DNA of 64,000 nt from Candidatus Fermentimicrarchaeum limneticum. GTDB lineage: Archaea > Micrarchaeota > Micrarchaeia > Burarchaeales > Fermentimicrarchaeaceae. The notes beneath the pieces were generated by a model. It saw only the letters and a program-made list of their open reading frames with translations. It had not been told where the DNA came from and made no database searches. The DNA is taken from NCBI GenBank assembly GCA_013426015.1, contig CP058998.1, forward strand, positions 1,050,758 to 1,114,757, in the 5' to 3' direction. The translations under genes were made by a program, and so were the position numbers. This document shows positions 1 through 64,000 of this stretch, piece by piece (within the stretch, counting starts at the first letter, position 1; the number at the start of each line of letters is the position of its first letter).

Positions 1-413
1 TGGAAAAGAAGCCGGTTGAGAGGAACGACATACGCGTTTCAGGCCCATCCTCGCTTGATGACTTGTCCCTGAGCATAAACCAGGCGTCATGCGAGGTGAA
101 CAAGACTTCGCAGTTGGGTCGAGTGGTATTCCAGAGTCTGTCGACACTACTCATATACAACAGCCCTGGCATTGTTTACAAGTTCTGCCAAGTGATAGGG
201 GCGCGCCTGAAGTCGTGCGGCATGACAACGCTCTTCATGGTCGAGGAGGGAATGCACCAATCAGATGTCATTGCAACGCTGGAGCACATGATGGACGGGA
301 TTGTCGAGGTCAGATTCGAGGAGGGCAGATGGTTCATAAGCTCATCGCAGATAAGATCCAGCGGCAAGGTTGAAGTCAGGATAACATCTAAAGGTATAGA
401 AGCGATAAGGTAG
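1..413 (+). CDS. C-terminal fragment of a KaiC/RecA-superfamily ATPase; the gene starts upstream of the window
   Basis: This frame is open from nt 3 with no stop before 413. Its tail (TTLFMVEEG...IVEVRFEEG...KVEVRITSKGIE) parallels the C-terminus of the adjacent KaiC-like protein (TTLLTSEG...GVEFLADG...EVVKLRG). Confidence 0.35.
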   Translation, partial: EKKPVERNDIRVSGPSSLDDLSLSINQASCEVNKTSQLGRVVFQSLSTLLIYNSPGIVYKFCQVIGARLKSCGMTTLFMVEEGMHQSDVIATLEHMMDGIVEVRFEEGRWFISSSQIRSSGKVEVRITSKGIEAIR

Positions 414-415
414 AT

Positions 416-1210
416 ATGATGGGAGAGGAGGAAGGCGACATAGACGCGGTTGATTATTCATCTCCTTCTTTTGCAAAGCCTGAACTGCCGGTTCCCAATA
501 TGAATGAAAGGGTGAAGACAGGCATACCCGGTCTGGATTCCATGATAGGCGGCGGGTTTGAGAGGAAGAGTGTTGTAATCGTAACCGGCTCTGCCGGCTC
601 TGGCAAGACAATACTGTCTCTGCAGTTTCTCTACAACGGAGCAATGCAGTTCAATGAGCCCGGCCTCTACGTCACATTCGAGGAGCAGAAGGAGAGCATC
701 TTCAGGCACATGCTGAGCTTCGGATGGGATTTTGCGCAGCTGGAGAGGGAGAAGAAGCTTGTGTTCTTGGAGTACCCTCCACATGAAGTTGATAGGTTCA
801 TCAGCGAGGGTGCAGTCATAGAGGACATGGTGAGGGAGTACGGCATCCAGAGGGTAGTCATGGACTCAATAACCTCCTTTATGTTGCTTTACAGCGAGGA
901 GTATAGGAGGAGGCAGGTTTTCTTAAAAACAATGGAGATACTAAGGAAATGGGGATGTACCACCCTGCTCACCTCAGAGGGGATGGCAAACGAGGATGGG
1001 GAGGTCAAGACGCGCTTCGGAGTCGAGTTCCTCGCTGATGGCCTGCTTTCCATCCACACGATAAAAAGAGGCGGCGTGAAGGAGTTTGCCGTAGAGGTTG
1101 TCAAGCTAAGGGGAATTCAGCATGAGATGAGGATGAACCTCATGAAGATAACTCCTAAGGGGATAGAAGTATACTCCTCCCAGCCTGTTTTCGGCGGCGA
1201 CTCGCCATGA
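416..1210 (+). CDS. Single-domain KaiC-like RecA-superfamily ATPase; it could be a FlaH/ArlH-like pilus/archaellum accessory ATPase given the neighbouring pilin genes
   Basis: The call rests on a GIPGLDSMIGGGFERKSVVIVTGSAGSGKT Walker A/P-loop in KaiC/RadB-like context, a YVTFEE segment and a ~260 aa length. Confidence 0.65.
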   Translation: MMGEEEGDIDAVDYSSPSFAKPELPVPNMNERVKTGIPGLDSMIGGGFERKSVVIVTGSAGSGKTILSLQFLYNGAMQFNEPGLYVTFEEQKESIFRHMLSFGWDFAQLEREKKLVFLEYPPHEVDRFISEGAVIEDMVREYGIQRVVMDSITSFMLLYSEEYRRRQVFLKTMEILRKWGCTTLLTSEGMANEDGEVKTRFGVEFLADGLLSIHTIKRGGVKEFAVEVVKLRGIQHEMRMNLMKITPKGIEVYSSQPVFGGDSP

Positions 1211-1249
1211 GATGTAAAGCTTTTAATTACGTAAAACCAAACCCCTTCA

Positions 1250-3442
1250 ATGAGAAAGGCGCAGGCTGCCATTGAGCTCACAATCATAGCATCCGTGATG
1301 CTGATTGTTCTCTTATTCATTTTCGAGTTTGGTGAGACGAAAATACTTGAAAGCGCATCCATCCTGCAGGTTTCAGAAGCCAGAAACACAGTTGACAGAC
1401 TTGCAAAAGCAGCCACTGAAGTGCACAATGAGGGAGTTGGAGCCAAGAGGAAGGTGTACATCACCATACCAGACAGGGTAAACCCAGACAGGGTGTTTGT
1501 TGACAACAGCACGATTACAATAGGCGTCTACGTTGGGAATGGCACGAGCGACATAAGCTCCAGGGTCAACCTCGCGGTTAAAAAAGGCGGTTATTTCCCA
1601 ACCTCCCCCGGCAGCTATTGGGTGTGGGTAGCAGGGAAGGAAGGGTATGTGCAGATAGGCAACGCCCTTGAGATCAATCCCCTGAACGCCTACTTCGAGC
1701 TGTTCCCCAACAACTCAACAGAGTCAAATATAACGTTCACAAATTACGGAAGCTCCCCCATAAACGTGAGCATGAACCTCAGCTGGACGGATTCCGAAAC
1801 TAACGCAAGCATAGACAACACAAGGAATCTCAGCTTCGCCCTCTTGCCAGGCACCTTGAATTCGCAGAGCGTAAGACTCAACGTAAGCGCAAACCTCAAC
1901 GCCTCCAAAGGTTTGCACAGCGGCTATGCCACTGTGACTACAAACATCTCCGAATCGGAGCTGATGCCCGTTCTCGTAAACGTGGTTTCCCCAACCTCTG
2001 CTTCCGGCGGAGTGGCTTACCTCACGATCAATACGTACAACAACAGCGCCCATACTTATTCAGACACGGTTTTCTCTCAGAGCGAGACGGTCTACTACAA
2101 GGTAAGATCATACAATTCGAGCGATGGCCTTGTGAACTCGACAGTCACAATCAGAGTCTACAACCCCTCCTCCGCTATCATGTCCGATGGCACCTACACC
2201 CCGAGCAGCACTGGCACCTACCAGAGCAGCTACCCGCTGAACATAAACACAAGGTCAGGCGTATGGAGCATATCCGCTTATGACGCGGGCGGTGCGAGCA
2301 CAAGAGCTTACTTCACGGTAAACCCAACTTCCAGCAGCACTGTTCTGCTGAGCGTTACCACCGCGACTCCGTTCTGGCCTAGCCAGAGGGCGATATGCAG
2401 GGATGGCAAGAACTACATCCATATAATATGGCTCTACAACAGCTCCAGCATCGCATATGCACGGTCCACTAATAATGGAGTAACATTCTCGATAAACACG
2501 AGTTTCTTCGGCAGCACTTCCACAACCTCATCAACAAAATACACTCCATCTGTATCCTGCGACGGAAACAACATAACCGCAGTTTATACCGATGCTGGTT
2601 CTAGTGATGTGATAGTCGGCATCTCGACTGATAACGGCAATTCATGGAACTGGGCCAACCCTATAACATCGAACATACGGATGTATAACGCAGTTGAGAG
2701 GAGAGGGCAGAGGATATACATACTGTATGTGGACGGAGAGTATAACGTAAGCTTCTTCAACTCAACCGATGGAGGGAGCACATGGGGTCCCCAGACAATA
2801 CTCTGGCAGGCAGGGGATTACGGGCAATTCGGCTACGATCATTATACCGATGTCTCCCTGGCAGTCAATGGAACAGGAACATCCTCCGACAGCCTTTATG
2901 CTTCATGCTACGAAATCGCTTCCGACGGCACTTCCCAGACGTTTGCATCCTCATTCAGGAACTCTTCAAACGCAGGTGTGACATGGGGTGCGAAGAGGAC
3001 CATGGCACCGTGGAATGACGTAGGCACCGGCGAACCAAGCATAACCACCAACGGCAGCGCGGTGTTCGTCGCAAGCAACAACTACAGCAGCACCGAACAA
3101 GTGGCTACCCTGAACAAAAGCCTGGATGGCGGCGCCACGTGGTCATGGGAGCAGGTATCCAACACGGTCAGCTCGTTCTACGAGACTGCAACGTTGAACG
3201 GCACCATGCCTTTCATTCTGTGGAGGAACGGCTCCGCATCAAATGGCGACATATTCTACAGGAATTACAACGGAACGGGATGGGACAGTATACTTGCCTA
3301 CACCAGCGACCACAACGGGAACGACCTTCCGAATGCCAAGTGGAACTATGCAGGAAACTGCATAGAGTTCGTTTACAGGAACGGGACTGCCTCCCCATAC
3401 AACATATCCTACGCAAGGCTCGGCAGTTGCACCCCGCCGTAA
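1250..3442 (+). CDS. Type IV pilin-like protein (class III signal peptide) with a large Asp-box/BNR-repeat extracellular domain
   Basis: The N-terminus MRKA|QAAIELTIIASVMLIVLLF fits the archaeal prepilin pattern (K/R-G/A then Q, E at +5, hydrophobic helix). Several S-x-D-x-G-x-T-W Asp-box motifs are present (STDNGNSWNW, STDGGSTWGP, SLDGGATWSW, SNAGVTWGA). The sequence is rich in N-x-S/T sequons. Confidence 0.65.
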   Translation: MRKAQAAIELTIIASVMLIVLLFIFEFGETKILESASILQVSEARNTVDRLAKAATEVHNEGVGAKRKVYITIPDRVNPDRVFVDNSTITIGVYVGNGTSDISSRVNLAVKKGGYFPTSPGSYWVWVAGKEGYVQIGNALEINPLNAYFELFPNNSTESNITFTNYGSSPINVSMNLSWTDSETNASIDNTRNLSFALLPGTLNSQSVRLNVSANLNASKGLHSGYATVTTNISESELMPVLVNVVSPTSASGGVAYLTINTYNNSAHTYSDTVFSQSETVYYKVRSYNSSDGLVNSTVTIRVYNPSSAIMSDGTYTPSSTGTYQSSYPLNINTRSGVWSISAYDAGGASTRAYFTVNPTSSSTVLLSVTTATPFWPSQRAICRDGKNYIHIIWLYNSSSIAYARSTNNGVTFSINTSFFGSTSTTSSTKYTPSVSCDGNNITAVYTDAGSSDVIVGISTDNGNSWNWANPITSNIRMYNAVERRGQRIYILYVDGEYNVSFFNSTDGGSTWGPQTILWQAGDYGQFGYDHYTDVSLAVNGTGTSSDSLYASCYEIASDGTSQTFASSFRNSSNAGVTWGAKRTMAPWNDVGTGEPSITTNGSAVFVASNNYSSTEQVATLNKSLDGGATWSWEQVSNTVSSFYETATLNGTMPFILWRNGSASNGDIFYRNYNGTGWDSILAYTSDHNGNDLPNAKWNYAGNCIEFVYRNGTASPYNISYARLGSCTPP

Positions 3443-3489
3443 CCTCGCAATACAAAACTAATTTAAATACAGAATTGCATTTCTAACCC

Positions 3490-4554
3490 ATGCGCAGGAA
3501 AGGACAGGGGGCGACAGAACTCTTGGTGCTCCTAGCCATGATTGCAATTGTAGGCTTGGTAATCTACGCATCCAGCCAGACAACCCTCGCAGAATCTAGG
3601 AAAGCACTCCTGCTCTCGCAGGCAAGAGCCACAGTTAATGACTTGGCAGCCGCGAGTTCAGAGGTTTATTCAGAAGGTGTAGGCGCAAAGAGAAGGGTTT
3701 ACATTATCATACCTGAAGGTTCGGATTCAGCCAGGGTTTACGTGAACAATACAATCATAAATGTTGGGATAAGGATAGACTCAACCGTCACTGACATAAA
3801 CACCAAGACTACAATGCGGGTTGTCCAGGGAGCTGACTTCCCTACAACTTCAGGGAGCTACTGGGTGCCGGTAACTGCTAAGGAAGGATATGTGCTGATT
3901 GGCAGCTCATTTCTTGATATAAGCCCCACCTCAGTTTCAGTTGAGATGCTGCCTTCCAATTCGACCAGCACTGGGATAAGATTCACAAATCTGGGGCCAG
4001 CCTCCCTCAATGTCAGCTTATCAGTCCAGTGGACCCATAATGGGACAGTTGACATGTCTCTCAACACAACCAACTTTATTCTGGCTTCCTCAGGTGATGC
4101 GGTCACTAACTACGCGCTGGTCAGCTTCCAGACGAATGCCAATACCCCTCTCCAGCTCTACAGCGGGAAGATTGCCGTGAGCACCAACACCACGGAGTCT
4201 GCGGAGATACCTTTGAGCGTTGATGTTGTTGGAACACAGGTGCCCACTGGTGTCTCATATGTTGTTATTGAAACTTTCAAAAACAGCAGCTACGCAACCC
4301 AAACAACCAATTTTACCTTGCCGGTGAATGCTATCATAACTGGCTCGGACTGGACTCCGGGTGCCGTGAGCATTGATATAAAAGATCCCTCCAGCACATC
4401 CGTGAGCGGATACCCAACTCAAGTCACAGCTAACAGCAGTGGTGGGTTCTCCCACCTCTGGAATCCAGCAGGAGCCACCCCCGGGCAGTATACTGTAGTA
4501 GCCAATCAATCAACAACTAATTCAACAACCTTCAACATAACCGTTTGTTCATAG
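3490..4554 (+). CDS. Type IV pilin-like protein (class III signal peptide), N-terminal paralog of the 1250..3442 protein
   Basis: The N-terminus is MRRKG|QGATELLVLLAMIAIV. Its first ~120 aa align with the previous protein (ARATVNDLAAASSEVYSEGVGAKRRVYIIIPE versus ARNTVDRLAKAATEVHNEGVGAKRKVYITIPD). It is rich in N-glycosylation sequons. Confidence 0.65.
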   Translation: MRRKGQGATELLVLLAMIAIVGLVIYASSQTTLAESRKALLLSQARATVNDLAAASSEVYSEGVGAKRRVYIIIPEGSDSARVYVNNTIINVGIRIDSTVTDINTKTTMRVVQGADFPTTSGSYWVPVTAKEGYVLIGSSFLDISPTSVSVEMLPSNSTSTGIRFTNLGPASLNVSLSVQWTHNGTVDMSLNTTNFILASSGDAVTNYALVSFQTNANTPLQLYSGKIAVSTNTTESAEIPLSVDVVGTQVPTGVSYVVIETFKNSSYATQTTNFTLPVNAIITGSDWTPGAVSIDIKDPSSTSVSGYPTQVTANSSGGFSHLWNPAGATPGQYTVVANQSTTNSTTFNITVCS

Positions 4555-4566
4555 CAAGGGCGGGAT

Positions 4567-5655
4567 ATGCTAGACAACCCGGTATTCATATTAAATACCC
4601 TATTCGTGCTAGTCCTGGGGATAGTCACTTCCTACGGCGATATCAGAAAGAATAAAATAAGCAACCGATACGTAATAATCGCAGTAATCCTCGCCTTCCT
4701 CACAAACGTTCTTGGAAGCTACTTTGCGCAGGCATCGACTGATACCAAAATGCTCTATATACAAACAACTCTGCTCAACGCCTTCTTTGCCCTCCTCGTA
4801 GGCTTCATTCTTTGGTATGCTAAAATATGGAGGGCTGGAGATGGGAAGCTGTTTTTCGCCTATGCCTTTCTGCTGCCAGTTTCCACCTATTACTATGGGT
4901 ATGTAGCCTATTTCCCTTCATTTACTCTCCTAGTAAACACTCTCATCCCACTTTTCTTAATACTCACCTTCAACCTTTGGTACATAACAAGCACAGAAGA
5001 GAAATTTGAAATTTTCAAGAGTGTAGTCAACCCCAAACGGCTCTTTTACATGCTGCTTTCGCTAATGAGCACTCAGTGGATAATATCCATATTATTCCAG
5101 CGCCTTCTTTCCGTAAGCGATTTCCTCACCGCGGGCTGCATATCCATCCTAGTTTTAGTATTTCTAACTAATCACCTGCAGGACATACTATACGAGATTT
5201 CTATCCCTGTAGTGATCCTAAGGATAATGCTGGATTACGGGACGGTGGTTTCCTACAGCTTTTTCACACAATTTCTGCTTCTCTTCGGTCTGTTTCTTTT
5301 GGCTATAACCTTCATAACAAACTTGGCTTCCTTCAGATTCAACGACAAGATCAGAGTGCCGGATGTCAAAAAAGGAATGTGCTGTGTAGAAAGGATTTCC
5401 CGGAAGGGAAGGTTCTATGAGAAGACCCTCACCCCACACAACCGAATTTTAAAACTCAATTACGAGAGCCTGACGCAAGACGATGTTGATAGATTGAAGC
5501 GTATGAATAAGAACGGTCAGCTGAGGTTTGACGAGTTAACAATACAGCAGACTATCCCTTTTGCGCCGCTCCTCTTTTTCGGGGTCCTGCTCACAATAGT
5601 ACTTAGAGGTGATGTCCTCACCCATCTTAAACTTTTATTCAACTCAGTATTGTGA
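4567..5655 (+). CDS. Prepilin / class III signal peptidase (PibD/FlaK/EppA-like A24 family aspartic protease)
   Basis: This is a polytopic membrane protein. The first catalytic-Asp box is SYGDIRKNKISN (D-x-x-x-R-x-I-S/P-N type) and the second is WRAGDGKLF (G-x-GD-x-KL type). The gene sits immediately downstream of the pilin genes. Confidence 0.55.
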   Translation: MLDNPVFILNTLFVLVLGIVTSYGDIRKNKISNRYVIIAVILAFLTNVLGSYFAQASTDTKMLYIQTTLLNAFFALLVGFILWYAKIWRAGDGKLFFAYAFLLPVSTYYYGYVAYFPSFTLLVNTLIPLFLILTFNLWYITSTEEKFEIFKSVVNPKRLFYMLLSLMSTQWIISILFQRLLSVSDFLTAGCISILVLVFLTNHLQDILYEISIPVVILRIMLDYGTVVSYSFFTQFLLLFGLFLLAITFITNLASFRFNDKIRVPDVKKGMCCVERISRKGRFYEKTLTPHNRILKLNYESLTQDDVDRLKRMNKNGQLRFDELTIQQTIPFAPLLFFGVLLTIVLRGDVLTHLKLLFNSVL

Positions 5656-5720
5656 AATTGAAAAATCGCGCTGTGATACCATTTTATTCTTATACATGCA
5701 AATATCCATGGTGATGCAGA

Positions 5721-6134
5721 ATGACGGATTCGCCCAAGAATGTCCAGTACCTTAAAGATCGCGTCCTCTTCTCCATAAATCCAAAAATCTATCCATTGGA
5801 AGTAGTCCATTCTGCAGCCTACGCATTGATAGACAAGGCGTATGTAATGCTAGACGGCGATCCGAACGATGAAATAATCGCAGAATTGAAACCCAAGAAT
5901 AAAGGGGAAATAAGGGAAGTTGTTACAAAGTTTGCAGAAGAACTCCTGAATTATGCTGTGTACTACAACCAATCAAGAATGAACAAGGGAGTCCGGGAGA
6001 TGATAATTGGAAGAGTGTTCTCAACTAACATACAAGCTTCCGAAACTACCCAGGAAAAGGATGAGAAATGCGATGAGATCGCCGACCCTCTCGGGATTGC
6101 GAAACCATGGACCCCGCCAAAAAAGAAAAGGTGA
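5721..6134 (+). CDS. Small HxsD-like protein, His-Xaa-Ser system accessory candidate, paralog 1
   Basis: It is 137 aa and lies upstream of hxsB. It shares with the next ORF the segment ...LKPKN/S... and a C-terminal E-[LF]-[LF]-N-[YH]-[AV]-[VL] motif (EELLNYAVYY), which resembles the LLNDYxLRE signature I recall for the HxsD family. Confidence 0.4.
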   Translation: MTDSPKNVQYLKDRVLFSINPKIYPLEVVHSAAYALIDKAYVMLDGDPNDEIIAELKPKNKGEIREVVTKFAEELLNYAVYYNQSRMNKGVREMIIGRVFSTNIQASETTQEKDEKCDEIADPLGIAKPWTPPKKKR

Positions 6135-6141
6135 ATTTTGG

Positions 6142-6396
6142 ATGGAACGGCTAATCTTTGACAGGAAGAGACATGCGGTTATTCTGAATCTGAATACGAG
6201 GGTTTACAAGATGGATAAAATACTCAAAATTGCTCAGACTTTCTCGCAGGCATGCAACGTGGACGTATCTGGAGATGTTGATTGCACGGTGCAGGTGACG
6301 CTTAAACCAAAGTCGAGGAATATGAGAGCGGAGGAAATTGGATACGAGTTCTTCAATCACGTGCTCGCCGAGATGAAGATTTCTGAGGATATATAG
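6142..6396 (+). CDS. Small HxsD-like protein, paralog 2 (start trimmed to the internal Met to remove the overlap with the previous ORF)
   Basis: It is 84 aa from MERLIFDRK... and ends 8 nt before hxsB. It is paralogous to 5721..6134 (VDVSGDVDCTVQVTLKPKS versus VMLDGDPNDEIIAELKPKN; EFFNHVLAEM versus EELLNYAVYY). Confidence 0.4.
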   Translation: MERLIFDRKRHAVILNLNTRVYKMDKILKIAQTFSQACNVDVSGDVDCTVQVTLKPKSRNMRAEEIGYEFFNHVLAEMKISEDI

Positions 6397-6403
6397 TGAT
6401 AGG

Positions 6404-7837
6404 ATGGTCACGAGTCTCTTCGATTATCCCGAATCTCCTCAATACGCAGAGAACAGGTACATTCCAAAGAAACTTGCGGAGGGGGATTACCTGGTGACCA
6501 TTGATAACGGAGCATGGGCGTTGCTCTCTGAGGAAGAGCATGAACTGCTGAAAACCCATCGCGTTTCAGAGAATCCAGATCTATTCAAGAAATTGGAGAG
6601 TTTGGGGATAATCATAACGCAAAGCAACCAAGCGAAAGTGGTTGGCGATTACCAAGCAAGATTCTCCCACATATGCAACGGTACCTCTCTCCACATAGCC
6701 GCAATTACTTCTAGATGCAACCAGAGATGTCTCTACTGCTACGTCAACCCAAAACCAATCAGTTCAAAAGGATTCGATATGGACAAAGACACTGCCAAGA
6801 GAGTCGTCGAGTTCATGTTCCAAAGCCCATCGAAAGCAATAACAATAGAATTTCAGGGTGGGGAGCCCCTCCTTAACTTCCCGATCATTCAATACATAAT
6901 AGACTACTCAAAGAAGCTGAACAAAAAATACAAGAAGGATATTGTCTACACCCTTGTCACCAACCTGACGCTGATGCAGGAGGACATCCTGAAGTACTTG
7001 ATTAGAAATAGGGTCGGAATCTGCACCTCGCTGGATGGTCCGAAAGAGGTGCACGATAGGAACAGGAGGTTTCTGGGCGGGCATGGTACGCACGATGAGG
7101 TTGTCCACTGGATACAGGACATAAAAACCCAGTTCGCCTACAACGTTAATGCTCTCCCAGTTATAACGAAATTCTCCCTTCCCTACGCCAAGGAAATAGT
7201 TGATGAATACGTGAACCTTGGATTCAACCGTATAAGAATAAAGCATATGATATACTGCGGTCTCGCAAAAGAAAATTGGAACAAGATAGGCTACACACCC
7301 GAGCAGTACCTCAAATTCTGGAAGGGGGCTCTGGAATACTGTTTCAAGATAAATAAGAGTGGCAGGTTTTTTGCAGAGGGAACAAGCCTTCTTATAACCC
7401 GAAAGTTCCTGTCGAGGGACTATCAGGCATTCACCTGCCTGGGGTGGCCATGTGGTGCTGCCTTGACTCAAACCTCATACGACCCGCACGGGGATATACG
7501 CTCATGCGACGAATCGAGAAGCTTCGAGGAATTCAAGATTGGGAGCGTTAGGAAGGACAGCTACAGGAACGTCTACACCTCGCCAAGAGTGCTCAATATC
7601 GTTGCTCTTACTTCTGGCCTCAACTCGCTATGCGATGCATGCGTGTGGCATCCCTACTGCAACAACTGCATCGTATCTTCCTTCGGCATGGAAGGGAACC
7701 CAGTCCCCAAACTTCCCATTGATTATGAGTGCAAAATCCGAGGGGGGCTTATCGAGCATGTTCTTAGAACCCTAGCATACTCAAAAGAAAAAAGAAAGAT
7801 TCTGATGGAATGGTGCTCAAGCAAGCAGGGAATATGA
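6404..7837 (+). CDS. hxsB: Radical SAM/SPASM-domain peptide maturase, HxsB-like
   Basis: It carries a CNQRCLYC (Cx3Cx2C) radical-SAM cluster motif and a GGEPLL SAM-binding glycine motif. C-terminal SPASM-type auxiliary cluster cysteines are present (CLGWPCGAA...CDESR...CDACVWHPYCNNC). It is adjacent to the His-Xaa-Ser repeat ORF. Confidence 0.65.
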   Translation: MVTSLFDYPESPQYAENRYIPKKLAEGDYLVTIDNGAWALLSEEEHELLKTHRVSENPDLFKKLESLGIIITQSNQAKVVGDYQARFSHICNGTSLHIAAITSRCNQRCLYCYVNPKPISSKGFDMDKDTAKRVVEFMFQSPSKAITIEFQGGEPLLNFPIIQYIIDYSKKLNKKYKKDIVYTLVTNLTLMQEDILKYLIRNRVGICTSLDGPKEVHDRNRRFLGGHGTHDEVVHWIQDIKTQFAYNVNALPVITKFSLPYAKEIVDEYVNLGFNRIRIKHMIYCGLAKENWNKIGYTPEQYLKFWKGALEYCFKINKSGRFFAEGTSLLITRKFLSRDYQAFTCLGWPCGAALTQTSYDPHGDIRSCDESRSFEEFKIGSVRKDSYRNVYTSPRVLNIVALTSGLNSLCDACVWHPYCNNCIVSSFGMEGNPVPKLPIDYECKIRGGLIEHVLRTLAYSKEKRKILMEWCSSKQGI

Positions 7838-8241
7838 CCAGCCCCAGCACCAACCCAAAAATTTATATACTACTGTTCAGAAATATTCCCGTGGCAAAAA
7901 AGTTCAGCTTACCATCCCTAAGTAAGACTGTCACCTCATTTCTGCTTGAGGAGGAGGGTAAAATATCAAAGGAATCGCTTCTTAAGCTAGGTGCGGTTGT
8001 CGGCAGCATCTCTGCAATGAGCAAAATTGCAAGTGCAGCCCACAGCCAGAATGTTGCCCACTCCCAAGCTACATCTGTTAGTTACGCGGGATCAACAATA
8101 ACCGCAACCCACTCACACTACGACCCGGCACATTCATCGCACTCCTCCCACAGCTCCCATGCGTCACACACCTCCCATGCGTCACACACCTCGCATTCCG
8201 TCCATAGCTCTACTGGTGGTAGTTGCGTCTACATCGGGTGA
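7810..8241 (+). CDS. hxsA: His-Xaa-Ser repeat protein, HxsA-like putative precursor/substrate
   Basis: The C-terminal tail is HSHYDPAHSSHSSHSSHASHTSHASHTSHSVHSSTGGSCVYIG, with at least 7 consecutive H-x-S triplets. This part is encoded with an 18-nt perfect tandem repeat (ccatgcgtcacacacctc x2 at 8157..8192). The true start may be an internal Met (for example 7834). Confidence 0.55.
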   Translation: MVLKQAGNMTSPSTNPKIYILLFRNIPVAKKFSLPSLSKTVTSFLLEEEGKISKESLLKLGAVVGSISAMSKIASAAHSQNVAHSQATSVSYAGSTITATHSHYDPAHSSHSSHSSHASHTSHASHTSHSVHSSTGGSCVYIG

Positions 8242-8245
8242 TCAT

Positions 8246-8803
8246 TTGCTTCTGAAAAGAGTCAGAATTCCGCTAGTCAATATAAGGAAGAAGTATTTCG
8301 TTTACCTAATCCTGGTATTCTTCGTTTCACTAATACTGCATGAATTCGGGCATATCGCAGTTGTACTTGCCGGAGGTGGCAGAATAACCTCATTCACTCT
8401 GACACGCCTTACTTGGGAGGCTCAACCTTCCGGTGATCTGCCATATCTTCTAGGCGGACCGTTGGTTACGTTAATCATATGCTACTTTGCAGTATACAAA
8501 TTTTTTGATGATAGAAAAAACCCCGACCTATGGCTTGCAACAGTAGTCTGCAATCTCTCTCCACCCATTTCACTGATGCTCTACTTGCTTTCGCTCCCGC
8601 ATGACGAAGGTAAAATAATGAGTTTGGCGAATATCCCACCGATAATATTCTTACCAATTTATTTTCTTATCTTTTCGCTGCCAATACTCGTAGCATTTAA
8701 AGCCCCCAAACTCCCCATCAACAAAAAGATAACATTCTATCTTTACAATCTGGTCATCCTACTCGCAGAATTAAAATTTTTAAGCATACTCGGATTTTCT
8801 TAG
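8246..8803 (+). CDS. Membrane-embedded HExxH zinc-metallopeptidase-like protein; the start is uncertain
   Basis: A LILHEFGHIAVVLAGGG motif sits inside a predicted TM helix, with several further TM segments, in site-2-protease/M50-like style. The ORF track extends it upstream to 8159, overlapping hxsA out of frame; I chose the in-frame TTG at 8246, right after the hxsA stop. Confidence 0.4.
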   Translation: MLLKRVRIPLVNIRKKYFVYLILVFFVSLILHEFGHIAVVLAGGGRITSFTLTRLTWEAQPSGDLPYLLGGPLVTLIICYFAVYKFFDDRKNPDLWLATVVCNLSPPISLMLYLLSLPHDEGKIMSLANIPPIIFLPIYFLIFSLPILVAFKAPKLPINKKITFYLYNLVILLAELKFLSILGFS

Positions 8804-8839
8804 GATAAATTTTTAAGCTACGACGCCTAAACGTATAAT

Positions 8840-9421
8840 GTGCTCGAACGGTTAACTCAAAGAAGATATCTACTCCTAGCTCTAGTCTTATTCACATTCA
8901 TCGCTTATGTTGTTTACCGGGAGTACGATACATCACAAAGATGCGGCGGGAAGCCCTGCCCAGAAGAACTGACTGCAAAATTAATAAAGAAGTATTCCAA
9001 CTCCCCGAATTGCAGTAATGGACTGTGTCCATTTGACCTAGTGAGAGAGTGGGAGGATAACAAATGCCCAATTGAACTATCAAACTCGCTAGTCTATGAT
9101 GTCCATATAGCGAATAACCCAGATGGCTCACTTAAAGATTTCACCTGCGAATTCGGTCCGATGTACAAACTAGTTGATTCAACACCGACAGAAGCAACCA
9201 TAAAAGATTGCAGCCAAGAAACCGTGGAGTCATTAGATAACGCAATAAAAGGAAAAAACATGACGCCAGTAAAATACGCGAGAACAATATATGTTTTTCC
9301 ACCTAATTTTGTGGACTATCACTATACCGTGCTTGCATGCGACAAATATACCTCGGGTCTTTTTAACGGAAGATATCTCATGCTGACTTTCGTCAACTTT
9401 TCTGGGCTTCTATATGGCTGA
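8840..9421 (+). CDS. N-terminally membrane-anchored Cys-rich extracytoplasmic protein of unknown function
   Basis: It has a single N-terminal TM (YLLLALVLFTFIAYVVY). About 14 Cys fall in CxxKPC, NCSNGLCPF, NKCP, FTCEFGP, KDCSQE and LACDKY contexts. Confidence 0.45.
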   Translation: MLERLTQRRYLLLALVLFTFIAYVVYREYDTSQRCGGKPCPEELTAKLIKKYSNSPNCSNGLCPFDLVREWEDNKCPIELSNSLVYDVHIANNPDGSLKDFTCEFGPMYKLVDSTPTEATIKDCSQETVESLDNAIKGKNMTPVKYARTIYVFPPNFVDYHYTVLACDKYTSGLFNGRYLMLTFVNFSGLLYG

Positions 9422-9472
9422 TTGTGGTTCTCACTTCGCTTTTAGCGAAATACAGGCATCCAGAGGCGTATC

Positions 9473-11383
9473 ATGTTTTTTGACTTACTAGACGTAATCA
9501 AAAACGAATTCCCGCAGAGTACCCTCTCTATGCAGAGCCGGGATATCTTTCACATCGGAAGGATAAGAAACCTGAATGTATCCTACGCCCCTCTTTTTGG
9601 CAAAGTCTTCGTTTATGATGACGAATTCAGTAGAACCATGATGCATACCCCTGAAGATTTTGAGAGAAATGTCCTTCCCGACCTAGGTCGCTGTAATGTG
9701 CCCTCCCCCCCGGATGACAAGTTCGATACTTTCGGGATACTCCCGACTTCTGAATGCAATCTGAGATGCGTCTACTGCTATGCTAAAGGCGGTGAAACTA
9801 GAAAAAATTTGGATATTGGAACTTTAAAAAAAGCTGTGGAGTTCATGAACAATAATTCGAAAGAGCAGGTACTGGTATTCTTTCACGGTGGCGGGGAACC
9901 AACAACCAAATTCAAACTGCTAATTGAAATTAAGAGGTATGTAGACAAAAATTTGAAAGCTGAAAAGAGTTTCACACTGCAAACAAATGGTATTTTCTCG
10001 AATGAGGTGAGAAGCTGGGTATCAAAAAATATCGACCACGTCGCGCTCTCCTGCGATGGTCCTCCGCATATACAGGATTTCCAAAGACCTTTAAAAAACG
10101 GCGGGAGAAGCAGCCCTATTGTTGAGGAAAGCATCCGATATTTTGTTGAAAAATCAAAAAATATGACCATCGCAACAGTCATATCAAAATTTTCAAATGA
10201 ACGGCAAGAGGATATACTCGAATACTTGCACAAGCTCGGTGTAAAAAAAGTGAAATTCACTCCCCTTACTGAAAGAGGCAGATGTCTATGCGGTGCAACT
10301 GACTATTCCGCCAGACCCGACATGCTAAAATTTTTCACAAACAATCTTACAAGGAGCATCGAGTTGGCGGATATTTACGATATCAAGCTCCTATACCCCG
10401 GCTTAATTGATTCGTGCCGTGACGTCTCGTGCTTTGTAGCTGGGAGGTCGTTTATTTTGACACCAGACGGGTTTGTCAGCCCCTGTGTTTCCGTGCATTG
10501 CGGCGATTCAGATTTTAATGAGCTGCTCTTCGGCTATTTTGACAAGGAGAAGGGTGAAATAAAAATTGATAAGAAAAAATTGGATTTTCTGCGGAATAGA
10601 GTAGTGCAGAACATCCCAGCATGCAAGAATTGTTTTATGAAATGGAACTGCAGCGGCGGATGCGCAATCTCCGCCTGCATGATTTACGGAAAGGACATCT
10701 ACTCCCCACAAAGAGGACATTGCGACTGGATTAGAAAGCTAGGTGAAGGCGCCCTGCGCTATAAGGTCGAGAAATACCTTTTAAAGACAAAGCCTTTTCT
10801 GGAGGAAAGAAATGGCACAATAGAATACCGGGAGGTATTAGATGACTTTGAACCCAAAAAACCCCCAACCAAGAGAAAAGAAGATTTGGTACTACAGGTA
10901 GACGCAAACAAATCAAGTCTTGCTTTGACCTACGATAGAATTATAAAAACCAATCCACGGCTGAGTCTGATATCTTTCAGACTGCGTCCCAAAGATTTAA
11001 ATTTGGAAACAGGCAGAAGGATTGAAAAATTTTTGAGAACTCTGAAACTAAAACGCATCAATTTCATCGTGACAAGACCACTGCCGAGATGCCTATTCAA
11101 CCATGAGTACGCGAAGGCTGCCGAGGATTTTAGAATTCCGAAAAATTGTGAGGAATGCACCTGGCTTTTTGTGCTGAAAGACAGCAATTTCCACATCTGC
11201 AATACAGATATAAAAATACCTGAAGACAAAATAAGGAGCAGAAGGGAGGTATACGAATTTTTCAAAAAACAAAACAAGAGAATTTTTGATTCTCCATGCA
11301 GTGAATGCGTATACCGGATAAGAGGAAATTGCAATGGTTTGTGCCGAGGATACAGAAATAAAAATATTCATGCGGTGCGATAA
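9473..11383 (+). CDS. hxsC: Large radical SAM/SPASM-like maturase, HxsC-like
   Basis: It carries CNLRCVYCYA (Cx3Cx2C) and FFHGGGEPT. A SPASM-like segment CKNCFMKWNCSGGCA is followed by an extra Cys-rich C-terminal extension (CEECTWLF...CSECVYRIRGNCNGLCRGY). It is 636 aa. Its stop overlaps the start of the next radical-SAM gene (TAATG). Confidence 0.55.
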   Translation: MFFDLLDVIKNEFPQSTLSMQSRDIFHIGRIRNLNVSYAPLFGKVFVYDDEFSRTMMHTPEDFERNVLPDLGRCNVPSPPDDKFDTFGILPTSECNLRCVYCYAKGGETRKNLDIGTLKKAVEFMNNNSKEQVLVFFHGGGEPTTKFKLLIEIKRYVDKNLKAEKSFTLQTNGIFSNEVRSWVSKNIDHVALSCDGPPHIQDFQRPLKNGGRSSPIVEESIRYFVEKSKNMTIATVISKFSNERQEDILEYLHKLGVKKVKFTPLTERGRCLCGATDYSARPDMLKFFTNNLTRSIELADIYDIKLLYPGLIDSCRDVSCFVAGRSFILTPDGFVSPCVSVHCGDSDFNELLFGYFDKEKGEIKIDKKKLDFLRNRVVQNIPACKNCFMKWNCSGGCAISACMIYGKDIYSPQRGHCDWIRKLGEGALRYKVEKYLLKTKPFLEERNGTIEYREVLDDFEPKKPPTKRKEDLVLQVDANKSSLALTYDRIIKTNPRLSLISFRLRPKDLNLETGRRIEKFLRTLKLKRINFIVTRPLPRCLFNHEYAKAAEDFRIPKNCEECTWLFVLKDSNFHICNTDIKIPEDKIRSRREVYEFFKKQNKRIFDSPCSECVYRIRGNCNGLCRGYRNKNIHAVR

Positions 11384-12339
11384 TGGGGAGACGACTTGAT
11401 TTGAAGGTTGGTTTTTCCTGCAACAATAACTGTAGCTTCTGCGTTCAGGGCCGTAAAAAGAATCTGGGTGACAAAACTGCAGCGCAGATCAAAAAAGATC
11501 TGAAAGACACAATCGAAGAGGGCATAGAGGAGGTTGTATTTACCGGAGGCGAGCCAACAGTACGCAAGGATATACTCGAGCTTGTCTCATACGCCACTGA
11601 CTTGGGTTATAAAATAATTCAGATTCAAAGCAACGGCAGGATGTTTTTTTATAAGAAGTTCTGCGAGGACATCATAAGGGCAGGTGCGAATGAGTTCTCG
11701 CCAGCAATCCACGGCCACATACCGCAGCTGCACGATTACCTCACCCGCTCGCCAGGCAGCTTCGAGCAGACAGTGCAGGGGATAAGGAATCTCAAGGGGA
11801 TGAACCAGCACATAATAACAAACTCGGTTGTGACAAAACCCAACTATAGGCATCTCCCGGAGTTGGCAGAACTTCTTGTCCAACTTCAGGTCGACCAGTT
11901 CCAAATGGCGTTTGTGCATGCTGACGGCAACGCCTACCTTTATTTTGACCGGATAGTTCCAAGAAAATCACTCGCAGCCCCCTATATCAAGCGGGCTCTG
12001 CAGATAGGGATTGATGCAAAAATCCGAGTTATGGCAGAAGCAATCCCGTACTGTTTCATGAAGGGATATGAGCAATACGTGTCGGAAATTTACATTCCAT
12101 CCACAAAAATAATAGATTTTGAATTTACTGATCCGAATTTTGAATACACCCGAGCTTCGCAGGGCAAGTGCAAAGCACCAAAATGCAAGAGATGTAAATA
12201 TTACCTCATCTGCGAGGGACCTTGGAAAGAATATCCAGAAAGAAGAGGATGGGAAGAATTCGTGCCGATTCCAGGCAGAAAAATGAAGAGCAGAGACCAA
12301 CTATTCAAAACCCGCAGGAGTGATACTGATGTTTCCTAA
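11383..12339 (+). CDS. Radical SAM enzyme, paralog 1 of a five-member tandem family
   Basis: N-terminal VGFSCNNNCSFC (Cx3Cx2C), FTGGEPT and a C-terminal CKRCKYYLICEGPWKEY (CxxC-x5-C-x-G-x-W, twitch/SPASM-like). Its nucleotide sequence shares a 58-nt identical tract with paralog 4. Confidence 0.65.
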   Translation: MGRRLDLKVGFSCNNNCSFCVQGRKKNLGDKTAAQIKKDLKDTIEEGIEEVVFTGGEPTVRKDILELVSYATDLGYKIIQIQSNGRMFFYKKFCEDIIRAGANEFSPAIHGHIPQLHDYLTRSPGSFEQTVQGIRNLKGMNQHIITNSVVTKPNYRHLPELAELLVQLQVDQFQMAFVHADGNAYLYFDRIVPRKSLAAPYIKRALQIGIDAKIRVMAEAIPYCFMKGYEQYVSEIYIPSTKIIDFEFTDPNFEYTRASQGKCKAPKCKRCKYYLICEGPWKEYPERRGWEEFVPIPGRKMKSRDQLFKTRRSDTDVS

Positions 12340-13213
12340 CAAAGTTGATGTGCTGTGCGGTTACACCTGCAACAATAATTGCCTTTTCTGCTTCATCAAA
12401 GGTAGAAAGACCGCTGATGGGACCACTTCGCAGATAAAAAAAATCCTGAACAATCTAAGGGCAGAGGGGTTCAGCGAGGTTATTTTCAATGGAGGTGAAT
12501 CGACCATCCGGAGAGATTTCATAGAGCTAGTGGGGTACGCCAGCGAGCTCGGCTTCCCCAAAGTGAATGTAAGTTCAAATGGCAGGATGTTCTGCTACAA
12601 GGATTTCGCTAGGAAGGCTGCGGAGGCGGGTCTGACGAATGCCATAATATCAATGCACGGTTCAAATGCAAAAACCCACGATATGCTGACGAGAGTCCCC
12701 GGAAGTTTCAAACAGACAATGAAGGGAATGGATAATCTAATCGGAGTCGGGGTAAAAACAATGTCGAATACGACCATAGCAAAGCAGAACCATACTGAAC
12801 TGCCGCGGTTGGTAAAACTCTTATCAAACTTTGATTTGGTGTGGAGGGAATTTATTTTCGTGCATCCCGGAGGGGCTGCTTTGCAGAATTTTGAAAGTGT
12901 TGTGCCTACCCTAACAGAGATTGCGCCATCTCTGCGCAAAGCATTTGACCCAAAGCGAGGCTTTACGAATCTAGGCGTGGAATCTGTTCCGTACTGTTTC
13001 ATGAAGGGATGTGAAAAATTTGTCGTCACACAAAAGATGGAGGCCAGACTGGTGGGGATGGATTTCCAGATAGCCGACGTAAACAAGTCAAGGAGAGAGG
13101 AAGCAAAAATAAAATCGCCGGGGTGTTCCAGATGCAAGTACAACGACAAATGCGAAGGGGTCTGGAGAGCTTATGCAGAAAGATACGGTCTAGGAGAGCT
13201 TAGACCATGCTAA
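12320..13213 (+). CDS. Radical SAM enzyme, paralog 2
   Basis: CGYTCNNNCLFC, FNGGEST and C-terminal CSRCKYNDKCEGVWRAY. It overlaps the previous gene by 20 nt. Confidence 0.65.
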   Translation: MILMFPNKVDVLCGYTCNNNCLFCFIKGRKTADGTTSQIKKILNNLRAEGFSEVIFNGGESTIRRDFIELVGYASELGFPKVNVSSNGRMFCYKDFARKAAEAGLTNAIISMHGSNAKTHDMLTRVPGSFKQTMKGMDNLIGVGVKTMSNTTIAKQNHTELPRLVKLLSNFDLVWREFIFVHPGGAALQNFESVVPTLTEIAPSLRKAFDPKRGFTNLGVESVPYCFMKGCEKFVVTQKMEARLVGMDFQIADVNKSRREEAKIKSPGCSRCKYNDKCEGVWRAYAERYGLGELRPC

Positions 13214-13235
13214 CATGGTAAGATGACGTGGGATT

Positions 13236-14210
13236 ATGCCATCGAATCTAATACGACTGGGGAACAAATGTAATCAAAATTGCATATTCTGCACGGTAGC
13301 CCTAGATAACGAGAGGGAGTTGAGCAATGAAGAGGTGAAGAAAAAAATTGAGTTTTTGTCAGAGAAGGGAGCCGATATACTGACTTTTACGGGCGGGGAG
13401 CCAACAATACGTAAGGATCTGCCGGACTTGATAAGGTTCGCGAAAGGCAAATCCTTCAGGAGAATAGAGCTGCAGACAAACGGAGTTCTAATGTCTGACA
13501 AGAAATTAGCTTGTGAGATAGCCCGCGCAGGTGTTGATGAAGTGCTTGTATCGCTGCACTCCCATAGAAAAAGGATATCGGAAAGGCTCACGAACGTACC
13601 TGGCACGTTCGACAAAACCTTAAAAGGGATAGAAAATCTCTTGGAGCTTGACAAGAGAGTCTGTATCAGCCATGTGATAAACTCGCTCAATTATTCTGAT
13701 TTAACTAATTTTGTGAAGTTTGTCAAGAACAGATTCCCCTCACTATCCTCGTTCTACTTTGGATTTGTGAGGCCAAACGGCAACGCAAATTTCAACAGAT
13801 GGATTGTGCCAAAAATTTCGGACATAGACTTCCGCATATACGGCGTTTTCAGTTACTGCAGGGAACATAAGATACCTTTCTCTGTGGAGGGTATACCGCT
13901 TTGTTACATGCAAGGATACGAGACGCATTCTTCAGAAGTTCACAGGATACTCTCCGAACCAGTTTTCTATATGGGAAGTGGTGATACCCAATACGACGTC
14001 CATAAATTCGTAATAAAGAACTTCAGAGCGAAGGGAGAGCAGTGCGAGTTCTGCTTTGTAAAGGATATCTGCCCCGGTTTATGGAAGGAATACGCGGATA
14101 TATACGGGACAGAAGAGCTGTTCCCAGTTTTCATATCGAAAGAAGGCATAACAAAAGATGTCAAAGAAAGGTGGGTTAAATGGAAAAAGAGGCAGTCACA
14201 AAAGAGTTAA
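13236..14210 (+). CDS. Radical SAM enzyme, paralog 3
   Basis: LGNKCNQNCIFC, FTGGEPT and C-terminal CEFCFVKDICPGLWKEY. It shares a 33-nt identical tract (tttacgggcggggagccaacaatacgtaaggat) with paralog 4. Confidence 0.65.
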   Translation: MPSNLIRLGNKCNQNCIFCTVALDNERELSNEEVKKKIEFLSEKGADILTFTGGEPTIRKDLPDLIRFAKGKSFRRIELQTNGVLMSDKKLACEIARAGVDEVLVSLHSHRKRISERLTNVPGTFDKTLKGIENLLELDKRVCISHVINSLNYSDLTNFVKFVKNRFPSLSSFYFGFVRPNGNANFNRWIVPKISDIDFRIYGVFSYCREHKIPFSVEGIPLCYMQGYETHSSEVHRILSEPVFYMGSGDTQYDVHKFVIKNFRAKGEQCEFCFVKDICPGLWKEYADIYGTEELFPVFISKEGITKDVKERWVKWKKRQSQKS

Positions 14211-15172
14211 ACCTATTCCTAGGTTATACTTGCAATAATAATTGCTGGTTTTGTTCAGAAATGGCGAATAGGGAAAAACCGGGCAAGAGCACAGAAGACG
14301 TAAAAAGAGAGCTAGCTAACGCAAGAAAAAACAGGGTTCAGAGAATTACGTTTACGGGCGGGGAGCCAACAATACGTAAGGATATAGTTGAGATCGTTTC
14401 ATATGCGCATGAACTAGGCTTTGAGGAGATATTCATAATAACGAATGGCAGAATGCTTTTTTACAAGGAATTAGCAAGAAAACTATCAGATGCAGGCCTC
14501 ACCCACATACTTTTCTCTCTGCATGCGCCAGAAGCTAGAATACACGATTACCTCACCCGCTCGCCAGGCAGCTTCGAGCAGACAGTGCAGGGGATAAGGA
14601 ACGCCGTCGGGGTAGGGAACGCCGTCGGGGTAGGGAACATAATCGTGGAGAATAACACGGTCATAACGCGAAAGAACTACAAGTCTCTTCCGAAACTTGC
14701 AGAGCTGCTTATCAAGCTGGGCGTTGACTTCTACGAGTTTATCCTAGTGAACCCCATCACGATAAATTCCTATTTCAGAGGAAGATTTGAGGAGTTTGTC
14801 CCTAGAATCTCCGAGATTCACAAATACGTTCACAGAGCTCTCGACATAGGAAAGGAAAAGAATATCTGGTGCACAGCGGAGGGAATTCCGTTCTGTTACA
14901 TGCAAGGATATGAGAAAAACGCCACGGAATTGTATATGGCTCCTCAGAGGAGCATCCTCGGCCCTGGCGGCCGTTACGTTGCTGACGTAAACAAGTCAAG
15001 GAGAGAGTGCGGCAAGATAAAAGCAGAAACCTGCTCCCGGTGCAGATACTACCTGCTATGCGAGGGGATATGGGGGCACTACGCGGAGCATTACGGGATG
15101 GCGGAGTTCAAACCAGTTGCCGGAAGATATCTGAGAAGTTCAGATATAGCGCGAGGCGGACGGCATGCCTGA
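14180..15172 (+). CDS. Radical SAM enzyme, paralog 4
   Basis: LGYTCNNNCWFC, FTGGEPT and C-terminal CSRCRYYLLCEGIWGHY. It contains an in-frame 18-nt tandem duplication (NAVGVGNAVGVGN). It overlaps the previous gene by 31 nt. Confidence 0.65.
   Translation: MEKEAVTKELNLFLGYTCNNNCWFCSEMANREKPGKSTEDVKRELANARKNRVQRITFTGGEPTIRKDIVEIVSYAHELGFEEIFIITNGRMLFYKELARKLSDAGLTHILFSLHAPEARIHDYLTRSPGSFEQTVQGIRNAVGVGNAVGVGNIIVENNTVITRKNYKSLPKLAELLIKLGVDFYEFILVNPITINSYFRGRFEEFVPRISEIHKYVHRALDIGKEKNIWCTAEGIPFCYMQGYEKNATELYMAPQRSILGPGGRYVADVNKSRRECGKIKAETCSRCRYYLLCEGIWGHYAEHYGMAEFKPVAGRYLRSSDIARGGRHA
14600..14635 (+). repeat. In-frame 18-nt perfect tandem duplication inside radical-SAM paralog 4
   Basis: aacgccgtcggggtaggg is repeated twice, encoding NAVGVG-NAVGVG. 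Confidence 0.8.
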
Positions 15173-16289
15173 CGTCTCCATAGTGAAATGTCCTGATTAC
15201 TCAAAAGTGAAAGTAGCAGTAAAAAGATCATTGGACCTTTTGGGCGGAGCTAGAAAGTTTTTCAAAAAGGATGAGATGATACTGCTTAAACCCAATATAT
15301 CCGACCCTCTCCCTCCCGACAAGGCGAGCAATACCCATCCACTCCTTGTAAGGGCGGTGATTGAGGTTGCGCAGAGGGCAGGAGCCAAGGTTTGGGTAGG
15401 GGAGTGCTCTGCAGGGGGGTCCCCCGGGATAACGAAAAAATGCCTGGAGATATCGGGTATCGGAGATGTGTTGAGGGAAACAGGGGTTGAATTCAAGAAT
15501 TTCCAGGAAGAGGTCTTCGTCCCTCGCGACATACCCGGATTTAAAGTTTTGGAAAAAACGGATTTTGCCGGCTCCTTTTTCCAAGCGGACTCCATTGTGA
15601 ATTTGCCAAAGCTCAAAACGCACGGACTCACCTTCATGACTGGAGCGGTAAAAAACTGCTTCGGGTTCATAAACCCGCAGGAGAGGCAGTACCTGCACAG
15701 AAATTTCCCAGAAAGGGAGCGTTTCAGCCAAGGGCTGGTTGACGTCTACTCATTCATAAAACCAAGATTGACAATAATGGACGCCGTTGTCGGTATGGAG
15801 GGGGAGCAGGGTCCCTCGTTCGGTGACCCAAGGAGAATAGGGGCCGTCATAGCTGGCGGCGACGGAGTTGCAGTAGATGCAGTCGCAGCCGAGATAATAG
15901 GCTACAACCCGCTTGCGATACCTATGATAAGAAGCGCGGATGAACGTGGTGTTGGGAGTATCAGAGGGATACGCGTGGTTGGGAGCAGTATTGATGCGGT
16001 GAAAGTGAGAGATTTCAAAAAACACCCACTCTTCAGCAACAAATACCGGAAAATGCAGGGATTTGGAAGCTCGTTTGTCATGATGCCGGAGGTTGACACA
16101 AGCAAATGCACCAGATGCAGGACCTGTGCGGATAACTGCCCCGTAGGTGCTATATTGATGGATCCCTATCCGGTAATAAACAGAAAGAAGTGCATAATGT
16201 GTTACTGCTGTCATGAGCTATGCCCGTCCGGTGCGTGCAGGCTTGAGGTAAAATGGTTCGGAAAAAAAGATAAAAGAGGAGTGGAATGA
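15165..16289 (+). CDS. DUF362-domain protein with a C-terminal 2x[4Fe-4S] ferredoxin domain
   Basis: The C-terminus carries CTRCRTCADNCP and CIMCYCCHELCP (two CxxCxxCxxxCP motifs). The N-terminal ~300 aa show the DUF362-type fold signature (ILLKPN..., GECSAGGSPGIT). It overlaps the flanking radical-SAM genes by 8 and 4 nt. Confidence 0.55.
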   Translation: MPDVSIVKCPDYSKVKVAVKRSLDLLGGARKFFKKDEMILLKPNISDPLPPDKASNTHPLLVRAVIEVAQRAGAKVWVGECSAGGSPGITKKCLEISGIGDVLRETGVEFKNFQEEVFVPRDIPGFKVLEKTDFAGSFFQADSIVNLPKLKTHGLTFMTGAVKNCFGFINPQERQYLHRNFPERERFSQGLVDVYSFIKPRLTIMDAVVGMEGEQGPSFGDPRRIGAVIAGGDGVAVDAVAAEIIGYNPLAIPMIRSADERGVGSIRGIRVVGSSIDAVKVRDFKKHPLFSNKYRKMQGFGSSFVMMPEVDTSKCTRCRTCADNCPVGAILMDPYPVINRKKCIMCYCCHELCPSGACRLEVKWFGKKDKRGVE

Positions 16290-17182
16290 TGGTTAGCGAC
16301 ATAGCAGTCGGAGTAACATGCAATAACTGTTGCATAATGTGTACAAACATAATGCCCCCCCCAACAAGGTGGGACGCGAGCACTGAGGACATTGAAAGGA
16401 TGGTGCGCAGCTTTGATAAGAAAGAGCGCAAGATAGTGCTGACAGGCGGCGAACCCTCAATAAGAAGTGACTTCCTGCGCATACTCCGGTTCATAAAAAA
16501 GGAGAGGCCTGATTCAAGAACAATGGTTCTTACGAATGGAAGGATATTCTGTTATCCCGAATTCACCAAGAAATTCATCTCCACTGGTTGTGACTGGGTT
16601 GCAATCCCCCTGCACGCTCATAAAGCTGAGTTGCACGACATGATAACGAGGGCTCCTGGCAGCTTCGAGCAGACAGTGCAGGGGATAAGGAACCTGCTTG
16701 ATTACCAGGACGAAGTCGACCTAGACGTGAGAGTTGTAATCCACAGGTTGAACTACAAGCATTTGCCAGCCCTCGCCAAGTTCATCTCCAACGAATTCAA
16801 CGGCCTCCACCAAGTCGTGCTGTTCCCCATAGACATAATTGGGAATGCGAATATAAACAGGAAAGAGCTCCTGGTAAAAATAACTGAAGTCAAACCTTAT
16901 CTTGAAAGAGCACTCAACACGCTAGAAAAAAATGATTTTGATATCAGCCTATTCCACATCCCGTTCTGTGTTTTAGACAGAAAATACTGGAAGAATGTAG
17001 CCGGCAGGACGGTTGAGGATAGGAGGATAACCTTCGAACCATGCGGCGAGTGCATCATGCGGGAAAAATGCCCGGGAATCTGGAGGACGTATGCATTCAG
17101 AGTCGGCACTGCCGAGTTCAAACCCATCCGCCCAGCACCAAAAACAATATATACGAAGTCACCAAATCTAAATGTTAGATGA
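16286..17182 (+). CDS. Radical SAM enzyme, paralog 5
   Basis: VGVTCNNCCIMC (Cx3Cx2C), LTGGEPS and C-terminal CGECIMREKCPGIWRTY. It shares a 35-nt tract (ggcagcttcgagcagacagtgcaggggataaggaa, PGSFEQTVQGIRN) with paralogs 1 and 4. Confidence 0.65.
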   Translation: MMVSDIAVGVTCNNCCIMCTNIMPPPTRWDASTEDIERMVRSFDKKERKIVLTGGEPSIRSDFLRILRFIKKERPDSRTMVLTNGRIFCYPEFTKKFISTGCDWVAIPLHAHKAELHDMITRAPGSFEQTVQGIRNLLDYQDEVDLDVRVVIHRLNYKHLPALAKFISNEFNGLHQVVLFPIDIIGNANINRKELLVKITEVKPYLERALNTLEKNDFDISLFHIPFCVLDRKYWKNVAGRTVEDRRITFEPCGECIMREKCPGIWRTYAFRVGTAEFKPIRPAPKTIYTKSPNLNVR

Positions 17183-19308
17183 CCGTGCCGAGTGTTAAAA
17201 TATTGTCACTTTCCGTTTTTGTACTGCTTCTGTTACCCATGGCAAGGGCGCTTACAACAAATGCAACTGTAACAATAAAGAATCCTTCCGGACAGGCGGT
17301 GGTGAACAGTCAGCAGATGACCTGCACTGCGCTAGGCTCGGGAACGTTTTCCGGCTCCGCGTTTGACAGCCCTACTCTGTGCGGCTTTAACACAACTTCT
17401 GCCAATCTTATAAACCGCACCAATACGAGCTGCGCATACACATATACAAAGAATTACTCAGCAGAAGGTGCCTGGACTGCAAACGTTACATTCTACCACA
17501 CTGCATACGAGAATAGAGGAGTTAATATAGATACCACAAACGGAACTGTTGATACTCAGTCTCCACCAACGGGCCAGGCCACTTTGGACTGCACTGCAAA
17601 TACAACATGCGTGTCAGACCCACAGTGCAACAACACCCTGAACGAGTCAGTGAACATGACCATCTACGCGATAAACTGGGACACAACGCAGGCTGACTGT
17701 GTTGGTTACGGAAAGTTGTGGTATCCCGGTAAGACAAGCGGCTCAAATTACTACTGCTGCGGCGATGATGGAACCAGTGATGATTTTGCATACTGGAGCG
17801 GAACGACATGCATGTACTGCAATAATGGAGTCAACAGCAGCACAACCACAAAGTGTTCTGCCACTTCTGCGTACTGCACGGGGGGTGATAGCGCTACCTG
17901 TCAGAGTGGCGATGACAACTATTGCTGCTACAATGTTGGGTGCTCTTCAACTGGGGCGACGGGTTCTCAGACAAACATGGTTGGTGGCAATTGCACATGC
18001 ACAGATGACCTATGCTACTGGGGTTACTGTGACAATGCTTCTTGGGGTGGAGCGGGCTGCTACTACTCGGTTTCTTGTTCCTCCACTGGCTGGGTAGGCA
18101 ACCTACGCAGCCCTCCAAACGATCCTAGAAACCAGACAGTCTCACCCCAAATTGCAGAGCCTGAAACTACGCTGAATGTAACGGCGAATGTAAGCGACGA
18201 CACTCAGAATGCGCATATAATTGTCTACAATTCTTCAGTAACCACACCTGTCGGTTCCACCGCCATTTGTACTGGAAACGACGTGGGTTCGAATCAGAAT
18301 TCCTCGTGCACCTTCACGGCCTCGGCTGCAGGCTGCTCAGCTGGGAACTGTACGGTCAAAATAATAGCGAGTGAGGAGAACTCTGATGCATGCGGTCCAC
18401 CGAAGTATAGTTTCCATTTCGTTAATGTAAGCTTCACCTATAAGAACAGAAATGTCTCACCACCTACTCGCAACGCACCGGCAAGCGACCCGAATGTGCT
18501 TGTCGGCAACACCTTTGTGCTCAACTGCACTGCACTTACAGGAAATGCTTCCACTGGAATAAACATGTCCTTCCAGTTCAACTCAACAACAGCTGGTTGG
18601 GCGAATATAACCACGTCAGGTGGCTTGACCACAACTCAGACAAACCCAGCTGTGAATGTTCTGAATGGAACAGCATATGCAATCAATGTGACAGGCGTTA
18701 CACCTGGGACTTACTGGGTGCGCTGCCAGGCATTCAACTCAACCTACAGGGCAAACAGCACTGCTCAACAGGTGACAGTGACAACAATACCACCTACGAT
18801 AAATGTGAGCGCAGAGAGCTACCCGAACTGCGGTGCTGTTTTCTACAGAGTGAGCTTCTATGACGTTAATTCAAAACTCATTGACTCCTCTTTCTCCCTC
18901 AAGGTGATAGACCCAAGCGTGATAACTGTTCTGACTCAGGCTGCCCTCTACCCGAATAACGGAACGGGCGTGTACCTCGGCAGCTATCTGCTCAATACAA
19001 GCTCTCCGCTTGGAACGTGGCTGCTAAAGGTGACCGAAAGCTCTGGGGTGACCACGGGGAAGAATTTCTATGTAGTGACTACGTGTGGAGATGGAACTTG
19101 CACAGGAGGGGAGAACTGCGAGAACTGCGCAGCAGATTGTACCTGCTCAGGTTTCTGCCAGGAGGGCACCTGTTACACCTGCTCTGGCTCACACTCCGGC
19201 ACTTGTCCGAGCGAATCAAAGTGCTGCAATTGCGGTATGTGTAACCTCGGTTATTTGTGTATTCCAGAGGAAATGCAATGTGACGGTTTTACATGCGGAT
19301 GTCTCTAA
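17179..19308 (+). CDS. Secreted, extremely Cys/Thr/Ser/Gly/Asn-rich surface protein with a C-terminal Cys-knot-like module
   Basis: It has an N-terminal signal peptide (SLSVFVLLLLPMARALT). More than 60 Cys fall in CCGDDGTSDD, CMYCNNG, CTCTDDLCYWGYC and similar contexts. The C-terminal CGDGTCTGGENCENCAADCTC...CNCGMCNLGYLC module is also found in the downstream pilin. There are many N-x-S/T sequons. Confidence 0.5.
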   Translation: MTVPSVKILSLSVFVLLLLPMARALTTNATVTIKNPSGQAVVNSQQMTCTALGSGTFSGSAFDSPTLCGFNTTSANLINRTNTSCAYTYTKNYSAEGAWTANVTFYHTAYENRGVNIDTTNGTVDTQSPPTGQATLDCTANTTCVSDPQCNNTLNESVNMTIYAINWDTTQADCVGYGKLWYPGKTSGSNYYCCGDDGTSDDFAYWSGTTCMYCNNGVNSSTTTKCSATSAYCTGGDSATCQSGDDNYCCYNVGCSSTGATGSQTNMVGGNCTCTDDLCYWGYCDNASWGGAGCYYSVSCSSTGWVGNLRSPPNDPRNQTVSPQIAEPETTLNVTANVSDDTQNAHIIVYNSSVTTPVGSTAICTGNDVGSNQNSSCTFTASAAGCSAGNCTVKIIASEENSDACGPPKYSFHFVNVSFTYKNRNVSPPTRNAPASDPNVLVGNTFVLNCTALTGNASTGINMSFQFNSTTAGWANITTSGGLTTTQTNPAVNVLNGTAYAINVTGVTPGTYWVRCQAFNSTYRANSTAQQVTVTTIPPTINVSAESYPNCGAVFYRVSFYDVNSKLIDSSFSLKVIDPSVITVLTQAALYPNNGTGVYLGSYLLNTSSPLGTWLLKVTESSGVTTGKNFYVVTTCGDGTCTGGENCENCAADCTCSGFCQEGTCYTCSGSHSGTCPSESKCCNCGMCNLGYLCIPEEMQCDGFTCGCL

Positions 19309-19349
19309 TCATCATTCTGAAAGACTAGGAAAAGGAATCAAAGCCGACA

Positions 19350-19366
19350 CAACCTATATTTTAATA
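19350..19366 (+). promoter_or_regulatory. Conserved AT-rich promoter-like element upstream of the pilin gene 19388
   Basis: caacctatattttaata lies ~25 nt upstream of the ATG. A near-identical copy sits upstream of 20121. Confidence 0.35.
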
Positions 19367-19387
19367 TCCTGCCGATAAAATTGTCTT

Positions 19388-20041
19388 ATGCGCAGAGGGC
19401 AGATAAGCTTTGACTTCCTCGTCATAGTAGTTTTTGCCTTCATAATATTCCTCGAGATGTTCCAGCTGTATGCGCTCGAGAGCAGGTCAAGCAGCATAAT
19501 AGAAGGAAAGGCGAGTGCCCTGAGTGTGTGCAGCAAGGTTGCGAGAACAATAAACGAGGTTCTCAAGGCAAACGAAACCAGCGCGGTTGTGACGATACCC
19601 GAGACTTTGGACACTGGCGATACTTACTATCTCAGCATAAAAGCCGCTGGGAGGAGGGTTGATGTCTTCTGGCCGGTTTCAGCACAGAATAGAAGCGTCA
19701 CAGTGCCCATACTGACGAGTAATGTCACTGAGCGGAACATATCAAAATCTCTGGGCTCTGGCGAGACGACAATCAACATCACCAATCGAAATGGAACAGT
19801 GGGCATTTTTATCCTTGGAACATGCGACAACACTGTTTGCGAAGCTGGGGAGAACTGCGAGAACTGCGTTGCAGACTGCACCTGCTATTGTGGGGATGGA
19901 CTGTGCACCCATGCAGCAGGAGAGGACTGCAATACATGCGTGGCTGACTGCGACTGTGAGGCGCCAGCTTCAATCTGCTGTCCTGAATACACAGAGGCGC
20001 ACGGTCTTTGTGTTCTTCAGAGCCAGATGTGTAATCCATAG
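19388..20041 (+). CDS. Type IV pilin-like protein (class III signal peptide) with a C-terminal Cys-rich module
   Basis: The N-terminus is MRRG|QISFDFLVIVVFAFIIFL. The C-terminal CEAGENCENCVADCTCYCGDGLCTHAAGEDCNTCVADCDCE shares a 22-nt identical tract (ggggagaactgcgagaactgcg) with 17179..19308. Confidence 0.55.
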   Translation: MRRGQISFDFLVIVVFAFIIFLEMFQLYALESRSSSIIEGKASALSVCSKVARTINEVLKANETSAVVTIPETLDTGDTYYLSIKAAGRRVDVFWPVSAQNRSVTVPILTSNVTERNISKSLGSGETTINITNRNGTVGIFILGTCDNTVCEAGENCENCVADCTCYCGDGLCTHAAGEDCNTCVADCDCEAPASICCPEYTEAHGLCVLQSQMCNP

Positions 20042-20079
20042 CTACTCTCTGGATAGGTAAAAAGAGGTCTATTAACGGT

Positions 20080-20097
20080 CAACCTATATTTTTAATA
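20080..20097 (+). promoter_or_regulatory. Conserved AT-rich promoter-like element upstream of the pilin gene 20121
   Basis: caacctatatttttaata lies ~25 nt upstream of the ATG and is near-identical to 19350..19366. Confidence 0.35.
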
Positions 20098-20120
20098 CCA
20101 ATATGCTGAAATAGTAACAG

Positions 20121-22160
20121 ATGAGAAAAGGCCAGCTGTTCAGCCAAGACATAATATTCGCGATAGTCCTGGTATTGTTCACGTTCTCGCTATGGCTTAT
20201 ACTGAGGGACAGGGTGCTGCACGTAATATCCATAACTGAGGACAGGAGGGAGATTGACGAAGCAGCATCAGAAGCCATCGGCCAGCTTCTTGAAACCTCT
20301 GGAAGGCCGACAAACTGGAATAGGCTCTCGGCAATAGACGAAAATACAGTGGAAAGCGTAGGTCTTGCAAGTGAAAGAAACGTTCTGGACAGCGACAAGG
20401 TTGACAAATTCGTAGGCCTAGCGAAAAATCAGATAAGCAGTTTTGTTCTTCTTGCAGCCCTGTGGCATTTCGACGAGGGAATCGACACCACTGCCGCAGA
20501 CAGCTCCGGAAACGGGAATACTGCCGTGTTCAACGGCACTTCACTAACCACATTGGTTCCAAACAGCGTAAACAAGGCGTATTATGCTTCCTCCGCAGTA
20601 TCGGATTCACCAAGCCAGGCAACAACGGAATTCTGGTCGGGAAAATACACCAATGTCCAAAGCTCGGATGCCGCCTATGCATTTGATAGTGCATCCGTTT
20701 CGCAATATGAAGACTGCAAGACACCGTCGCTATCCGGCTCCTGCGCATGCGCAAACGCAGGGATATGCGAGGAGGACACTGTAGAAGGCTGCACCACTGG
20801 CACCATAACGTGCACCTCCACCGGATGCAACCAGAGAGGGAATGCAACGAACTCCAGCAATACTTGCACTGCTTATCCATCTGAGAGCGGATGCAGGGAC
20901 CCTGATCCATGGGACTGCCCTGAGAGCGGAGTAATATGCACTAGTGGAGCCTGCACACCATCCTGCCAGAATCTAGGTTCCTGTTACTATACATGCAACG
21001 CCGGCTACTACAACTGCAATAACGACATAACGACTGACGGCTGCGAAAGCAACTCAGCCTGCTATAATTTCGCCATTCAGAGATACACCTTCAACCTCAG
21101 CTCCTATACTTGGAGTGAGGTGGGCAGCCTGCAATTCTGTTTTGAGGGTTACAACTCGTCCACCGGCGGATTGGCAACAGCAGAACTGATGTGGTATAAC
21201 GTCTCCGGAAGCTCCTGGGTCAGCTCCACCCAAATTTCATCAACAGAGGGCACATGGTGCCTCTCATTCAGCGGTGATAATCTAACTTCGCTTTACAATG
21301 AAACCGGAACATGGGTCCAGTTCGCCGTAAGGGGCAACCAGTCGAAGACAGGGCATGCATTAACACTGGCCGTGGACTATGTATACCTAAACATGACCCG
21401 ATCCCACGCAGTTGAATCGTTATGGACAACGGGAAAATCCGGCAACGGGATCTTTCTTGATGGCGCCGCCCATATGGATGTGGCCGATTCCTCCACCTTG
21501 GACATAACGAACCAGCTTACTATCGAGGCCTGGGTGAAGTCGAGTACTCTCTCCCCGTCCTACCAGACAGTACTCCAGAAAGGCGATTCTTCCAATGAGA
21601 ACTACGGATTGTATCTGAAAGGGAGCGAGGTTTACTTCGAGTGGCTAAACAGCGGGCTCAAATCGAACGAAACAGCGTCAGCAAACCTTCAGGCAAACCG
21701 CTGGCAGCACGTGGCTCTGGTTTTCAATTACTCGGGAGGTTGGGGCAAGCTTTACGTAGACGGCTATGAGAAAAAGAACTTTTCAGTGTCCGCTGACCTG
21801 CTTGCAAACAACGGCAAGCTCCTGATTGGACAAAACAGCTCCGCAGGCAATTATTTCAACGGAACGCTGGACGAGGTTGCAATCTACTCTAGGGCAAAGT
21901 CGGCGGATGAGATAAGGGACGACGCAGGCGCCGGATACACTACAGTAAAGAGGCTTCTGGGTCTGGAGAGGGAAGGATACACCTTCAATTTCACAATCGC
22001 AGATATGGGCGGGAATGTGCTTTACAGCGTCAATGCCTCCCCGCAGGCTGCTCCAAGCGGCGCAGGCTTCGCCGCGGTTAACACCACTGCCTTTATTGAA
22101 AGATTTGCATTATTGAATGACTCCTTGGTCAGGGTCACACTGGGTGTATGGATTGAATAG
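20121..22160 (+). CDS. Large pilin-like adhesin (class III signal peptide) with a LamG/concanavalin-like lectin domain
   Basis: The N-terminus is MRKG|QLFSQDIIFAIVLVLF. LamG_3-type motifs are present: WHFDEGIDTTAADSSGNGN...WQHVALVFNYSGGWGKLYVDGY...NGTLDEVAIYSRAKSADEIRDD. It also has a central Cys-rich segment. Confidence 0.6.
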   Translation: MRKGQLFSQDIIFAIVLVLFTFSLWLILRDRVLHVISITEDRREIDEAASEAIGQLLETSGRPTNWNRLSAIDENTVESVGLASERNVLDSDKVDKFVGLAKNQISSFVLLAALWHFDEGIDTTAADSSGNGNTAVFNGTSLTTLVPNSVNKAYYASSAVSDSPSQATTEFWSGKYTNVQSSDAAYAFDSASVSQYEDCKTPSLSGSCACANAGICEEDTVEGCTTGTITCTSTGCNQRGNATNSSNTCTAYPSESGCRDPDPWDCPESGVICTSGACTPSCQNLGSCYYTCNAGYYNCNNDITTDGCESNSACYNFAIQRYTFNLSSYTWSEVGSLQFCFEGYNSSTGGLATAELMWYNVSGSSWVSSTQISSTEGTWCLSFSGDNLTSLYNETGTWVQFAVRGNQSKTGHALTLAVDYVYLNMTRSHAVESLWTTGKSGNGIFLDGAAHMDVADSSTLDITNQLTIEAWVKSSTLSPSYQTVLQKGDSSNENYGLYLKGSEVYFEWLNSGLKSNETASANLQANRWQHVALVFNYSGGWGKLYVDGYEKKNFSVSADLLANNGKLLIGQNSSAGNYFNGTLDEVAIYSRAKSADEIRDDAGAGYTTVKRLLGLEREGYTFNFTIADMGGNVLYSVNASPQAAPSGAGFAAVNTTAFIERFALLNDSLVRVTLGVWIE

Positions 22161-22569
22161 GGCATTCATCTTCACATTGGATGCGATTCTCGCGGTGATA
22201 CTGTGCTCCATGCTCTTCTTCTCAACCTACTACCTTCTGGCGAAATTCCAATATTCTGTAGTGAGGGAAACCGCCCTCGTCAACATCTGCTCGGATGTCC
22301 TGACCTCGCTGGAGAAGAACCACACGCTGCAGAATTCCATAACCTACTCCCGCACGTCGGACATACGCAACGTCCTGAACAACCTACCTTCAAACACATG
22401 CTCGGATCTCGTGATATACTCCTATGACAACAAACCGCTGCTCATAACCGCAAAGACGGGCTGCAACTGCACGGCAAGCCGCTCGTTGGTAGTTAGGAGC
22501 TTCGTTATTCCTGAGAGCAATGGAACGCTTTCAACATATATGGCTAAGATGGAGGCGTGCTACACATGA
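22117..22569 (+). CDS. Small type IV pilin-like protein (class III signal peptide)
   Basis: ...GLNRA|FIFTLDAILAVILCSMLFF has the archaeal prepilin pattern. It overlaps the previous gene by 44 nt. It is 150 aa. Confidence 0.4.
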   Translation: MTPWSGSHWVYGLNRAFIFTLDAILAVILCSMLFFSTYYLLAKFQYSVVRETALVNICSDVLTSLEKNHTLQNSITYSRTSDIRNVLNNLPSNTCSDLVIYSYDNKPLLITAKTGCNCTASRSLVVRSFVIPESNGTLSTYMAKMEACYT

Positions 22570-25500
22570 GGAGGGCATTCCTTTTCTCAGTGATATTTGT
22601 GCTGCTTTTCACAGTCTTCCTGCTGCTCTCAGCTTTCTACCTAAAAATCCTGCAGAGCAGCGAGATAGATATCGCGCAGGCAGGCAACATAACCAAGGTC
22701 GTTTACACTAGAGACGACATAGCAACTGACCTCTTGGACTACCTGCAACTTGCCGTGAATATTGAGAGCAACTCCACCAATACCATCCTGAACATATCTG
22801 ATGTGCTCACATCCCCGTATAGCAATCCAAACTCATCGCTTGATTCCTACAAGAGCATCATAAACGGCACTTATTCAAACCAGACCAATCTCCTTGACCC
22901 AAGCACAAACCTCTCCGTCATCTCGCTGGACACCACCTCATTCGAGTCCTCGCCGTCACTCAGCTTCCTCAACTCCAACTCCTCGCTCAACCTCCGCTAT
23001 TCTTACAACAATCTCAGCAAGAACGAGCTGATAATAAACGGCTCGAGCCTTACGAGAAACTACTCGGTGACAGCAAGACTGAACAACACATGCATGAACA
23101 ATAACTGCACCAACGCCACATTCGCCGGAGGACCGCCGACCGTTGACAACTCAACGCGCGGCATGTGGCATTTTGACGAGGGCACTGGCACAACAACTGC
23201 TGACAGCTCAGGAAAAGGAGGTACCGGAACTATAAACGGAACTACAAACTGGATTGGAAGTAGATTCGGAAATGCTTTGAACTTCAGCACAGACTACACT
23301 GACTTTGTTAGCATTCCAGATTCAAATGATTTGGATTTAAACGCAAGTTTCACAATTGAATTTTGGTTTAGATTCCGTTACATTGGTGGAATTTATAGAC
23401 CAATACTTGGCAAGGCGACTGGAAGCATGGCAGTAAGTCAAAATTATGTAGCATTTTTGAATATCGTACCACAACTCGTATTTTTGATAGCGAATGGAGC
23501 AAGTGCTCAAACTATAAACTCAAGCGTATTATCAGCGAATACATGGTACCACGGAGCATTTACTGCTGATGGCAGCACAATAAAAATATACCTTAATGGC
23601 GTTCTGCAAGATTCTGCAACGCAGACTCTAACGCCATTGGTTAACAATCAACCCTTATATATAGGAACCGCAAACTATTCTCCAAGTGGATTCAAAGGGG
23701 CCATAGACGAGGTTGCAATCTACTCCCGTGCAAAGTCCGCGGATGAGATATACGCCGATGCAAATCTATTCCACTGGGACTGGGGCCCGATTGCAATAAA
23801 CAGCAATATCTCCGCAGCATGGCATTTCGATGAGGGAAGTGGAAACATCTCTTACGACAGCTCCGGAAATGGAAACAGCTGCAGCTTCAACGGCACAACA
23901 GCACCACAACTCCTCCCAGACAGCACCCATAAGGCATATCTTATCTCCTCTACAACAACCGACTCCCCCAACCAGGCAACAACGGAATTCAGCTCTGCCC
24001 AGTATAACACAATAAACACTTCTGACGATCTTTATACAACCTCAACCGCACAGGAAAGCATAACACAAAGCTGCAATTCGCCGACATTAGGTGGTTGCGA
24101 GGGCAACCCTCCTTCATATGACTGCGATATAGATGATTGCTCACCAGTTACCTGTACGTCCCCCGCCTCATGGTGCAATAATCTAGCCAATTCAGTTTGG
24201 ACTAGCACCTGTGCAAAAACAACTGCATCGTGTGTATGTAGATACAATAAAATAGGTTTCTTTTACTGCCTGCCAGGTGGCTGTAGTAAAACTGGCTTAT
24301 GCAGCTATACATGCAACTCTGGCTATTACGATTCAAACGGGCTGGACTCGGATGGCTGTGAGACCACTACGCCTGCTTATATCCACACATTCCAGAGATA
24401 CACCTTCAACCTCTCCGCCTACAACTGGAATGACGTAACCGAACTGAAATTCTGCTGGGAGGGAAAATACAATGTATCTGGAACTGGCGGAAGCCCACTC
24501 AATTCCTCGGAACTATACTGGTATAATGTAAGTTCTGCAACTTGGACTACATGGCAAACATTACCTTACAATTCAGAGAACACCTATTGTGTGAATTTCA
24601 GCAATGTAAACCTCACCGATGTTTATAATTCAACAGGCACATGGGTCCAGTTCGCCGTAAGGGGCAACCAGTCGAAGACAGGGCATACCTTAACAATATA
24701 CGCGGATTACGCTTACCTCAACGTGACACACACCCTTGTCTCATCTTGGACTGCTGGAAAATTCAACTGGGGGCTGGGTTTGGATGGGGTTGCGACGTAT
24801 GCTGAGGCAGAGGACTCCTCAAGCTTGGATATAACAACCCAGCTAACAATTGAGGCATGGATTAAACCCTATCCCACTTATGATCCATCTTGCTCAGGTA
24901 TCTGCCAGCTGCCGATAGTGGTAAAGGGGTCGAATGCTCCGCTTTATAACTATTATTTTTCGGTCTACAACACTTCTGGACCTCTTTATCTGTCTTTTAC
25001 TTATACTAATTCTGAGGGGAGTGCGTTTGCATTTCGAAGTTCTGATGGGTCGATACAAACAGGGGTTTGGCAGCATGTAGCGGTAGTTTTTGATTACTCA
25101 GTGAAGTCTCTAACCTTTTATATCAATGGAGTTGCAGCGCCAGGTGATTCCAGCTCCACTACCTTTGATCTTGGCGTAAATAACCTTCCGGTGACCATAG
25201 GAGGGAACAATGATGGCACACCCAGCTTCAACGGAACGCTGGACGAGGTTGCAATCTACTCCCGCGCAAAATCAGCGGATGAGATATACGCGGACGCAAA
25301 CCCCGTTTACATATCGCTTGATGTGAGAGATGCGCTGAACAGCTCAGTAACCGTAAGAGGCGCAAGTGCTGGGTACGTTAATCCTGGCGGAAACAACACC
25401 TTCTACCTTAAGACGAACAACAACGGGATGCTTAACATGACTGCAGGCGGCTACTCGGGGCTGTATTCGCTCAGGATGCATGCAAACAACACAAGGGCGA

Positions 25501-25613
25501 GCCTGCTCATCAAAACAGTGCAAGAAGGCGTCTCAAGCATCCAGGCAGTTCTGCCAGTCCAGCTGCGACTATACCAGCAGACATTCAGCAATCTGATAAT
25601 AGCTGAAAAATAG
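22557..25613 (+). CDS. Very large pilin-like adhesin (class III signal peptide) with three LamG-like domains; paralog of 20121..22160
   Basis: The N-terminus is MLHMRRA|FLFSVIFVLLFTVFLLL. There are three LDEVAIYSRAKSADEIYADAN LamG_3 terminal motifs and repeated WHFDEG...DSSG(K/N)G starts. It shares 48-nt and ~29-nt identical tracts with 20121..22160. Confidence 0.6.
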   Translation: MLHMRRAFLFSVIFVLLFTVFLLLSAFYLKILQSSEIDIAQAGNITKVVYTRDDIATDLLDYLQLAVNIESNSTNTILNISDVLTSPYSNPNSSLDSYKSIINGTYSNQTNLLDPSTNLSVISLDTTSFESSPSLSFLNSNSSLNLRYSYNNLSKNELIINGSSLTRNYSVTARLNNTCMNNNCTNATFAGGPPTVDNSTRGMWHFDEGTGTTTADSSGKGGTGTINGTTNWIGSRFGNALNFSTDYTDFVSIPDSNDLDLNASFTIEFWFRFRYIGGIYRPILGKATGSMAVSQNYVAFLNIVPQLVFLIANGASAQTINSSVLSANTWYHGAFTADGSTIKIYLNGVLQDSATQTLTPLVNNQPLYIGTANYSPSGFKGAIDEVAIYSRAKSADEIYADANLFHWDWGPIAINSNISAAWHFDEGSGNISYDSSGNGNSCSFNGTTAPQLLPDSTHKAYLISSTTTDSPNQATTEFSSAQYNTINTSDDLYTTSTAQESITQSCNSPTLGGCEGNPPSYDCDIDDCSPVTCTSPASWCNNLANSVWTSTCAKTTASCVCRYNKIGFFYCLPGGCSKTGLCSYTCNSGYYDSNGLDSDGCETTTPAYIHTFQRYTFNLSAYNWNDVTELKFCWEGKYNVSGTGGSPLNSSELYWYNVSSATWTTWQTLPYNSENTYCVNFSNVNLTDVYNSTGTWVQFAVRGNQSKTGHTLTIYADYAYLNVTHTLVSSWTAGKFNWGLGLDGVATYAEAEDSSSLDITTQLTIEAWIKPYPTYDPSCSGICQLPIVVKGSNAPLYNYYFSVYNTSGPLYLSFTYTNSEGSAFAFRSSDGSIQTGVWQHVAVVFDYSVKSLTFYINGVAAPGDSSSTTFDLGVNNLPVTIGGNNDGTPSFNGTLDEVAIYSRAKSADEIYADANPVYISLDVRDALNSSVTVRGASAGYVNPGGNNTFYLKTNNNGMLNMTAGGYSGLYSLRMHANNTRASLLIKTVQEGVSSIQAVLPVQLRLYQQTFSNLIIAEK

Positions 25614-26618
25614 CTATACCACGGAGAGCAGGGATTTAAGGATGTAGCCGTGTATCACCATGAACACAGCAAGCGATATCACAATTAGATAAAGGCTGTA
25701 CTTCAGTCCATTGAGCTCATTCCCATCATGTATCACGCCAATCAGCATGCTTACCGTGAAGGAGGTCACGATTATTGTGATAATGGATATATCGAAAAGG
25801 AAGTCGGAGGATATTGGGGTTCCCATGAAAAGCCCCACCTCTGAAGTGAGTGACGTGCTTGCGCCCTTTGCTTGAAGCGAGCCTATCAAGTCGACAAACT
25901 CAATTGATATGGAAAGAAGAGCGGGCATCCCGATAAGGACCGCGAAGAGTATGAATACGATATACATGTTCGTCCCTGCGATGAGCTGCCTTCTCAGTTC
26001 CTGGCTCTCCAGTATGTCGTCAGCTGCGTTCTCAAGCAGGACTGCCAGGCTTCCGCCGGAACGCATGCTGACTATGAACAGCGCAACAGTCCTTTCGAGA
26101 ACTTCGGACTTTATCCTCTTTGACATTTCCTTCAATGCGTCAGTAAATGATTCTATGCCAAGCGATTTTGCCGTGACGAACCTTACCTCCTCCTCAAGGG
26201 GACCGAACTCCGGCCTGGCAGAAATCCTCAGAGCCGCAAGGGGCGTAAGGCCTGCCCTTATGTTTGCCGCAATTAGCTGGAGTGCGTCAGGCAGTACATT
26301 TTCAATCCTCTTCCTCCTGTCCTCGACTCTGAAGTGAAGCACAAGGTACAGGGTGAACAGGGTGAACAGGAAAACGCCTATTCCTACAAGCAGCAGGACG
26401 GCAACTGCCATTATCTCCAAGACGATCCAGATGAAGAGCAGTGTTGCCACCCCAAACAGCAGCGACAGCAGCAGGACGGAACCGAACCATACTCTGGCAT
26501 CCATCCTCACGCCGGAGTAATCAAGCATCTCCTCTATGTGCCTGGTGATACCTTTAGGAGTGAGATTTCCGAACGCATAATACAATTTTCTCAAATCCTT
26601 CATATCCATAACAATCAT
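25614..26618 (-). CDS. Type II/IV secretion system F-domain membrane protein (FlaJ/TadC-like pilus platform protein)
   Basis: It carries RIENVLPDALQLIAANIRAGLTPLAAL, the T2SSF cytoplasmic helical motif, flanked by TM segments. Confidence 0.55.
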   Translation of the reverse strand: MIVMDMKDLRKLYYAFGNLTPKGITRHIEEMLDYSGVRMDARVWFGSVLLLSLLFGVATLLFIWIVLEIMAVAVLLLVGIGVFLFTLFTLYLVLHFRVEDRRKRIENVLPDALQLIAANIRAGLTPLAALRISARPEFGPLEEEVRFVTAKSLGIESFTDALKEMSKRIKSEVLERTVALFIVSMRSGGSLAVLLENAADDILESQELRRQLIAGTNMYIVFILFAVLIGMPALLSISIEFVDLIGSLQAKGASTSLTSEVGLFMGTPISSDFLFDISIITIIVTSFTVSMLIGVIHDGNELNGLKYSLYLIVISLAVFMVIHGYILKSLLSVV

Positions 26619-26635
26619 CTATCCTTACTGCCGAA

Positions 26636-26680
26636 GTTTATTACTGGAAAGTTACCCCCCTTCAGGAGGTTTATATACCC
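26636..26680 (-). repeat. Solo copy, in inverted orientation, of the tnpB 5'-flank element (ACTGGAAAGTTACCCCCC ... GTTTATATAC)
   Basis: Its reverse complement reads tataaacctcctgaaggggggtaactttccagtaataaac, matching the element 5' of both tnpB genes. It lies between the two T2SSF genes. Confidence 0.5.
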
Positions 26681-26842
26681 TGAGCTGGATATGCTTATAA
26701 GCTGTTGGAGCGGATGCAAATCCAGATTTCCAACAACCGAGTCCCAGTAAACGGACTCCTGCGTTCCGATGAAACTGGTTGCAACAATGCTGTGCATCTC
26801 AATCAACCTCTTGAAGGAATGCCCACTTCATAGGTGGGTAGT

Positions 26843-27700
26843 TTACGTGTGCGCCACAGGCCTCCTGGACTTTATGAATTCTATAAGCGCGACCTGGCAG
26901 AAGATGCAGAAGCCCACCAGACCAATGATGAAACCTTCATTCACGGATATCCCCCCAAATGTCGACAGCACCACCAGTAACGTTATACCTAAGCTTGGGA
27001 CGGCAACAGAGATTATAATGAAGAGCAGCACCCACAGGTTAAGCTCGTAGGTGTATGACTTTATCTGGGAGTACTGGTACTGCTGCAAATTCTTTATGAC
27101 GCTCTTAAGGGCAGCCTGCAGGCTTGCTCCTGACCTGAAGGCAGTGAGCATCTGCCGTATCGTCCTTCTCAGGAACTCGGATTCCGTTCTTAGCGCCATC
27201 TTCTCCAATGCAATTTCTTGCATTTCCCCTGCGTTTATATCCTGTACTGTCCGGCGGAACTCCTTTGAGATTGTGCCATAGCCTGCCTTTGATATGTTCA
27301 CCATTGCATCGAATAGAGGAACTCCGGAGCTTATCTGCAGCAGCAAATCCTTCAGGGCGTATACCAGATCCCTGTCCACATCCTCCACTATCTTCCTTGC
27401 AAGGACGCGCGGGTAGTACATGAAGAAGGATAGGAATACGAAGAAAACCAGCAATGCCGAGAAAAACAGCCACTTGATCTCGGTTATAAAATCACGCATC
27501 TTTCCCAGGGATGAGAATGCGGTGCTGATCTGCTCGGAGGTTATGTTCCCCCTCGCATAGCTGAGGATGAAGAGCAGGACGAATATTGCAAGAGCCCAGA
27601 AAACCGCATTTAAAATCGAGACTGATATGTACTCTCCCTTGTCAACATCGCTCCCAACCATCTTCAAGTCGTATTCCAGACCAGGGACGACATAGCTCAT
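26843..27700 (-). CDS. Second T2SSF-family membrane protein (TadB/FlaJ-like)
   Basis: It has three or more TM segments and a cytoplasmic helical domain (LKDLLLQISSGVPLFDAMVNISKAG). It is paired with the preceding T2SSF protein and FlaI-like ATPase on the same strand. Confidence 0.5.
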   Translation of the reverse strand: MSYVVPGLEYDLKMVGSDVDKGEYISVSILNAVFWALAIFVLLFILSYARGNITSEQISTAFSSLGKMRDFITEIKWLFFSALLVFFVFLSFFMYYPRVLARKIVEDVDRDLVYALKDLLLQISSGVPLFDAMVNISKAGYGTISKEFRRTVQDINAGEMQEIALEKMALRTESEFLRRTIRQMLTAFRSGASLQAALKSVIKNLQQYQYSQIKSYTYELNLWVLLFIIISVAVPSLGITLLVVLSTFGGISVNEGFIIGLVGFCIFCQVALIEFIKSRRPVAHT

Positions 27701-27788
27701 CTTGTTGCCTACCCCAGTAAAAGCTCTCCCAAAGCCTTTGGCAATCCTTTTCGGAATTATGAAGAAGAGAATCCTTATGCGAACACCC

Positions 27789-29552
27789 TCACAAAACTTT
27801 GTCTAAGGGAAGATTCTTCTCAGCAGCGCTCAGCACAACTTCTGGAGTTTTGTAATAAATCCCGACAACTCCTCCGACATCATCAACGCTCCTTATACCG
27901 TTCTTGCTCATCCAATCCAGAATCTTCATCTTATCACTAATATCCTTCGTTATCTCATCCTGGTTCATGCCGGTGTGCAGGTTCAAATCCTCAAGAACCC
28001 TCGTGCTCTCGTTCACCTTCTCGAATACGTCTGTCCTGGCCTTCCATTTGAACAAGGGATTGATGCTGACCGCCTCGACCGGCGATACCACCAGCTCGCT
28101 AATCTCATAAACCCTCCTTATCTCCTTCCTCCTGTCCCTGTATTGAACAACTATGAGCTGCAGCGTCTCCAGCTCGGTCATGGGCAGCTCTATTGGAGGA
28201 TGAGTCAGCCTCCTCAGCACCTGGGAAGCAGTATCTGCATGCATTGTTGAACAAACGGCATGGCCAGTGTGCATTGCCTCAAACAGGACTTCAGCCTCCC
28301 TTCTCCTCCTTATCTCTCCAACAACTATCCTGTCAGGTCTCATTCTCAGCGAAGCAAGCATGAGGTCAAGCATCCTGACAGCACCCTTCCCCTCTGGGTT
28401 TGCATTCCTCGTGGTCAGAGGCACCCAGTTCCATCTAAGATACTTGGGAAGGGACAGCTCTCTCGTATCCTCAATTGTAATCGTCCTGTTACTTGGCGGT
28501 ATAAGCGCGCACAGCGTGTTCAGGGTGCTCGTCTTACCGGAAGCAGTTCCACCAACTATGAGCGTGTTTATCTCGTACTGCATGCACAGCCACAGGAAGG
28601 CAGCCATCTCATTGGAAAGGGTGTTCATCTTCTGGCCAACAAAGTCAACAAGCGTCCAGGGGTTTCTTGAGAATCTCCTTATGGTTATCGTATTGCCGGA
28701 GCTTGAGACCGGAAATAAGGTTGCGTTTGCCCTGTCGCCCGTAGGCAGGTGCGCATCCAGTATGGGGGCGAGCAGACTTATCTCCCTCCCAGCCTTTCTC
28801 CCGATCTGTGCGGCATAGTTGTATATCTCCTCCTCGCTCTCCAATCTTAGGTTGGTCTTCATCCAGCCGAACTTCCTGTGATAAACAGATATGGGCTCTG
28901 AGGAGCCGTTGACTGCAACCTCCTCAAGCCAGTCGTCAGCCATGAGCATCTCAATGTCGCCAAGCCCGTACATCCTGTGCAGAAGAATTCCCGCAAGCAC
29001 CCTCCTCTTTCCCTCCTCAAGGGATGGTAGCTCCTCTGAAAGTTTGCTGAAAGCCGCGTTGTAGAACTTGTCCCTCACATCGGCAAACTTCCTCACGTCG
29101 CTTATCTCCTCGCTCTGAACGGTTATGACTCTCGCAAGCTCATCCCTCAGGTAATCCATGAAAACCTTGGTATACGGGCCGAGCTTCGGGGGGGATATCA
29201 AGTAGAGAGGCCTGCTCTCGCCCTTGATATCCATGATGTGGATGTTTGATGGAACGTAGTTAACCTCAATCTTGTAGCTTTCAACCACTTTTCCGGTTGC
29301 AGGTGCCTTGCTCTCATCAACAAGCTTGTTCTTCAGCTTCAGCTGCACTTTCTGCAGGATGTTTACAGGGTACATCACCTCAAGGATTCCCATGTCCTGC
29401 ATTATCTTGCCCAGTCGCTCGAGGCGGTTATGGTCAATGCCGAACCTGCTTGCAACTGCAGGCAGCTCTGCAGCCTGGTCCTTCTCAGAAGCCAGCGCCT
29501 CGCATATCTCGTCAAGTTTTGTCAAAATTACCTCAGAAGTTACTTCTGCCAT
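27789..29552 (-). CDS. FlaI/ArlI / VirB11 / PilB-family type IV pilus/secretion ATPase
   Basis: It has Walker A GGTASGKTSTLNTL and Asp/His boxes (ITIEDTRELSL, RPDRIVVGEIR). It is 587 aa with a long N-terminal domain. The annotated start may be an over-extension because a tnpB element ends 50 nt upstream. Confidence 0.7.
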   Translation of the reverse strand: MAEVTSEVILTKLDEICEALASEKDQAAELPAVASRFGIDHNRLERLGKIMQDMGILEVMYPVNILQKVQLKLKNKLVDESKAPATGKVVESYKIEVNYVPSNIHIMDIKGESRPLYLISPPKLGPYTKVFMDYLRDELARVITVQSEEISDVRKFADVRDKFYNAAFSKLSEELPSLEEGKRRVLAGILLHRMYGLGDIEMLMADDWLEEVAVNGSSEPISVYHRKFGWMKTNLRLESEEEIYNYAAQIGRKAGREISLLAPILDAHLPTGDRANATLFPVSSSGNTITIRRFSRNPWTLVDFVGQKMNTLSNEMAAFLWLCMQYEINTLIVGGTASGKTSTLNTLCALIPPSNRTITIEDTRELSLPKYLRWNWVPLTTRNANPEGKGAVRMLDLMLASLRMRPDRIVVGEIRRRREAEVLFEAMHTGHAVCSTMHADTASQVLRRLTHPPIELPMTELETLQLIVVQYRDRRKEIRRVYEISELVVSPVEAVSINPLFKWKARTDVFEKVNESTRVLEDLNLHTGMNQDEITKDISDKMKILDWMSKNGIRSVDDVGGVVGIYYKTPEVVLSAAEKNLPLDKVL

Positions 29553-29602
29553 GTTAAGAATTTTCCTTACTTAATATAAAAAGCTATTGTCTGCCCCTGC
29601 AT

Positions 29603-30766
29603 TTACTGTTTGTATAGTGACATGCTCCCACCTTGAAAGACGTGGGCTTCTTCTTTCATAGATGTTGCTACTGCAACATTTCCAGAAGCGTTACTTCCCC
29701 CTTGCCCAGGGGTAGCTCTTATGAGTATGTTAAGTGCGGAGTTCAAATCCCTATCTGTTGATAATCCACAATTGGGACAGTCGTATACCCTATTCCATAG
29801 AGTCAAACCATCTCTCATATTTCCGCACCTGCTGCACATCTTTGAAGTATCTCTCGGGTCTACAAACACCACTCTGCATCCAGCTCCTTCCGCCTTGTAT
29901 GCAAGCATGTTTGCAAACATATTCCACCCCGCATCGTTTATTTGCTTTCCGTAATTCTCTTCTGACATTTCTTTCGTGGCAAGCTCCTCCAGTGCAATGA
30001 TGGAATAATCATTTACCACTTGAGTTGAAATCTTGTGCAGGAAGTCTCTCCTGCAATCTGAAATTTTTTCATGCAGTTTAGCAACTCTTACCTTTGCTCT
30101 CTTCCTGCTGGTGCTGCCTTTCTTCTTCCTTGAGAACTTTCTTTGTATAAAGGCAAGTCTGTCTTCGTATTTCTTGAAATGTCTTGGGTTGTTTATTCTC
30201 ATACCGTTTGACAAGGTTGCAAATGTTTTTAGCCCCAAGTCAATTCCAACTGCCTCCCCCTTATTTTCTATTGGAATCTCTTCAGGTGTCTCAACACAGA
30301 AAATGGCAAACCACCTCCCAGATGATTCCCTTTTCAGAGTCAGGGTCTTGATTCTTCCAGTTATTTCTCTGTGCTTCTTTATTGCAATCTCACCAAAGGG
30401 AGTGATTTTGAGTTTCTTATCCAACCAAAACCCACATTCATATTGGGGGTAATGCAGACTCTTCATCCTGTCAAGAGACTTGAAACGCGGGAAGCCGCCT
30501 TTCTCTCCTTTTTTCTTCATCTCTATCTTCCTATGAAGGGCATCAACCAATCTATCAACAAGTTCTTGCCCTACCTGTGAAAACAAGCCGCTATCTTTAA
30601 CCAACTCTCTTAATGTTCTCTTTGTTGGGAATTTTCTATAGTTGTTATAAATCTCCTTTGTAAAAGAAAGCATTTCATTCCAGAGTTCCTTGGATACCCA
30701 CAAGTGCTTTTGCATTTCCTTTTCCTGTTTTTTGGAAGGGTAGATTCTGAATTTATAAGCTCTCAT
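29603..30766 (-). CDS. tnpB: IS200/IS605-family TnpB (OrfB, RNA-guided RuvC-like nuclease)
   Basis: It is 387 aa with the RuvC-I motif VGIDLGLKTFATLSNG and a C-terminal zinc finger CSRCGN...DCPNCG (...DTSKMCSRCG). The N-terminus MRAYKFRIYPSKKQ is typical of TnpB. Confidence 0.8.
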   Translation of the reverse strand: MRAYKFRIYPSKKQEKEMQKHLWVSKELWNEMLSFTKEIYNNYRKFPTKRTLRELVKDSGLFSQVGQELVDRLVDALHRKIEMKKKGEKGGFPRFKSLDRMKSLHYPQYECGFWLDKKLKITPFGEIAIKKHREITGRIKTLTLKRESSGRWFAIFCVETPEEIPIENKGEAVGIDLGLKTFATLSNGMRINNPRHFKKYEDRLAFIQRKFSRKKKGSTSRKRAKVRVAKLHEKISDCRRDFLHKISTQVVNDYSIIALEELATKEMSEENYGKQINDAGWNMFANMLAYKAEGAGCRVVFVDPRDTSKMCSRCGNMRDGLTLWNRVYDCPNCGLSTDRDLNSALNILIRATPGQGGSNASGNVAVATSMKEEAHVFQGGSMSLYKQ

Positions 30767-30834
30767 AGACGTTATTTACGTTTGTTTTTGCCTTTATAAA
30801 CGTCGTGGAGGGGGGTAACTTTCCAGTGAAAGAC
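29603..30834 (-). mobile_element. IS1341-like (tnpB-only) IS200/IS605-family element; boundaries are approximate
   Basis: The tnpB gene is combined with a conserved 5'-flanking element (TATA-like ctttataaac, then GGGGTAACTTTCCAGTGAAAG at 30794..30834) that is also found 5' of the second tnpB. The right end or omega-RNA region is not delimited. Confidence 0.45.
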
Positions 30835-31024
30835 TGAGATAACATATATTCTCTTTGTATAGCTCGCTTTCATCCCACCTCTGAAGAGCGTGGGGTTTCT
30901 CGCTCACTTCTGCTAATTTCCCTCCAGAAACCATAAGCTTTAAAAACAAAAGCAGCTCAAATTCCACCTAGCGACCAGTGAAAAAGATGAAATAATTAGC
31001 GCAGCTGGTCCCGTAGGGACAGGA

Positions 31025-33001
31025 ATGGCCAGCGTTTGCAGAAAAGACAGTCCTGTTTTTCGCTTTCTTAGCTCTGCAAAGACTCCACTCCTTAATACGA
31101 AAATTGAAGAAATCTTGAAGGTTTTTACCATTCTCTTATTGTTGGAAGGAGTCGCCAGAGGAGCGCCTACCTACTCTGACAATTCCACAAACTCAACGCT
31201 TGCAGGAACTCCTGTGGAGCATAGGCTGAACTGGCAGGACGCGGTCGGGCTGAGCGGCTACATCTTCAGTTTTTACAATGGTTCAAACACAACCATAGGG
31301 TGTATCGGGACACTTGATTGCTCAATATATGAAACGGCAGGAACTTGCAGCAACTGCTCACAGTGTGAATGGGCTGTTGGAGAATCCACACCAACTGTGA
31401 TTTTATATGAAGACTTTGACCAAGCAGGCAACGGAGCAGACGAGTGGGGTATGACAGATTGGACGGAAGTGACAAGCACTACAACTTGCGTAAATGATGC
31501 CAATGACGACTGCATACGTTCAAACACCAACGACAACCCAGTATATTACAGTAGCGATATAAACGTGAGTGCTTGTGATGCAGGAACGCTTTGGGTTTCT
31601 GGATGGACTTATGATTATGCGTGTGATAGCGGGGAGGATTTGAGCCTTGGGGTATCAGCCAACTCTGGTAGTAATTGGAACTGGCAGGTTGTAGACTTGG
31701 GTTCAGGAGCAACAGGTTCGGGAACTTTTAATGTCACTTTGGGTGATACTAATATATCTTCAACTTTCAGGATAGGCTTTGACACAATCAGTGTGGATAG
31801 CGGAGAGTATTTTGACGCAGATAATGTGAGAATCGGTTGTGTTGCTGAAGGAGAAAGTATATGCTTAGAAATAGGGGGTGGTGTATGTTCTGCCTGCGAT
31901 ATTGGCGAGTGCAACACCAACTGCTCGGATGCGGGGTGTTCATTGGATACAATTGAATTGGTGAATGATACTTGGGTCGCCTTCACCTCTGGGATGTGCG
32001 AAACTCCGTATGCCGATTGCTGGAGTAACGTGACAAAACTGGTAAATTCAACTATCGGAGCAACGATAAAGTGGTGCGTGTACGCTAACGACACCTCAAA
32101 CAACTGGAATTCAGTGTCCTGCAACACGCCTTTCGAGTACATAACAACATCCGCAAAGAGGCTGTTGGTAGACTGGCATACAGCATCTGTAGTTAATTCA
32201 ACAGTCTGCACCTCTGAAATCCCCTGCCAGTACAACCATTACCAGAATTTCACAGCAAATGCAACTGTCCAATGTTCGACAATTCCAGCAAGTCTGTCCT
32301 GCGGCTCTGTTAGCGGAGGCATCAGATACAACAACAGTGGGACTACACCAGACACCCTCATAAGCACAACACCAGGTGCAACTCCGTTCTTTACAGATAC
32401 TAACCCCCGCTCATGTGGCTCCCTCTCCGATACTGATTCATGCACATTGAACTGGGTTGTAAATGCTTCTGGGACAGGACCGGATACGAGGACCATCGAC
32501 ATTAACTTCACTTCTGACCAGCCTGACACCTCGCAAAACGATACTGCTGATGCATACATAACCATACCCGAACAAATAGTAGGTTTCACAATAACCCTAC
32601 CGGGACAGAATCCAGTTTATGCGGAGGAAGGAGGGAATGCCACCGTTGATATAGAGTTCAATCTAACTGACGGAAATACTGCTAGCAATGTAATTCCGTG
32701 CCTTGCTGGGACTGCAACGTGCCAAGATCCATCTCCCATTTTCAGATTCGATAACACCGGAACTGCGACTTTGAGTTGGTATATATACCTTGACAGCAAC
32801 CTTCCGGCAAGCATGACTCTGAAAGGAAATACAACCAACAACCCAGTAGGGGCCGCAACGATAACGTCAAGCGGCTGGCTGGTTGCAAGCTCCATCGCCC
32901 CAAGCGGCTCTCAGAATGCCTGGCTGTGGACGGATTTTTCAGGTGCCAGCGTGAGCGATGCAACAAACAAGAACTTGGTATCCAACACAACATCATCGTG
33001 A
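31025..33001 (+). CDS. Large secreted Cys-containing surface protein; start uncertain
   Basis: It has an N-terminal hydrophobic segment ILKVFTILLLLEGVARG and many N-x-S/T sequons. The C-terminal ~130 aa are paralogous to the 33103..33648 protein. Confidence 0.45.
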   Translation: MASVCRKDSPVFRFLSSAKTPLLNTKIEEILKVFTILLLLEGVARGAPTYSDNSTNSTLAGTPVEHRLNWQDAVGLSGYIFSFYNGSNTTIGCIGTLDCSIYETAGTCSNCSQCEWAVGESTPTVILYEDFDQAGNGADEWGMTDWTEVTSTTTCVNDANDDCIRSNTNDNPVYYSSDINVSACDAGTLWVSGWTYDYACDSGEDLSLGVSANSGSNWNWQVVDLGSGATGSGTFNVTLGDTNISSTFRIGFDTISVDSGEYFDADNVRIGCVAEGESICLEIGGGVCSACDIGECNTNCSDAGCSLDTIELVNDTWVAFTSGMCETPYADCWSNVTKLVNSTIGATIKWCVYANDTSNNWNSVSCNTPFEYITTSAKRLLVDWHTASVVNSTVCTSEIPCQYNHYQNFTANATVQCSTIPASLSCGSVSGGIRYNNSGTTPDTLISTTPGATPFFTDTNPRSCGSLSDTDSCTLNWVVNASGTGPDTRTIDINFTSDQPDTSQNDTADAYITIPEQIVGFTITLPGQNPVYAEEGGNATVDIEFNLTDGNTASNVIPCLAGTATCQDPSPIFRFDNTGTATLSWYIYLDSNLPASMTLKGNTTNNPVGAATITSSGWLVASSIAPSGSQNAWLWTDFSGASVSDATNKNLVSNTTSS

Positions 33002-33102
33002 TGGTATGAAAAGGAAAATCGAAATTCATGCTGAGAACGGGGAAACCCGTCTCAATTGTATAATATTTAAACGCCACAGGTCGGCGTCCGTGAGGTGGTA
33101 AA

Positions 33103-33648
33103 ATGGACCAATGGAAAAGAACCCTGCTGACAGCTACAGTGCTGATAGCGCTGGCTTCAGTAGTATATGCAGTCAAGTACACGACAACACTGACTTACTT
33201 CAACATTGCGACAGTGGAGTCCTTCACAGTGACTCTGCCGGGACAAGGTGCGGTTACAGCAACAACAGGTGGAGCATCAACTACCAACATAGAGTTCAAC
33301 TCTACTGATGGGACAGACAACTGCGTAGACCCATGCATTGCAAGCTCAGTCACATGCCAGGAGGCTGGTACGGCGATATTCGTGATAAGCAACACCGGTA
33401 CAGTAGCTTTGGATATGTCCGCGAACTTCTCGGCATCCCCGCCATCATGCGTCAAGGTTGGTGGATCCAACACTAGCAGAGCCGCAGCATGCACCGGAGC
33501 AATAATCGACACAACTCCAGTGACAATAATAGCAGACCTCGGACCAGGTTTGACTGCAAATTACTGGGAAGCAGCCAACTTCACTGCATGCACATCAGGA
33601 GACACAACCAGCAAGCTGCAGAGTGTAGGCGGAGTGCAGTCCAGCTAG
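33103..33648 (+). CDS. Small secreted protein, paralog of the C-terminal domain of 31025..33001
   Basis: It has a signal/TM segment LLTATVLIALASVVYA. FTVTLPGQGAVTATTGGASTTNIEFNSTDG aligns with FTITLPGQNPVYAEEGGNATVDIEFNLTDG of the upstream protein. Confidence 0.5.
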   Translation: MDQWKRTLLTATVLIALASVVYAVKYTTTLTYFNIATVESFTVTLPGQGAVTATTGGASTTNIEFNSTDGTDNCVDPCIASSVTCQEAGTAIFVISNTGTVALDMSANFSASPPSCVKVGGSNTSRAAACTGAIIDTTPVTIIADLGPGLTANYWEAANFTACTSGDTTSKLQSVGGVQSS

Positions 33649-33857
33649 ACAAAATACCTTCCATTTTGTTTTTTGGTAAATGAAAAAAGAGGTGGAAAGA
33701 TGCGGCAGATTGCCATCGTGCTGGAAACAGCACGGGAAGACATCGATACTCTGACCTCTGAGATAAAGACGAAGGTTGATGGGATAGGGAATGTGGAATG
33801 GGTAGGGTATCATGTCAAAAAATTGAGAAATGAAAGATTTGAAAAAAACTTTAGAAG

Positions 33858-34985
33858 GTGAGATTGATGAAAAAAGAAGAAAAAAATAAACAGACCTTCT
33901 GGTACCTACTCTTGGCGGCTGTCGTAGTAGTTGTTTTGGCTGCGGCTTTCTTTACAATGCCAAAACCAGCCCCGGGCGGAGGAGGGACTCCACAGAATCA
34001 GACTGGTGGGGAACAACCAGAGCCAAATGCCACGCACCTTGTCGAACCCAAGATATACTCCCCATACTACGAGGGGCTTGAAAGTCTGGTTGAGGCTGAG
34101 ATGAATAAGACCACTATCAATGCGACAAGAGGCAACTACCTGCCGGCCGGAATGTTCCAGGAACTCCCGTCCTTCCCCGCAGATTTGTACCAGATGCAGG
34201 TCCTCTTCAAGTACTACCAGATGGGTAAAATAAGAAATCAAACAAATCTGGACAACAAGGAACTGGGACCGGCATACTGGAAGCAGCCTGAGTGGATTCC
34301 AACATTCATCAGCAACGGCTTGAACATAATCCAGCATCCGCCAACGGACACCTACTACTACGGCTGGGCGGAGTATGAGCTCATAAGCGCGAACCAGATG
34401 AGGAATAAGAATACAGGTGAGATAACGACATTCAAACCAGGGGTCGTTGCCACAGTGCTTTCGAATAAGACAATTGAGGTAAAAGTGCCAAGAGTAGGGG
34501 TTGAGGGATATTCAGTATACCCCTCTGATATGGTCATAATAGACGCACAGCCAGACAGTATGTTTGATGTATACACCGTGCTCTACTCCGGATGGTATGT
34601 GCAACTATATCAGGGAGTTAGACTTGCACCGGCATACCCTGCCTCTGGAGCGATTGAGGACTTCCAGCTCTTCCCAGATGGAACTAAATCAGTAACCCAG
34701 ACTCCGGATGATACGGCAAAATACATCAAGGTTGAGTTCGAACCCGAGCAGTTCGTCCTAGAGCCGAGCTTCCCACTCTTCAAAAGCGAGTGGGCCAAGC
34801 TGATAAGAATGAGGGTGACAGTGAACGAGAGCACTCCCAAAGGCAAGTACATAGTCGGCATGGACATAACGTCACCATCAAAAGAGTTCAATGACGATAT
34901 GCTCTGGGAGTACAAGACGGAATACAAAGTTGGAGGGTTCGGAATAGGAAGACCGTTCTTCAGGGTCTTCATACAGGTTGTCTAA
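33858..34985 (+). CDS. N-terminally membrane-anchored extracellular hypothetical protein
   Basis: It has a single N-terminal TM (FWYLLLAAVVVVVLAAAFF) and a Pro/Gly-rich linker, and shows coding-like composition. No recognisable domain was found. Confidence 0.4.
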   Translation: MRLMKKEEKNKQTFWYLLLAAVVVVVLAAAFFTMPKPAPGGGGTPQNQTGGEQPEPNATHLVEPKIYSPYYEGLESLVEAEMNKTTINATRGNYLPAGMFQELPSFPADLYQMQVLFKYYQMGKIRNQTNLDNKELGPAYWKQPEWIPTFISNGLNIIQHPPTDTYYYGWAEYELISANQMRNKNTGEITTFKPGVVATVLSNKTIEVKVPRVGVEGYSVYPSDMVIIDAQPDSMFDVYTVLYSGWYVQLYQGVRLAPAYPASGAIEDFQLFPDGTKSVTQTPDDTAKYIKVEFEPEQFVLEPSFPLFKSEWAKLIRMRVTVNESTPKGKYIVGMDITSPSKEFNDDMLWEYKTEYKVGGFGIGRPFFRVFIQVV

Positions 34986-34997
34986 AAAGATGAGTGC

Positions 34998-36683
34998 ATG
35001 AAAATGGGGATTGAAAAACCAATCCTCCTTTCTTTCTTTTTGTTACTTTTGGCCACACCCATATCCGCAGAGGAAACCCGCACAACAACGCAGACATACC
35101 TCTTCATCGGGGAGGCGAAAGTTGAGGTGCGTGACCTTTCTCTGAGTTCCTACTCAGTCTACAAAGGCGCTTCGGTGGACTTCTCTGTCACGTTGAGAAA
35201 CTTCGGAACTGCATCAACAACGGCAACTGCAGAGGTTAAAATATACGATGCAGCGAACACCACGGTCGGAACAATATCCTACGATCCAGTGACCCTGGTT
35301 CCCGGACAGATAGTGACAATCCAGAAGACGTGGAGCGTGGGCTCTCTTCCGCTCGGCACATATCGAGCAGTTGCGCAGGCAAGCTATGAATCCAACCTCA
35401 CCAACACTTTTGAAAGGACCTTTTCAATAGTGCGGATTCCTTCACAGCCAAACCAGCCAACAGGGCAACTGTTCCCAGTAGTGCTCCCACCGGTGATAAC
35501 CCCTGTCGAGGGGAAAGCAGTCTTCCTCAAAACGACAGTCCTCAAAGAGCTTCTGGCGGGCGGGGGGGATGCCGATAGCATTTCACTCAAGAACATCGGT
35601 GAACAGATATTGAACATCACCTTCAGTTTTGAGGGAATACCCCAGGAATGGGTGACACTGCCTTCACATACAACTCTGCTGCTGCCGGATGAAACACGGA
35701 TTCTCAACTTTGGGCTTTCAATACCACTGGATACGCTTGCAGGAGACTATCTACTGAAGCTCAATGCTAATGGCGGAGCAAACTCAACGGATTTCCTGGC
35801 TTTGAGAGTCAGGAATTATCCTGAGGATTATGACAAGCCGATTGCTTTGAAGACAATAAGGATTGACGAGAAAGAGAGGAAGACCCTTGTCTCAATAGAC
35901 GTCAAGAACCCCTCTCAGAACACTATGGAAGTGCTCCAGGTTCAGGAGAGAATACCTGCGCTGGTGAGCGATGAGCAGATTGAGTTCGTAGACAAGCAGG
36001 GTAAAATAGTTCAATTGAACGGAGCGAAGATGATAGTATGGGAGCTGTCGGACGTCCAGCCAAGAGAGTCATTCCACATCTCCTATAATATAAAAGATTT
36101 CATCACAGACTACGCAACATACATGAATTGGCATATCTCACAGATTCTAGTCACTCAGAAAAGTACCACCGCGGATTTGGTTAAGATACTTGACATCACG
36201 TCATCAGGAATAAACGAGACGGGCTACGGCGAGGTTACTGCATCCCTGCTGTACGTTGGAATGAATCCAATACAGGTAACCCTGCTTCTAGAAGCCCCTC
36301 CGGAGTTAAATGTAGAGCCCGCAACACTCACAAAAACTCTCATCCCAAAAGGAGTTGTCTCAGCGACATTCAAGCTTAGCGCTCAAAAAGTAACGCAGGA
36401 CACCCATATGGTGAGACTGGTGGTGATTGGGAGTGATTTTACTACGTACATGGCAACGCCAGTCCTAGTCAAGAGGCAGGTATCGCCCCCGTCGTTCTCT
36501 CTGCTCTCGATACTAAGCCTAGACCAGATTGTTATCATCTCATCCTTGGTTGCATCTGCGGTAACGATATCGATAATATCATATAAGAGAATAAAGAGAG
36601 GGCACCCACCCGAGTACAGCCCCGAAAGGCTTAACTATCTCAAGAGTATTAAAGGAATGATGGTGAGCAAACCTAAAAAATGA
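34998..36683 (+). CDS. Secreted surface protein with signal peptide and C-terminal TM anchor (S-layer/cell-surface-like)
   Basis: It has the signal peptide MKMGIEKPILLSFFLLLLATPISA and a C-terminal TM (IVIISSLVASAVTISIISY) followed by KRIKRG. A beta-rich repeat-like middle fits archaeal surface proteins. Confidence 0.45.
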   Translation: MKMGIEKPILLSFFLLLLATPISAEETRTTTQTYLFIGEAKVEVRDLSLSSYSVYKGASVDFSVTLRNFGTASTTATAEVKIYDAANTTVGTISYDPVTLVPGQIVTIQKTWSVGSLPLGTYRAVAQASYESNLTNTFERTFSIVRIPSQPNQPTGQLFPVVLPPVITPVEGKAVFLKTTVLKELLAGGGDADSISLKNIGEQILNITFSFEGIPQEWVTLPSHTTLLLPDETRILNFGLSIPLDTLAGDYLLKLNANGGANSTDFLALRVRNYPEDYDKPIALKTIRIDEKERKTLVSIDVKNPSQNTMEVLQVQERIPALVSDEQIEFVDKQGKIVQLNGAKMIVWELSDVQPRESFHISYNIKDFITDYATYMNWHISQILVTQKSTTADLVKILDITSSGINETGYGEVTASLLYVGMNPIQVTLLLEAPPELNVEPATLTKTLIPKGVVSATFKLSAQKVTQDTHMVRLVVIGSDFTTYMATPVLVKRQVSPPSFSLLSILSLDQIVIISSLVASAVTISIISYKRIKRGHPPEYSPERLNYLKSIKGMMVSKPKK

Positions 36684-36692
36684 GGCAGTTGT

Positions 36693-37478
36693 ATGGATAA
36701 AGAGACCATAGGGATCATCTCTGGAAAAGGCGGTGTGGGGAAGAGCACAATAGCTGTAAATCTGGCAACATTATTCGCTTCATCGGATTATGATAACCTT
36801 TTGATAGATGGCGATACGTCCAACCCCAGCGTCGGGCTGCATCTGGGGATATGGCAGCATTCCTACGGTTTGCAGGATGTTCTTGAGGGAAAGATAACCC
36901 CTGAGGAAGCAATAGTCCTGCATCCCGCGACAGGGATACGGGTCATCCCCTCTTCACTGCGCTATGTTAAGGATGTAAGCATGAAAAACCTGTCCCGAGT
37001 TCTGGATTCAATAAAAGCTTACCAATGCATCACCATAGACTCGCCCCCTGGTTTGTCCAGCGAAGTAGAGGATATAATGGAAGCCTGCAGTAAGCTCATT
37101 GTAGTAACAACTCCCGATGTGCCAAGTGTGACAAGCGCAACAAAGATAGTTGACCTTGCCGAAACTCACAGGATACCTGTTGCAGGCCTTGTTGTGAACA
37201 GAATTGTGAACAAGAAATATGAGCTGCACATGCAGGAAATCGAGTCAATATGCAACACTAGAATAATTGGTAAGATACCAGAGGACTTCAGAGTGCCCGA
37301 AAGTATTGCCGTAAAGATTCCCCTCACGTTGTACTCCCCCAAATCCCCGGCAAGCACGGCGTTTAATAACCTCGCAACAGAGATCTGCGGAAAAAGGATA
37401 AGGACGCTCCGTGCAACAAGAGAAGGGTTATTGGGAAAAATTATCAACTTTTTTAGATCTGTCCTCGGAGGCAGCTAA
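36693..37478 (+). CDS. MinD/ParA-family P-loop ATPase
   Basis: It carries the deviant Walker A GIISGKGGVGKSTIAVNLA and is 261 aa. Confidence 0.65.
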   Translation: MDKETIGIISGKGGVGKSTIAVNLATLFASSDYDNLLIDGDTSNPSVGLHLGIWQHSYGLQDVLEGKITPEEAIVLHPATGIRVIPSSLRYVKDVSMKNLSRVLDSIKAYQCITIDSPPGLSSEVEDIMEACSKLIVVTTPDVPSVTSATKIVDLAETHRIPVAGLVVNRIVNKKYELHMQEIESICNTRIIGKIPEDFRVPESIAVKIPLTLYSPKSPASTAFNNLATEICGKRIRTLRATREGLLGKIINFFRSVLGGS

Positions 37479-37487
37479 TTTTTATTC

Positions 37488-38390
37488 TTGTTGTGCAATC
37501 TTTATAGCATGATAAAAGTCGTCATTCTAGGCTCAGGAGGGGCAGTCCCATCACCGACCCGCTCGCTGCCATCGGTAGGTTTGCGCTACTTCGGGGACGT
37601 TTACCTGTTTGACTGCGGCGAGGGAACTCAGAGGCAGATGATGATATACAACCTGAGCTACGCCAAGGTTAAGATGATATTCCTCACCCACCTGCATGCA
37701 GACCATCTTCTTGGGATAGGGGGTTTGGTGCAGACTCTCAAGATGAACGACAGGAAGGAGCCGTTGTTCATATTCGGTCCGCCAGGAACCAACCGCGCTG
37801 TCTCCCCCCTAATCGCCGGAACGTATCCCTTCCAGATAGTAATAAAGGAGATAGTCGAGGACTTCTGCCTCAAGAATGATAAGTTCAAAATTTCCTCCTT
37901 CAGAACAATACATAACGTGAGAAGCATTGGCTATGTTTTCCAGGAGAACGATTCGTGGAACTTCAACAAGGAGAAAACTGACAAGCTTGGGATAAAGGGG
38001 AGGATGTTCAGGAAGCTTGAGAGGGAGGGCGAGATTGTCATAGGGAAGAAGAGGATAAAGCTGGAGGATGTGACCAAGCCAAAGAAGGGAAAGAAATTTG
38101 TCTACACCGGAGATACAATTCCTTGCAACGATGTCCTGCTTGCAAGTAAAGAAGCGGACTTGCTCATACACGACGGAACATTTTCTGAACAACAGAGGGA
38201 GGAAGCTGAGAAGAAGTGCCACTCGACAGTTTCACAGGCTGCAGAGCTTGCAAAGAAGGCAAAGGTCAGGAAACTGGTGCTGGTGCACATGAGCGGCAGA
38301 TACAAGGACTCTGCTCCTCTTGAGAAGGAGGCGAAAAAGATATTCAAGCACTCCGAAGTTGGTTTTGACGGGATGGAAATATCCATTTGA
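37488..38390 (+). CDS. rnz: Ribonuclease Z (tRNA 3'-processing endonuclease, short form)
   Basis: It has the MBL motif LTHLHADHLLG, the N-terminal ILGSGGAVPS...CGEGTQRQ and a 300 aa length typical of archaeal RNase Z. Confidence 0.7.
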   Translation: MLCNLYSMIKVVILGSGGAVPSPTRSLPSVGLRYFGDVYLFDCGEGTQRQMMIYNLSYAKVKMIFLTHLHADHLLGIGGLVQTLKMNDRKEPLFIFGPPGTNRAVSPLIAGTYPFQIVIKEIVEDFCLKNDKFKISSFRTIHNVRSIGYVFQENDSWNFNKEKTDKLGIKGRMFRKLEREGEIVIGKKRIKLEDVTKPKKGKKFVYTGDTIPCNDVLLASKEADLLIHDGTFSEQQREEAEKKCHSTVSQAAELAKKAKVRKLVLVHMSGRYKDSAPLEKEAKKIFKHSEVGFDGMEISI

Positions 38391-38399
38391 GGTAATCAC

Positions 38400-38615
38400 A
38401 TGAAAAGGGAAGCGCTCTCGAAAGTTCTGAACAAACTGGCTTTTTTACAAGCAAATAAGGACAAGATTGTGAACAACCCTGATGAAGTAGAGCGGGTGGA
38501 AGGCGAGATAGCCGCACTGAAATACGTCGCTGAGAACAAGCCAAAAACGGAATTCGTGAGAGGGCTCATGCTCGGTTATCAGAAGGCTCTTGAACTGATT
38601 GAAAATAAAAAATAA
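38400..38615 (+). CDS. Small hypothetical helical protein
   Basis: It is 71 aa with coding-like composition and no recognisable motifs. Confidence 0.3.
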   Translation: MKREALSKVLNKLAFLQANKDKIVNNPDEVERVEGEIAALKYVAENKPKTEFVRGLMLGYQKALELIENKK

Positions 38616-38633
38616 AAAGAAAAAAATAAAATT

Positions 38634-38849
38634 CTAGGCGTTCTTCATCTTTGCCTTTGCCACGTATCCGCCCTTATCGAGATAATACATGTATCCTCGC
38701 TCCTTCATTATCTTCTCGTTCCCAACTTTCTTCTTCCTCCCACCAGTCTTGTGCTTCATGGGAGCGGCCCATACGTAGCCATCCTTCCCGACGAAGTAGA
38801 GGTAACCCTCCTCTCTATCAATCTTTTCCTTACCTATTCTCTGGCCCAT
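38634..38849 (-). CDS. Small basic protein with an internal tandem repeat; function unknown
   Basis: Two copies of a ~17-aa motif are present (EGYLYFVGKDGYVWAAPMK and RGYMYYLDKGGYVAKAKMK). It is Lys-rich and 71 aa. Confidence 0.35.
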   Translation of the reverse strand: MGQRIGKEKIDREEGYLYFVGKDGYVWAAPMKHKTGGRKKKVGNEKIMKERGYMYYLDKGGYVAKAKMKNA

Positions 38850-38936
38850 CGGCTCACCTCTTATTTTTTATCTGTAGCTTTAAGCTACGAGAGAGTTATC
38901 GTCGGTAGTGTTTATAAAGTTATCGTCGTAGACCGT

Positions 38937-39920
38937 CTATGAGTAGCTCCTCCTCATCCTTCCAACCCCTTTCACGGCAAACCAGAAGCACAGCACACTC
39001 ATCACTGCCAGCAGAATCAGCCCAGTGGCTATCTCTGCATCGGGGTAGTTGGAGGAGATCCTCGAGATGATAATCGTCGGCAGATACGCCGAAACCACGG
39101 AGCTTGGCAGGAGGATGGAGAAAACAAGCGCCATACCTGATAAGGATGAGAGGACGTTCGCCTCCTGTATGCTCCTCGCGCTTGCGGAGATGAGGACGCT
39201 CAGTGAAACAAGAATGAAGGAGAGCAAAAACTCCGTCACTATGAGCAGAGGTATGTTGTACACTGGTATCTTCTGCATCACTATCACGAGCCATGCTGCC
39301 CCGCATGCAGTCGATGAAACTACATACGGGAGAGTTTTTGACAGCGCAATGTCAAAATCGGAAATAGGCGAGACTAGAAGCAGCTCTATAGTCCTCTTCT
39401 TTCTTTCGCTGAGTACGTTCTGGATTGAGAGAGATAATCCGACCATTGCGGGCATCACAACTGCAATTGGAATGATGAGCCCGTAGCCCATCTGCACGAA
39501 GTCGGTGTTGCCTCCATACAATCCTTCCGAGGAGTAGCTGAAGTTCCCCTTCTCAAGCGCCTCCTCAAAAGAGATTGATTTCGAGACCGAGCTTATCTTG
39601 GCTATCGCAAAGCCGGAGAATATGTTGCTCGGGTCGGTCTTTATCTCCCCAGTGCTGGTGTTTATCACTGCGTTGACTCTCTCGAGTGTCTCCTCCCCTA
39701 CTGGTACAACTTTCACCCCAGACTCCTCCAGCTTGCTTATCAGCGCGGTGTTGTTGCCGTCCACGGCTATCGTTATCTTCAGGTTAGGGGAATGCATCAC
39801 CTCGCTGTACGTGTCATAAAGGAAGAGCAGCATGGAGATTGTTATGAACTGAACGAGTATGCTGCCTAGAAACGCCCTGTCGCTTGCAATCTCCCTCAGC
39901 TCCTTTTCCATCAGTTTCAT
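38937..39920 (-). CDS. ABC-2 family transporter permease
   Basis: It has an N-terminal TM, a large extracytoplasmic loop and five C-terminal TMs, the typical ABC-2 topology. It is adjacent to an ABC ATPase. Confidence 0.5.
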   Translation of the reverse strand: MKLMEKELREIASDRAFLGSILVQFITISMLLFLYDTYSEVMHSPNLKITIAVDGNNTALISKLEESGVKVVPVGEETLERVNAVINTSTGEIKTDPSNIFSGFAIAKISSVSKSISFEEALEKGNFSYSSEGLYGGNTDFVQMGYGLIIPIAVVMPAMVGLSLSIQNVLSERKKRTIELLLVSPISDFDIALSKTLPYVVSSTACGAAWLVIVMQKIPVYNIPLLIVTEFLLSFILVSLSVLISASARSIQEANVLSSLSGMALVFSILLPSSVVSAYLPTIIISRISSNYPDAEIATGLILLAVMSVLCFWFAVKGVGRMRRSYS

Positions 39921-39924
39921 AATC

Positions 39925-41445
39925 TCACCAAAAATGACTCAGAAGGTATATGTTGTAGCTCATGTGCAGCAGTATTGCAATGATGACTGCCAGCAAGAAC
40001 TGCCTCCTTGCATAACCTGCTCCTGCTATGCTGCTGCAGAGTGTATGCACAAGTATCGGCACGACCCTCACCAACACCATCATCTCAACAACCGGTGCGA
40101 GCAGCAGGCTCTCGCTAACACCGAAGGCAAGCCCAACAAGCGCACCGAGAATTGCTCCCTCCTTCAGTTCTTTTGGCTTCAAAACTTTCAGGGCGAATGC
40201 CTTGAGTCCCTCCTCAACTACAGTTACTGAAAGCAGCAGCAGCCCGACGCTCGGCCCTATGAGGAAGAACACCAGCCCTATTGCAACAATCTCGATAGGC
40301 ATGGTGACTGAGAATGCAACGAACCCCATTGCAAATGCAGCTTTTTTCCTGCTCCTGAGGATTTCCAGCATTCCTTCATAGAGCTGCCCTAGGCCGGGCT
40401 TTATTGCAAACGCAAACGCCTCTGTCGAGAACGCCGATAGGGCAAGCAGGAATGCCGTTGCGGTTATTATGTATATCACGAGCATCAAATTGAATGGGAA
40501 GGGGGTCGCCTCCCCTGCAACCTGCTCTGCGATGTACGTTGCAGGCGAAAGCTTCGCGGCAATCTCCGTTGCAGGGAAAACCTTCAGGATTGCAATGGAG
40601 AAGAAAAGTGTGATTATTATTGTTGAGGAGATGCTTGACGCAAGCGTTGCCTCTTTTGCGTTTGAAGCAATGGAAGAAACAAGCGCGTTCATCGTTATTA
40701 TGAGCAGAGCCATGCTGACCAGTATTATGTAAACTCCGAAGGGATTGGCGAAGTGCAGGCCAAAGAACGGAACGAGAAACATCCAGACCGCCCCGAGCAG
40801 CATTGCGAAAACCAGGTTGCTCAGTATCTTCGAAGCAAGCACCTCAACTCTCCTTGAAGGGGATGCAAAGATGACTTCAACAACCTTGTTCTCCCTCTCA
40901 TAAGCTATGCTTTCTATTATCGGCAGGGACCAGATGAAAAGCGGTGTGAGCAGCAGGAAAGGCGCAAGCAGGCTCCTAAGAAGCTCCTCCAGCCCCAGGT
41001 CAGATTTCAGGTTGAACAAGAGCTCGGAATCCTTCCTGAGAAACTTGTCGACTGCTTCCCTGACAGCTGATTCTGCAAGGTTTGAAAGCGGAATCCCTCT
41101 CCCTATGAAGCTTCCGCCAGTTGAGTTCACAATGAAAACGCCGTGCACCCTTCCCTCCCCAAGAAGTTCCATGGCAGTTCTTTCATCCGTCTTGACTACC
41201 TCCACCATGTTGTTTTTCTCAAGCTCAGCTAGGAGAGGATGCTCCCCAACAACCGCAATTTTCACCATCTTCTCAGAAACCGGCATTGCAGAGAGCAGGT
41301 TTCCTTCCTTGAAGCGTCCCACTGCTTCCATTAGAAGCGGGATTGTGAAGAGGGATATAAGCATTCCTAAAAGTACGCTAGCAAGAAACCTCCTGTCCGA
41401 AAATATCCCCCTGAGGTTCCACCATACCATGACACCTAGGCCCAT
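39925..41445 (-). CDS. ABC-2-like membrane permease with a C-terminal extra polytopic domain (possible CPBP-like motifs)
   Basis: It is a 506-aa polytopic membrane protein. The C-terminal region carries VVEEGLKAF, VPILVH and LLHMSYN, which loosely resemble the EExxxR / FxxxH / HxxxN motifs of CPBP intramembrane proteases. Confidence 0.4.
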   Translation of the reverse strand: MGLGVMVWWNLRGIFSDRRFLASVLLGMLISLFTIPLLMEAVGRFKEGNLLSAMPVSEKMVKIAVVGEHPLLAELEKNNMVEVVKTDERTAMELLGEGRVHGVFIVNSTGGSFIGRGIPLSNLAESAVREAVDKFLRKDSELLFNLKSDLGLEELLRSLLAPFLLLTPLFIWSLPIIESIAYERENKVVEVIFASPSRRVEVLASKILSNLVFAMLLGAVWMFLVPFFGLHFANPFGVYIILVSMALLIITMNALVSSIASNAKEATLASSISSTIIITLFFSIAILKVFPATEIAAKLSPATYIAEQVAGEATPFPFNLMLVIYIITATAFLLALSAFSTEAFAFAIKPGLGQLYEGMLEILRSRKKAAFAMGFVAFSVTMPIEIVAIGLVFFLIGPSVGLLLLSVTVVEEGLKAFALKVLKPKELKEGAILGALVGLAFGVSESLLLAPVVEMMVLVRVVPILVHTLCSSIAGAGYARRQFLLAVIIAILLHMSYNIYLLSHFW

Positions 41446-42365
41446 TTTCCTCCCCTTGTAACTGCTACGAAGACATCTTCCAGAGATGGGTCCATCGTTT
41501 TTATGGAGAGGACTGTCGCCTTGAGCTTCTTCGCCTTGTCATGCACCTTTGACATGGTGCTGTTCACATCCTTCACCTTCACTATCACTAACCTGCCGTC
41601 AACACTCCCCCCAACTTCATCCGCAAACTTTCCGATAAGGGAATCCTCCTTTATCACGATTCCCAAATAACGTTGTTTGGCAACTTTCGCCTTAAGCTCC
41701 TCGGGCTTGCCGATAGCAGCTATCCTTCCCCTGTTGATGACTGCAAGCTTGTCGCAGAGGAAATCCGCCTCGTCCATGTAGTGAGTGCACACCAGAATCG
41801 TCTTTCCACTCCTCCTCATACTCTTGATTCTCTCCCTCACATCTCTGGAGGAGGCAGGGTCCAACCCCATTGTTGGCTCGTCAAGAATTAGAACTGGCGG
41901 ATCGTGTATCAGCGCTCTTGCCAAGGATATTCGGTGCTTCATCCCCTTCGAATACTCGCCAATCTTCCTCCTTGCATGTTCAGTCAAACCCACAAACTCC
42001 AGCAGCTCGGGAATTCTCTCCCTCCCCGATCCATAGACATCAGCGAAGAATGAGAGGAACTCCTCCCCGCTCATGTAGTCATACACCCGTGGCTCCTCAG
42101 GAAGATAGCCGACGATGGAGCGGACTTTCTGCGAATCCTTCATGATGTCGTACCCCAAGATGCTTGCAGTACCTGAGGTTGGTGAGAGAACAGTGCACAG
42201 CATTTTAACGAGCGTGCTCTTTCCTGCACCGTTAGGACCGACAAGACCCAGTATCTCGCCTTCTCTCACAACAAGGCTGACTCCGTCGACTGCGGTGAGA
42301 TCTCCAAACTTCTTCGTAAGCCCGAAGGTTTCTATCACAAGTAGATATTGGAATGCTTTGCACAT
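41436..42365 (-). CDS. ABC transporter ATP-binding protein
   Basis: It has Walker A GPNGAGKSTLVKML, Walker B ILDEPTMGLD and the signature-like YSKGMKHRISLARAL. The true start is probably the in-frame GTG at 42338 (M-IETFGLTKKFG), because the annotated ATG lies within a hairpin at the tnpB 3' end. Confidence 0.65.
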   Translation of the reverse strand: MCKAFQYLLVIETFGLTKKFGDLTAVDGVSLVVREGEILGLVGPNGAGKSTLVKMLCTVLSPTSGTASILGYDIMKDSQKVRSIVGYLPEEPRVYDYMSGEEFLSFFADVYGSGRERIPELLEFVGLTEHARRKIGEYSKGMKHRISLARALIHDPPVLILDEPTMGLDPASSRDVRERIKSMRRSGKTILVCTHYMDEADFLCDKLAVINRGRIAAIGKPEELKAKVAKQRYLGIVIKEDSLIGKFADEVGGSVDGRLVIVKVKDVNSTMSKVHDKAKKLKATVLSIKTMDPSLEDVFVAVTRGGKWA

Positions 42366-43492
42366 TTATTAATGTGCTTCCGCCCTCGTCTGCTCAGTCA
42401 TCGGCGGTTCTGGGCTGAAAGCAACAGCCCCGTCTGAGAGCATGTAGCTCTCAAACCTCTTCAGGATATTCATCGCACCATTATAATCTGCATTTGCCTG
42501 GTATTTGCAGTTAGGACATTTGAATAAACCTTGCTTCACTCTCTTTCCTTCCTCGCCGCATCTGCTACATGTTTTACTGGTGTAATCTTCCCTGATTTTC
42601 ACAACTGCAATCCCCTTGAGATGTGCCTTGTATTCGATGAAGAAGGAGAGTCTGTTGAATGGGAAGGAATTGACTATCCTGTTGAACCTCTTACCTTTAC
42701 CGCCTTTCCTTATTCCCTTCAAGTCACCTAAAACAATTATTGAGTCATTCTTTTCTGCCAGCTCTACAATCTCTTTTGACACTTCATGTAAAACCAGTTC
42801 AACTCTCCTCTTCTCCTTACCTCTTATTTCTTTAAGTTTCTTGAACAACTTCCTTTCCTGCAGCCTCTTTCTCAGCCAGGCATGGTGCCTCCTAATCCCC
42901 CTTACCTCCCTGCCAAGGAAGATTGGCTTTCTTTCACTGGACAGCACGGCCGCCGCTATCACTTTCTCGCCAACATCCAGGGCAAGTACGGAAGAGTATG
43001 AAGTTTTCAGCTGAACCTCTTTCCTTATGGTGATGTAAATCCAGAAGTCCTTTTTTCTTTTGAACAGTTTTGCTTCCCTTATCTCCCAAGTAAAATCTAT
43101 CTCCTCATGTGGCTTTATGGGAAGCCAGATGCCTCCTCTTTTGCCTTTAACAGGAATTCTGAACCAGTAAGGAGTGAGTTTGTGGTTTGTGATTTTGAGT
43201 TTGGTGGATTGATTAGCCAGAGGCATAGGTTGTTTTTTCTTCCTTGATTTTATTTTGTATTTGAAGTTGAAAGTTGATTTTGTTAAGGAGTAAATTCCGA
43301 AGTCTCTGCCACTTCTGATGTAAATCTGAAAGTTAAGGTACTCTCTATCTAGCAATCCAAGCTTCTTTCTAGTTGGGTTGAAAACCTTGCATTTAAGAGT
43401 CTTTGAAATAAGCATGATAAACCATCAATTCTCGTCTTTATAAACCTCTGTAAGGGGTAACTTTCCAGTAAAAGTGGATTTATGTGCAAAGC
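42355..43492 (-). mobile_element. IS1341-like tnpB-only element flanked by an 11-bp inverted repeat (GCTTTGCACAT ... ATGTGCAAAGC); boundaries are approximate
   Basis: The 5' flank (43436..43492) carries ctttataaac followed by GGGGTAACTTTCCAGTAAAAG and then ATGTGCAAAGC. The 3' flank has the reverse-complement 11-mer at 42355..42365 and a hairpin GCACAT-ttatta-ATGTGC spanning the tnpB stop codon. Confidence 0.45.
42369..43415 (-). CDS. tnpB: IS200/IS605-family TnpB (OrfB), second copy, diverged from the first
   Basis: It is 348 aa with the RuvC-I motif LALDVGEKVIAAAV and a C-terminal zinc finger DYTSKTCSRCG...CPNCKYQANADYNGAMNI. Confidence 0.75.
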   Translation of the reverse strand: MLISKTLKCKVFNPTRKKLGLLDREYLNFQIYIRSGRDFGIYSLTKSTFNFKYKIKSRKKKQPMPLANQSTKLKITNHKLTPYWFRIPVKGKRGGIWLPIKPHEEIDFTWEIREAKLFKRKKDFWIYITIRKEVQLKTSYSSVLALDVGEKVIAAAVLSSERKPIFLGREVRGIRRHHAWLRKRLQERKLFKKLKEIRGKEKRRVELVLHEVSKEIVELAEKNDSIIVLGDLKGIRKGGKGKRFNRIVNSFPFNRLSFFIEYKAHLKGIAVVKIREDYTSKTCSRCGEEGKRVKQGLFKCPNCKYQANADYNGAMNILKRFESYMLSDGAVAFSPEPPMTEQTRAEAH

Positions 43493-43515
43493 CATCTTGG
43501 AACTAAACTTTAAAT

Positions 43516-44073
43516 TCACTGCGTCTCAGAATCAGGCTCCCTTTTCCTGAATCTGCTGCCAGGCTTCCTGTCCTTCATCATGCTCCTCAGGAATTCAACT
43601 GCCTTGTTGAGCTGTCCGGAATCTATGTCCTTCATGCATATCTCATAATTCGTCTTAGCGCTGGCCGTGTCAAGATACAGGTCAGCAAAACCAAATATTA
43701 TCCCGAGGAAGGACCGGTCAACCTTTATATTTGTTATCCCATCTATGGGGACAAGGTGCTCATCAGGCGCGACAACGCCAAACTTCCATATCACATCATT
43801 CTCGGTTATCTCATAGGTTGTGTACCACTTTCTGTAGAACTGCTGCATTACGAGAAGCCCAAGGAGGAGGAGCACCCCGATACCCGCGATGAACACGTAA
43901 TAGGCATAATCGGGATACAATACCGCCAGACCTATAATTGCTATAATCACCACGACTGCAACAGCCGCTATCATCATTATGAATGGTTCCACCTTCGGCT
44001 TGAGTGTGAAGACAGCTTCCATGGAAGTATTCCTCAAATGCAATTTAAATTTATGCGCCCGCAAACTCAGCAA
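43516..44073 (-). CDS. Membrane protein with two TM helices and a bacterial PH-like (YdbS/YdbT-type) domain
   Basis: It has two N-terminal TM segments (IMMIAAVAVVVIIAIIGLAVLY and VFIAGIGVLLLLGLLVM) followed by a ~100-aa soluble domain, the topology typical of bPH_2 proteins. Confidence 0.35.
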   Translation of the reverse strand: MLSLRAHKFKLHLRNTSMEAVFTLKPKVEPFIMMIAAVAVVVIIAIIGLAVLYPDYAYYVFIAGIGVLLLLGLLVMQQFYRKWYTTYEITENDVIWKFGVVAPDEHLVPIDGITNIKVDRSFLGIIFGFADLYLDTASAKTNYEICMKDIDSGQLNKAVEFLRSMMKDRKPGSRFRKREPDSETQ

Positions 44074-44148
44074 GCCTTTTCAGAGCTCTTTGGATAGATT
44101 GCCATAGTGGAGTGGGAGTCCGCAATGCCCGTCCTCACCCACCTCGCC

Positions 44149-45105
44149 TTACACATCCTCAATTCCCTTGGGAGTGACTTTGAATATCGCCTCTCCCTCA
44201 GGCATCGAAGGGCTGTCCACCAACCTGGCAATCCTCTTCTCCTCCTTCCCCTTCCTAAGATAAATTCGGTAAACGGCAGCATGCGCAAGAACATGCCCCC
44301 CTATTGGTGTTGTCGGGTCTCCAAAAAGTATCGCAGGGTTGTCCATAACTTGGTTAGTTACATAAACTGCCAGATTATACCTGTCTGCAAGCTTCTGCAG
44401 CGCATGAATGTGCTTGTTCAGCTTCTGTTGTCTCTCGCTCAGCGCGCTCCTTCCAAGGAAATCGGCTCTGAACTGGGACGTTAAAGAATCAACAACTATG
44501 AGCTTTATGTTATTCTTCTCTATCATCTCATCTGCCTTGTCAACAAGAATCATCTGGTGGTCTGTGTTAACTGCTCTGGCCACGTGGAGATTCTTCAAAA
44601 TCTCCTCAGCGTTAAGCCCTCTTGACTCAGCAATCTGCTTCACCCTCTCAGGTCTGAAAGTTGACTCTGCATCTATGAAGAGGCATGCGCCATCCAAACC
44701 GCCTTTCTCCTTTGGTAGCTGAACATTCACTGCAAGCTGGAAGCCGAGCTGGCTCTTGCCAGAACTGAATTTACCGAAGGTCTCGGTTATTGACTGCGTC
44801 TCAACCCCTCCTCCAATCAGATTGTCAAGCTCCTTCGAGCCAGTGGTTATCTTGCCAATACATTTTCTCCTCTCAAGAATCTTATCCGCAGTCTCATAAC
44901 CCATTTCCAATGCGTCCCTTGCGGCAGCTATCGTCTTCTTTGCGGTTTCAACGCCTATCTCGGCAACCTCCTGCAACTCATGAGGAGAGGATGTGGCTAT
45001 CCTCTCAAACGAATCGTAGCCTGCCCTCTTGAGCTTCTCGGCAGTCGCCTCACCGACTCCGGGCAAATCCTCAAGGTTCTTTACCTTCTTTTCCTCCTTT
45101 GCCAT
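44149..45105 (-). CDS. radA: DNA repair and recombination protein RadA
   Basis: It has an N-terminal HhH ([20 protein letters not shown]), Walker [23 protein letters not shown] and [12 protein letters not shown], and is ~320 aa. The start is trimmed to MAKEEKK. Confidence 0.75.
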
Positions 45106-45116
45106 GTGAACACCTC

Positions 45117-45707
45117 TCATAAGCCATAGAATCCATTCTCAATCCTGAACTTGGGCAGAGCATGCTTCAGCCTGCCGTACAAAGAAACGAACTCCTCCGC
45201 CTCCTTGGTCACGTACTCCAATATTTTTTCGTATTCTTTATTTAAATACCACAGGGGGATCTTCTCGCCGTCATGGGGCTTGTTGCAGAACTTGTCAAGC
45301 CCGCTTCCGGCGAACTTGAAGCCGTTCATACCCAGGCATATGTGCTTCAAGTCAATCCTAGGGAGCTGGTTGAACAGGAACCACTCGTCATATACGATTC
45401 CGTGCTTTGCGGCTCTTGCCTTAAGCATTCCCAAATCAAACATGAGGTTCTGCCCAACGGGAATGAACTGCCAGGTCTTTTTCGGGTTGATTAACTTGGA
45501 GAGTTCCCTTATCACTCCCTCCTCGCCCATCTCCCACTCCTTCAGTATCCGCAGCGGTTCCACAGGTCTGCCGGACTCGTCAAGCCTCTGGAACTGGATT
45601 GTGATAATCTTGTACTTCTCCGGGCGTATCTCGCTCTCTCCCCGTATGAAAAGCTCACGCTCATCCTCATCGCATCCAATTTCCGTGTCGAAATAGTACT
45701 CTGCCAT
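45117..45707 (-). CDS. DEDD-type 3'-5' exonuclease-like (RNase H-fold) protein
   Basis: It has Exo I-like YFDTE, Exo II-like NLMFDLGML and a later Y-x3-E/D segment, and is 196 aa. Confidence 0.4.
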
Positions 45708-45730
45708 TGATTAGTTCACCTCCGGCTTGC

Positions 45731-45786
45731 TTTTAAACCTGAGGGTAGGGTAACTTTCCAGTGAAAGGTGAATTTATGTGCAAAGC
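45731..45786 (+). repeat. Solo copy of the tnpB 5'-flank element with no adjacent tnpB
   Basis: It reads ttttaaacctgagggtaGGGTAACTTTCCAGTGAAAGgtgaatttATGTGCAAAGCac, which is ~85% identical over 55 nt to the 43436..43492 copy. It lies in the intergenic region between divergent genes. Confidence 0.5.
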
Positions 45787-45837
45787 ACAGTGATTCACCA
45801 GTGAATTATATAAATTAAAACATTCAAAAATAAAAGC

Positions 45838-47175
45838 ATGGTGAACTCGGTTAAAGCTCAGAAAGCACCTGGAGAGGATGTCTTTAAGCTCATCCCGGCT
45901 AGCGAGGAGAAAAGACTGCTCAAAAAGATCGAGGAGAATACCACGAGGGCAACTAGGGAGGAAACCGAGCGAACTCTTCTGAAGTTTGACGCTGAAACTC
46001 GGATGGGGTTCCTGGCTCAGATCAACCAGCTTATAGACGTCTCCAACAAGGCAGCGTCAGATGTGCGCAAGATGGCTAAAAAAGCAGGTTACGTAGGAAT
46101 CCATGCCGAAGCCGACATGAGCACGACTCTGCATTATATAAATGATTCTGCCAAGTTCCTATTCGTCGAGCAGTTCCGCGATTACATAAACATCGCCATC
46201 AAGCTTGAGGAGAGGGGTGAGCAGTCAAAGGATACGCTGAGGCATCTGTCCAAGCTTCTAGCGGTAGACCCGGAAAAACCTCTTCAGCTGTCCAACATGT
46301 TGCTGGAAAGAGGGACCAATCCAAAAGGAGTTCTCATGTCGCTTTCTAACCTGCCCACCCCATCGCGTGAGATGTATCTAGACAGGCTGGTCTCGCTGTC
46401 TAAGGAGATGGTTGGGAAGGATATGAACCCCGGACAAACAATACGCTACATCGCCGAACTCCCTAAGCAGATTCGTGATACGCATGTTGAGGAAATTCTA
46501 TCTTTGTCCGAGAAGCTCGTGGAAAACGGGATAGATCCCAAGGGCAGCATCTGGGCGATAAGCCTCCTCCCACGAGACGGAAGCGTTGATATCGGCAATG
46601 TCCTCCTGTCCTCTATTGACCACATCGCGAATGAAAGAAAGGACCCGATGGACATGGTTCTTGCAAGTTCTTCCTCCCGCATGCAGTCAGTAGACCGCAC
46701 AAAGATTGAGAAGATAATGGAGCTGGCTCACGAAGGGGTGAATAAACGCTGGATGAAAGCTGAGCAGTGGTGGGATATGGAGAAATCGATGAACTCCCTG
46801 CTTGTCTACTCACCAGAGAATTTCAACAGGGTTGCAGAGATTGCTGTCGGTTTGCTGGAGCAAAAGAGGAACCCGAACGACCTATTCCTTCTGTCAAGAT
46901 CAGTGATACAGCACTGCCCTGAAAGTTTTAATGCAGAGATAGATACCATCGGGAATCTGGTTTTAAACATAAAGCCATTTGATGACGCTCTGCTCCCGAT
47001 TTTCTACAGATCCATAGAATTTAAGGATAGCGGCTTTGAGAACTACGTTTTCTACAAGCTTCATCAGACTCTCCAACGCAACCCAGAGAGATTCCCGGAG
47101 AAGCTGCATGAAGTTGCGGATAAGGTCAGCTCCGGAATCAATCCGGAGGTAGTGTTCAAACCAGGCGCACCATAA
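45838..47175 (+). CDS. Hypothetical alpha-helical repeat protein
   Basis: It has recurring ~35-aa helical repeats, each ending in a ...P turn (LLERGTNPKGVLMSLSNLP, LVENGIDPKGSIWAISLLP, LEQKRNPNDLFLLSRSVIQHCP). Confidence 0.4.
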   Translation: MVNSVKAQKAPGEDVFKLIPASEEKRLLKKIEENTTRATREETERTLLKFDAETRMGFLAQINQLIDVSNKAASDVRKMAKKAGYVGIHAEADMSTTLHYINDSAKFLFVEQFRDYINIAIKLEERGEQSKDTLRHLSKLLAVDPEKPLQLSNMLLERGTNPKGVLMSLSNLPTPSREMYLDRLVSLSKEMVGKDMNPGQTIRYIAELPKQIRDTHVEEILSLSEKLVENGIDPKGSIWAISLLPRDGSVDIGNVLLSSIDHIANERKDPMDMVLASSSSRMQSVDRTKIEKIMELAHEGVNKRWMKAEQWWDMEKSMNSLLVYSPENFNRVAEIAVGLLEQKRNPNDLFLLSRSVIQHCPESFNAEIDTIGNLVLNIKPFDDALLPIFYRSIEFKDSGFENYVFYKLHQTLQRNPERFPEKLHEVADKVSSGINPEVVFKPGAP

Positions 47176-47180
47176 ACGAG

Positions 47181-48437
47181 TTAAACTAACCCCTTCACGA
47201 TAAACTCCAGCTCATTGGTTACCTTGTTCCTCATAACGTTACCATCCGCAACAACTTTCCTCCCCACGATCTCATCCTTCTTCAGCTCAATGACGGTTCC
47301 GGCATCCACATCCGCCGGCATTTCCTTCAGCCCAAGAAACCCCCTCGCATTCCTGTCAAAAAGCACAATCCCTATCCTCCCGCTTCCGTCATCAAGCACT
47401 GCATTCACAACAACCCCCCTCTTGATTTCAGTCGAACCGCATTTGGGGCATACGTCTTTTTGAACGCTGCTCCCGCATCTGCCGCACATCTCATACAAGC
47501 GTGCAGTTGCGCTAGTCACCCCTCCCTCCACTTCCGCAGCCATCCCTTCCTTGAGGTCCACTATACGTCTCCTTTCCGCCTCAACCGCCTTGATCCGGGG
47601 CAACTTCACATTTCTTGGATTTAGGATAATCCTGCTTCTCCAGTCCGCATGCAGTTCCCTTCCGAATGCCCCCTTCTTCGCATAGGCGTTCTCCACCTTA
47701 ATCCTATCGCCGCTCTTCATCCTTCTCACAAGCTCCGCATTCCCATCCCACAGTGTGACTCTGACTTTGCCACTCTCATCTGCAACGACTATGGATGAAA
47801 CGTACTTCACTCTCCCTTCTTTCTGGAAGGAGTTTATCGCCCCTACCTCCAGGACTTCTGCGATTAAGTCTATGTTCTCCACCCCCTCCCTAATCTCTGT
47901 TATCTTCCTAAGCCCGCCAACAACATCTGGGAGCGTTGCCCTGCTATTGACTTTCAGAACCTGCCCCCCCATTGGGAGGTGCACCTCCTTGCTTTCCTTC
48001 ACATATGCGCCCAGCACATCCACAACATCTCCCTTCTCTATCACTCCTTTCTCAACCAGCTCCACATCCCTATTCCAGAGCACCAGCGTCGCTTCACCGC
48101 TCTTATCTCCTATCACCAAGCTGCAGACCCTGCCACTCCTCCCGTTCCTCTCGAATTTTCTCGGAGCAAGAACCCGCATAACTTTTGCGTGTATATTCAC
48201 ATTCTGCATGTCGGAGGATAGCTCCTCAAGCGGAGTGAAGCGCAGCTCGTCTTTCTCAACTTCCAGCTCAATTCCCAGCTCCTTAGTTGTAAGGTAAAGT
48301 GCTGCAGCTTCGTTTATCAGGCCATAAAACTCTTCCTGCTTCCTCTTTACCATTTCAGCGACTTCCGTCTCGGGAATCCTGCTCTTTTCGGTTATAGCCT
48401 TCCTCATCTTGGCTGGGTTCTTCAAGAACTCGAGCAT
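47181..48437 (-). CDS. rpa: Replication protein A (RPA, ssDNA-binding, OB folds with a zinc ribbon)
   Basis: There are repeated OB-fold-like segments (VNIHAKVMRV...GRSGRVCSLVIGDKSGEATLVLW; GRVKYVSSIVVADESGKVRVTLW) and a C-terminal zinc ribbon CGRCGSSVQKDVCPKCG. Confidence 0.6.
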   Translation of the reverse strand: MLEFLKNPAKMRKAITEKSRIPETEVAEMVKRKQEEFYGLINEAAALYLTTKELGIELEVEKDELRFTPLEELSSDMQNVNIHAKVMRVLAPRKFERNGRSGRVCSLVIGDKSGEATLVLWNRDVELVEKGVIEKGDVVDVLGAYVKESKEVHLPMGGQVLKVNSRATLPDVVGGLRKITEIREGVENIDLIAEVLEVGAINSFQKEGRVKYVSSIVVADESGKVRVTLWDGNAELVRRMKSGDRIKVENAYAKKGAFGRELHADWRSRIILNPRNVKLPRIKAVEAERRRIVDLKEGMAAEVEGGVTSATARLYEMCGRCGSSVQKDVCPKCGSTEIKRGVVVNAVLDDGSGRIGIVLFDRNARGFLGLKEMPADVDAGTVIELKKDEIVGRKVVADGNVMRNKVTNELEFIVKGLV

Positions 48438-48489
48438 GGGAGATTATTGACCAACAAGTAATAAATTCCTTAACTGCTCTAGTCTCACC

Positions 48490-49062
48490 ATGAGGAATAT
48501 TTCTGAAAACATATTGATGATAGAAGGAGGAGGCCTCTGCTCAAACGTCTATATCCTTACCGAAGGAAAAAAGGCGCTGCTTATCGACTCCGGGGACGGA
48601 AGCAATTTTGAAGAGATTCAGAACGCGCTGGAAGGGCTTGAGCTTATGCAAGTGGTCCTCACGCACGGACATTTCGACCATATCGGAGGGATGCGTTACC
48701 TAATAACAGCTGGGATGGTGCGTAAGGCAGACCTTGCAGTTCTCGACGAGCTGAATTCCGTTTTCCCGAGCTACCAAAGGCCAACAAACCTGCACGAGCT
48801 GAGGACCAGCTCGCTTAAATTCGGCAAATTTGACCTGCAGATAATTGATACGCCCGGCCACACTCCCGGTTCAATCTGCTTGTTTGAGAAGAGCAGAAAG
48901 ATTCTATTTTCAGGTGACACTCTTTTTGCAGGCGGTTACGTCGGCAGAACCGATCTTTTTGGAGGCAATTCAGAGAAACTGATTAAGTCGCTCGGAATGA
49001 TAAAGAAGCTAGATTATAAGGTGCTTTGTCCGGGCCATAATGAAGTAGAATGCGTCATATGA
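48490..49062 (+). CDS. MBL-fold metallo-hydrolase
   Basis: It carries VLTHGHFDHIGG (HxHxDH), IIDTPGHTPGS and GDTLF. Confidence 0.6.
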   Translation: MRNISENILMIEGGGLCSNVYILTEGKKALLIDSGDGSNFEEIQNALEGLELMQVVLTHGHFDHIGGMRYLITAGMVRKADLAVLDELNSVFPSYQRPTNLHELRTSSLKFGKFDLQIIDTPGHTPGSICLFEKSRKILFSGDTLFAGGYVGRTDLFGGNSEKLIKSLGMIKKLDYKVLCPGHNEVECVI

Positions 49063-50053
49063 CATCCGGCTTTCCGTATATCAAAATTGACATTACCGAC
49101 CTTCCTATCCTCTCCGGCTCCTCCTTCTTCACATGCTCCGTTGCATCCTTCAACCCTAATGCCAGGTGTTCATAACCCATCTGCTCGGCAAGCTCAGGTA
49201 TTGAATCCTTGAATATCTTCTCAACAATGCTGCCCCACCTGCTGCTCCCAACTTCAATCGTGCTGCCGCTCTCTTTCAACCTACTTTTTATTTCCTTATA
49301 AAGCTGATAGCTCTGTCTTAGACATTCATTATAGCTTTCCGCGTCTCCGGTGCCAACGAGCAGATTCTTAGCTATATGCAGCGTGAATTTCAAATCTGCG
49401 AACTCGTGCTGGTCCGTCTCCTTCAGGAGCTTCCTAACTCCCTCAAAAACCACATTCTTGTCCAACCCGCGCCTGCTCAACCCCTCGTCCAAGCTCTCAA
49501 TGAGCCTGATTGCATCCCTCTTCTGCGCCATTACGCTGAACTTCACCACTTCGTCAGCAATTCCTCTTGAGACTTCCGGGGATATGCCAAATTTGACGCC
49601 AACTGCCTTCCTTGCAGCCTGCCTCAGCCTCTCGTCAGGATCGCAGAGCATCTCAAACATCCTTAACCTAACATCCGGCCTTATCTCCTCCAGCCCTTTA
49701 ATCGGGGTGCCAATTTTTTCCAGAAAAATCTCCTTTACCTGCGGGTTGCTGTCGTTTATAAGCTCAAGGAATCTGCCAATCCTCTCCTCACTCGAAAGCT
49801 CCGGATTCTGCTTGAGCATCTCAACATAAACCTTAACCGCAAGCTTGCGGACGTATGTGTCCCTATCATGCATCAGCTCCCCAACCCTGTCTATTATTTT
49901 TGGCGTAGCCAGAATTTTGTCCCCAGCTCTTCTGAGAAGTTCGTAGAGCTGCTTAACGTCAATTTCGGGGTTGTTAAGGCAGTCTAGAGCGTAGGCTTCT
50001 ATCGCATTCTTCATGGGCAGCCTCTCCTCGTAGCTCATTCTCTTAACAGGCAT
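49055..50053 (-). CDS. Hypothetical HEAT/ARM-like helical repeat protein
   Basis: It is 332 aa of repetitive amphipathic helices (KLAVKVYVEMLKQNPE..., QAARKAVGVKFGISPE...) with no catalytic motifs. Confidence 0.35.
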   Translation of the reverse strand: MPVKRMSYEERLPMKNAIEAYALDCLNNPEIDVKQLYELLRRAGDKILATPKIIDRVGELMHDRDTYVRKLAVKVYVEMLKQNPELSSEERIGRFLELINDSNPQVKEIFLEKIGTPIKGLEEIRPDVRLRMFEMLCDPDERLRQAARKAVGVKFGISPEVSRGIADEVVKFSVMAQKRDAIRLIESLDEGLSRRGLDKNVVFEGVRKLLKETDQHEFADLKFTLHIAKNLLVGTGDAESYNECLRQSYQLYKEIKSRLKESGSTIEVGSSRWGSIVEKIFKDSIPELAEQMGYEHLALGLKDATEHVKKEEPERIGRSVMSILIYGKPDVI

Positions 50054-50094
50054 GGAGTAAATTGCTCAGTTTAATTATTTAAATTGAGAGGAGC

Positions 50095-51207
50095 TTGAAC
50101 AGCGCAGATTTAAATATTAAGATAAGCGAATATATCGGTCATATGAGGAAAAAGCAGACTAGGAAGAAGCCTCAAAAACCTAGCGCAGGCAGGAAGCCCC
50201 TCATGCTTGTGACAGGTGCCGGAGGCAGGCTCGGCAAGCATCTGCTGCGTCTCTTGCTGGAGCGGAATTCAAGGGTAAGGGTTCTTGCCAGGGCAGGGGC
50301 GGACTTGTCGTTCCCAGAGGGAGTCGAGGTTTTCCCGGGCGACATCACCCATCCCTCAACAATAATGGATGCTGTCAACGGGGTTGATGTCGTATTTCAT
50401 CTTGCAGCACTTGTTGACTACGTGAGCTCTGAGAAGGAGCTCTTCAGGGTGAATGTTGACGGGACGAGGAACCTGCTGAAGGTGTGCGTTGAGCTAGCTC
50501 CCCACCTGAAGAGATTTGTCTACTGCAGCTCAACCTCAGTAATGGGAAAGGAGCCGGCCGAGATACCGGCCAATGAGAAGACTGAATGCATACCGACAGA
50601 CAACTACGGTCTGTCAAAGCTGATGGCAGAGAAGGTCGTTATGGAGTACAGGGACAGGCTGCCAGTAACCATAATCCGCCCTGCAGTAATATACGGGGAA
50701 GGGTTCAACGAGGGCTACTTCCCTGTCTTCAAAATGCTGAAAAACCACACGCTTAGGATACTGGATTCAGGGAGGAATGTCCTCCCGTTCATCCACGCAA
50801 GGGATGTTGCAAGGGCTTTGCTGCTTGCCGCAGAGAACAAGAAGGCGGTAGGGCAGACGTACGTAATAACGGGCGGCGAGCAGATGACGCAGAAGGAGAT
50901 TATGGAGATTGCTGCCAAGGAACTGGGGGTAAAACCCCCGACAAAACACATACCACGCTTCATGGCAGAGCTCGGGATTGAGCTGTCCTACCTGACCAGC
51001 ATATTCGGCGGGAAGAAACCTTCAATAGACTCGGAACAGCTCGCAGTCCTGTCCTCACACAGGGTTTTTGACATTTCAAAGGCAAAGAAAGAATTGGGCT
51101 ACGCCCCAGAAGTGAGGCTGGAGGAGGGTATTAAAGAGATGGTAGAGTATTATAAAAGAGGTGCTTTCTATGAGGAGCATGGGAAAGGTGGAAAAATACA
51201 TAAATGA
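50095..51207 (+). CDS. NAD-dependent epimerase/dehydratase (extended SDR family)
   Basis: It has a Rossmann motif VTGAGGRLGKHL and the catalytic YGLSK (YxxxK). The true start is probably the internal Met at ~50203 (MLVTGAGG). Confidence 0.65.
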   Translation: MNSADLNIKISEYIGHMRKKQTRKKPQKPSAGRKPLMLVTGAGGRLGKHLLRLLLERNSRVRVLARAGADLSFPEGVEVFPGDITHPSTIMDAVNGVDVVFHLAALVDYVSSEKELFRVNVDGTRNLLKVCVELAPHLKRFVYCSSTSVMGKEPAEIPANEKTECIPTDNYGLSKLMAEKVVMEYRDRLPVTIIRPAVIYGEGFNEGYFPVFKMLKNHTLRILDSGRNVLPFIHARDVARALLLAAENKKAVGQTYVITGGEQMTQKEIMEIAAKELGVKPPTKHIPRFMAELGIELSYLTSIFGGKKPSIDSEQLAVLSSHRVFDISKAKKELGYAPEVRLEEGIKEMVEYYKRGAFYEEHGKGGKIHK

Positions 51208-51940
51208 CGGCATCCAGAGGGAAGGCGCACTGCTATTTGTTTTGATAGATCCACTGGACTACCCCACCCTTGACAAGGCAGTTCAGACCGCAGGGGAGGC
51301 GTGCGATGCCGGTGCCGACATCATACTCATCGGAGGCAGCATAGGTGTCCAGGGCCACATCCTTGACGAAGTAACAAAAAGAATAAAGGAAAAAGTTAAC
51401 GTCCCAATAGTCCTTTTCCCGGGCAATACGGGCACACTGACAAGATTCGCCGATGCGGTCTATTTCATGCAGCTTCTGAACTCCAGAAATCCCTACTGGA
51501 TTTCCCAGGCCCAGGCTCTTGCAGCACCAATAGTCAAGCAGATTGGCATAGAGCCTCTGGCAGTAGGTTACATAGTTGTTGAACCCGGCGGAACAGTCGG
51601 CTGGGTTGGGGATGCAAACAAGGTGCCTAGAGGCAAGGCACAGATAGCAGCTTTCCTGGCCCTTGCTGGCGAGTACGCAGGAAGCAAAATTATCGTGACA
51701 GATGTAGGAAGTGCGTCAGAACTGGGGCCGGTACCGCTGGAAATGGTCAAGGCTGTCAGGAAAGTAACCTCCGTTCCCTACATAGTAGCTGGCGGAATAA
51801 AAACAAAGCATCAGGCAGCGGAAATAGTCAAGGCAGGAGCTGATGCAATACACATCGGCACGGCGGCGCAGGATTCTAAGCATGTGGGAAAGACAGTAAA
51901 AGGGTTCGTAAAGGCAATCAAAGAGGCAGGGAGGAGATGA
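51161..51940 (+). CDS. Geranylgeranylglyceryl phosphate synthase (GGGPS/PcrB family TIM barrel)
   Basis: It carries LIDPLDY...GADIILIGGS...VPIVLFPGN...IVAGGIKT...GADAIHIGTA, the characteristic PcrB/GGGPS signature. The start is probably at MGKVEKY. Confidence 0.65.
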   Translation: MLSMRSMGKVEKYINDGIQREGALLFVLIDPLDYPTLDKAVQTAGEACDAGADIILIGGSIGVQGHILDEVTKRIKEKVNVPIVLFPGNTGTLTRFADAVYFMQLLNSRNPYWISQAQALAAPIVKQIGIEPLAVGYIVVEPGGTVGWVGDANKVPRGKAQIAAFLALAGEYAGSKIIVTDVGSASELGPVPLEMVKAVRKVTSVPYIVAGGIKTKHQAAEIVKAGADAIHIGTAAQDSKHVGKTVKGFVKAIKEAGRR

Positions 51941-51941
51941 G

Positions 51942-53198
51942 ATGGTAAGCAACCTAGTTTTCCTTCAGCAGATACTTCTTTCAATGGGCGTCGGTGCGCT
52001 CATAGGAGTCGAGAGGGAGCATACGAAACATCAGAGAATAGCGGGCGTGAGGACAATCGCACTCATCACCCTGCTTGGCACCCTGAGCGTCATGATATCC
52101 GAGCTTTCAGGTGCTCTCGCCTATATCCCTTACCTCTGCCTGCTGGCGGTTATAGGCTATACGTTCCTCCTTTACTACTTCAGGGCTAAGAACCTAAAAG
52201 CACTCGGCATAACCACCATACTCACCCTTCCGCTGGCTTTCATACTGGGCATATTCATCGGGTTCAACCTGTACCTAGAGGCGGTAAGCGGTGCGATTCT
52301 CACAACAATACTCCTCCTCAGCAGGGACTACTCCCACCTATTTGTAAAGAGGCTCACTGATGAAGAGATAGCAGATGCAATGCTGTTCGGAACAATCTGC
52401 TTCATAGTCTATCCAATAGCCCTGATTTTATCACCATCAGCTCCCATCACCATATACGATACTTTCTCCATAAACCTGCAGTCCTTCCTTGCCGTAGTCA
52501 TAGTTGTCTCCCTGATATCATTCATATCCTTCCTGCTTATGCGTTTCTGGGGGCACAGGGCGCTCCCCTTAACAGGCTTTCTGGGAGGATTGATAAACTC
52601 CGTTGCTACAGTTGCATCCCTTGCTTCCAAATCAAAGGAGAAGCCATCCCCCCTCTACATAACTGCTATGGCAACAGCAAGCAGCGCGATGCTGCTGAGG
52701 AATCTGTTCCTTGCGCTGCTGTTCTCACCTAAAGTCTTCTCCCTGATAGCGCTCCCCATAGTTGCGATGGTTCTGGTCTTCCTCATCCAGAGTTTCTACA
52801 GCACTACCAGATCAAAAGCCCACAGGATTGAGCTGCTTTTCAGGCAGCCTTTCTCCGTAGTCTCGGGATTGAAATTTGGCGCAGAGCTTTTCGGCGTAAT
52901 GCTGCTGGTCTACTTGGTCTCACAATTCAGCCCGGGCAGCATAGGGATAGCCGCATTCATAGGCGGGCTGGTCAGCAGCGCCTCAGTCGTTGCGTCAATC
53001 TCTACGAACCAAGCCGTTTGGGGAATGGGGAATACCGAGGCTGCCTACCTGATAATGGTGGGCTGCTTCGCAAGCCTCCTGACGAAGATATTCACGCTCA
53101 TAACAAGCGCATCTAAGGAGTTCAGCGGAAGGGGCATTCCGATAATAATAACTTCAATGCTTGCCGGGGCGATACTGCTCATCCTTACTGTGCGCTGA
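51942..53198 (+). CDS. MgtC/SapB-family N-domain + DUF4010-like polytopic membrane protein
   Basis: The N-terminal motif is MGVGALIGVEREHTKHQRIAGVRT. There are about 10 TM helices. Confidence 0.55.
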   Translation: MVSNLVFLQQILLSMGVGALIGVEREHTKHQRIAGVRTIALITLLGTLSVMISELSGALAYIPYLCLLAVIGYTFLLYYFRAKNLKALGITTILTLPLAFILGIFIGFNLYLEAVSGAILTTILLLSRDYSHLFVKRLTDEEIADAMLFGTICFIVYPIALILSPSAPITIYDTFSINLQSFLAVVIVVSLISFISFLLMRFWGHRALPLTGFLGGLINSVATVASLASKSKEKPSPLYITAMATASSAMLLRNLFLALLFSPKVFSLIALPIVAMVLVFLIQSFYSTTRSKAHRIELLFRQPFSVVSGLKFGAELFGVMLLVYLVSQFSPGSIGIAAFIGGLVSSASVVASISTNQAVWGMGNTEAAYLIMVGCFASLLTKIFTLITSASKEFSGRGIPIIITSMLAGAILLILTVR

Positions 53199-54434
53199 TA
53201 CTCCCTCCAGCTCCTTCATTATTTTTATCGCGCAGTAATCCCCGCACATGCTGCACGCCCTGCTCCTGCTGCCCCTCTTCTTCCTGTACTCCCTTGCCTT
53301 CTTATCGTATATTGCGCAATCAAACTGCTTCCTCCAATCCAGCTCAGCCCGTGCCTTGCTCATTTCCAAGTCAACTTCATTGTCCATCCTCTTCGCAATG
53401 TCCGCTGCATGCGCAGCTATCCTCATTGCAACTACTCCGTCAACCACATCCTCCACCCTAGGCAGAGCAACGTGCTCGCTGGGAGTAACAACGCACAGGA
53501 AGTCCGCCCCAGCCTTGGCAGCAATAGCCCCCCCTATTGCAGAGCTTATGTGGTCATATCCCACAGCAATATCCGTTACAAGTGGGCCAAGCACGTAGAA
53601 AGGAGCTCCTGAGCATATTTTCTTCTGCAGCATTATGTTCGCCTCAATCTTCTCTATTGGAACGTGGCCTGGCCCCTCGCATATTACGGAAACATTCCTC
53701 TCATGCGCCCGTTTGACGAGCTCCCCCTGCGTTATAAGCTCATGCATCTGCGCCCTGTCAGTCGAATCGCTCAGGCAGCCTGGCCTCAGCGCATCCCCCA
53801 GGCTCAGGATGACATCCCTGTCCTCGGCAAGCTCAAGCAGATAATCGAAATTCGTGTAAAGCGGATTCTCCTTCTCGTTCTTCATCATCCACGCAGCAAG
53901 CATGCATCCTCCTCTGCTCACTATCCTCATTATCCTGCTCTTTGTCAGGTCAAGTCCCTTTCTCCTCATTGCCGCATGCACTGTTACGAAATTCACCCCT
54001 AGCTGCATGTGCCTCTCCACTGCCTTGAGGATGTCCTCCTCTCTCGGCAGTTCACCCTTTTTGAACGAATTCACAAAGGCAGAATAGACCGGGACAGTTC
54101 CGACAGGCACTCTTGAGGCTCGAATGATCCTTTTCAGCACCGCTTCCAGGTTGCCGCCAGTGCTCAGATCCATAACCGTATCCGTGCCAGCCTCAACAGC
54201 CGCCTTGACCTTCCTAACTTCCTCCTCAACTCTCGCAAAATCAGTGGACGTTCCAACATTGGCGTTTACCTTTGTCCTCAGGCCAGCCCCGATCCCGCAT
54301 ACCTCCTCACCCTTCTCCATCACAACTATCTTCCCTTTCGCAACGCCATTCCTCACCCTCTCCGCGTTGACTTTCTCATCCTTTGCAATTTTCTTAACAG
54401 TGGAAGTGACAACTCCTCTCTTGGCTAGCTTCAT
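53154..54434 (-). CDS. thiC: Phosphomethylpyrimidine synthase ThiC
   Basis: It carries GPLVTDIAVGYDHISSAIGGAIAAKAGADFLCVVTPSEHVALP and a C-terminal CSMCGDYCAIK cluster. The start is trimmed to MKLAKRG because the ORF track over-extends to 54578. Confidence 0.8.
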   Translation of the reverse strand: MKLAKRGVVTSTVKKIAKDEKVNAERVRNGVAKGKIVVMEKGEEVCGIGAGLRTKVNANVGTSTDFARVEEEVRKVKAAVEAGTDTVMDLSTGGNLEAVLKRIIRASRVPVGTVPVYSAFVNSFKKGELPREEDILKAVERHMQLGVNFVTVHAAMRRKGLDLTKSRIMRIVSRGGCMLAAWMMKNEKENPLYTNFDYLLELAEDRDVILSLGDALRPGCLSDSTDRAQMHELITQGELVKRAHERNVSVICEGPGHVPIEKIEANIMLQKKICSGAPFYVLGPLVTDIAVGYDHISSAIGGAIAAKAGADFLCVVTPSEHVALPRVEDVVDGVVAMRIAAHAADIAKRMDNEVDLEMSKARAELDWRKQFDCAIYDKKAREYRKKRGSRSRACSMCGDYCAIKIMKELEGVSAHSKDEQYRPGKH

Positions 54435-54502
54435 CTGAGTCAAATAAAACACCCCAAGAGTTTTAAAAGCGCAAAATATATACAACTTACGCAAGTGGTT
54501 TC

Positions 54503-55624
54503 GTGAGGGAAATAGCAAATATTGAATTGTTCTGCATATGCAAGGAGCTGCAGATTCTTGTAGGGGCAAGGCTGACAAAGCTCTACGAACTCGGAAAGGA
54601 CGAATTCCGCATGCGCTTCCACTCGCCGGAATGCGGCGATGTTGACGTATACTGCAAGCTTAGGGAAAGGATCAACATAACGCAGTACATAAAGGAAGCA
54701 CCTCAGAAACCTTCCAACTTCATAATGGGATTGAGGAAGCACATTGAAGGCGCGAGAGTGAAGAGCGTCATGCAGTACGGGCTTGACCGAGTTGTTGTGT
54801 TTGAGCTTGAGAAGGAGAACAGGTTCCTCCTCATCTTCGAGATGTTTTCCCACGGCAATCTCATACTGACAGATGCAAGTTACAAAATTCTTCAGGCATA
54901 CAGGAGCGAGGAATGGGAGGACAGGAAAATCAGGAGAGGCGAGAAGTATATCTTCCCCAAATCAGAAAGGCTGGACCCGTTTGAACTGAACGAAAGGAAG
55001 CTGATGAGTCTTCTTGATTCAAAGAGGCTAGTGCCGTCCCTATCCTCAAAAATCAATCTCGGTCCGGCCTACATAGAGGAGGCGTGCAGAAGGGGGGAGC
55101 TGGATCTGAGCAGGAATGCAGATTCATTGAAGGAGCCGGATGTGCGGAAGCTCTTCGCAGGCTTCATAGAAGTCATGGAGTATGTGAACAAACCCGAGCC
55201 TGTAATCTACCTGAAGGATGGAAAGTATATCGATTACTCCCTCTTCCCATTTAAAAAGTATGAAGGGATGGAGGCTCTTCAACTAAAATCAGTCTCAGCA
55301 CTGCTTGACGACTTCTACCTGCATTTCGTTGCTGAGGAGAAGAAGGTTGACCCGAAGAAGACGAGGATTGAGGTGAAACTGAAAGAGCAGCAGAGGAGTC
55401 TGGAGGAATTCAGCCTTCGGGCGAAGGAAAACAAGGAGATGGGAGATACGATATACAGCAACTTCGACAAGGTCGAGTCAATACTCAGCTTCATAAAGGA
55501 AAGGAAGAAACTAAAGAAAAAACAGGACGAAATTATGGAAGAGATGAGGAAGGAAATGCCAGAAGAGGCGAAGCTCGTGGAGAGCATAAACCTGAAAAAA
55601 GGCGAGGTTGTGCTGCAGCTGTGA
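54503..55624 (+). CDS. NFACT-N domain protein (short FbpA/RqcH-like)
   Basis: The N-terminus ELQILVGARLTKLYELGKDEFRMRFHS matches the NFACT-N/Rqc2 N-terminal signature. A Lys/Glu-rich coiled-coil follows. It is only 373 aa, so it lacks the C-terminal NFACT-R/C part. Confidence 0.45.
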   Translation: MREIANIELFCICKELQILVGARLTKLYELGKDEFRMRFHSPECGDVDVYCKLRERINITQYIKEAPQKPSNFIMGLRKHIEGARVKSVMQYGLDRVVVFELEKENRFLLIFEMFSHGNLILTDASYKILQAYRSEEWEDRKIRRGEKYIFPKSERLDPFELNERKLMSLLDSKRLVPSLSSKINLGPAYIEEACRRGELDLSRNADSLKEPDVRKLFAGFIEVMEYVNKPEPVIYLKDGKYIDYSLFPFKKYEGMEALQLKSVSALLDDFYLHFVAEEKKVDPKKTRIEVKLKEQQRSLEEFSLRAKENKEMGDTIYSNFDKVESILSFIKERKKLKKKQDEIMEEMRKEMPEEAKLVESINLKKGEVVLQL

Positions 55625-55675
55625 GTTGAAAAGCGCAAATCATATTTTATACTCTAATTGATAATCATCTGAATT

Positions 55676-56905
55676 ATGGATTTGGCTTACCTCTCGAAGC
55701 TTTCAGGAGTAGGAGGAGTGCTGAAGAGTTCCCCAGAAGATTTCATAGTAGAGGAGATAACCAAGGAAGGGGAAGTTCTTGAGCTGGGCAAGCGCTTTGA
55801 GAAGGAAGGGGACGGGGATTTCACCCGCTTCGTTCTGCAGAAGAGGAACTGGAACACCCTGCAGGCTCTCAGGGAGATTGGCAATAAGCTGCACTGCGGC
55901 ATGAAGAGATTTGGTTATGCTGGTGTGAAGGACAGGAATGCAGTGACAACCCAGCTCGCCAGCGCGTTCAGAATAGATCGTACAGCTCTCTTGAGTGTCA
56001 GAATAAAGGACATCCAGATAAACGGAGCATGGAGAGCCAAGGAGAAGGTGAGGATTGGAGAGCTGCTGGGCAACAGGTTCACGATTACTGCTAGGGATGC
56101 TGCAGCTGATGCCGAGACTGCGGTTAATGGGATATATGCAGATACAAATGGCCTATTCCCAAATTACTTCGGAGAGCAGAGGTTCGGGAGCATAAGAAAG
56201 AACACCCATCTTGTTGGAAAGGCGATTGTTTCCGGAAACTTCAAGGAAGCAGTTTGGAACTACCTTACGTATCTGGACGAGGCTGAGAGAGAGGAAGGAA
56301 AGGAAGCACGTAAAAAACTTGCAGAGGACGGGGACTTCAAAAAAGCACTAGACTACTTTCCGAAATACCTGGGATATGAGAGGACCATGCTGAACCATCT
56401 ATCGGCAAACCCGACGGATTACGTGAATGCGCTGAGGAAACTGCCCAGGGGGCTCTCACTGATGTTTGTGCATGCTTACCAAAGTTATATATTCAATAAA
56501 ACCCTAAGCAAAAAAATATCAGAAGGCAGGGTTTCAATAGAGTTGGGGGACATGTTTTGCGGAAAAGACAGGTTCGGCTTTCCTAAGTTGGACGAGGTAA
56601 GAAAGGCTGAAAGCAGAGCAGAGGCCGGCGAGTACCTGCCAGTGGGCAGAGTCATAGGATATGAAACGACAGAACTCAGCGATGAGGAGAGAGGGATTCT
56701 TGAGGAGGAGGGAGTAAGCGAGAAGGAGTTCTTAATAAACTCCTTTCCTGAGCTCAGCTCGAAGGGCACTCTGAGGAGTTTCTTCATATCGGTAGAAAAA
56801 CTGAGATTCAGCTACGAGTCAGACAAGATGATTTTTAACTTCTGCCTCCCCTCGGGCTCCTATGCAACATCGCTCATGAGAGAATTTATCGACAGGTGCA
56901 AATAG
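55676..56905 (+). CDS. truD: tRNA pseudouridine synthase TruD (Pus7-like)
   Basis: It has EDFIVEEI at the N-terminus and FGYAGVKDRNAVTTQ (the catalytic GxKD box), with a ~400 aa length typical of archaeal TruD. Confidence 0.65.
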   Translation: MDLAYLSKLSGVGGVLKSSPEDFIVEEITKEGEVLELGKRFEKEGDGDFTRFVLQKRNWNTLQALREIGNKLHCGMKRFGYAGVKDRNAVTTQLASAFRIDRTALLSVRIKDIQINGAWRAKEKVRIGELLGNRFTITARDAAADAETAVNGIYADTNGLFPNYFGEQRFGSIRKNTHLVGKAIVSGNFKEAVWNYLTYLDEAEREEGKEARKKLAEDGDFKKALDYFPKYLGYERTMLNHLSANPTDYVNALRKLPRGLSLMFVHAYQSYIFNKTLSKKISEGRVSIELGDMFCGKDRFGFPKLDEVRKAESRAEAGEYLPVGRVIGYETTELSDEERGILEEEGVSEKEFLINSFPELSSKGTLRSFFISVEKLRFSYESDKMIFNFCLPSGSYATSLMREFIDRCK

Positions 56906-57775
56906 ATGAGAAAAATTGCAATAATACTCTTGCTTGTTTTCATTCTGGCGTGGGGCAACCAGCTCGATAAGATGAACTGGGTGTCTTTCAACTGGTTCAA
57001 CATCCCAAACTCCGAGGAGCTCTACCTTCTGGAATACCCAAAAACTGTTTCCGGGGATGTTCTGCAGTTCGAAGTATACTCAAGCAAGGATTACATCTGT
57101 TCAATCTACTTGTGCAACATAACCTTGGAAAAGCAGCTTGCAGAGGGACGCAACAGCATAGAGCTCGGCACGGAGGGCTGCGGGCAAGAAATGCTCACTA
57201 TAGTATCATGCGGAGAATCCCTTGTCCGCTTCTACTCAAACAGAACCAACGTAAGCTTTGGAAATGAGTACATTGATGCAAAGTTTTCTGCAATCCCGAA
57301 TAAGAGAATAGCCGGGCTTGACATAATGTTCAGCTCAAGACTAAATGACGCAGCTTACAAAAATTTCGAGATCCTTGTGGACGGAAGAACAGTAGTCCGC
57401 CCAACGTACTTCTTCAAAAGTGGGGAGCGCGAGTCCTACGCCGCAGAAGAATTGCATCTCGACCCAGGGAACCACCGTATTGAACTCAGATACGAAAACA
57501 GAACGCTCGACAGTAGGAACATATCAATTGAAGGCCAGCCCTTCCCGCTTCAGGATGCGGTGGACATACTCCTCTCGCTCGGGATTGCAGTTTTGATTAA
57601 GGAAAAATACAAGCTTGACTGGCTGCTGTCCTCACTTGTGTTCTTCGGTTTGTCATTCTCAGCGCTTGCGCTACAGCTACAGCTGCAGAAAAACCTGGGG
57701 TTCAACGAATGGTTGCTACCGCTTACACTTGCGTTAGCTTTGGTGTTAATATGGAAGTCGAAAGGGAAGCAATAA
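56906..57775 (+). CDS. Hypothetical membrane/secreted protein
   Basis: It has an N-terminal signal/TM segment IAIILLLVFILAWG and C-terminal TM segments. It is 289 aa. Confidence 0.35.
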   Translation: MRKIAIILLLVFILAWGNQLDKMNWVSFNWFNIPNSEELYLLEYPKTVSGDVLQFEVYSSKDYICSIYLCNITLEKQLAEGRNSIELGTEGCGQEMLTIVSCGESLVRFYSNRTNVSFGNEYIDAKFSAIPNKRIAGLDIMFSSRLNDAAYKNFEILVDGRTVVRPTYFFKSGERESYAAEELHLDPGNHRIELRYENRTLDSRNISIEGQPFPLQDAVDILLSLGIAVLIKEKYKLDWLLSSLVFFGLSFSALALQLQLQKNLGFNEWLLPLTLALALVLIWKSKGKQ

Positions 57776-59106
57776 TTTTTGGCATAATCTTCACATTAGT
57801 AATAGCCGTGCTCATACTCAGATTCGGCCCGGTTGACTGGTGGGGTGCGTACTACTATCGAAATGTCCAGAATGCGCTTGAGCAAGGAAACACCCTGTTC
57901 TACGATGACCTAAGCTACCTCGGTAGGAATTTCACCTACCCGCCCGTATTCTTCCAGATAGCAAGTGAGATATCGCTCCTGCTTGGTGCAACCAACTATG
58001 AATCAATCAGATTGCCCTTCCACCTCTTCGTAGTGTTCGTCTACGCAGTTTCCATGTACCTCTTGTTCAGGAACTTCAAAACCTGGCAGCAGAGGGTTGC
58101 GGGGGCTTCACTATTCGCAACCCACGCCTTCGTCATGATATTCTCCGCCACCGTAACGCTGCACGTGGTTGCCTATACCTTCATGAACATTTCGCTTCTT
58201 CTGCTGGAGAAGAGGGAGAGCGTGCTGAAAATTCTTTCAGTGGTGTTCCTGTCAGTTGCTCTGTCCGCTCATCCCACCAGCATCGTGCTCTTCCCCGTTT
58301 ATGTCTATGCAGTCGGGCGCTTCAAGATTGACTGGGATAGGTTCAAGAATGCCGCGATCACGCTCGTGACTGCTTCATTCCTTTCTCTCATTTTCTATCT
58401 GCCGCTGTTCATAATAAACGGGTTGCCCTACGAGACCGCCTCGAATCTGTGGGGCTACTTCCTCTCCTACGGTTTTGTGGGAGTTCTCTACGACATGCAG
58501 TTCCTTCTGCCGCTTGTCCTTATAACCTCACTCTTTGCGGTGATAAGAAAACCGTTCCAGCTTGCCGCGCTACTCCTCGTGCTTGCCGTGCTTGTCAATG
58601 CGTTTATCGCGTTCAGAGTGAACCTTATTGTCACAATAATGCTCTCCTTCCTCTTCCCGATGGTTTTCGGGGAAAAGCTGAAAGATGCGCTGGTACTGTC
58701 AGTCTTCTTCGTGTTCATACTGGCAAACATGCTCCTCATCCCAGTGCTCTTCTCCGGTACGACGAGATGGTGCAGGTGGGTTTATGCCGATGACATGTGC
58801 ACAAAGCCCATGCAGTTTATAGATACGTTCACGTCAACAGGTGAAAGGGTTGCAATAAATCCCGAATACGGGCACCTTGAGACCTACATAGGACAAAGAA
58901 AGGTTCTGGCAGACCTCTATGTGGAGTACGCGCCAAGCGATAAGTTCTATGCGGAGTATAATTTCTACGAGAAAGCCGACCCCACGTATCTGGAAGGCTA
59001 TAACATAACCCTTCTTGTGCTTGATGACACCGACCACCTCAGGGATATAGAGGATGCAGACAGAGTATATGACAATGGGTTTGTCCATATGTACAGGGAG
59101 AGATGA
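57709..59106 (+). CDS. Polytopic GT-C-fold membrane glycosyltransferase-like protein (ArnT/PMT-like)
   Basis: It has 11 or more TM helices and a soluble C-terminal domain. It is immediately followed by a dolichyl/undecaprenyl-phosphate sugar synthase-like GT2, the classic ArnT/ArnC-type pairing. Confidence 0.35.
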   Translation: MVATAYTCVSFGVNMEVEREAIIFGIIFTLVIAVLILRFGPVDWWGAYYYRNVQNALEQGNTLFYDDLSYLGRNFTYPPVFFQIASEISLLLGATNYESIRLPFHLFVVFVYAVSMYLLFRNFKTWQQRVAGASLFATHAFVMIFSATVTLHVVAYTFMNISLLLLEKRESVLKILSVVFLSVALSAHPTSIVLFPVYVYAVGRFKIDWDRFKNAAITLVTASFLSLIFYLPLFIINGLPYETASNLWGYFLSYGFVGVLYDMQFLLPLVLITSLFAVIRKPFQLAALLLVLAVLVNAFIAFRVNLIVTIMLSFLFPMVFGEKLKDALVLSVFFVFILANMLLIPVLFSGTTRWCRWVYADDMCTKPMQFIDTFTSTGERVAINPEYGHLETYIGQRKVLADLYVEYAPSDKFYAEYNFYEKADPTYLEGYNITLLVLDDTDHLRDIEDADRVYDNGFVHMYRER

Positions 59107-59764
59107 TATGTTCACGGTGGTTGTGCCAGCCTATAACGAGGAGGAGAACATAGGGAATTTCCTCAAGGAGCTAGTCAAGGAAGCAAAGGATATTATAGTT
59201 GTTGACGATGGCTCGACTGACAGCACATACTCCATTGCAAAAAAATTCAAGGTCAGGGTGATAAGGCATAAACGTAACATGGGGAAGAGCCAAGCAATCA
59301 TAACAGGCCTGAAGACTGCCAGGAGCAAGGCTGTGGTGCTGATAGACGGCGACAACCAGCTTTCCCCAAGATACATACCTGCTTTTGTGAAGGAGCTCGA
59401 GAAATGCGATCTGGTCATTGGCAACAGATTCCTTGCAGGGGCTAAATTCCCATTCAGCAGACTCATTGCAAATTTGCTCATAATCAAGCTTGTTTCTTTG
59501 AAAATACCCGAGGTGGGGGACCCGCTGAACGGACTTAGGGCGTTGAGGAGAAGCAAATTCAAAGACTTAGAGGGGGACGGCTTCGGGGTAGACCTAGACA
59601 TGCTTTTCAAAGCAAAGAAAAAGAACCTGAGGATACGCCAGCTGCCAGTTGCTGCTGACTACTCGATTCAAAAGGAAATGAGCCTATCTGATTACATAAA
59701 AAAGACTTTCCGGTATGGGCAGATTCTCCTGCAGGCAATAGAATTCCTCCTAGCGTCCGGCTGA
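59107..59764 (+). CDS. GT2-family glycosyltransferase (polyprenyl-phosphate sugar synthase-like)
   Basis: It carries FTVVVPAYNEEENI, VVDDGSTDST and LIDGDNQ (DxD). The start is set at ATG 59107; the ORF track extends it to 59054. Confidence 0.65.
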
Positions 59765-59842
59765 AAAGTCCCACTCCCATAGAATAGTATTTATTTAAAT
59801 AATGACGGATAAAACACTCTACGACAACCGAGAGATGACTAT

Positions 59843-61342
59843 ATGGACAGAGATTTGGTTACCCGTTGGCTTCTCGCAATTGCAATAATGGCAAGTGGAA
59901 TTGCCGGCATGAACTTTGGCGTATATCTACTTAGGTATATAGTGGTTACACCTGCCGAAATTGTACTCTCGCTAATTTTCCTCCTCCTAGTTACCTCAAA
60001 TACAGTATTTAACACCTTTGGCTGCTACTACTACCTCCGCTCATACGGACTAAACACATTCATACCCAAAAAACTTAGGACCTACCCCAGAGTTGCAGTG
60101 GCAATACCCACCAGAAATGAAGATGAGCAGATGGTTAAGAGAAATCTGGAGTCAATAACGCGGTTGGATTATCCAAAAGATAAGCTCAGGATATTCCTGC
60201 TTGACAATTCAACGAACAGATCGGAAGAACTTGAGAAATTCTGCAAAAAATTGGGAGTGAACTACGTCTACATGGAGAATCCTGCAAAGCTCAAAAGCTA
60301 CGTCATGAACAAGTTCCTTGACATGGTTGACGAGGAATATGTTGCGATATTCGATGCAGACGAGTACCTGACCGACCCGAGCTTCCTCAAGGAGACGCTG
60401 CCATGTCTTGATGGAAATGCAGGTTTTGTTCAAACAGAAAAGCAGTTCGCACCCGGCAGCTTCTTCGCAAACGGAGTCAATACCTACTATTCTTTCTTCT
60501 ACAAATTCATGCAACCGGTGAGAAACCTGTGCAGGAGCACGATGTTCTGCGGTTCATGCGGTGTTGTGAGGAGATCTGTTGTGAAGCAGGTTGGCGGCTT
60601 CCCAGCCACTCCAACTGAGGATGCAGCATTCGCATTCAAGGCAGACCTTGCAGGAAGAGGAGGGGTTTTCGTCTTGAAAACATATGCCCTAGGCGAAGCA
60701 ATAGAGCATTTCGAGACGTTCCTATCCCAACAGTGGAGGTATACAATAGGAAATATCTGGATTCTTATAGAATATCTCCAGAATTTCTTCAAACTAAAAG
60801 CTGAAAAACATATACATTACCTGGCTCAGACATTTGGTTACGCCTACCTCTCATCACTCTTCATTTTCTACTCTCTACTCTCAATAATATTTGTCATCAG
60901 TGATATAACCCTGAGGAGCATAAACTCCCAGGTTTTTCTACCTCAACATCTCAAGATGTTCGCAGCAAGTTATATGATAGCAATATTCCTGCTAGTAGTA
61001 GTCGGAGGCAGGCTCTATTTCGGCTCTTTCAGGTTGGGCATTATGGCGATGTTCCTCAACTTCTCAACAGCATTTGTGAGGACAAAAGCAATGATAGTAG
61101 GATTTTTGAACTTCAGACCCAGGTTCATCATGAGCAGACAGAGCAAGTTCAAGCATTCAATAATCGAGGTTCTCAAAGCAAACTTAATTGAGACTTCTTA
61201 TTCAGTTGTACTTCTCTCACTTTCGCTAGTCTCATTTTTAAGGAATGATGTTGTTAGTGCCTTCTGGCTTTTCTGGTACAGCACACTGTTCTTCTGCTCC
61301 TTCCTGTTCAGCTACGGTACTGAAGTTAAGCAATTGTTTTAA
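59843..61342 (+). CDS. Processive membrane GT2 glycosyltransferase (cellulose/chitin-synthase-like, QxxRW)
   Basis: It has N-terminal TMs, then VAVAIPTRNE, LLDNST, FDADEY and QQWRY (the QxxRW motif), then C-terminal TMs. Confidence 0.6.
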   Translation: MDRDLVTRWLLAIAIMASGIAGMNFGVYLLRYIVVTPAEIVLSLIFLLLVTSNTVFNTFGCYYYLRSYGLNTFIPKKLRTYPRVAVAIPTRNEDEQMVKRNLESITRLDYPKDKLRIFLLDNSTNRSEELEKFCKKLGVNYVYMENPAKLKSYVMNKFLDMVDEEYVAIFDADEYLTDPSFLKETLPCLDGNAGFVQTEKQFAPGSFFANGVNTYYSFFYKFMQPVRNLCRSTMFCGSCGVVRRSVVKQVGGFPATPTEDAAFAFKADLAGRGGVFVLKTYALGEAIEHFETFLSQQWRYTIGNIWILIEYLQNFFKLKAEKHIHYLAQTFGYAYLSSLFIFYSLLSIIFVISDITLRSINSQVFLPQHLKMFAASYMIAIFLLVVVGGRLYFGSFRLGIMAMFLNFSTAFVRTKAMIVGFLNFRPRFIMSRQSKFKHSIIEVLKANLIETSYSVVLLSLSLVSFLRNDVVSAFWLFWYSTLFFCSFLFSYGTEVKQLF

Positions 61343-61365
61343 ATAACCGAGCAGCAAATCCAAAT

Positions 61366-61665
61366 ATGCTCCTGATGAAGATTTTCAAGAAGAAGAACGA
61401 GAAGATAGTCGCAGTTTGTGATGCCGAGCTCATCGGCAAAGTCCTGAGGGAAGGAGAGCTTGTTCTGAATTTGGAGAAATATGCCGACTTCTACAATGGA
61501 GAGCAGGCTGATGAGGAATCCGTCGAGAGGGAGCTGCTTACAGCAACGTCAATCAACCTGGTTGGGGATAAAGCGACAGGAATTGCGAAGAGGATGAAGC
61601 TCGTGAGAGATTCCGACATAAAGAGGATACAGAAAGTCCCGCATGTGCAGGTGTACAGGATATGA
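61366..61665 (+). CDS. Small hypothetical protein (DUF424-like)
   Basis: It is 99 aa. The KIVAVCDAELIGKVLREGEL segment resembles the archaeal DUF424 family. Confidence 0.35.
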   Translation: MLLMKIFKKKNEKIVAVCDAELIGKVLREGELVLNLEKYADFYNGEQADEESVERELLTATSINLVGDKATGIAKRMKLVRDSDIKRIQKVPHVQVYRI

Positions 61666-61967
61666 AGAAGGCAAGCGGTGCTTTGACGAAGAAAACATTC
61701 AAACTCAACCAGAGTGAATTCTGGAGTGGTTTCATCAAAGGGCTTGCTACCGGTCTGCTCACCCTGCTCCTCTGGTATCTCACTTACTCATTCCTCATGA
61801 GAGCAGAAGTTTTTACCCTTGCGCTGCTGTTTGTAGGCGAATGGCTTCTGCCCGTATGCATTTTCCATGTGACGATGAAAAAGAACAGCGAGAAAATGGG
61901 CTTGCTGGTCAGCCACTACTGCATATTCCTTCTCGGCATGCTGTACGTGGCATTTCAGCTAATCTGA
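61662..61967 (+). CDS. Small membrane protein
   Basis: It has two TM helices (LATGLLTLLLWYLTYSFLM and LALLFVGEWLLPVCIF). Confidence 0.35.
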   Translation: MKKASGALTKKTFKLNQSEFWSGFIKGLATGLLTLLLWYLTYSFLMRAEVFTLALLFVGEWLLPVCIFHVTMKKNSEKMGLLVSHYCIFLLGMLYVAFQLI

Positions 61968-61968
61968 G

Positions 61969-62331
61969 GTGCTTTGTGGAATGAAGCTCAACTCAGGTGA
62001 AAGAATTGTTCTCAAGAAAAGCACACTTGCGAAAAGGGTTTTCACCGAGCGTAAGTTCCACGAAATTCCCATCTTAGGCAGTCACGCAGGGGTCAACATA
62101 TACCTGACCAACCAGAGAATATTTGTCGAGCTCATGCTGCTGCATTTCAAAATTGCAGAAATCCCTTTGAATGTCATACGGGACATCAGGAAGGAGAAGC
62201 ATTTATTATTCCAAACAATCATCATTGAGTGCAGGCAACAATCTGGTATAAGAAAGCTTGTTTTATCTCTAGGCGGCGATAGCGACCTCTGGTTCAGGAA
62301 AATTCAAGAGGCGAGAAGCCAGCTCCGCTAA
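61969..62331 (+). CDS. Small soluble hypothetical protein (PH-like?)
   Basis: It is 120 aa with coding-like composition and no diagnostic motif. Confidence 0.3.
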   Translation: MLCGMKLNSGERIVLKKSTLAKRVFTERKFHEIPILGSHAGVNIYLTNQRIFVELMLLHFKIAEIPLNVIRDIRKEKHLLFQTIIIECRQQSGIRKLVLSLGGDSDLWFRKIQEARSQLR

Positions 62332-62741
62332 AACCTGAAAAGCACCCTTGCCAGGATGACAACTGCGAGGATTGCGAGCAGGTATAAATAAGCTGTCTTT
62401 GAGGTTTCGGTTATCCCTTTGTAGTACGCGATATACAGCGTAGAGCATGAGAAAGATAAGACGAACAGAACAACCAAATGCAGCAATTCTCCTCCCCCTA
62501 TACTATCCCATGGGAGTCCTACGAGAATTCCATCCCTATCCATTATCTCAATAACTATCCAGAGAGAGACAGTCAGTATAATAGAGAGCAGAAACAGACA
62601 TACTAAAAGGTTCCGGAATTTCCTTCTCCTGCTTTCACCCGTCACCCTGTTGAATATCTTCATTCTAACCCGCATATCATCCAATCCTCTTATCCTCTGG
62701 ATGGGTCGTGAAAAGTTTGTACTCCTCGCTTCCCACAACAT
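62328..62741 (-). CDS. Small membrane protein
   Basis: It has three TM segments and is 137 aa. Confidence 0.35.
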   Translation of the reverse strand: MLWEARSTNFSRPIQRIRGLDDMRVRMKIFNRVTGESRRRKFRNLLVCLFLLSIILTVSLWIVIEIMDRDGILVGLPWDSIGGGELLHLVVLFVLSFSCSTLYIAYYKGITETSKTAYLYLLAILAVVILARVLFRF

Positions 62742-63978
62742 TCTTCAGAGGGATAAACGTATTACTGACAAAGAAGAGCCCGCTCCCGGGCTCTGCTGTG
62801 AGCAGATAGTTCTTTGTTGTTTCATTTAGCTTGAACGTTGTTGCAACGTCATCGATTATTGACGGCTTCATCCTCAGCAGAAGCTGCCAAGAGGAATTCG
62901 CCATCACTGCCTTGCCTGCCCTGCTGGTCAGGAGATCATATACATCCTGCGTCACCAGAACCAGTCCCATGTTGTGGTGCCTGCATGTTTTTACGATGTT
63001 GAGTATGTAACCCTCTTCCCCTTCTGTCTGGAGCAGCTTCCAGGCCTCATCCACCACGAGCAGCTTCTTCCTCAGATCCTTTCTCATCCTGTTGTAAACA
63101 AACTCAAGGATGACAAACATCACTATCCTTCTGACCTCCCTAGGAAGTGAACCCACCTTGAATGCAATAAACCTTCCATCCATCCTCTTTATGTTCGTCT
63201 GCCTGTTTATGAAGGAGTACGAGCCCCTCACGAACCTTCTCAGAGATGAGGATATGGCAGTTGCTGCCTCAGCTCTCTTGGCAAAACTACTCTTTCTCTC
63301 TTTTTCAACAAGGTTATACAAATCTGAGAGTGTTGGTGCTTCCCTCCCCCAAGTCTTTGGGTCGTGCGTTATACCCCTTTTCGCATATATCTTCTCAAAT
63401 GCCTCGTCAAGAAGATCCTTCATATCATCAGTAAGCTCGGAAACGAAGAATCTCATGAGGCCGTGCAGGAACAGCAGCTTCTCCTCATAACTCTGCTCGG
63501 TTATCTGGAATGGGTTTATGAATGCATCGGACTTTTCGGATAATTCGATGAGCTTCCCACCCAGACTCTTGGTCAGACCCTCATACTCCCCTTCCTCGCT
63601 TGGGTCAAGAATGATTATGTCCACCCCCTGCTGCAGAGCTCTGCAGAGGATTGTTTTGACTGCAAATGACTTTCCGCTTCCCGACATCCCTAGCACAAGA
63701 CCATTTGCGTTTTCAAAGGATTTTGAGAATACATCGCAGATTATAGGCATGCCGTCAAGCTGATTCTCCCCAAAGAGGATCCCCTGAGGCTGCGGCTCTA
63801 GGTATGCGCTCACAAACGGGAAACAGGCTGCAAGCGATGAGGAGGTCATGTTCCTTCCAATATGCAGCAGGTTGTAGCCTAGCGGGGCGCAGCTTCTGAA
63901 TCCCGCATCCATCCTTTCATATGTGACAGCAGGCTTAAGCCTTACTTCATTGAGTTTGGAAACGGTCAAGTCAGTCAA
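62677..63978 (-). CDS. HerA/VirB4-like AAA (DUF87-type) ATPase; the gene may extend beyond the window end
   Basis: It has Walker A VLGMSGSGKSFAVKT and Walker B LLVVDEAWKLL. The frame is open upstream of the annotated Met to the window edge. Confidence 0.5.
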   Translation of the reverse strand: MTDLTVSKLNEVRLKPAVTYERMDAGFRSCAPLGYNLLHIGRNMTSSSLAACFPFVSAYLEPQPQGILFGENQLDGMPIICDVFSKSFENANGLVLGMSGSGKSFAVKTILCRALQQGVDIIILDPSEEGEYEGLTKSLGGKLIELSEKSDAFINPFQITEQSYEEKLLFLHGLMRFFVSELTDDMKDLLDEAFEKIYAKRGITHDPKTWGREAPTLSDLYNLVEKERKSSFAKRAEAATAISSSLRRFVRGSYSFINRQTNIKRMDGRFIAFKVGSLPREVRRIVMFVILEFVYNRMRKDLRKKLLVVDEAWKLLQTEGEEGYILNIVKTCRHHNMGLVLVTQDVYDLLTSRAGKAVMANSSWQLLLRMKPSIIDDVATTFKLNETTKNYLLTAEPGSGLFFVSNTFIPLKNVVGSEEYKLFTTHPEDKRIG

Positions 63979-64000
63979 CAGGTCTAGCTTCTCAAGACTC

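Follow-up and report, generated by a model that had tools for sequence, protein, structure and literature searches.

Known lectin-bearing pilins and pilus-linked LamG genes

Lectin-bearing modular pilins of bacteria and pilus-linked LamG genes of Micrarchaeota are already known. Bacterial modular pilins with a lectin module have been described, among them Streptococcus sanguinis PilC and pilins that carry PF13385 (PMC8179133, PMC9934059), and the modular pilin was defined as an N-terminal pilin module followed by a short loop and a C-terminal functional module (Raynaud et al. 2021, PMC8179133). The minor pseudopilin GspK has a domain inserted in its pilin fold (summary in PMC8179133). For archaea, the passages of two papers that deal with such proteins link LamG genes of 'Ca. 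Mancarchaeum acidiphilum' Mia14 to type IV pilus loci (PMC5498576) and place LamG-like proteins of Undinarchaeota in arCOG07813 (PMC7414124).

We analysed a window of 64,000 nucleotides (the whole stretch of DNA, to which all positions refer) from a tiny symbiotic archaeon of the Micrarchaeota; it contains two long open reading frames, ORF A and ORF B. Taken as one explanation, the region is probably, with real room for doubt, the group of pilin-like genes in a type IV pilus-like locus of Micrarchaeota, and ORF A and ORF B are minor pilus subunits, probably at the tip, with recombining lectin cassettes. Like the bacterial modular pilins, the two proteins combine a class III-type N-terminus with a concanavalin-like/LamG_3 module, their operon also encodes small putative partner pilins, and the role proposed for them is that of a tip-exposed glycan-binding adhesin. 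They differ in being archaeal, in lacking an IPR012902-type N-methylation motif and in having FlaI/TadBC-like machinery; furthermore, the ORF A module lies within the core and is not a C-terminal graft, the LamG domain encloses a second, unrecognised one, and the two lectin-bearing paralogues appear to exchange cassettes. ORF A falls outside the definition of Raynaud et al. (2021), its module lying between core residues ~108 and ~606, and would work like a modular pilin with an insertion topology. Resemblances to GspK are the large extra domain within the pilin core and membership of a set of four minor pilins that would cap the fibre; the insert here, however, is a lectin-type β jelly roll where GspK has an α-domain, the sequences are unrelated, and the core fold is putative. 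With the LamG proteins of Mia14 and other DPANN archaea, as the relevant passages portray them, the locus shares the phylum-level group, the expansion of LamG jelly rolls, of which some lie beside type IV pilus loci, and a proposed role in host interaction. Pilin-like subunits, insertion architecture, a nested domain, gene fission and cassette exchange are absent from those passages of PMC5498576 and PMC7414124, the comparison being one of descriptions.

The pilus-like locus and its pilin-like genes

The locus contains four co-oriented pilin-like genes, two of which are ORF A and ORF B, together with genes for pilus machinery:

4567..5655, forward strand: candidate prepilin peptidase (Peptidase_A24; Pfam 27.7 bits, cutoff 26.5)
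19388..20041, forward strand: pilin-like gene 1, first of the four-gene group (217 aa, MRRG/QISFDFL, Cys-rich C-terminus)
20121..22160, forward strand: ORF A, pilin-like core with inserted lectin cassette (679 aa)
22153..22569, forward strand: small pilin-like gene between ORF A and ORF B (138 aa, MNRA/FIFTLDAIL)
22557..25613, forward strand: ORF B (1018 aa as open reading frame)
25614..26618, reverse strand: T2SSF (TadC/FlaJ-like) platform protein (Pfam T2SSF E = 1e-15)
26843..27700, reverse strand: second T2SSF platform protein (Pfam T2SSF E = 1e-13)
27789..29552, reverse strand: FlaI/TadA-like secretion ATPase (Pfam T2SSE E = 2e-34)

The first platform gene is convergent with ORF B and abuts its stop codon, the peptidase gene adjoins two more class III-type genes (1250..3442 and 3490..4554), and KaiC was also detected in the locus. 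The type IV pilus-like context proposed in an earlier note on this DNA is borne out by the peptidase, the two T2SSF proteins and the FlaI-like ATPase. An archaellum was considered and rejected: the ATPase scores 286 bits against the NCBIfam FlaI model (cutoff 550), two separate T2SSF genes encode the platform and there is no archaellin family match.

The earlier note had given ORFs of 679 and 1018 aa, which is correct, ORF B having its likely start at ATG 22566 (22566..25613, 1015 aa, MRRA/FLFSVIF). It had also placed a small pilin at their junction; such a gene is present, with a likely start at TTG 22153 in place of 22117, and it overlaps the ORF A stop and the ORF B start. The prepilin-type N-termini recognised there recur among the homologues. 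The motif [KR][AG] stands at the leader in all distinct sequences of ORF A (17/17, followed by Q), the small pilin (19/19) and ORF B (14/14), in each of these 50 sequences before ~20 hydrophobic residues, and the -1 position alternates between G and A and holds nothing else. Pilin-like gene 1 is syntenic in all related loci, and the -1 residue of its homologues is G, V, I or M, half of them having V, I or M, which is atypical for A24 substrates; its cleavage is therefore uncertain. N-glycosylation sequons, at 2.2-4.8 per 100 aa compared with 0-1.1 for proteins of the window that are cytoplasmic or in the membrane, suggest an extracellular location.

None of the four pilin-like proteins matches a pilin family (Pfam at E <= 0.1, NCBIfam at E <= 0.01), and a sequence search of the PDB gave no significant relative (A4 none, A5 only matches with E of at least 0.9). 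The lack of a pilin family match, the low confidence with which the ORF A core is modelled and the loose -1 position of pilin-like gene 1 would suit ordinary membrane-anchored adhesins with an uncleaved signal anchor, for which the pilus genes are mere neighbours and [KR][AG] is coincidental. We consider this quite improbable, as none of the 50 sequences departs from the motif, start and stop codons overlap with those of the small pilin-like gene, all relatives (Micrarchaeota MAGs) keep the gene order that includes the ATPase and the platform proteins, and the window contains an A24 peptidase.

Another reading is that these are binding proteins anchored at the surface, which rely on a class III signal peptide or the pilus machinery for display only and are bindosome-like rather than subunits of an extended fibre. 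In the bindosome of Sulfolobus, sugar-binding proteins are assembled by BasEF. At 679 and 1015 aa the two proteins would make very bulky fibre subunits, the BasE model also recognises the ATPase (E = 2e-48), the operon has no obvious major pilin, and DPANN cells need to scavenge. Nevertheless, the FlaI model lies far above BasE for this ATPase (286 vs 165 bits), ABC sugar-transporter genes were not found adjacent, the LamG fold differs from the solute-binding fold of transporters, two small pilin-like genes are interleaved among the large ones, and pili do incorporate lectin-bearing modular pilins in bacteria (PMC9934059). On balance we regard this reading as rather unlikely and prefer minor pilus subunits.

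Domain architecture of ORF A and ORF B

The features of ORF A are as follows:

20080..20098, forward strand: A/T-rich promoter-like element CAACCTATATTTTTAATAC, ~25 nt upstream of the start codon
20121..20444, forward strand: N-terminal part of the core, aa 1-108 (leader MRKG/Q, hydrophobic helix, then a conserved region)
20460..20519, forward strand: first strand of the LamG domain (WHFDEG..DSSGNGN), apart from the domain's remainder
20523..21416, forward strand: nested domain, aa 135-432 (AF2 pLDDT 72)
21420..21926, forward strand: LamG body (Laminin_G_3; Pfam, AF2, Foldseek)
21936..22157, forward strand: C-terminal part of the core, aa 606-679, ending in ...RFALLNDSLVRVTLGVWIE

The element CAACCTATATTTTTAATAC, of which a near-identical copy lies upstream of pilin-like gene 1 (19350..19367), may be an archaeal TATA/BRE-like element. 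Alignment with core-only orthologues, in which the N- and C-terminal core parts are contiguous, puts the insertion point at ~aa 108, which indicates that the lectin module sits inside a pilin-like core of ~180 aa and is not appended to it; the former view of an N-terminal pilin fold fused to lectin domains is not supported. The AF2 model has a helix at residues 3-58 (pLDDT ~80 for residues 11-30) and pLDDT <50 for the core outside the N-terminal helix (residues 52-149 and 604-679), so that the globular pilin fold stays putative.

Laminin_G_3 (PF13385) was found in ORF A (E = 6e-30, 104.8 bits, residues 448-598) and, in two stretches, in ORF B (E = 3e-54, 183.6 bits; Pfam cutoff 27.6 bits). The ORF A LamG domain was modelled with pLDDT 80-95 (residues 435-600) and matched TeNT/BoNT Hc, PTX3, AbnA domain 4 and CBM40 with a Foldseek probability of 1.00, so that profile and model together support the concanavalin-like β jelly-roll fold predicted before. 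Both proteins also gave partial matches to the TafC family fimbrial protein model (NF052521; E = 2e-10 and 2e-17), which cover the LamG region only (model positions ~150-358 of 373) and at 40.5 and 63.6 bits stay far below the membership cutoff of 410; the likeness to this family is a shared LamG-like region.

In plain-LamG orthologues the LamG body comes straight after the WHFDEG..DSSGNGN motif. In ORF A the nested domain comes between the two, with a KAY..ATTEF segment, a Cys-rich stretch and a β-sandwich (FQRYTFNLS...VQFAVRGNQSKTGH...DYVYLN) in that order. No Pfam family matches it, it is rare (38 cluster representatives among 1.84 billion proteins), and weak Foldseek matches to CBMs and phage tail/baseplate domains are in line with its prediction as a Cys-rich, CBM/phage-tail-like β-sandwich.

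In ORF B an N-terminal domain precedes LamG 1, and a linker leads on to LamG 2, which holds a nested domain and is followed by a C-terminal domain:

23163..23762, forward strand: LamG 1, uninterrupted
23880..24743, forward strand: nested domain inside LamG 2
24738..25298, forward strand: LamG 2 body (first strand ~23817..23876)

Residues 111-609 of ORF A align with residues 418-921 of ORF B (BLASTP), and the aligned unit is one LamG domain with a nested domain of ~300 aa, not itself LamG, after the first strand. ORF A has one LamG domain, ORF B has two, and each protein has one nested domain. The earlier note was right about the single LamG domain of ORF A; its three LamG domains in ORF B and the internal triplication are not supported (Pfam, BLASTP).

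Cassette variation among relatives

In most related loci ORF A is core-only; in five it carries a plain LamG domain, and in the window and P0048 a LamG domain with the nested domain. A LamG tree, with moderate bootstrap values (58-76% for the main classes), indicates that the type of LamG is independent of gene position: the ORF A domains of the window and P0048 cluster with B2-type domains, as does the first-position domain of L080, and the plain ORF A domains cluster with the B1-type. L080, the nearest relative, is 94% identical to the window in three blocks (19353-19879, 22062-23212 and 25226-28225), and the cassette DNA between these blocks is missing or replaced, with breakpoints that fall no more than 30-45 nt past WHFDEG on one side and precisely at FNGT on the other. 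The ORF A and ORF B cassettes have only ~45% protein identity and there is no close donor of the ORF A cassette in the data; transfer of the whole cassette must therefore date far back or have had its source in a lineage outside the sample.

Identical tracts and probable gene conversion

Two exact repeats join the otherwise diverged cassettes:

21309..21356 = 24639..24686, forward strand: 48-nt exact repeat, encodes TWVQFAVRGNQSKTGH
21855..21889 = 25227..25261, forward strand: 35-nt exact repeat, encodes FNGTLDEVAIYS

The 48-nt identity had been located exactly. The second tract had been recognised too, as ~29 nt, and is longer; its recurrence, given before as 23706..23728, is a shorter 20-nt core (23706..23725).

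As judged from codons, the identity of the 48-nt tract exceeds chance: a run of 16 identical codons has P ~2e-7 under local codon usage and p = 4e-4 in permutations with the amino-acid pattern fixed. Purifying selection on a conserved peptide combined with codon bias, or an artefact of metagenome assembly, might also yield identical tracts; both tracts do encode the most conserved peptides of their domains, the DNA of the core GTTGCAATCTACTC is similar across many genomes, and the window probably stems from a metagenome assembly. Against this, the same 16-residue peptide differs in 12 and 4 codons in the metagenome contigs L083 and L084, respectively, an ORF A with LamG and nested domain occurs independently in P0048/L084 from another sample, and the final k-mers of typical assemblies are longer than repeats of 35-48 nt. 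Moreover, copies of the 60-nt 3' motif from one genome share 88% identity versus 79% for copies at the same position in different genomes (a contrast reached in 0 of 20000 permutations), the SADEI, SAEEI and SAAEI variants are genome-specific and shared by all copies in one genome, and the Leu of FNGTLDEV is common to the two window copies only. Selection or artefact is thus a very improbable source of the tracts.

A diversity-generating retroelement (DGR) was also considered, in which the repeats would be the template and variable regions and the lectin modules the target. Such elements are present in DPANN archaea and target ligand-binding domains; their usual targets, however, have C-type lectin or Ig folds, not LamG. 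The mismatch spectrum of the repeat copies has no adenine bias and a scan of ORFs in the window gave no reverse transcriptase, which effectively refutes a DGR target and leaves this reading a negligible probability.

Recombination between genes and strains thus remains the preferred reading. These sequence comparisons support well that genes and strains have exchanged cassettes and in part copied them from one another, and the recombinational variation suggested earlier is upheld by the variable presence and type of cassettes, the breakpoints at boundary motifs, the within-genome motif variants and the differing codons elsewhere. Taken together, the observation and interpretation of the earlier note were partly borne out. 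Like Neisseria pilE/pilS and mosaic phage receptor-binding proteins, the locus has paralogues that have diverged except for short identical tracts, conserved boundaries around variable ligand-facing segments and a mosaic population structure. It differs in that no silent promoterless cassette array was found, each partner is a complete gene of the same operon, whole domains are exchanged besides micro-tracts, and no programmed mechanism is evident.

A model for the lectin cassettes

In the reading that we favour, the A24 peptidase of the locus would cleave the class III-type N-termini of ORF A and ORF B, and the FlaI-like ATPase encoded next to them would, with the two T2SSF proteins, assemble them as minor pilus subunits, probably at the tip. 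The lectin-type modules (LamG jelly roll and nested CBM-like β-sandwich) may bind glycans on the surface of host cells or substrates. Homologous recombination would replace and partly homogenise the cassettes, anchored at WHFDEG..DSSGNGN at the 5' end and at FNGTxDEVAIYSRAKSADEI at the 3' end, with the 48-nt and 35-nt tracts as short gene-conversion footprints between the paralogous cassettes of this genome. It probably serves to vary what the cell sticks to, an adaptive value that we infer.

More tentatively, and with clearly less than an even chance, the lectin modules of a tip complex on Micrarchaeota pili may form a recombination-driven cassette system for host-range variation. At the conserved boundary motifs, the two pilin-like scaffolds, and different strains, would gain, lose and exchange whole LamG or LamG-plus-nested units, and micro-conversion would maintain the boundary homology. 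In some lineages with a split ORF B, a Sec-secreted lectin half would re-dock on the pilin half and complete the LamG fold, of which the first strand stays on the pilin half. If true, this would be an archaeal host-range variation analogous to the antigenic variation of bacterial pilins and the shuffling of phage receptor-binding proteins.

Micrarchaeota and other DPANN archaea spend their lives attached to the cells of a host. To our knowledge, how they recognise and hold their hosts is largely unexplained, and a genetic system is absent for most of them. A pilus-associated lectin-bearing pair with modules that differ among near-identical strains is a concrete candidate for host recognition, and predicts a correlation of cassette type with host, both in co-cultures and across time series of metagenomes. 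It would also extend the idea of the modular pilin to archaea, with another topology in which the module lies within the core. A rare, unannotated β-sandwich domain nested in LamG is now defined, and the locus displays natural domain nesting and gene fission in what may be a surface adhesin.

Locus and gene group

The pilin-like genes of the window form a group of four on the forward strand, in which the small pilin-like gene overlaps the stop codon of ORF A at one end and the start of ORF B at the other (a slash marks the putative prepilin cleavage site):

19388..20041, forward strand: pilin-like gene 1 (217 aa, N-terminus MRRG/QISFDFL)
20121..22160, forward strand: ORF A (679 aa, N-terminus MRKG/QLFSQD)
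22153..22569, forward strand: small pilin-like gene (TTG start likely; 138 aa, N-terminus MNRA/FIFTLDAIL)
22566..25613, forward strand: ORF B (ATG start likely; 1015 aa, N-terminus MRRA/FLFSVIF)

Two T2SSF genes and a gene for a T2SSE ATPase (nearest model FlaI, score under the FlaI cutoff) are transcribed towards ORF B, and a KaiC-like ATPase is encoded upstream of the pilin-like group. In the species-representative genome collection, every close relative of ORF B comes from a Candidatus Micrarchaeota/Micrarchaeia MAG (loci L001-L007), and these loci have a common order of Cys-rich secreted protein, pilin-like gene 1, ORF A, small pilin and ORF B, followed by the convergent T2SSF, T2SSF and ATPase genes. 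The window itself was absent from the collections searched, and the best protein identity found there for ORF A was 45% for its cassette (a LamG, with or without a domain nested in it) and 70% for its core. The remaining window is ordinary chromosome (genes for TruD, ThiC, an OB-fold protein and a RadA-like protein).

An A/T-rich element, CAACCTATATTTT(T)AATA, is present in near-identical copies at 19350..19367 and 20080..20098, ~25 nt 5' of the start codons of pilin-like gene 1 and ORF A; a 1-nt indel hid the second copy from a fixed-length pattern search. The pair probably represents duplicated archaeal promoters that give short-leader or leaderless transcripts. A sigma-70 promoter and terminator scan of the window was uninformative, the organism being an archaeon.

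The upstream part of the window contains the following features:

1250..3442: protein with a canonical class III-type N-terminus, MRKAQAAIEL (730 aa)
3490..4554: protein with a canonical class III-type N-terminus, MRRKGQGATEL (354 aa)
4567..5655: Peptidase_A24 gene (27.7 bits, cutoff 26.5)
6404..7837: HxsB (378 bits, cutoff 370)
7810..8241: ORF ending in ...HSSHSSHSSHASHTSHASHTSHSVHSS (HxsA3 model 29 bits, under its cutoff)

The class III-type pair adjoins KaiC-like genes and the A24 peptidase gene (window 1250..5655), and in L002, L006 and L007 the same pair directly precedes the gene for the Cys-rich protein and the pilin operon. This position suggests that a single super-locus comprises the pair, the KaiC-like genes, the A24 peptidase gene, the gene for the Cys-rich protein and the pilin operon.

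Directly 5' of the pilin-like genes, 6404..17182 is occupied by a RiPP-like system of the His-Xaa-Ser (Hxs) type. Its HxsB gene and HxsA3-like ORF are followed by five radical SAM paralogues of the HxsC/HxsC4 kind and by a DUF362/ferredoxin gene. In L001, L080/L085 and L081 this block keeps its synteny with the pilin operon; L002, L006 and L007 lack it. The Cys-rich secreted protein (window 17179..19308; 709 aa, 49 Cys, 34 N-glycosylation sequons) consists of modules that recur, shuffled, in two carriers of the nested domain (P0014 and P0015), and its C-terminus has the motif C..GENCxNCxxDC in common with that of pilin-like gene 1 (19844..19965). TnpB genes (IS200/IS605-type) occur in or adjoining the pilus locus at 29603..30766 and 42369..43415, one of them between the ATPase gene and the next conserved surface-protein gene. 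A TnpB-like gene with the same N-terminal sequence as the window copy breaks the ATPase region of L006 (14310..15512), and in L088 an unannotated 418-aa ORF (680..1936) is located between the small pilin gene and ORF B.

N-termini of the pilin-like proteins

A basic residue, followed by G/A and ~20 hydrophobic residues, was found in all distinct homologue sequences of ORF A (17/17, as [KR][AG]/Q), of the small pilin (19/19) and of ORF B (14/14). G and A alternate at position -1, the residue before the cleavage site, an alternation that the prepilin-peptidase site of class III signal peptides tolerates. Half of the homologues of pilin-like gene 1 have V, I or M at this position; in this family the Q is invariant and the residue at +5 is acidic (QISFDFL), with G, V, I or M at -1; the other three proteins keep strictly to [KR][AG]. 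Pilin-like gene 1 may be processed differently, or not at all. The pilin-like proteins have 2.2-4.8 N-glycosylation sequons per 100 aa and the window's cytoplasmic and membrane proteins 0-1.1, a contrast that fits an extracellular location of the former. Sequence searches detected no pilin family and no relative of solved structure, which counts against pilin identity, and profiles of the ORF A core and of the small pilin, searched against PDB sequences, gave no significant match. We call these putative pilins pilin-like, by N-terminus and by context, a verdict that leaves out the globular fold.

Domain anatomy of ORF A and ORF B

The earlier note had read three LamG domains, arisen by triplication, in ORF B. 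The Pfam scan that it had proposed did recover Laminin_G_3 in both proteins, once in ORF A and only twice in ORF B. ORF A residues 111-609 align to ORF B residues 418-921 with 44% identity (BLASTP), and within this unit the motif WHFDEG..DSSGNGN is followed by ~300 non-LamG residues and only then by the LamG body. Such a motif normally opens a LamG_3 domain, and in the ORF A orthologues with an uninterrupted LamG it is joined straight to the body. Hence a nested domain interrupts one LamG in each protein, and ORF B has one plain LamG besides; the Pfam count and the alignment of the nested unit rule out a triplication. Membership of ORF A and ORF B in the TafC family was rejected as well, the scores being far under the cutoff.

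No Pfam family covers the nested domain in ORF A, ORF B or the distant carriers searched. The domain is rare, with 38 cluster representatives in 1.84 billion proteins, and a second homologue search gave four further proteins only. Other surface proteins (P0014-P0018) also have it, downstream of a Sec-type signal peptide.

Structure prediction, likewise proposed before, bore out the lectin-like fold of the LamG. The full-length model of ORF A (mean pLDDT 65) has an N-terminal helix (residues 3-58) and is confident over the LamG (pLDDT 80-95) and over the C-terminal half of the nested domain (pLDDT 82-92); the rest of the core is unreliable (pLDDT <50). Foldseek matched this model to lectin-like jelly rolls, namely those of the tetanus and botulinum toxin Hc, pentraxin PTX3, AbnA domain 4 and CBM40. 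The nested domain modelled alone (pLDDT 72, pTM 0.65) gave weak matches in the PDB to carbohydrate-binding modules and a phage baseplate protein (best E = 5e-5), and in BFVD to phage tail, tail-fibre and minor-tail proteins. From these weak matches we tentatively describe it as a CBM-like β-sandwich with a Cys-rich excursion.

Cassette polymorphism among relatives

Alignment with orthologues showed that ORF A has a core of ~180 aa, of which the first ~108 and last ~74 residues are conserved (50-70% identity), with a single insertion point that has three alternative contents among relatives. ORF B likewise occurs in three forms.

Contents of the ORF A insertion point and forms of ORF B
ORF A, empty: L001, L003, L005, L006, L080/L085, L082/L087, L083, L086, L091-L094
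ORF A, plain LamG: L002, L007, L081, P0004, P0006
ORF A, LamG with nested domain: window, P0048/L084
ORF B, form 1: two plain LamGs, 708-729 aa
ORF B, form 2: two LamGs and the nested domain, 1008-1018 aa
ORF B, form 3: two ORFs, broken inside the Cys-rich part of the nested domain (L001 10001..13062; L002 11282..14362; L004 137..2837; L086 6405..9516; L089 610..3619)

All relatives are MAGs or metagenome contigs, with L080/L085, L082/L087 and L005/L094 as duplicates from the same population. P0048/L084 comes from another sample, so the architecture of the window's ORF A is no assembly chimera. In the split form of ORF B, the first ORF comprises the pilin-like N-terminus, LamG 1 and the first strand of LamG 2, and the second starts with a Sec-type signal peptide and continues with the remainder of the protein, a layout suggesting that the lectin half is secreted and then docks again onto the pilin half. 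A further protein, P0011 (426 aa, on a 2505-nt metagenome contig), combines an ORF A N-terminus, a LamG and the C-terminal domain of ORF B, with the junction at IDE(V/I)AIYSRAK; this is as expected from an unequal crossover between LamG 3' ends, a possible origin to which chimeric assembly is the alternative.

Evidence for recombination

A simple neighbour-joining tree of 35 LamG bodies (167 columns) separated two main classes with moderate bootstrap support (58-76%). Plain LamGs of ORF A group with the first LamG of ORF B, the ORF A LamGs of the window and P0048 group with the second, and the second class also takes in the LamG at the first position of L080, which indicates that LamG type is not predicted by gene position.

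The nearest relative, L080, is 94% identical to the window in 19353-19879, 22062-23212 and 25226-28225, 83% in 20079-20413 and only 72% across the upstream radical-SAM and Cys-rich genes. Of the cassette DNA, L080 lacks 20413-22062 and has other sequence in place of 23212-25226. The right breakpoint is exactly the first codon of FNGTLDEVAIYS and the left one is 30-45 nt past WHFDEG. In L082, identity of 94% is confined to the 3' end of ORF B and the T2SSF genes. This mosaic identity (window 13243..28225) suggests that segments of the pilus locus were recently exchanged between diverged lineages.

Copies of the 60-nt 3' boundary motif from one genome are 88% identical, those at the same position in different genomes 79%; 0/20000 label permutations reached this value, and the SADEI/SAEEI/SAAEI variant is common to all copies in a genome and different between genomes. 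The exact repeats between the two ORFs that had been noticed before are real: the first is 48 nt (21309 = 24639), and the second, taken to be ~29 nt, is 35 nt (21855 = 25227), with a 20-nt core again at 23706. The two window cassettes are 54% identical in nucleotides overall and use the same codon at 55% of identical amino acids; the 16 identical codons in a row of the 48-nt tract have a permutation p of 4e-4 and a probability of ~2e-7 from local codon usage. Nucleotide-level constraint was ruled out as the origin of this tract, since relatives code the peptide differently: L083 has the same peptide, TWVQFAVRGNQSKTGH, with 12 codons differing, and L084 a near-identical one (one substitution) with 4 codons differing. 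The Leu of FNGTLDEV, a derived residue, is found only in the two window copies with the common 35-nt tract.

A recent copy of the whole cassette from ORF B to ORF A in this genome was rejected, the LamG bodies being just 45% identical; the ORF A LamG is nearer to P0048 and to the second-LamG type of ORF B in other genomes than to the window's ORF B, and no close DNA donor for its cassette was found in the searched data. A DGR was also rejected: the repeat mismatch spectrum is unbiased and no RT was found among the scanned window ORFs. Taken together, the tree, the mosaic, the 3' motif, the 48-nt tract and the Leu indicate two processes: cassette replacement between genes and strains, and short-tract gene conversion between paralogues in this genome.

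Relation to known systems and proposed function

In bacteria, modular pilins with PF13385 are among the commonest architectures (PMC8179133); that survey used the bacterial N-terminal signature and does not mention archaea. Golyshina et al. describe LamG-like proteins as expanded in the Micrarchaeota Mia14, 'some linked to type IV pili loci' (PMC5498576), LamG proteins have been proposed as adhesins in other DPANN (PMC7414124), and Makarova et al. 2016 do not mention LamG. The searchable literature yielded no insertion topology, nested domain, gene fission, or documented cassette exchange or conversion. Lectin-bearing modular pilins in bacteria and pilus-linked LamG genes in Micrarchaeota are thus already known, and the insertion topology, nested domain, fission and exchange are new relative to that literature.

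The pilus-assembly locus described here encodes four class III-type N-termini and lectin-type folds, and its cassettes are polymorphic and bear signatures of recombination. By analogy to bacterial four-pilin tip complexes, like the PilA-PilC lectin complex of S. sanguinis (PMC9934059), the four proteins probably form a minor-pilin set that primes or caps a fibre; the main alternative is bindosome-like display at the surface without a long fibre. As such a minor-pilin set, ORF A and ORF B would present LamG and CBM-like modules that bind glycans of a host cell, and turnover of the cassettes would alter binding specificity.

Follow-up and report, generated by a model that had tools for sequence, protein, structure and literature searches.

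A TATA-linked repeat of Candidatus Fermentimicrarchaeum limneticum as a probable promoter module of host genes and unrelated mobile elements

Introduction

In a 64,000-nt stretch of the genome of Candidatus Fermentimicrarchaeum limneticum (Micrarchaeota; contig CP058998.1; hereafter the window) a short repeat occurs four times, and the question is whether these copies mark the end of a tnpB transposon or something else. The first-pass annotation of the window read the repeat as the left end of IS1341-like tnpB-only elements, with two solo copies as remnants or MITEs. To read the repeats simply as the cut end of a single transposon family does not fit. Within one clade of Micrarchaeota, formed by Ca. 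Fermentimicrarchaeum and its relatives, the repeat probably serves as a compact promoter module, used both by the host and by unrelated mobile elements.

The repeat and its anatomy

The core GGGGTAACTTTCCAGT is found exactly at 26643-26658 (minus strand), 30812-30827 and 43454-43469 (both plus strand), and with one mismatch at 45747-45762 (plus strand). With up to three mismatches allowed the window contains exactly these four matches (shuffle mean 0.55), and none of 100 shuffles reached four; the repeats are real. A profile HMM built from 15 copies scored the four at 41-53 bits; the next best match had 5 bits, so that the scan revealed no degenerate or intermediate copies in the window. Each copy is associated with a TATA box; strands below are those of the driven side.

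26643..26677, plus strand: copy D, core 26643-26660 (minus strand), TATA box 26670-26677
30793..30832, minus strand: copy A, TATA box 30793-30800, 9-nt spacer, GGGGGGTAACTTTCCAGTGAAAG at 30810-30832
43437..43474, minus strand: copy B, TATA box 43437-43444, core 43454-43469
45730..45762, minus strand: copy C (host promoter copy), TATA box (TATA2) 45730-45737, core 45747-45762

In the sense of the driven gene the unit consists of ACTGGAAAGTTACCCC, 10 or 12 nt, a TATA box, 21-26 nt and ATG. Written as 5'-ACTGGAAAGTTACCCC(CC), it is followed by a spacer of approximately 8-10 nt, first C/T-rich and then purine-rich, and in the window copies the start codon comes 21-26 nt after the TATA box. The TATA box is often palindromic (TTTATAAA or TATTTAAATA). 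The fixed upstream element, 15-22 nt long, is asymmetric, in contrast to typical dimeric HTH sites.

The survey of the module covered the window and 77 loci (cited by L numbers) that were retrieved because they match the element exactly. A TATA box accompanies each of the 58 archaeal copies, in 53 of them 10 or 12 nt from GGGTAAC, whereas it was seen in none of 28 bacterial chance matches to the 19-mer and none of 29 viral matches to the 15-mer. In half of the copies (29/58) a start codon lies beyond the TATA box, 39-57 nt from the element, and the genes concerned encode three TnpB families, PIN and LAGLIDADG proteins, ORF196 and small ORFs; the module also stands before HNH genes. The third TnpB family is approximately 25% identical to both TnpB-A and TnpB-B of the window, and all three carry the module. 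No protein gene is present on the driven side in L004, L007, L009 3672 and window copy D; in L004 an omegaRNA-like region is found there. Approximately 40 of the 58 copies are sited in mobile elements or their derivatives. Counts of tnpB linkage and the conservation inside the 19-mer are biased by the retrieval of loci through exact element matches. Among approximately 50 gene upstream regions listed for the window, one carries the module as a host promoter.

Two distinct kinds of mobile element carry copies A and B

29617..30912, minus strand: IS-A, 1296-bp IS200/IS605-type tnpB-only element; homology with more than 12 copies spans 29617-30907/30918
29603..30766, minus strand: tnpB-A, 387 aa; OrfB_IS605, Cas12f1-like TNB domain and HTH domain matches
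29617..29760, minus strand: structured 3' region of IS-A, omegaRNA-like scaffold with right-end hairpin
30874..30894: IS-A left-end subterminal hairpin CCCAC-N11-GTGGG, kept in at least 20 copies
42355..43492, minus strand: IS-B, 1138-bp tnpB element
42369..43415, minus strand: tnpB-B, 348 aa; TNB domain and NCBIfam guided_TnpB matches

The domain matches bear out both tnpB genes of the first-pass annotation. Copy A would drive tnpB-A leftward (ATG at 30766, 26 nt past the TATA box) and copy B tnpB-B (ATG at 43415, 21 nt past it), which is the geometry of leaderless transcripts; the annotation had likewise placed the TATA box approximately 25 nt upstream of the ATG.

The right end of IS-A stops at GGTGGGAGCATGTCAC (29617) and its left-end tip is at 30912, flanked by TTAG (30913-30916, minus strand); the flank is TTAA(C) or TTAG across the compared copies. 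Neither terminal inverted repeats (TIRs) nor a target site duplication (TSD) was found at the IS-A ends. The orthologous sites in L087 and L088 are empty. Copy A is internal to IS-A, approximately 80 nt from the true left end, and in at least 20 copies the distance from the left-end hairpin to the module varies from 46 to 87 nt. Copies A and B do lie within left-end regions, as had been proposed, but the element is not the left-end boundary, and the idea that its TTAC is the cleavage or target site is contradicted by a comparison that covered two empty sites and more than 12 copies of IS-A. The RuvC residues of TnpB-A look intact (ALEEL, TDRD), and relatives at 60-81% identity occur in many Micrarchaeota. 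The structured 3' region shows compensatory changes at 12 of 27 predicted pairs among 13 copies and is retained by tnpB-less derivatives elsewhere. In Aenigmarchaeota, L078 holds a TnpB-A relative (63% identity) that shares the left-end hairpin and the TTAAC flank but not the element, which is also absent from L079 (62%) and from a second copy in L049. Outside the clade, in other DPANN archaea, TnpB relatives at 62-63% identity lack the element, and the transposon does not need it.

IS-B has 16-bp TIRs (GCTTTGCACATAAAT.. at 43476-43492 and 42355-42370) and a 9-bp TSD (TTCCAAGAT at 43494-43502, TTCCAATAT at 42345-42353), in contrast to IS-A with its subterminal hairpins. It separates the TATA box of an ABC-2 transporter operon from the GTG start, and empty sites are found in L081, L083, L085 and L086. 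The RuvC-II glutamate position of TnpB-B is a glycine (IIVLGDL). With TnpBs only 31% identical over 143 aa and differing ends, the elements that carry copies A and B are of two kinds and not, as first assumed, of one IS1341-like kind.

Copy D and the tnpB-less derivatives

26641..26846, plus strand: D-type tnpB-less mobile element, approximately 206 nt
1214..1231: empty target site, GTAAAGCTT/TTAATTACG; the orthologous L067 site is occupied

Copy D is flanked, as annotated, by two T2SSF pilus genes, T2SSF-1 and T2SSF-2, which normally abut (4-5 nt apart in relatives). Here they are separated by an insertion of approximately 226 nt (26617-26846), the empty site of which is found in relatives. 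The D-type element within it begins with the module as its terminus, followed by approximately 130 nt with two hairpins and then by GCCCACttcataGGTGGGTAGTTTAC. It has a second copy at another locus in L087 and is conserved in L071 and L077. For copy D the earlier proposal that solo copies may be MITE-like derivatives is supported, and the empty-site comparison suggested there has yielded sites for IS-A, IS-B and the D insertion.

At the site orthologous to 1214..1231, L067 has a 370-nt tnpB-less IS-A derivative that combines a right end/omegaRNA with a TATA box, the element and a left-end hairpin. The distance from the TATA box to the first omegaRNA stem (CTAC..) is 22-23 nt in five Sv174-type copies without tnpB, although their spacers differ in sequence.

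Copy C is a host promoter copy

44149..45707, minus strand: host operon downstream of copy C, ORF196 45117-45707 and RadA 44149-45120
45767..45786: same sequence as the left-end tip of IS-B (GGTGAATTTATGTGCAAAGC)
45806..45815, plus strand: TATA box (TATA1) of the divergent 445-aa gene (ATG 45838), conserved in relatives

Copy C precedes the DEDD/PolB-exonuclease-like ORF196 (ATG at 45707), with radA next, and the operon is syntenic in relatives. The element is present at the orthologous promoter in L080-L086. In the intergenic alignment of the window, L080, L081, L083 and L085 (ORF196 identities of 68-94%) the longest invariant block is ACTGGAAAGTTAC, compared with a mean column identity of 67%. 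Relatives having the element there include some with an exonuclease of 68-77% identity, and no transposon end was found at this promoter in L083 and L085. The extension GTG(G/A)ATTTATGTGCAAAGC reported for copies B and C is indeed found (43476-43492 and 45767-45786); at copy C it lies in an insert of approximately 42 nt between TATA1 and the element, missing in L081, L083 and L085. Copy C is the host's own copy and not the solo remnant it had been taken for. Gene 45838 has a conserved TATA box of its own and hence no need of a promoter donated by copy C. A Shine-Dalgarno sequence (GGAGGTGA) lies between TATA2 and the ORF196 ATG in the window, so a leaderless start from this TATA box fits poorly.

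Other syntenic host loci each keep the module (L008/L035/L056; L019/L069/L052; L033/L054); two small-ORF loci and one other locus with the module are conserved across metagenomes, and in one MAG it is upstream of an MCM-like gene. The first-pass annotation held that a motif at high copy number unlinked to any tnpB, or tnpB insertions without it in related strains, would speak against a transposon left end, and both are found in part: the motif at these host promoters, and the insertions in L078, L079 and L049 mentioned above.

Possible function and origin

Archaeal activators and repressors of TFB/TBP recruitment bind just upstream of the BRE/TATA region. Judged by geometry, the TATA box would direct transcription away from the element, giving leaderless or short-leader transcripts, which would put the element, approximately 30-55 nt before the start codon, in that same position. 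Its most likely role is that of a lineage-specific upstream regulator site, recognised by a putative lineage-specific DNA-binding factor that would control the adjacent TATA box. The host would deploy the module at a few promoters of its own, the best case being the divergent exonuclease-radA promoter. At least four unrelated mobile families (IS-A, IS-B, the D-type mini-element and the third TnpB family) also have it in their predicted 5' promoter, and in tnpB-less derivatives it fronts the omegaRNA region. Mobile elements may have taken it from the host by recombination, or the host from them. In bacteria, mobile DNA is known to bear binding sites for regulators of the host, for instance LexA boxes in prophages, integrons and IS promoters. 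By analogy, selfish elements would here reuse a host operator, their expression following a host regulon that includes a recombinase gene; the Micrarchaeota system differs in being archaeal and in its regulator being putative.

The reverse transfer, from transposon to host, would follow from a broadened form of the first-pass reading, in which the element were part of a tnpB transposon left end and the unlinked copies, including that at radA, were remnants or MITEs later used as host promoters. Most copies do lie in IS-A, IS-B, the third TnpB family or deletion derivatives, so that those of the host could be transposon ends domesticated long ago; the IS-B tip sequence is present at copy C, and D is a mobile mini-element ending in the element itself. 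In addition, Ca. Burarchaeum has the exonuclease-radA synteny without the element, and the host copy is therefore not ancient. Nevertheless we regard this origin as unlikely. At radA of L083 and L085 the element has neither transposon tip nor hairpin and is 4 nt from one TATA box and approximately 10 nt from the other, and at least four syntenic host loci retain it across divergent genomes. The 40-nt module is the sole thing common to the three TnpB families, which fits acquisition of a host element better than descent, while IS-A relatives outside the clade are without it and the TTAC-cleavage part of the proposal is refuted. Far less probable is transcription in the opposite sense, from the TATA box into the element. 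The element would then span -12 to +8, as operator or initiator, in an outward promoter that yields a small RNA running over the left end of the IS or serves neighbouring genes. The TATA boxes are palindromic, approximately 14 of 18 first-set copies have a co-oriented gene within 40-330 nt, D holds the only TATA box upstream of T2SSF-2 after the split of the coupled genes by the insertion, and the IS-A left-end hairpin with its T-run could terminate such an RNA. However, downstream genes are 33 to more than 300 nt away, without fixed geometry; genes 45838 and 31025 have nearer TATA boxes of their own; B, L008, L019 and L001-760 face convergent genes; and at host radA it is ORF196, and not the 445-aa gene, to which the TATA box with the fixed 10-nt spacing belongs.

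Two further proposals name the factor. One, a specific version of the regulator-site explanation preferred here, takes the element for an Orc1/Cdc6-type (winged-helix plus AAA+) site related to ORBs or to the Sulfolobales damage element, in a replication/repair regulon joined by homing-type selfish nucleases. The euryarchaeal ORB consensus GTTCCAGTGGAAAC-AAA----GGGGG (PMC1868953, PMC1904270) has TTCCAGTG and the TTCC/GAA cores in common with TTTCCAGTGAAAG, 4 nt from which there is a G-run; ACTTTC in the element matches the Orc1-2 element ANTTTC (PMC6061795), and host copies include those at exonuclease-radA and an MCM-like gene. Yet relative to the ORB consensus the G-run lies on the other side and the other strand, TTCC and GAA are one base closer together, and the GAAAG arm is lost in copies not selected on it (L081 CCAGTAACC, L083 CCAGTGAGG, L018 CCGAAAAAC). 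A six-base match is weak evidence, the window has neither an AT-rich unwinding element nor an orc1/cdc6 gene, and the remaining host loci have no obvious link to replication or repair; this identity of the factor is unlikely. The other proposal holds that a nuclease-dead, RNA-guided TnpB (TldR-like; e.g., TnpB-B) serves as a transcription factor and has the 16-20-nt element as its DNA target. It is hardly credible, even though length and asymmetry suit a guide target, the RuvC-II glycine occurs in TnpB-B and an 83% homolog, and orphan omegaRNA genes are common in these genomes. All window matches with up to three mismatches are the four TATA-linked copies, with no extra guide-like copy; the sequences that adjoin IS-A, IS-B and D at their right ends bear no relation to the element; and the multiple copies, TSDs and deletion derivatives of IS-B indicate a mobile element, not a domesticated gene.

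Comparison with known systems

In Sulfolobales the Orc1-2-bound DNA-damage-responsive element 5'-ANTTTC-3' lies 23-55 bp upstream of the ATG of damage-response genes (PMC6061795). The Micrarchaeota element is likewise short and promoter-proximal, at genes with predicted short leaders, and has ACTTTC at a recombination operon, but it belongs to another phylum, has only six bases in common and is a block of 15-22 nt known from sequence. With ORBs and mini-ORBs (PMC1868953, PMC1904270) it has the TTCCAGTG dyad core and a nearby G-run in common, apart from the differences in G-run side and dyad spacing; moreover, its copies are single, each tied to a TATA box, and stand outside an origin context.

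IS-A resembles the IS1341 group (IS200/IS605, tnpB-only) in its subterminal hairpins at both ends, absence of TIR and TSD, fixed 4-5-nt left-end flank (TTAAC, TTAA or TTAG), omegaRNA-like 3' region and promoter between left-end hairpin and tnpB. As compared with a left end of that group, the element is internal, does not provide the cleavage site, is missing from IS-A relatives at 62-63% identity and occurs also in a TIR/TSD-type element and in host promoters. PATEs are protein-less IS200/IS605 derivatives retaining omegaRNA (Meers et al., PMC10055086). Similarly, L002, L004, L023, L030, L043, L057, L066, L067, L068 and L076 have lost tnpB and keep the right end and omegaRNA, most of the ten also the left-end hairpin, and the L067 derivative has its empty site in the window. 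Unlike PATEs, the Micrarchaeota derivatives additionally retain the TATA-plus-element module, one subfamily has its TATA box 22-23 nt before the first omegaRNA stem, and the D-type element ends in the module and lacks a left-end hairpin.

A TATA-linked element in four copies

At up to three mismatches, the window contains exactly four matches to the 16-mer GGGGTAACTTTCCAGT, with a mean of 0.55 in shuffled sequences and none of 100 shuffles reaching four. The four-copy repeat described in the first-pass annotation is thus borne out.

Matches to the 16-mer GGGGTAACTTTCCAGT in the window
26643-26658, minus strand, exact match (copy D)
30812-30827, plus strand, exact match (copy A)
43454-43469, plus strand, exact match (copy B)
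45747-45762, plus strand, one mismatch (copy C)

A TATA box is found 9-12 nt 5' of all four copies, and in profile form the module consists of the TATA box, N10/12 and GGGTAACTTTCC. With a profile HMM of the element the four window copies score 41-53 bits and all other sequence 5 bits or less, a gap which shows that the element is a discrete unit, as opposed to a loose promoter consensus. A scan with GGGTAACTTTCCAGTRAWA of one genome per species returned 20 matches, 11 of them in Micrarchaeota MAGs, and a metagenome scan for the element gave 57 loci, approximately 40 of the same archaeal type as the Micrarchaeota copies. In the window and the fetched loci (L numbers) there are 58 TATA-linked copies; as the loci were gathered by exact match to the element, counts of linkage to tnpB are biased. 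The TATA box lies 10 or 12 nt from GGGTAAC in 53 of the 58, the 2-base difference consisting of extra G's. None of the 28 non-archaeal matches has a TATA box at the expected place, and the 29 matches to the 15-mer in viral contigs are all due to chance, none having a TATA box.

The element does not represent a known RNA, as the whole window contains no Rfam family at gathering thresholds and no tRNA genes. Full-text literature search with the element sequence returned an unrelated primer and nothing else, and nothing relevant was found on TnpB in Micrarchaeota. Exact-protein look-ups with RadA and P0038 were also without match.

Copy A is located inside an IS200/IS605-type element

The ORFs next to copies A and B encode TnpB proteins with 31% identity, confined to the C-terminal 143 residues. 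More than 12 copies of tnpB-A are homologous across window positions 29617 to 30907-30918, which delimits the element holding copy A (IS-A). In tnpB orientation, these comprise a TTAAC, TTAA or TTAG flank, a conserved CCCAC..GTGGG hairpin (at 30874-30894 for the window copy), a spacer varying from 46 to 87 nt and the element, followed by ~10 nt, the TATA box, ~26 nt, the tnpB ATG and a conserved 3' region extending to GGTGGGAGCATGTCAC. The right end also has a hairpin, GCCCAC..GGTGGG. The IS-A flanks (aaattag up to one junction and tatacaaac from the other) are not duplicated. As each end has a subterminal hairpin and both terminal inverted repeats and a target duplication are lacking, IS-A is of the IS200/IS605 type; a tnpA (Y1 transposase) gene was not seen in the window. 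The fold of the 3' region is conserved, 12 of 27 pairs showing compensatory changes, a pattern that an omegaRNA scaffold would be expected to give.

The neighbor genes are the same in L087 and L088, but IS-A is absent between them; these empty sites show that IS-A was inserted after TTAG and place its left-end tip at 30912. The same end structure is found in a 370-nt tnpB-less IS-A derivative in L067, the empty site of which is in the window at 1222/1223. Therefore, the TTAC in the element, previously read as the cleavage site and left-end boundary, is not the site of cleavage: the tip is flanked by TTAG and the element lies 46-87 nt inward. For an abundant family of Micrarchaeota TnpB, the actual element ends, the target motif and the omegaRNA region are now defined.

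Several relatives of IS-A are devoid of the element. An aenigmarchaeotal copy (L078, TnpB 63% identity) has the TTAAC flank, the same left-end hairpin and its own TATA box without the element, which is also absent from L079 (TnpB 62% identity) and from a second IS-A-like copy in L049 (4383). Judging from these sequences, the element is not required by the IS-A-type transposon, and its interpretation as an essential part of the left end fails.

Copy B is located inside a transposon of a different type

The tnpB element holding copy B (IS-B, 42355-43492) is bounded by 16-bp terminal inverted repeats, GCTTTGCACATAAATT, and is flanked by a 9-bp target site duplication, TTCCAAGAT and TTCCAATAT; the flanks occupy 42345-42353 and 43494-43502. 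The IS-B-type copy in L053 also has a 9-bp duplication, GCTTCCTTT, present twice, and no duplication was seen at the flanks of the copy in L037. With its inverted repeats and target duplication, IS-B as a whole departs from the IS200/IS605 end type. The element is placed 4 nt inward of the terminal repeat, and the extension that copies B and C have in common, GTGRATTTATGTGCAAAGC, corresponds to this repeat. The same module is found with a third TnpB family (L025, L046), which is approximately 25% identical to TnpB-A and TnpB-B.

In L081, L083, L085 and L086 the bPH_2 gene is followed directly by the ABC ATPase gene without IS-B, and the target is single-copy, between the operon TATA box and the GTG start. 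Since IS-B separates the TATA box from the GTG of this ABC-2 transporter operon, the operon is now probably read through from the transposon. In TnpB-B (42369-43415, residues ~224-230) Gly is aligned to the RuvC-II catalytic Glu (IIVLGDL vs. IQMEDL of a solved Cas12f-like protein), and the same change is present in an 83% identical homolog (L037). Despite this Gly, IS-B looks mobile.

Copy D and other tnpB-less carriers of the module

Copy D forms one end of a tnpB-less element of ~206 nt (26641-26846) between two T2SSF genes. The T2SSF protein encoded at 25617-26618 has 100% identity to a protein of Candidatus Fermentimicrarchaeum limneticum. In L087 and L088 these genes are 4-5 nt apart, and in the window there are ~226 nt more between them. 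A second locus of this D-type element was found in L087, where homology begins exactly at ACTGGAAAG and stops at GGTAGTTTAC. An nhmmer profile of 19 IS-A 3' regions did not match the interior or the left flank of D, and the left flank folds no better than shuffles (z = -1.36); it is thus not an IS-A omegaRNA. For the same reasons D is considered a separate family, supported by the second copy and the empty site. Both the L067 derivative, with its empty site in the window, and the D-type element, present at two loci and with empty sites in L087 and L088, are PATE/MITE elements. PATEs keeping the omegaRNA are already known (PMC10055086).

The insert at 26619-26842 is nearly identical in two relatives (L071, L077), the flanking coding DNA being ~94% identical, and it contains the hairpins GTTGGA..TCCAAC and GAGTCC..GGACTC, but shuffles fold equally well. 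Copies A and D, reported by the repeat finder as an inverted pair (I1), do not delimit a composite element; the pair results from two insertions that were independent.

In further tnpB-less copies, two in L002 (~3900, ~7700) and one each in L004 (~3860), L068 and L076, the TATA box precedes the first stem of the omegaRNA-like region by 22-23 nt. These five copies of one subfamily keep this distance although their spacer sequences differ, and they look like stand-alone promoter-plus-omegaRNA genes. In L072 (~10016), L024 (~897) and L058 (~2800), two LAGLIDADG-like genes and one PIN-domain gene start 42-57 nt behind the module, and L058 also has the IS-A-type left-end hairpin.

Copy C at the exonuclease-radA operon

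Copy C is found at the promoter of an operon comprising ORF196 and radA, divergent from a gene for a 445-aa protein with its own TATA box (TATA1). ORF196, which itself has a weak RNase T match, encodes an exonuclease-like protein conserved in DPANN, with homologs containing PF10108 or PF13482; BLASTP shows no similarity to TnpB, of which it is therefore not a fragment. The gene order 445-aa gene, ORF196-radA-(DUF763)-bPH_2-ABC is kept in relatives. In L081, L083 and L085 (ORF196 68-77% identical), the intergenic region, from the ATG of the 445-aa gene, contains ~25 nt, TATA1, 4-18 nt, ACTGGAAAGTTACCC, 9-10 nt, TTTAAAAG and ~24 nt before the ORF196 ATG. The longest invariant block of the intergenic alignment is ACTGGAAAGTTAC, the mean column identity being 67%. 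Neither a transposon tip nor a hairpin is present in this region in L083 and L085.

This conservation argues that copy C is the host's own copy. As the element is found at the orthologous promoter, in L083 and L085 without a transposon end, copy C is not a solo transposon remnant as had been suggested. The first-pass interpretation thus holds for the promoter in tnpB left-end regions and for MITE-like derivatives, but not for TTAC cleavage or copy C. In the window and in L080, its 94% relative, TATA1 is separated from the element by an additional ~42 nt, an insert terminating in the IS-B tip. Most simply, IS-B would have inserted beside the element of the host, and the sequence between both module copies would then have been deleted.

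Three more host loci retain the module across syntenic contigs of different samples, and one MAG has it upstream of an MCM-like N-terminus. Candidatus Burarchaeum has the exonuclease-radA pair without the element.

In L080, a 67-aa HNH-endonuclease-like ORF (3789-3992) is inserted between the module TATA box and ORF196; the window has the same GAGGTGAACTAATCA before ORF196 and no HNH gene. RadA contains a LAGLIDADG intein in some relatives (830-838 aa; L081 4588-7104, L082, L084) and is intein-free in the window (44149-45120, 323 aa), L083 and L085.

Direction of action and candidate binding factor

The archaeal core promoter has a TATA box centered ~26 nt upstream of the transcription start, and sites for activators or repressors are usually located upstream of BRE/TATA. 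In 29 of the 58 copies there is a start codon beyond the TATA box, at 39-57 nt from the element, and the genes concerned belong to many unrelated families. At copies A, B and C the edge of the TATA box and the ATG are 21-26 nt apart, a geometry compatible with such a promoter. On the opposite side, where the element itself lies, the distances to genes range from 33 to over 300 nt and several neighbors are convergent; here, genes 45838 and 31025 are each preceded by a separate TATA box. From this geometry, the spacing to the omegaRNA stem and the irregular own-side distances, the most plausible position of the element is upstream of BRE/TATA in the promoter that it serves. The assigned direction rests on geometry and conservation; it could not be called from BRE, since no clear BRE consensus is seen among upstream sequences of the window genes.

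The element is asymmetric. A hairpin of CTTTC-CAGT-GAAAG, in DNA or RNA, was rejected, since copies that had not been selected on the GAAAG arm do not retain it. A guide target of a TldR-type repressor was also rejected, as at up to three mismatches the window contains no complementary guide beyond the four copies. The sequences adjacent to the right ends of IS-A, IS-B and D are unrelated to the element.

An Orc1/Cdc6-type protein was considered as the binding factor, other candidates being small winged-helix proteins and the products of ORFs of 50-70 aa located behind the element. Origin recognition boxes have the dyad TTCCAGTGGAA with a G-string 3' of it and cluster round an AT-rich unwinding element beside orc1/cdc6. 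The element has TTCCAGTG and a nearby G-run in common with the consensus (PMC1868953, PMC1904270), but this G-run occupies the other side, and the dyad is matched partially and with a different spacing. There is neither an origin context nor an orc1 gene in the window, and the element does not conform to an origin recognition box. The Orc1-2 damage element, ANTTTC, is located 23-55 bp upstream of the ATG, is bound by Orc1-2 and is needed for damage-induced expression (PMC6061795). ACTTTC in our element fits this motif 30-50 nt from the ATG, although on the strand opposite the driven gene and with low information content. The reading of the element as a putative Orc1/Cdc6-type binding site is considered quite unlikely, and it is kept as a lead.

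Implications

New here are the element sequence and its fixed pairing with the TATA box, as well as the finding that a conserved recombination operon of the host has the element in common with unrelated mobile elements in one DPANN clade; IS200/IS605 ends and host-regulator sites inside mobile elements are known kinds. The same 40-nt promoter module is found in unrelated transposons of one host lineage, relatives elsewhere using other promoters, and would represent a clear-cut natural case in which host and mobile elements have exchanged a promoter. To our knowledge, gene regulation in DPANN archaea is almost wholly unknown, and the element offers a sharply defined, testable cis-element with fixed geometry beside the TATA box and a handle on the predicted regulator of the radA operon.

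A doubtful, tentatively advanced reading is that the element is a putative site for an activator, or an operator, in a regulon of recombination and replication genes of Micrarchaeota (exonuclease-radA, MCM), captured separately by selfish nucleases, and that its factor may be of the Orc1/Cdc6 type. The capturing nucleases would be the three TnpB families with the stand-alone omegaRNA genes, the LAGLIDADG genes and one HNH gene, whose spread would depend on homologous recombination. If true, their expression would go along with that of the host recombinase, and the regulon would be a DPANN counterpart of the Orc1-2 damage response of Sulfolobales. Should the module be linked to recombination or repair, expression of TnpB and omegaRNA would be coupled to the machinery that TnpB needs for homing.

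Other features of the window

Six to seven adjacent paralogous genes at 9473-17182 contain internal DNA repeats (D1, D4, D5, D8, D9, D13, D15), and both of the two tested encode radical SAM proteins. Two large paralogous Laminin_G_3 (concanavalin-like) proteins at 20121-25613 have repeated blocks in common (D2, D3, D6) and adjoin the type IV pilus-like ATPase/T2SSF cluster. In addition, CAACCTATATTTT(T)AATA is common to two gene upstreams (~19350-19387 and ~20080-20120), ~24-31 nt before the ATG, and represents a second promoter-type repeat, unrelated to the element.
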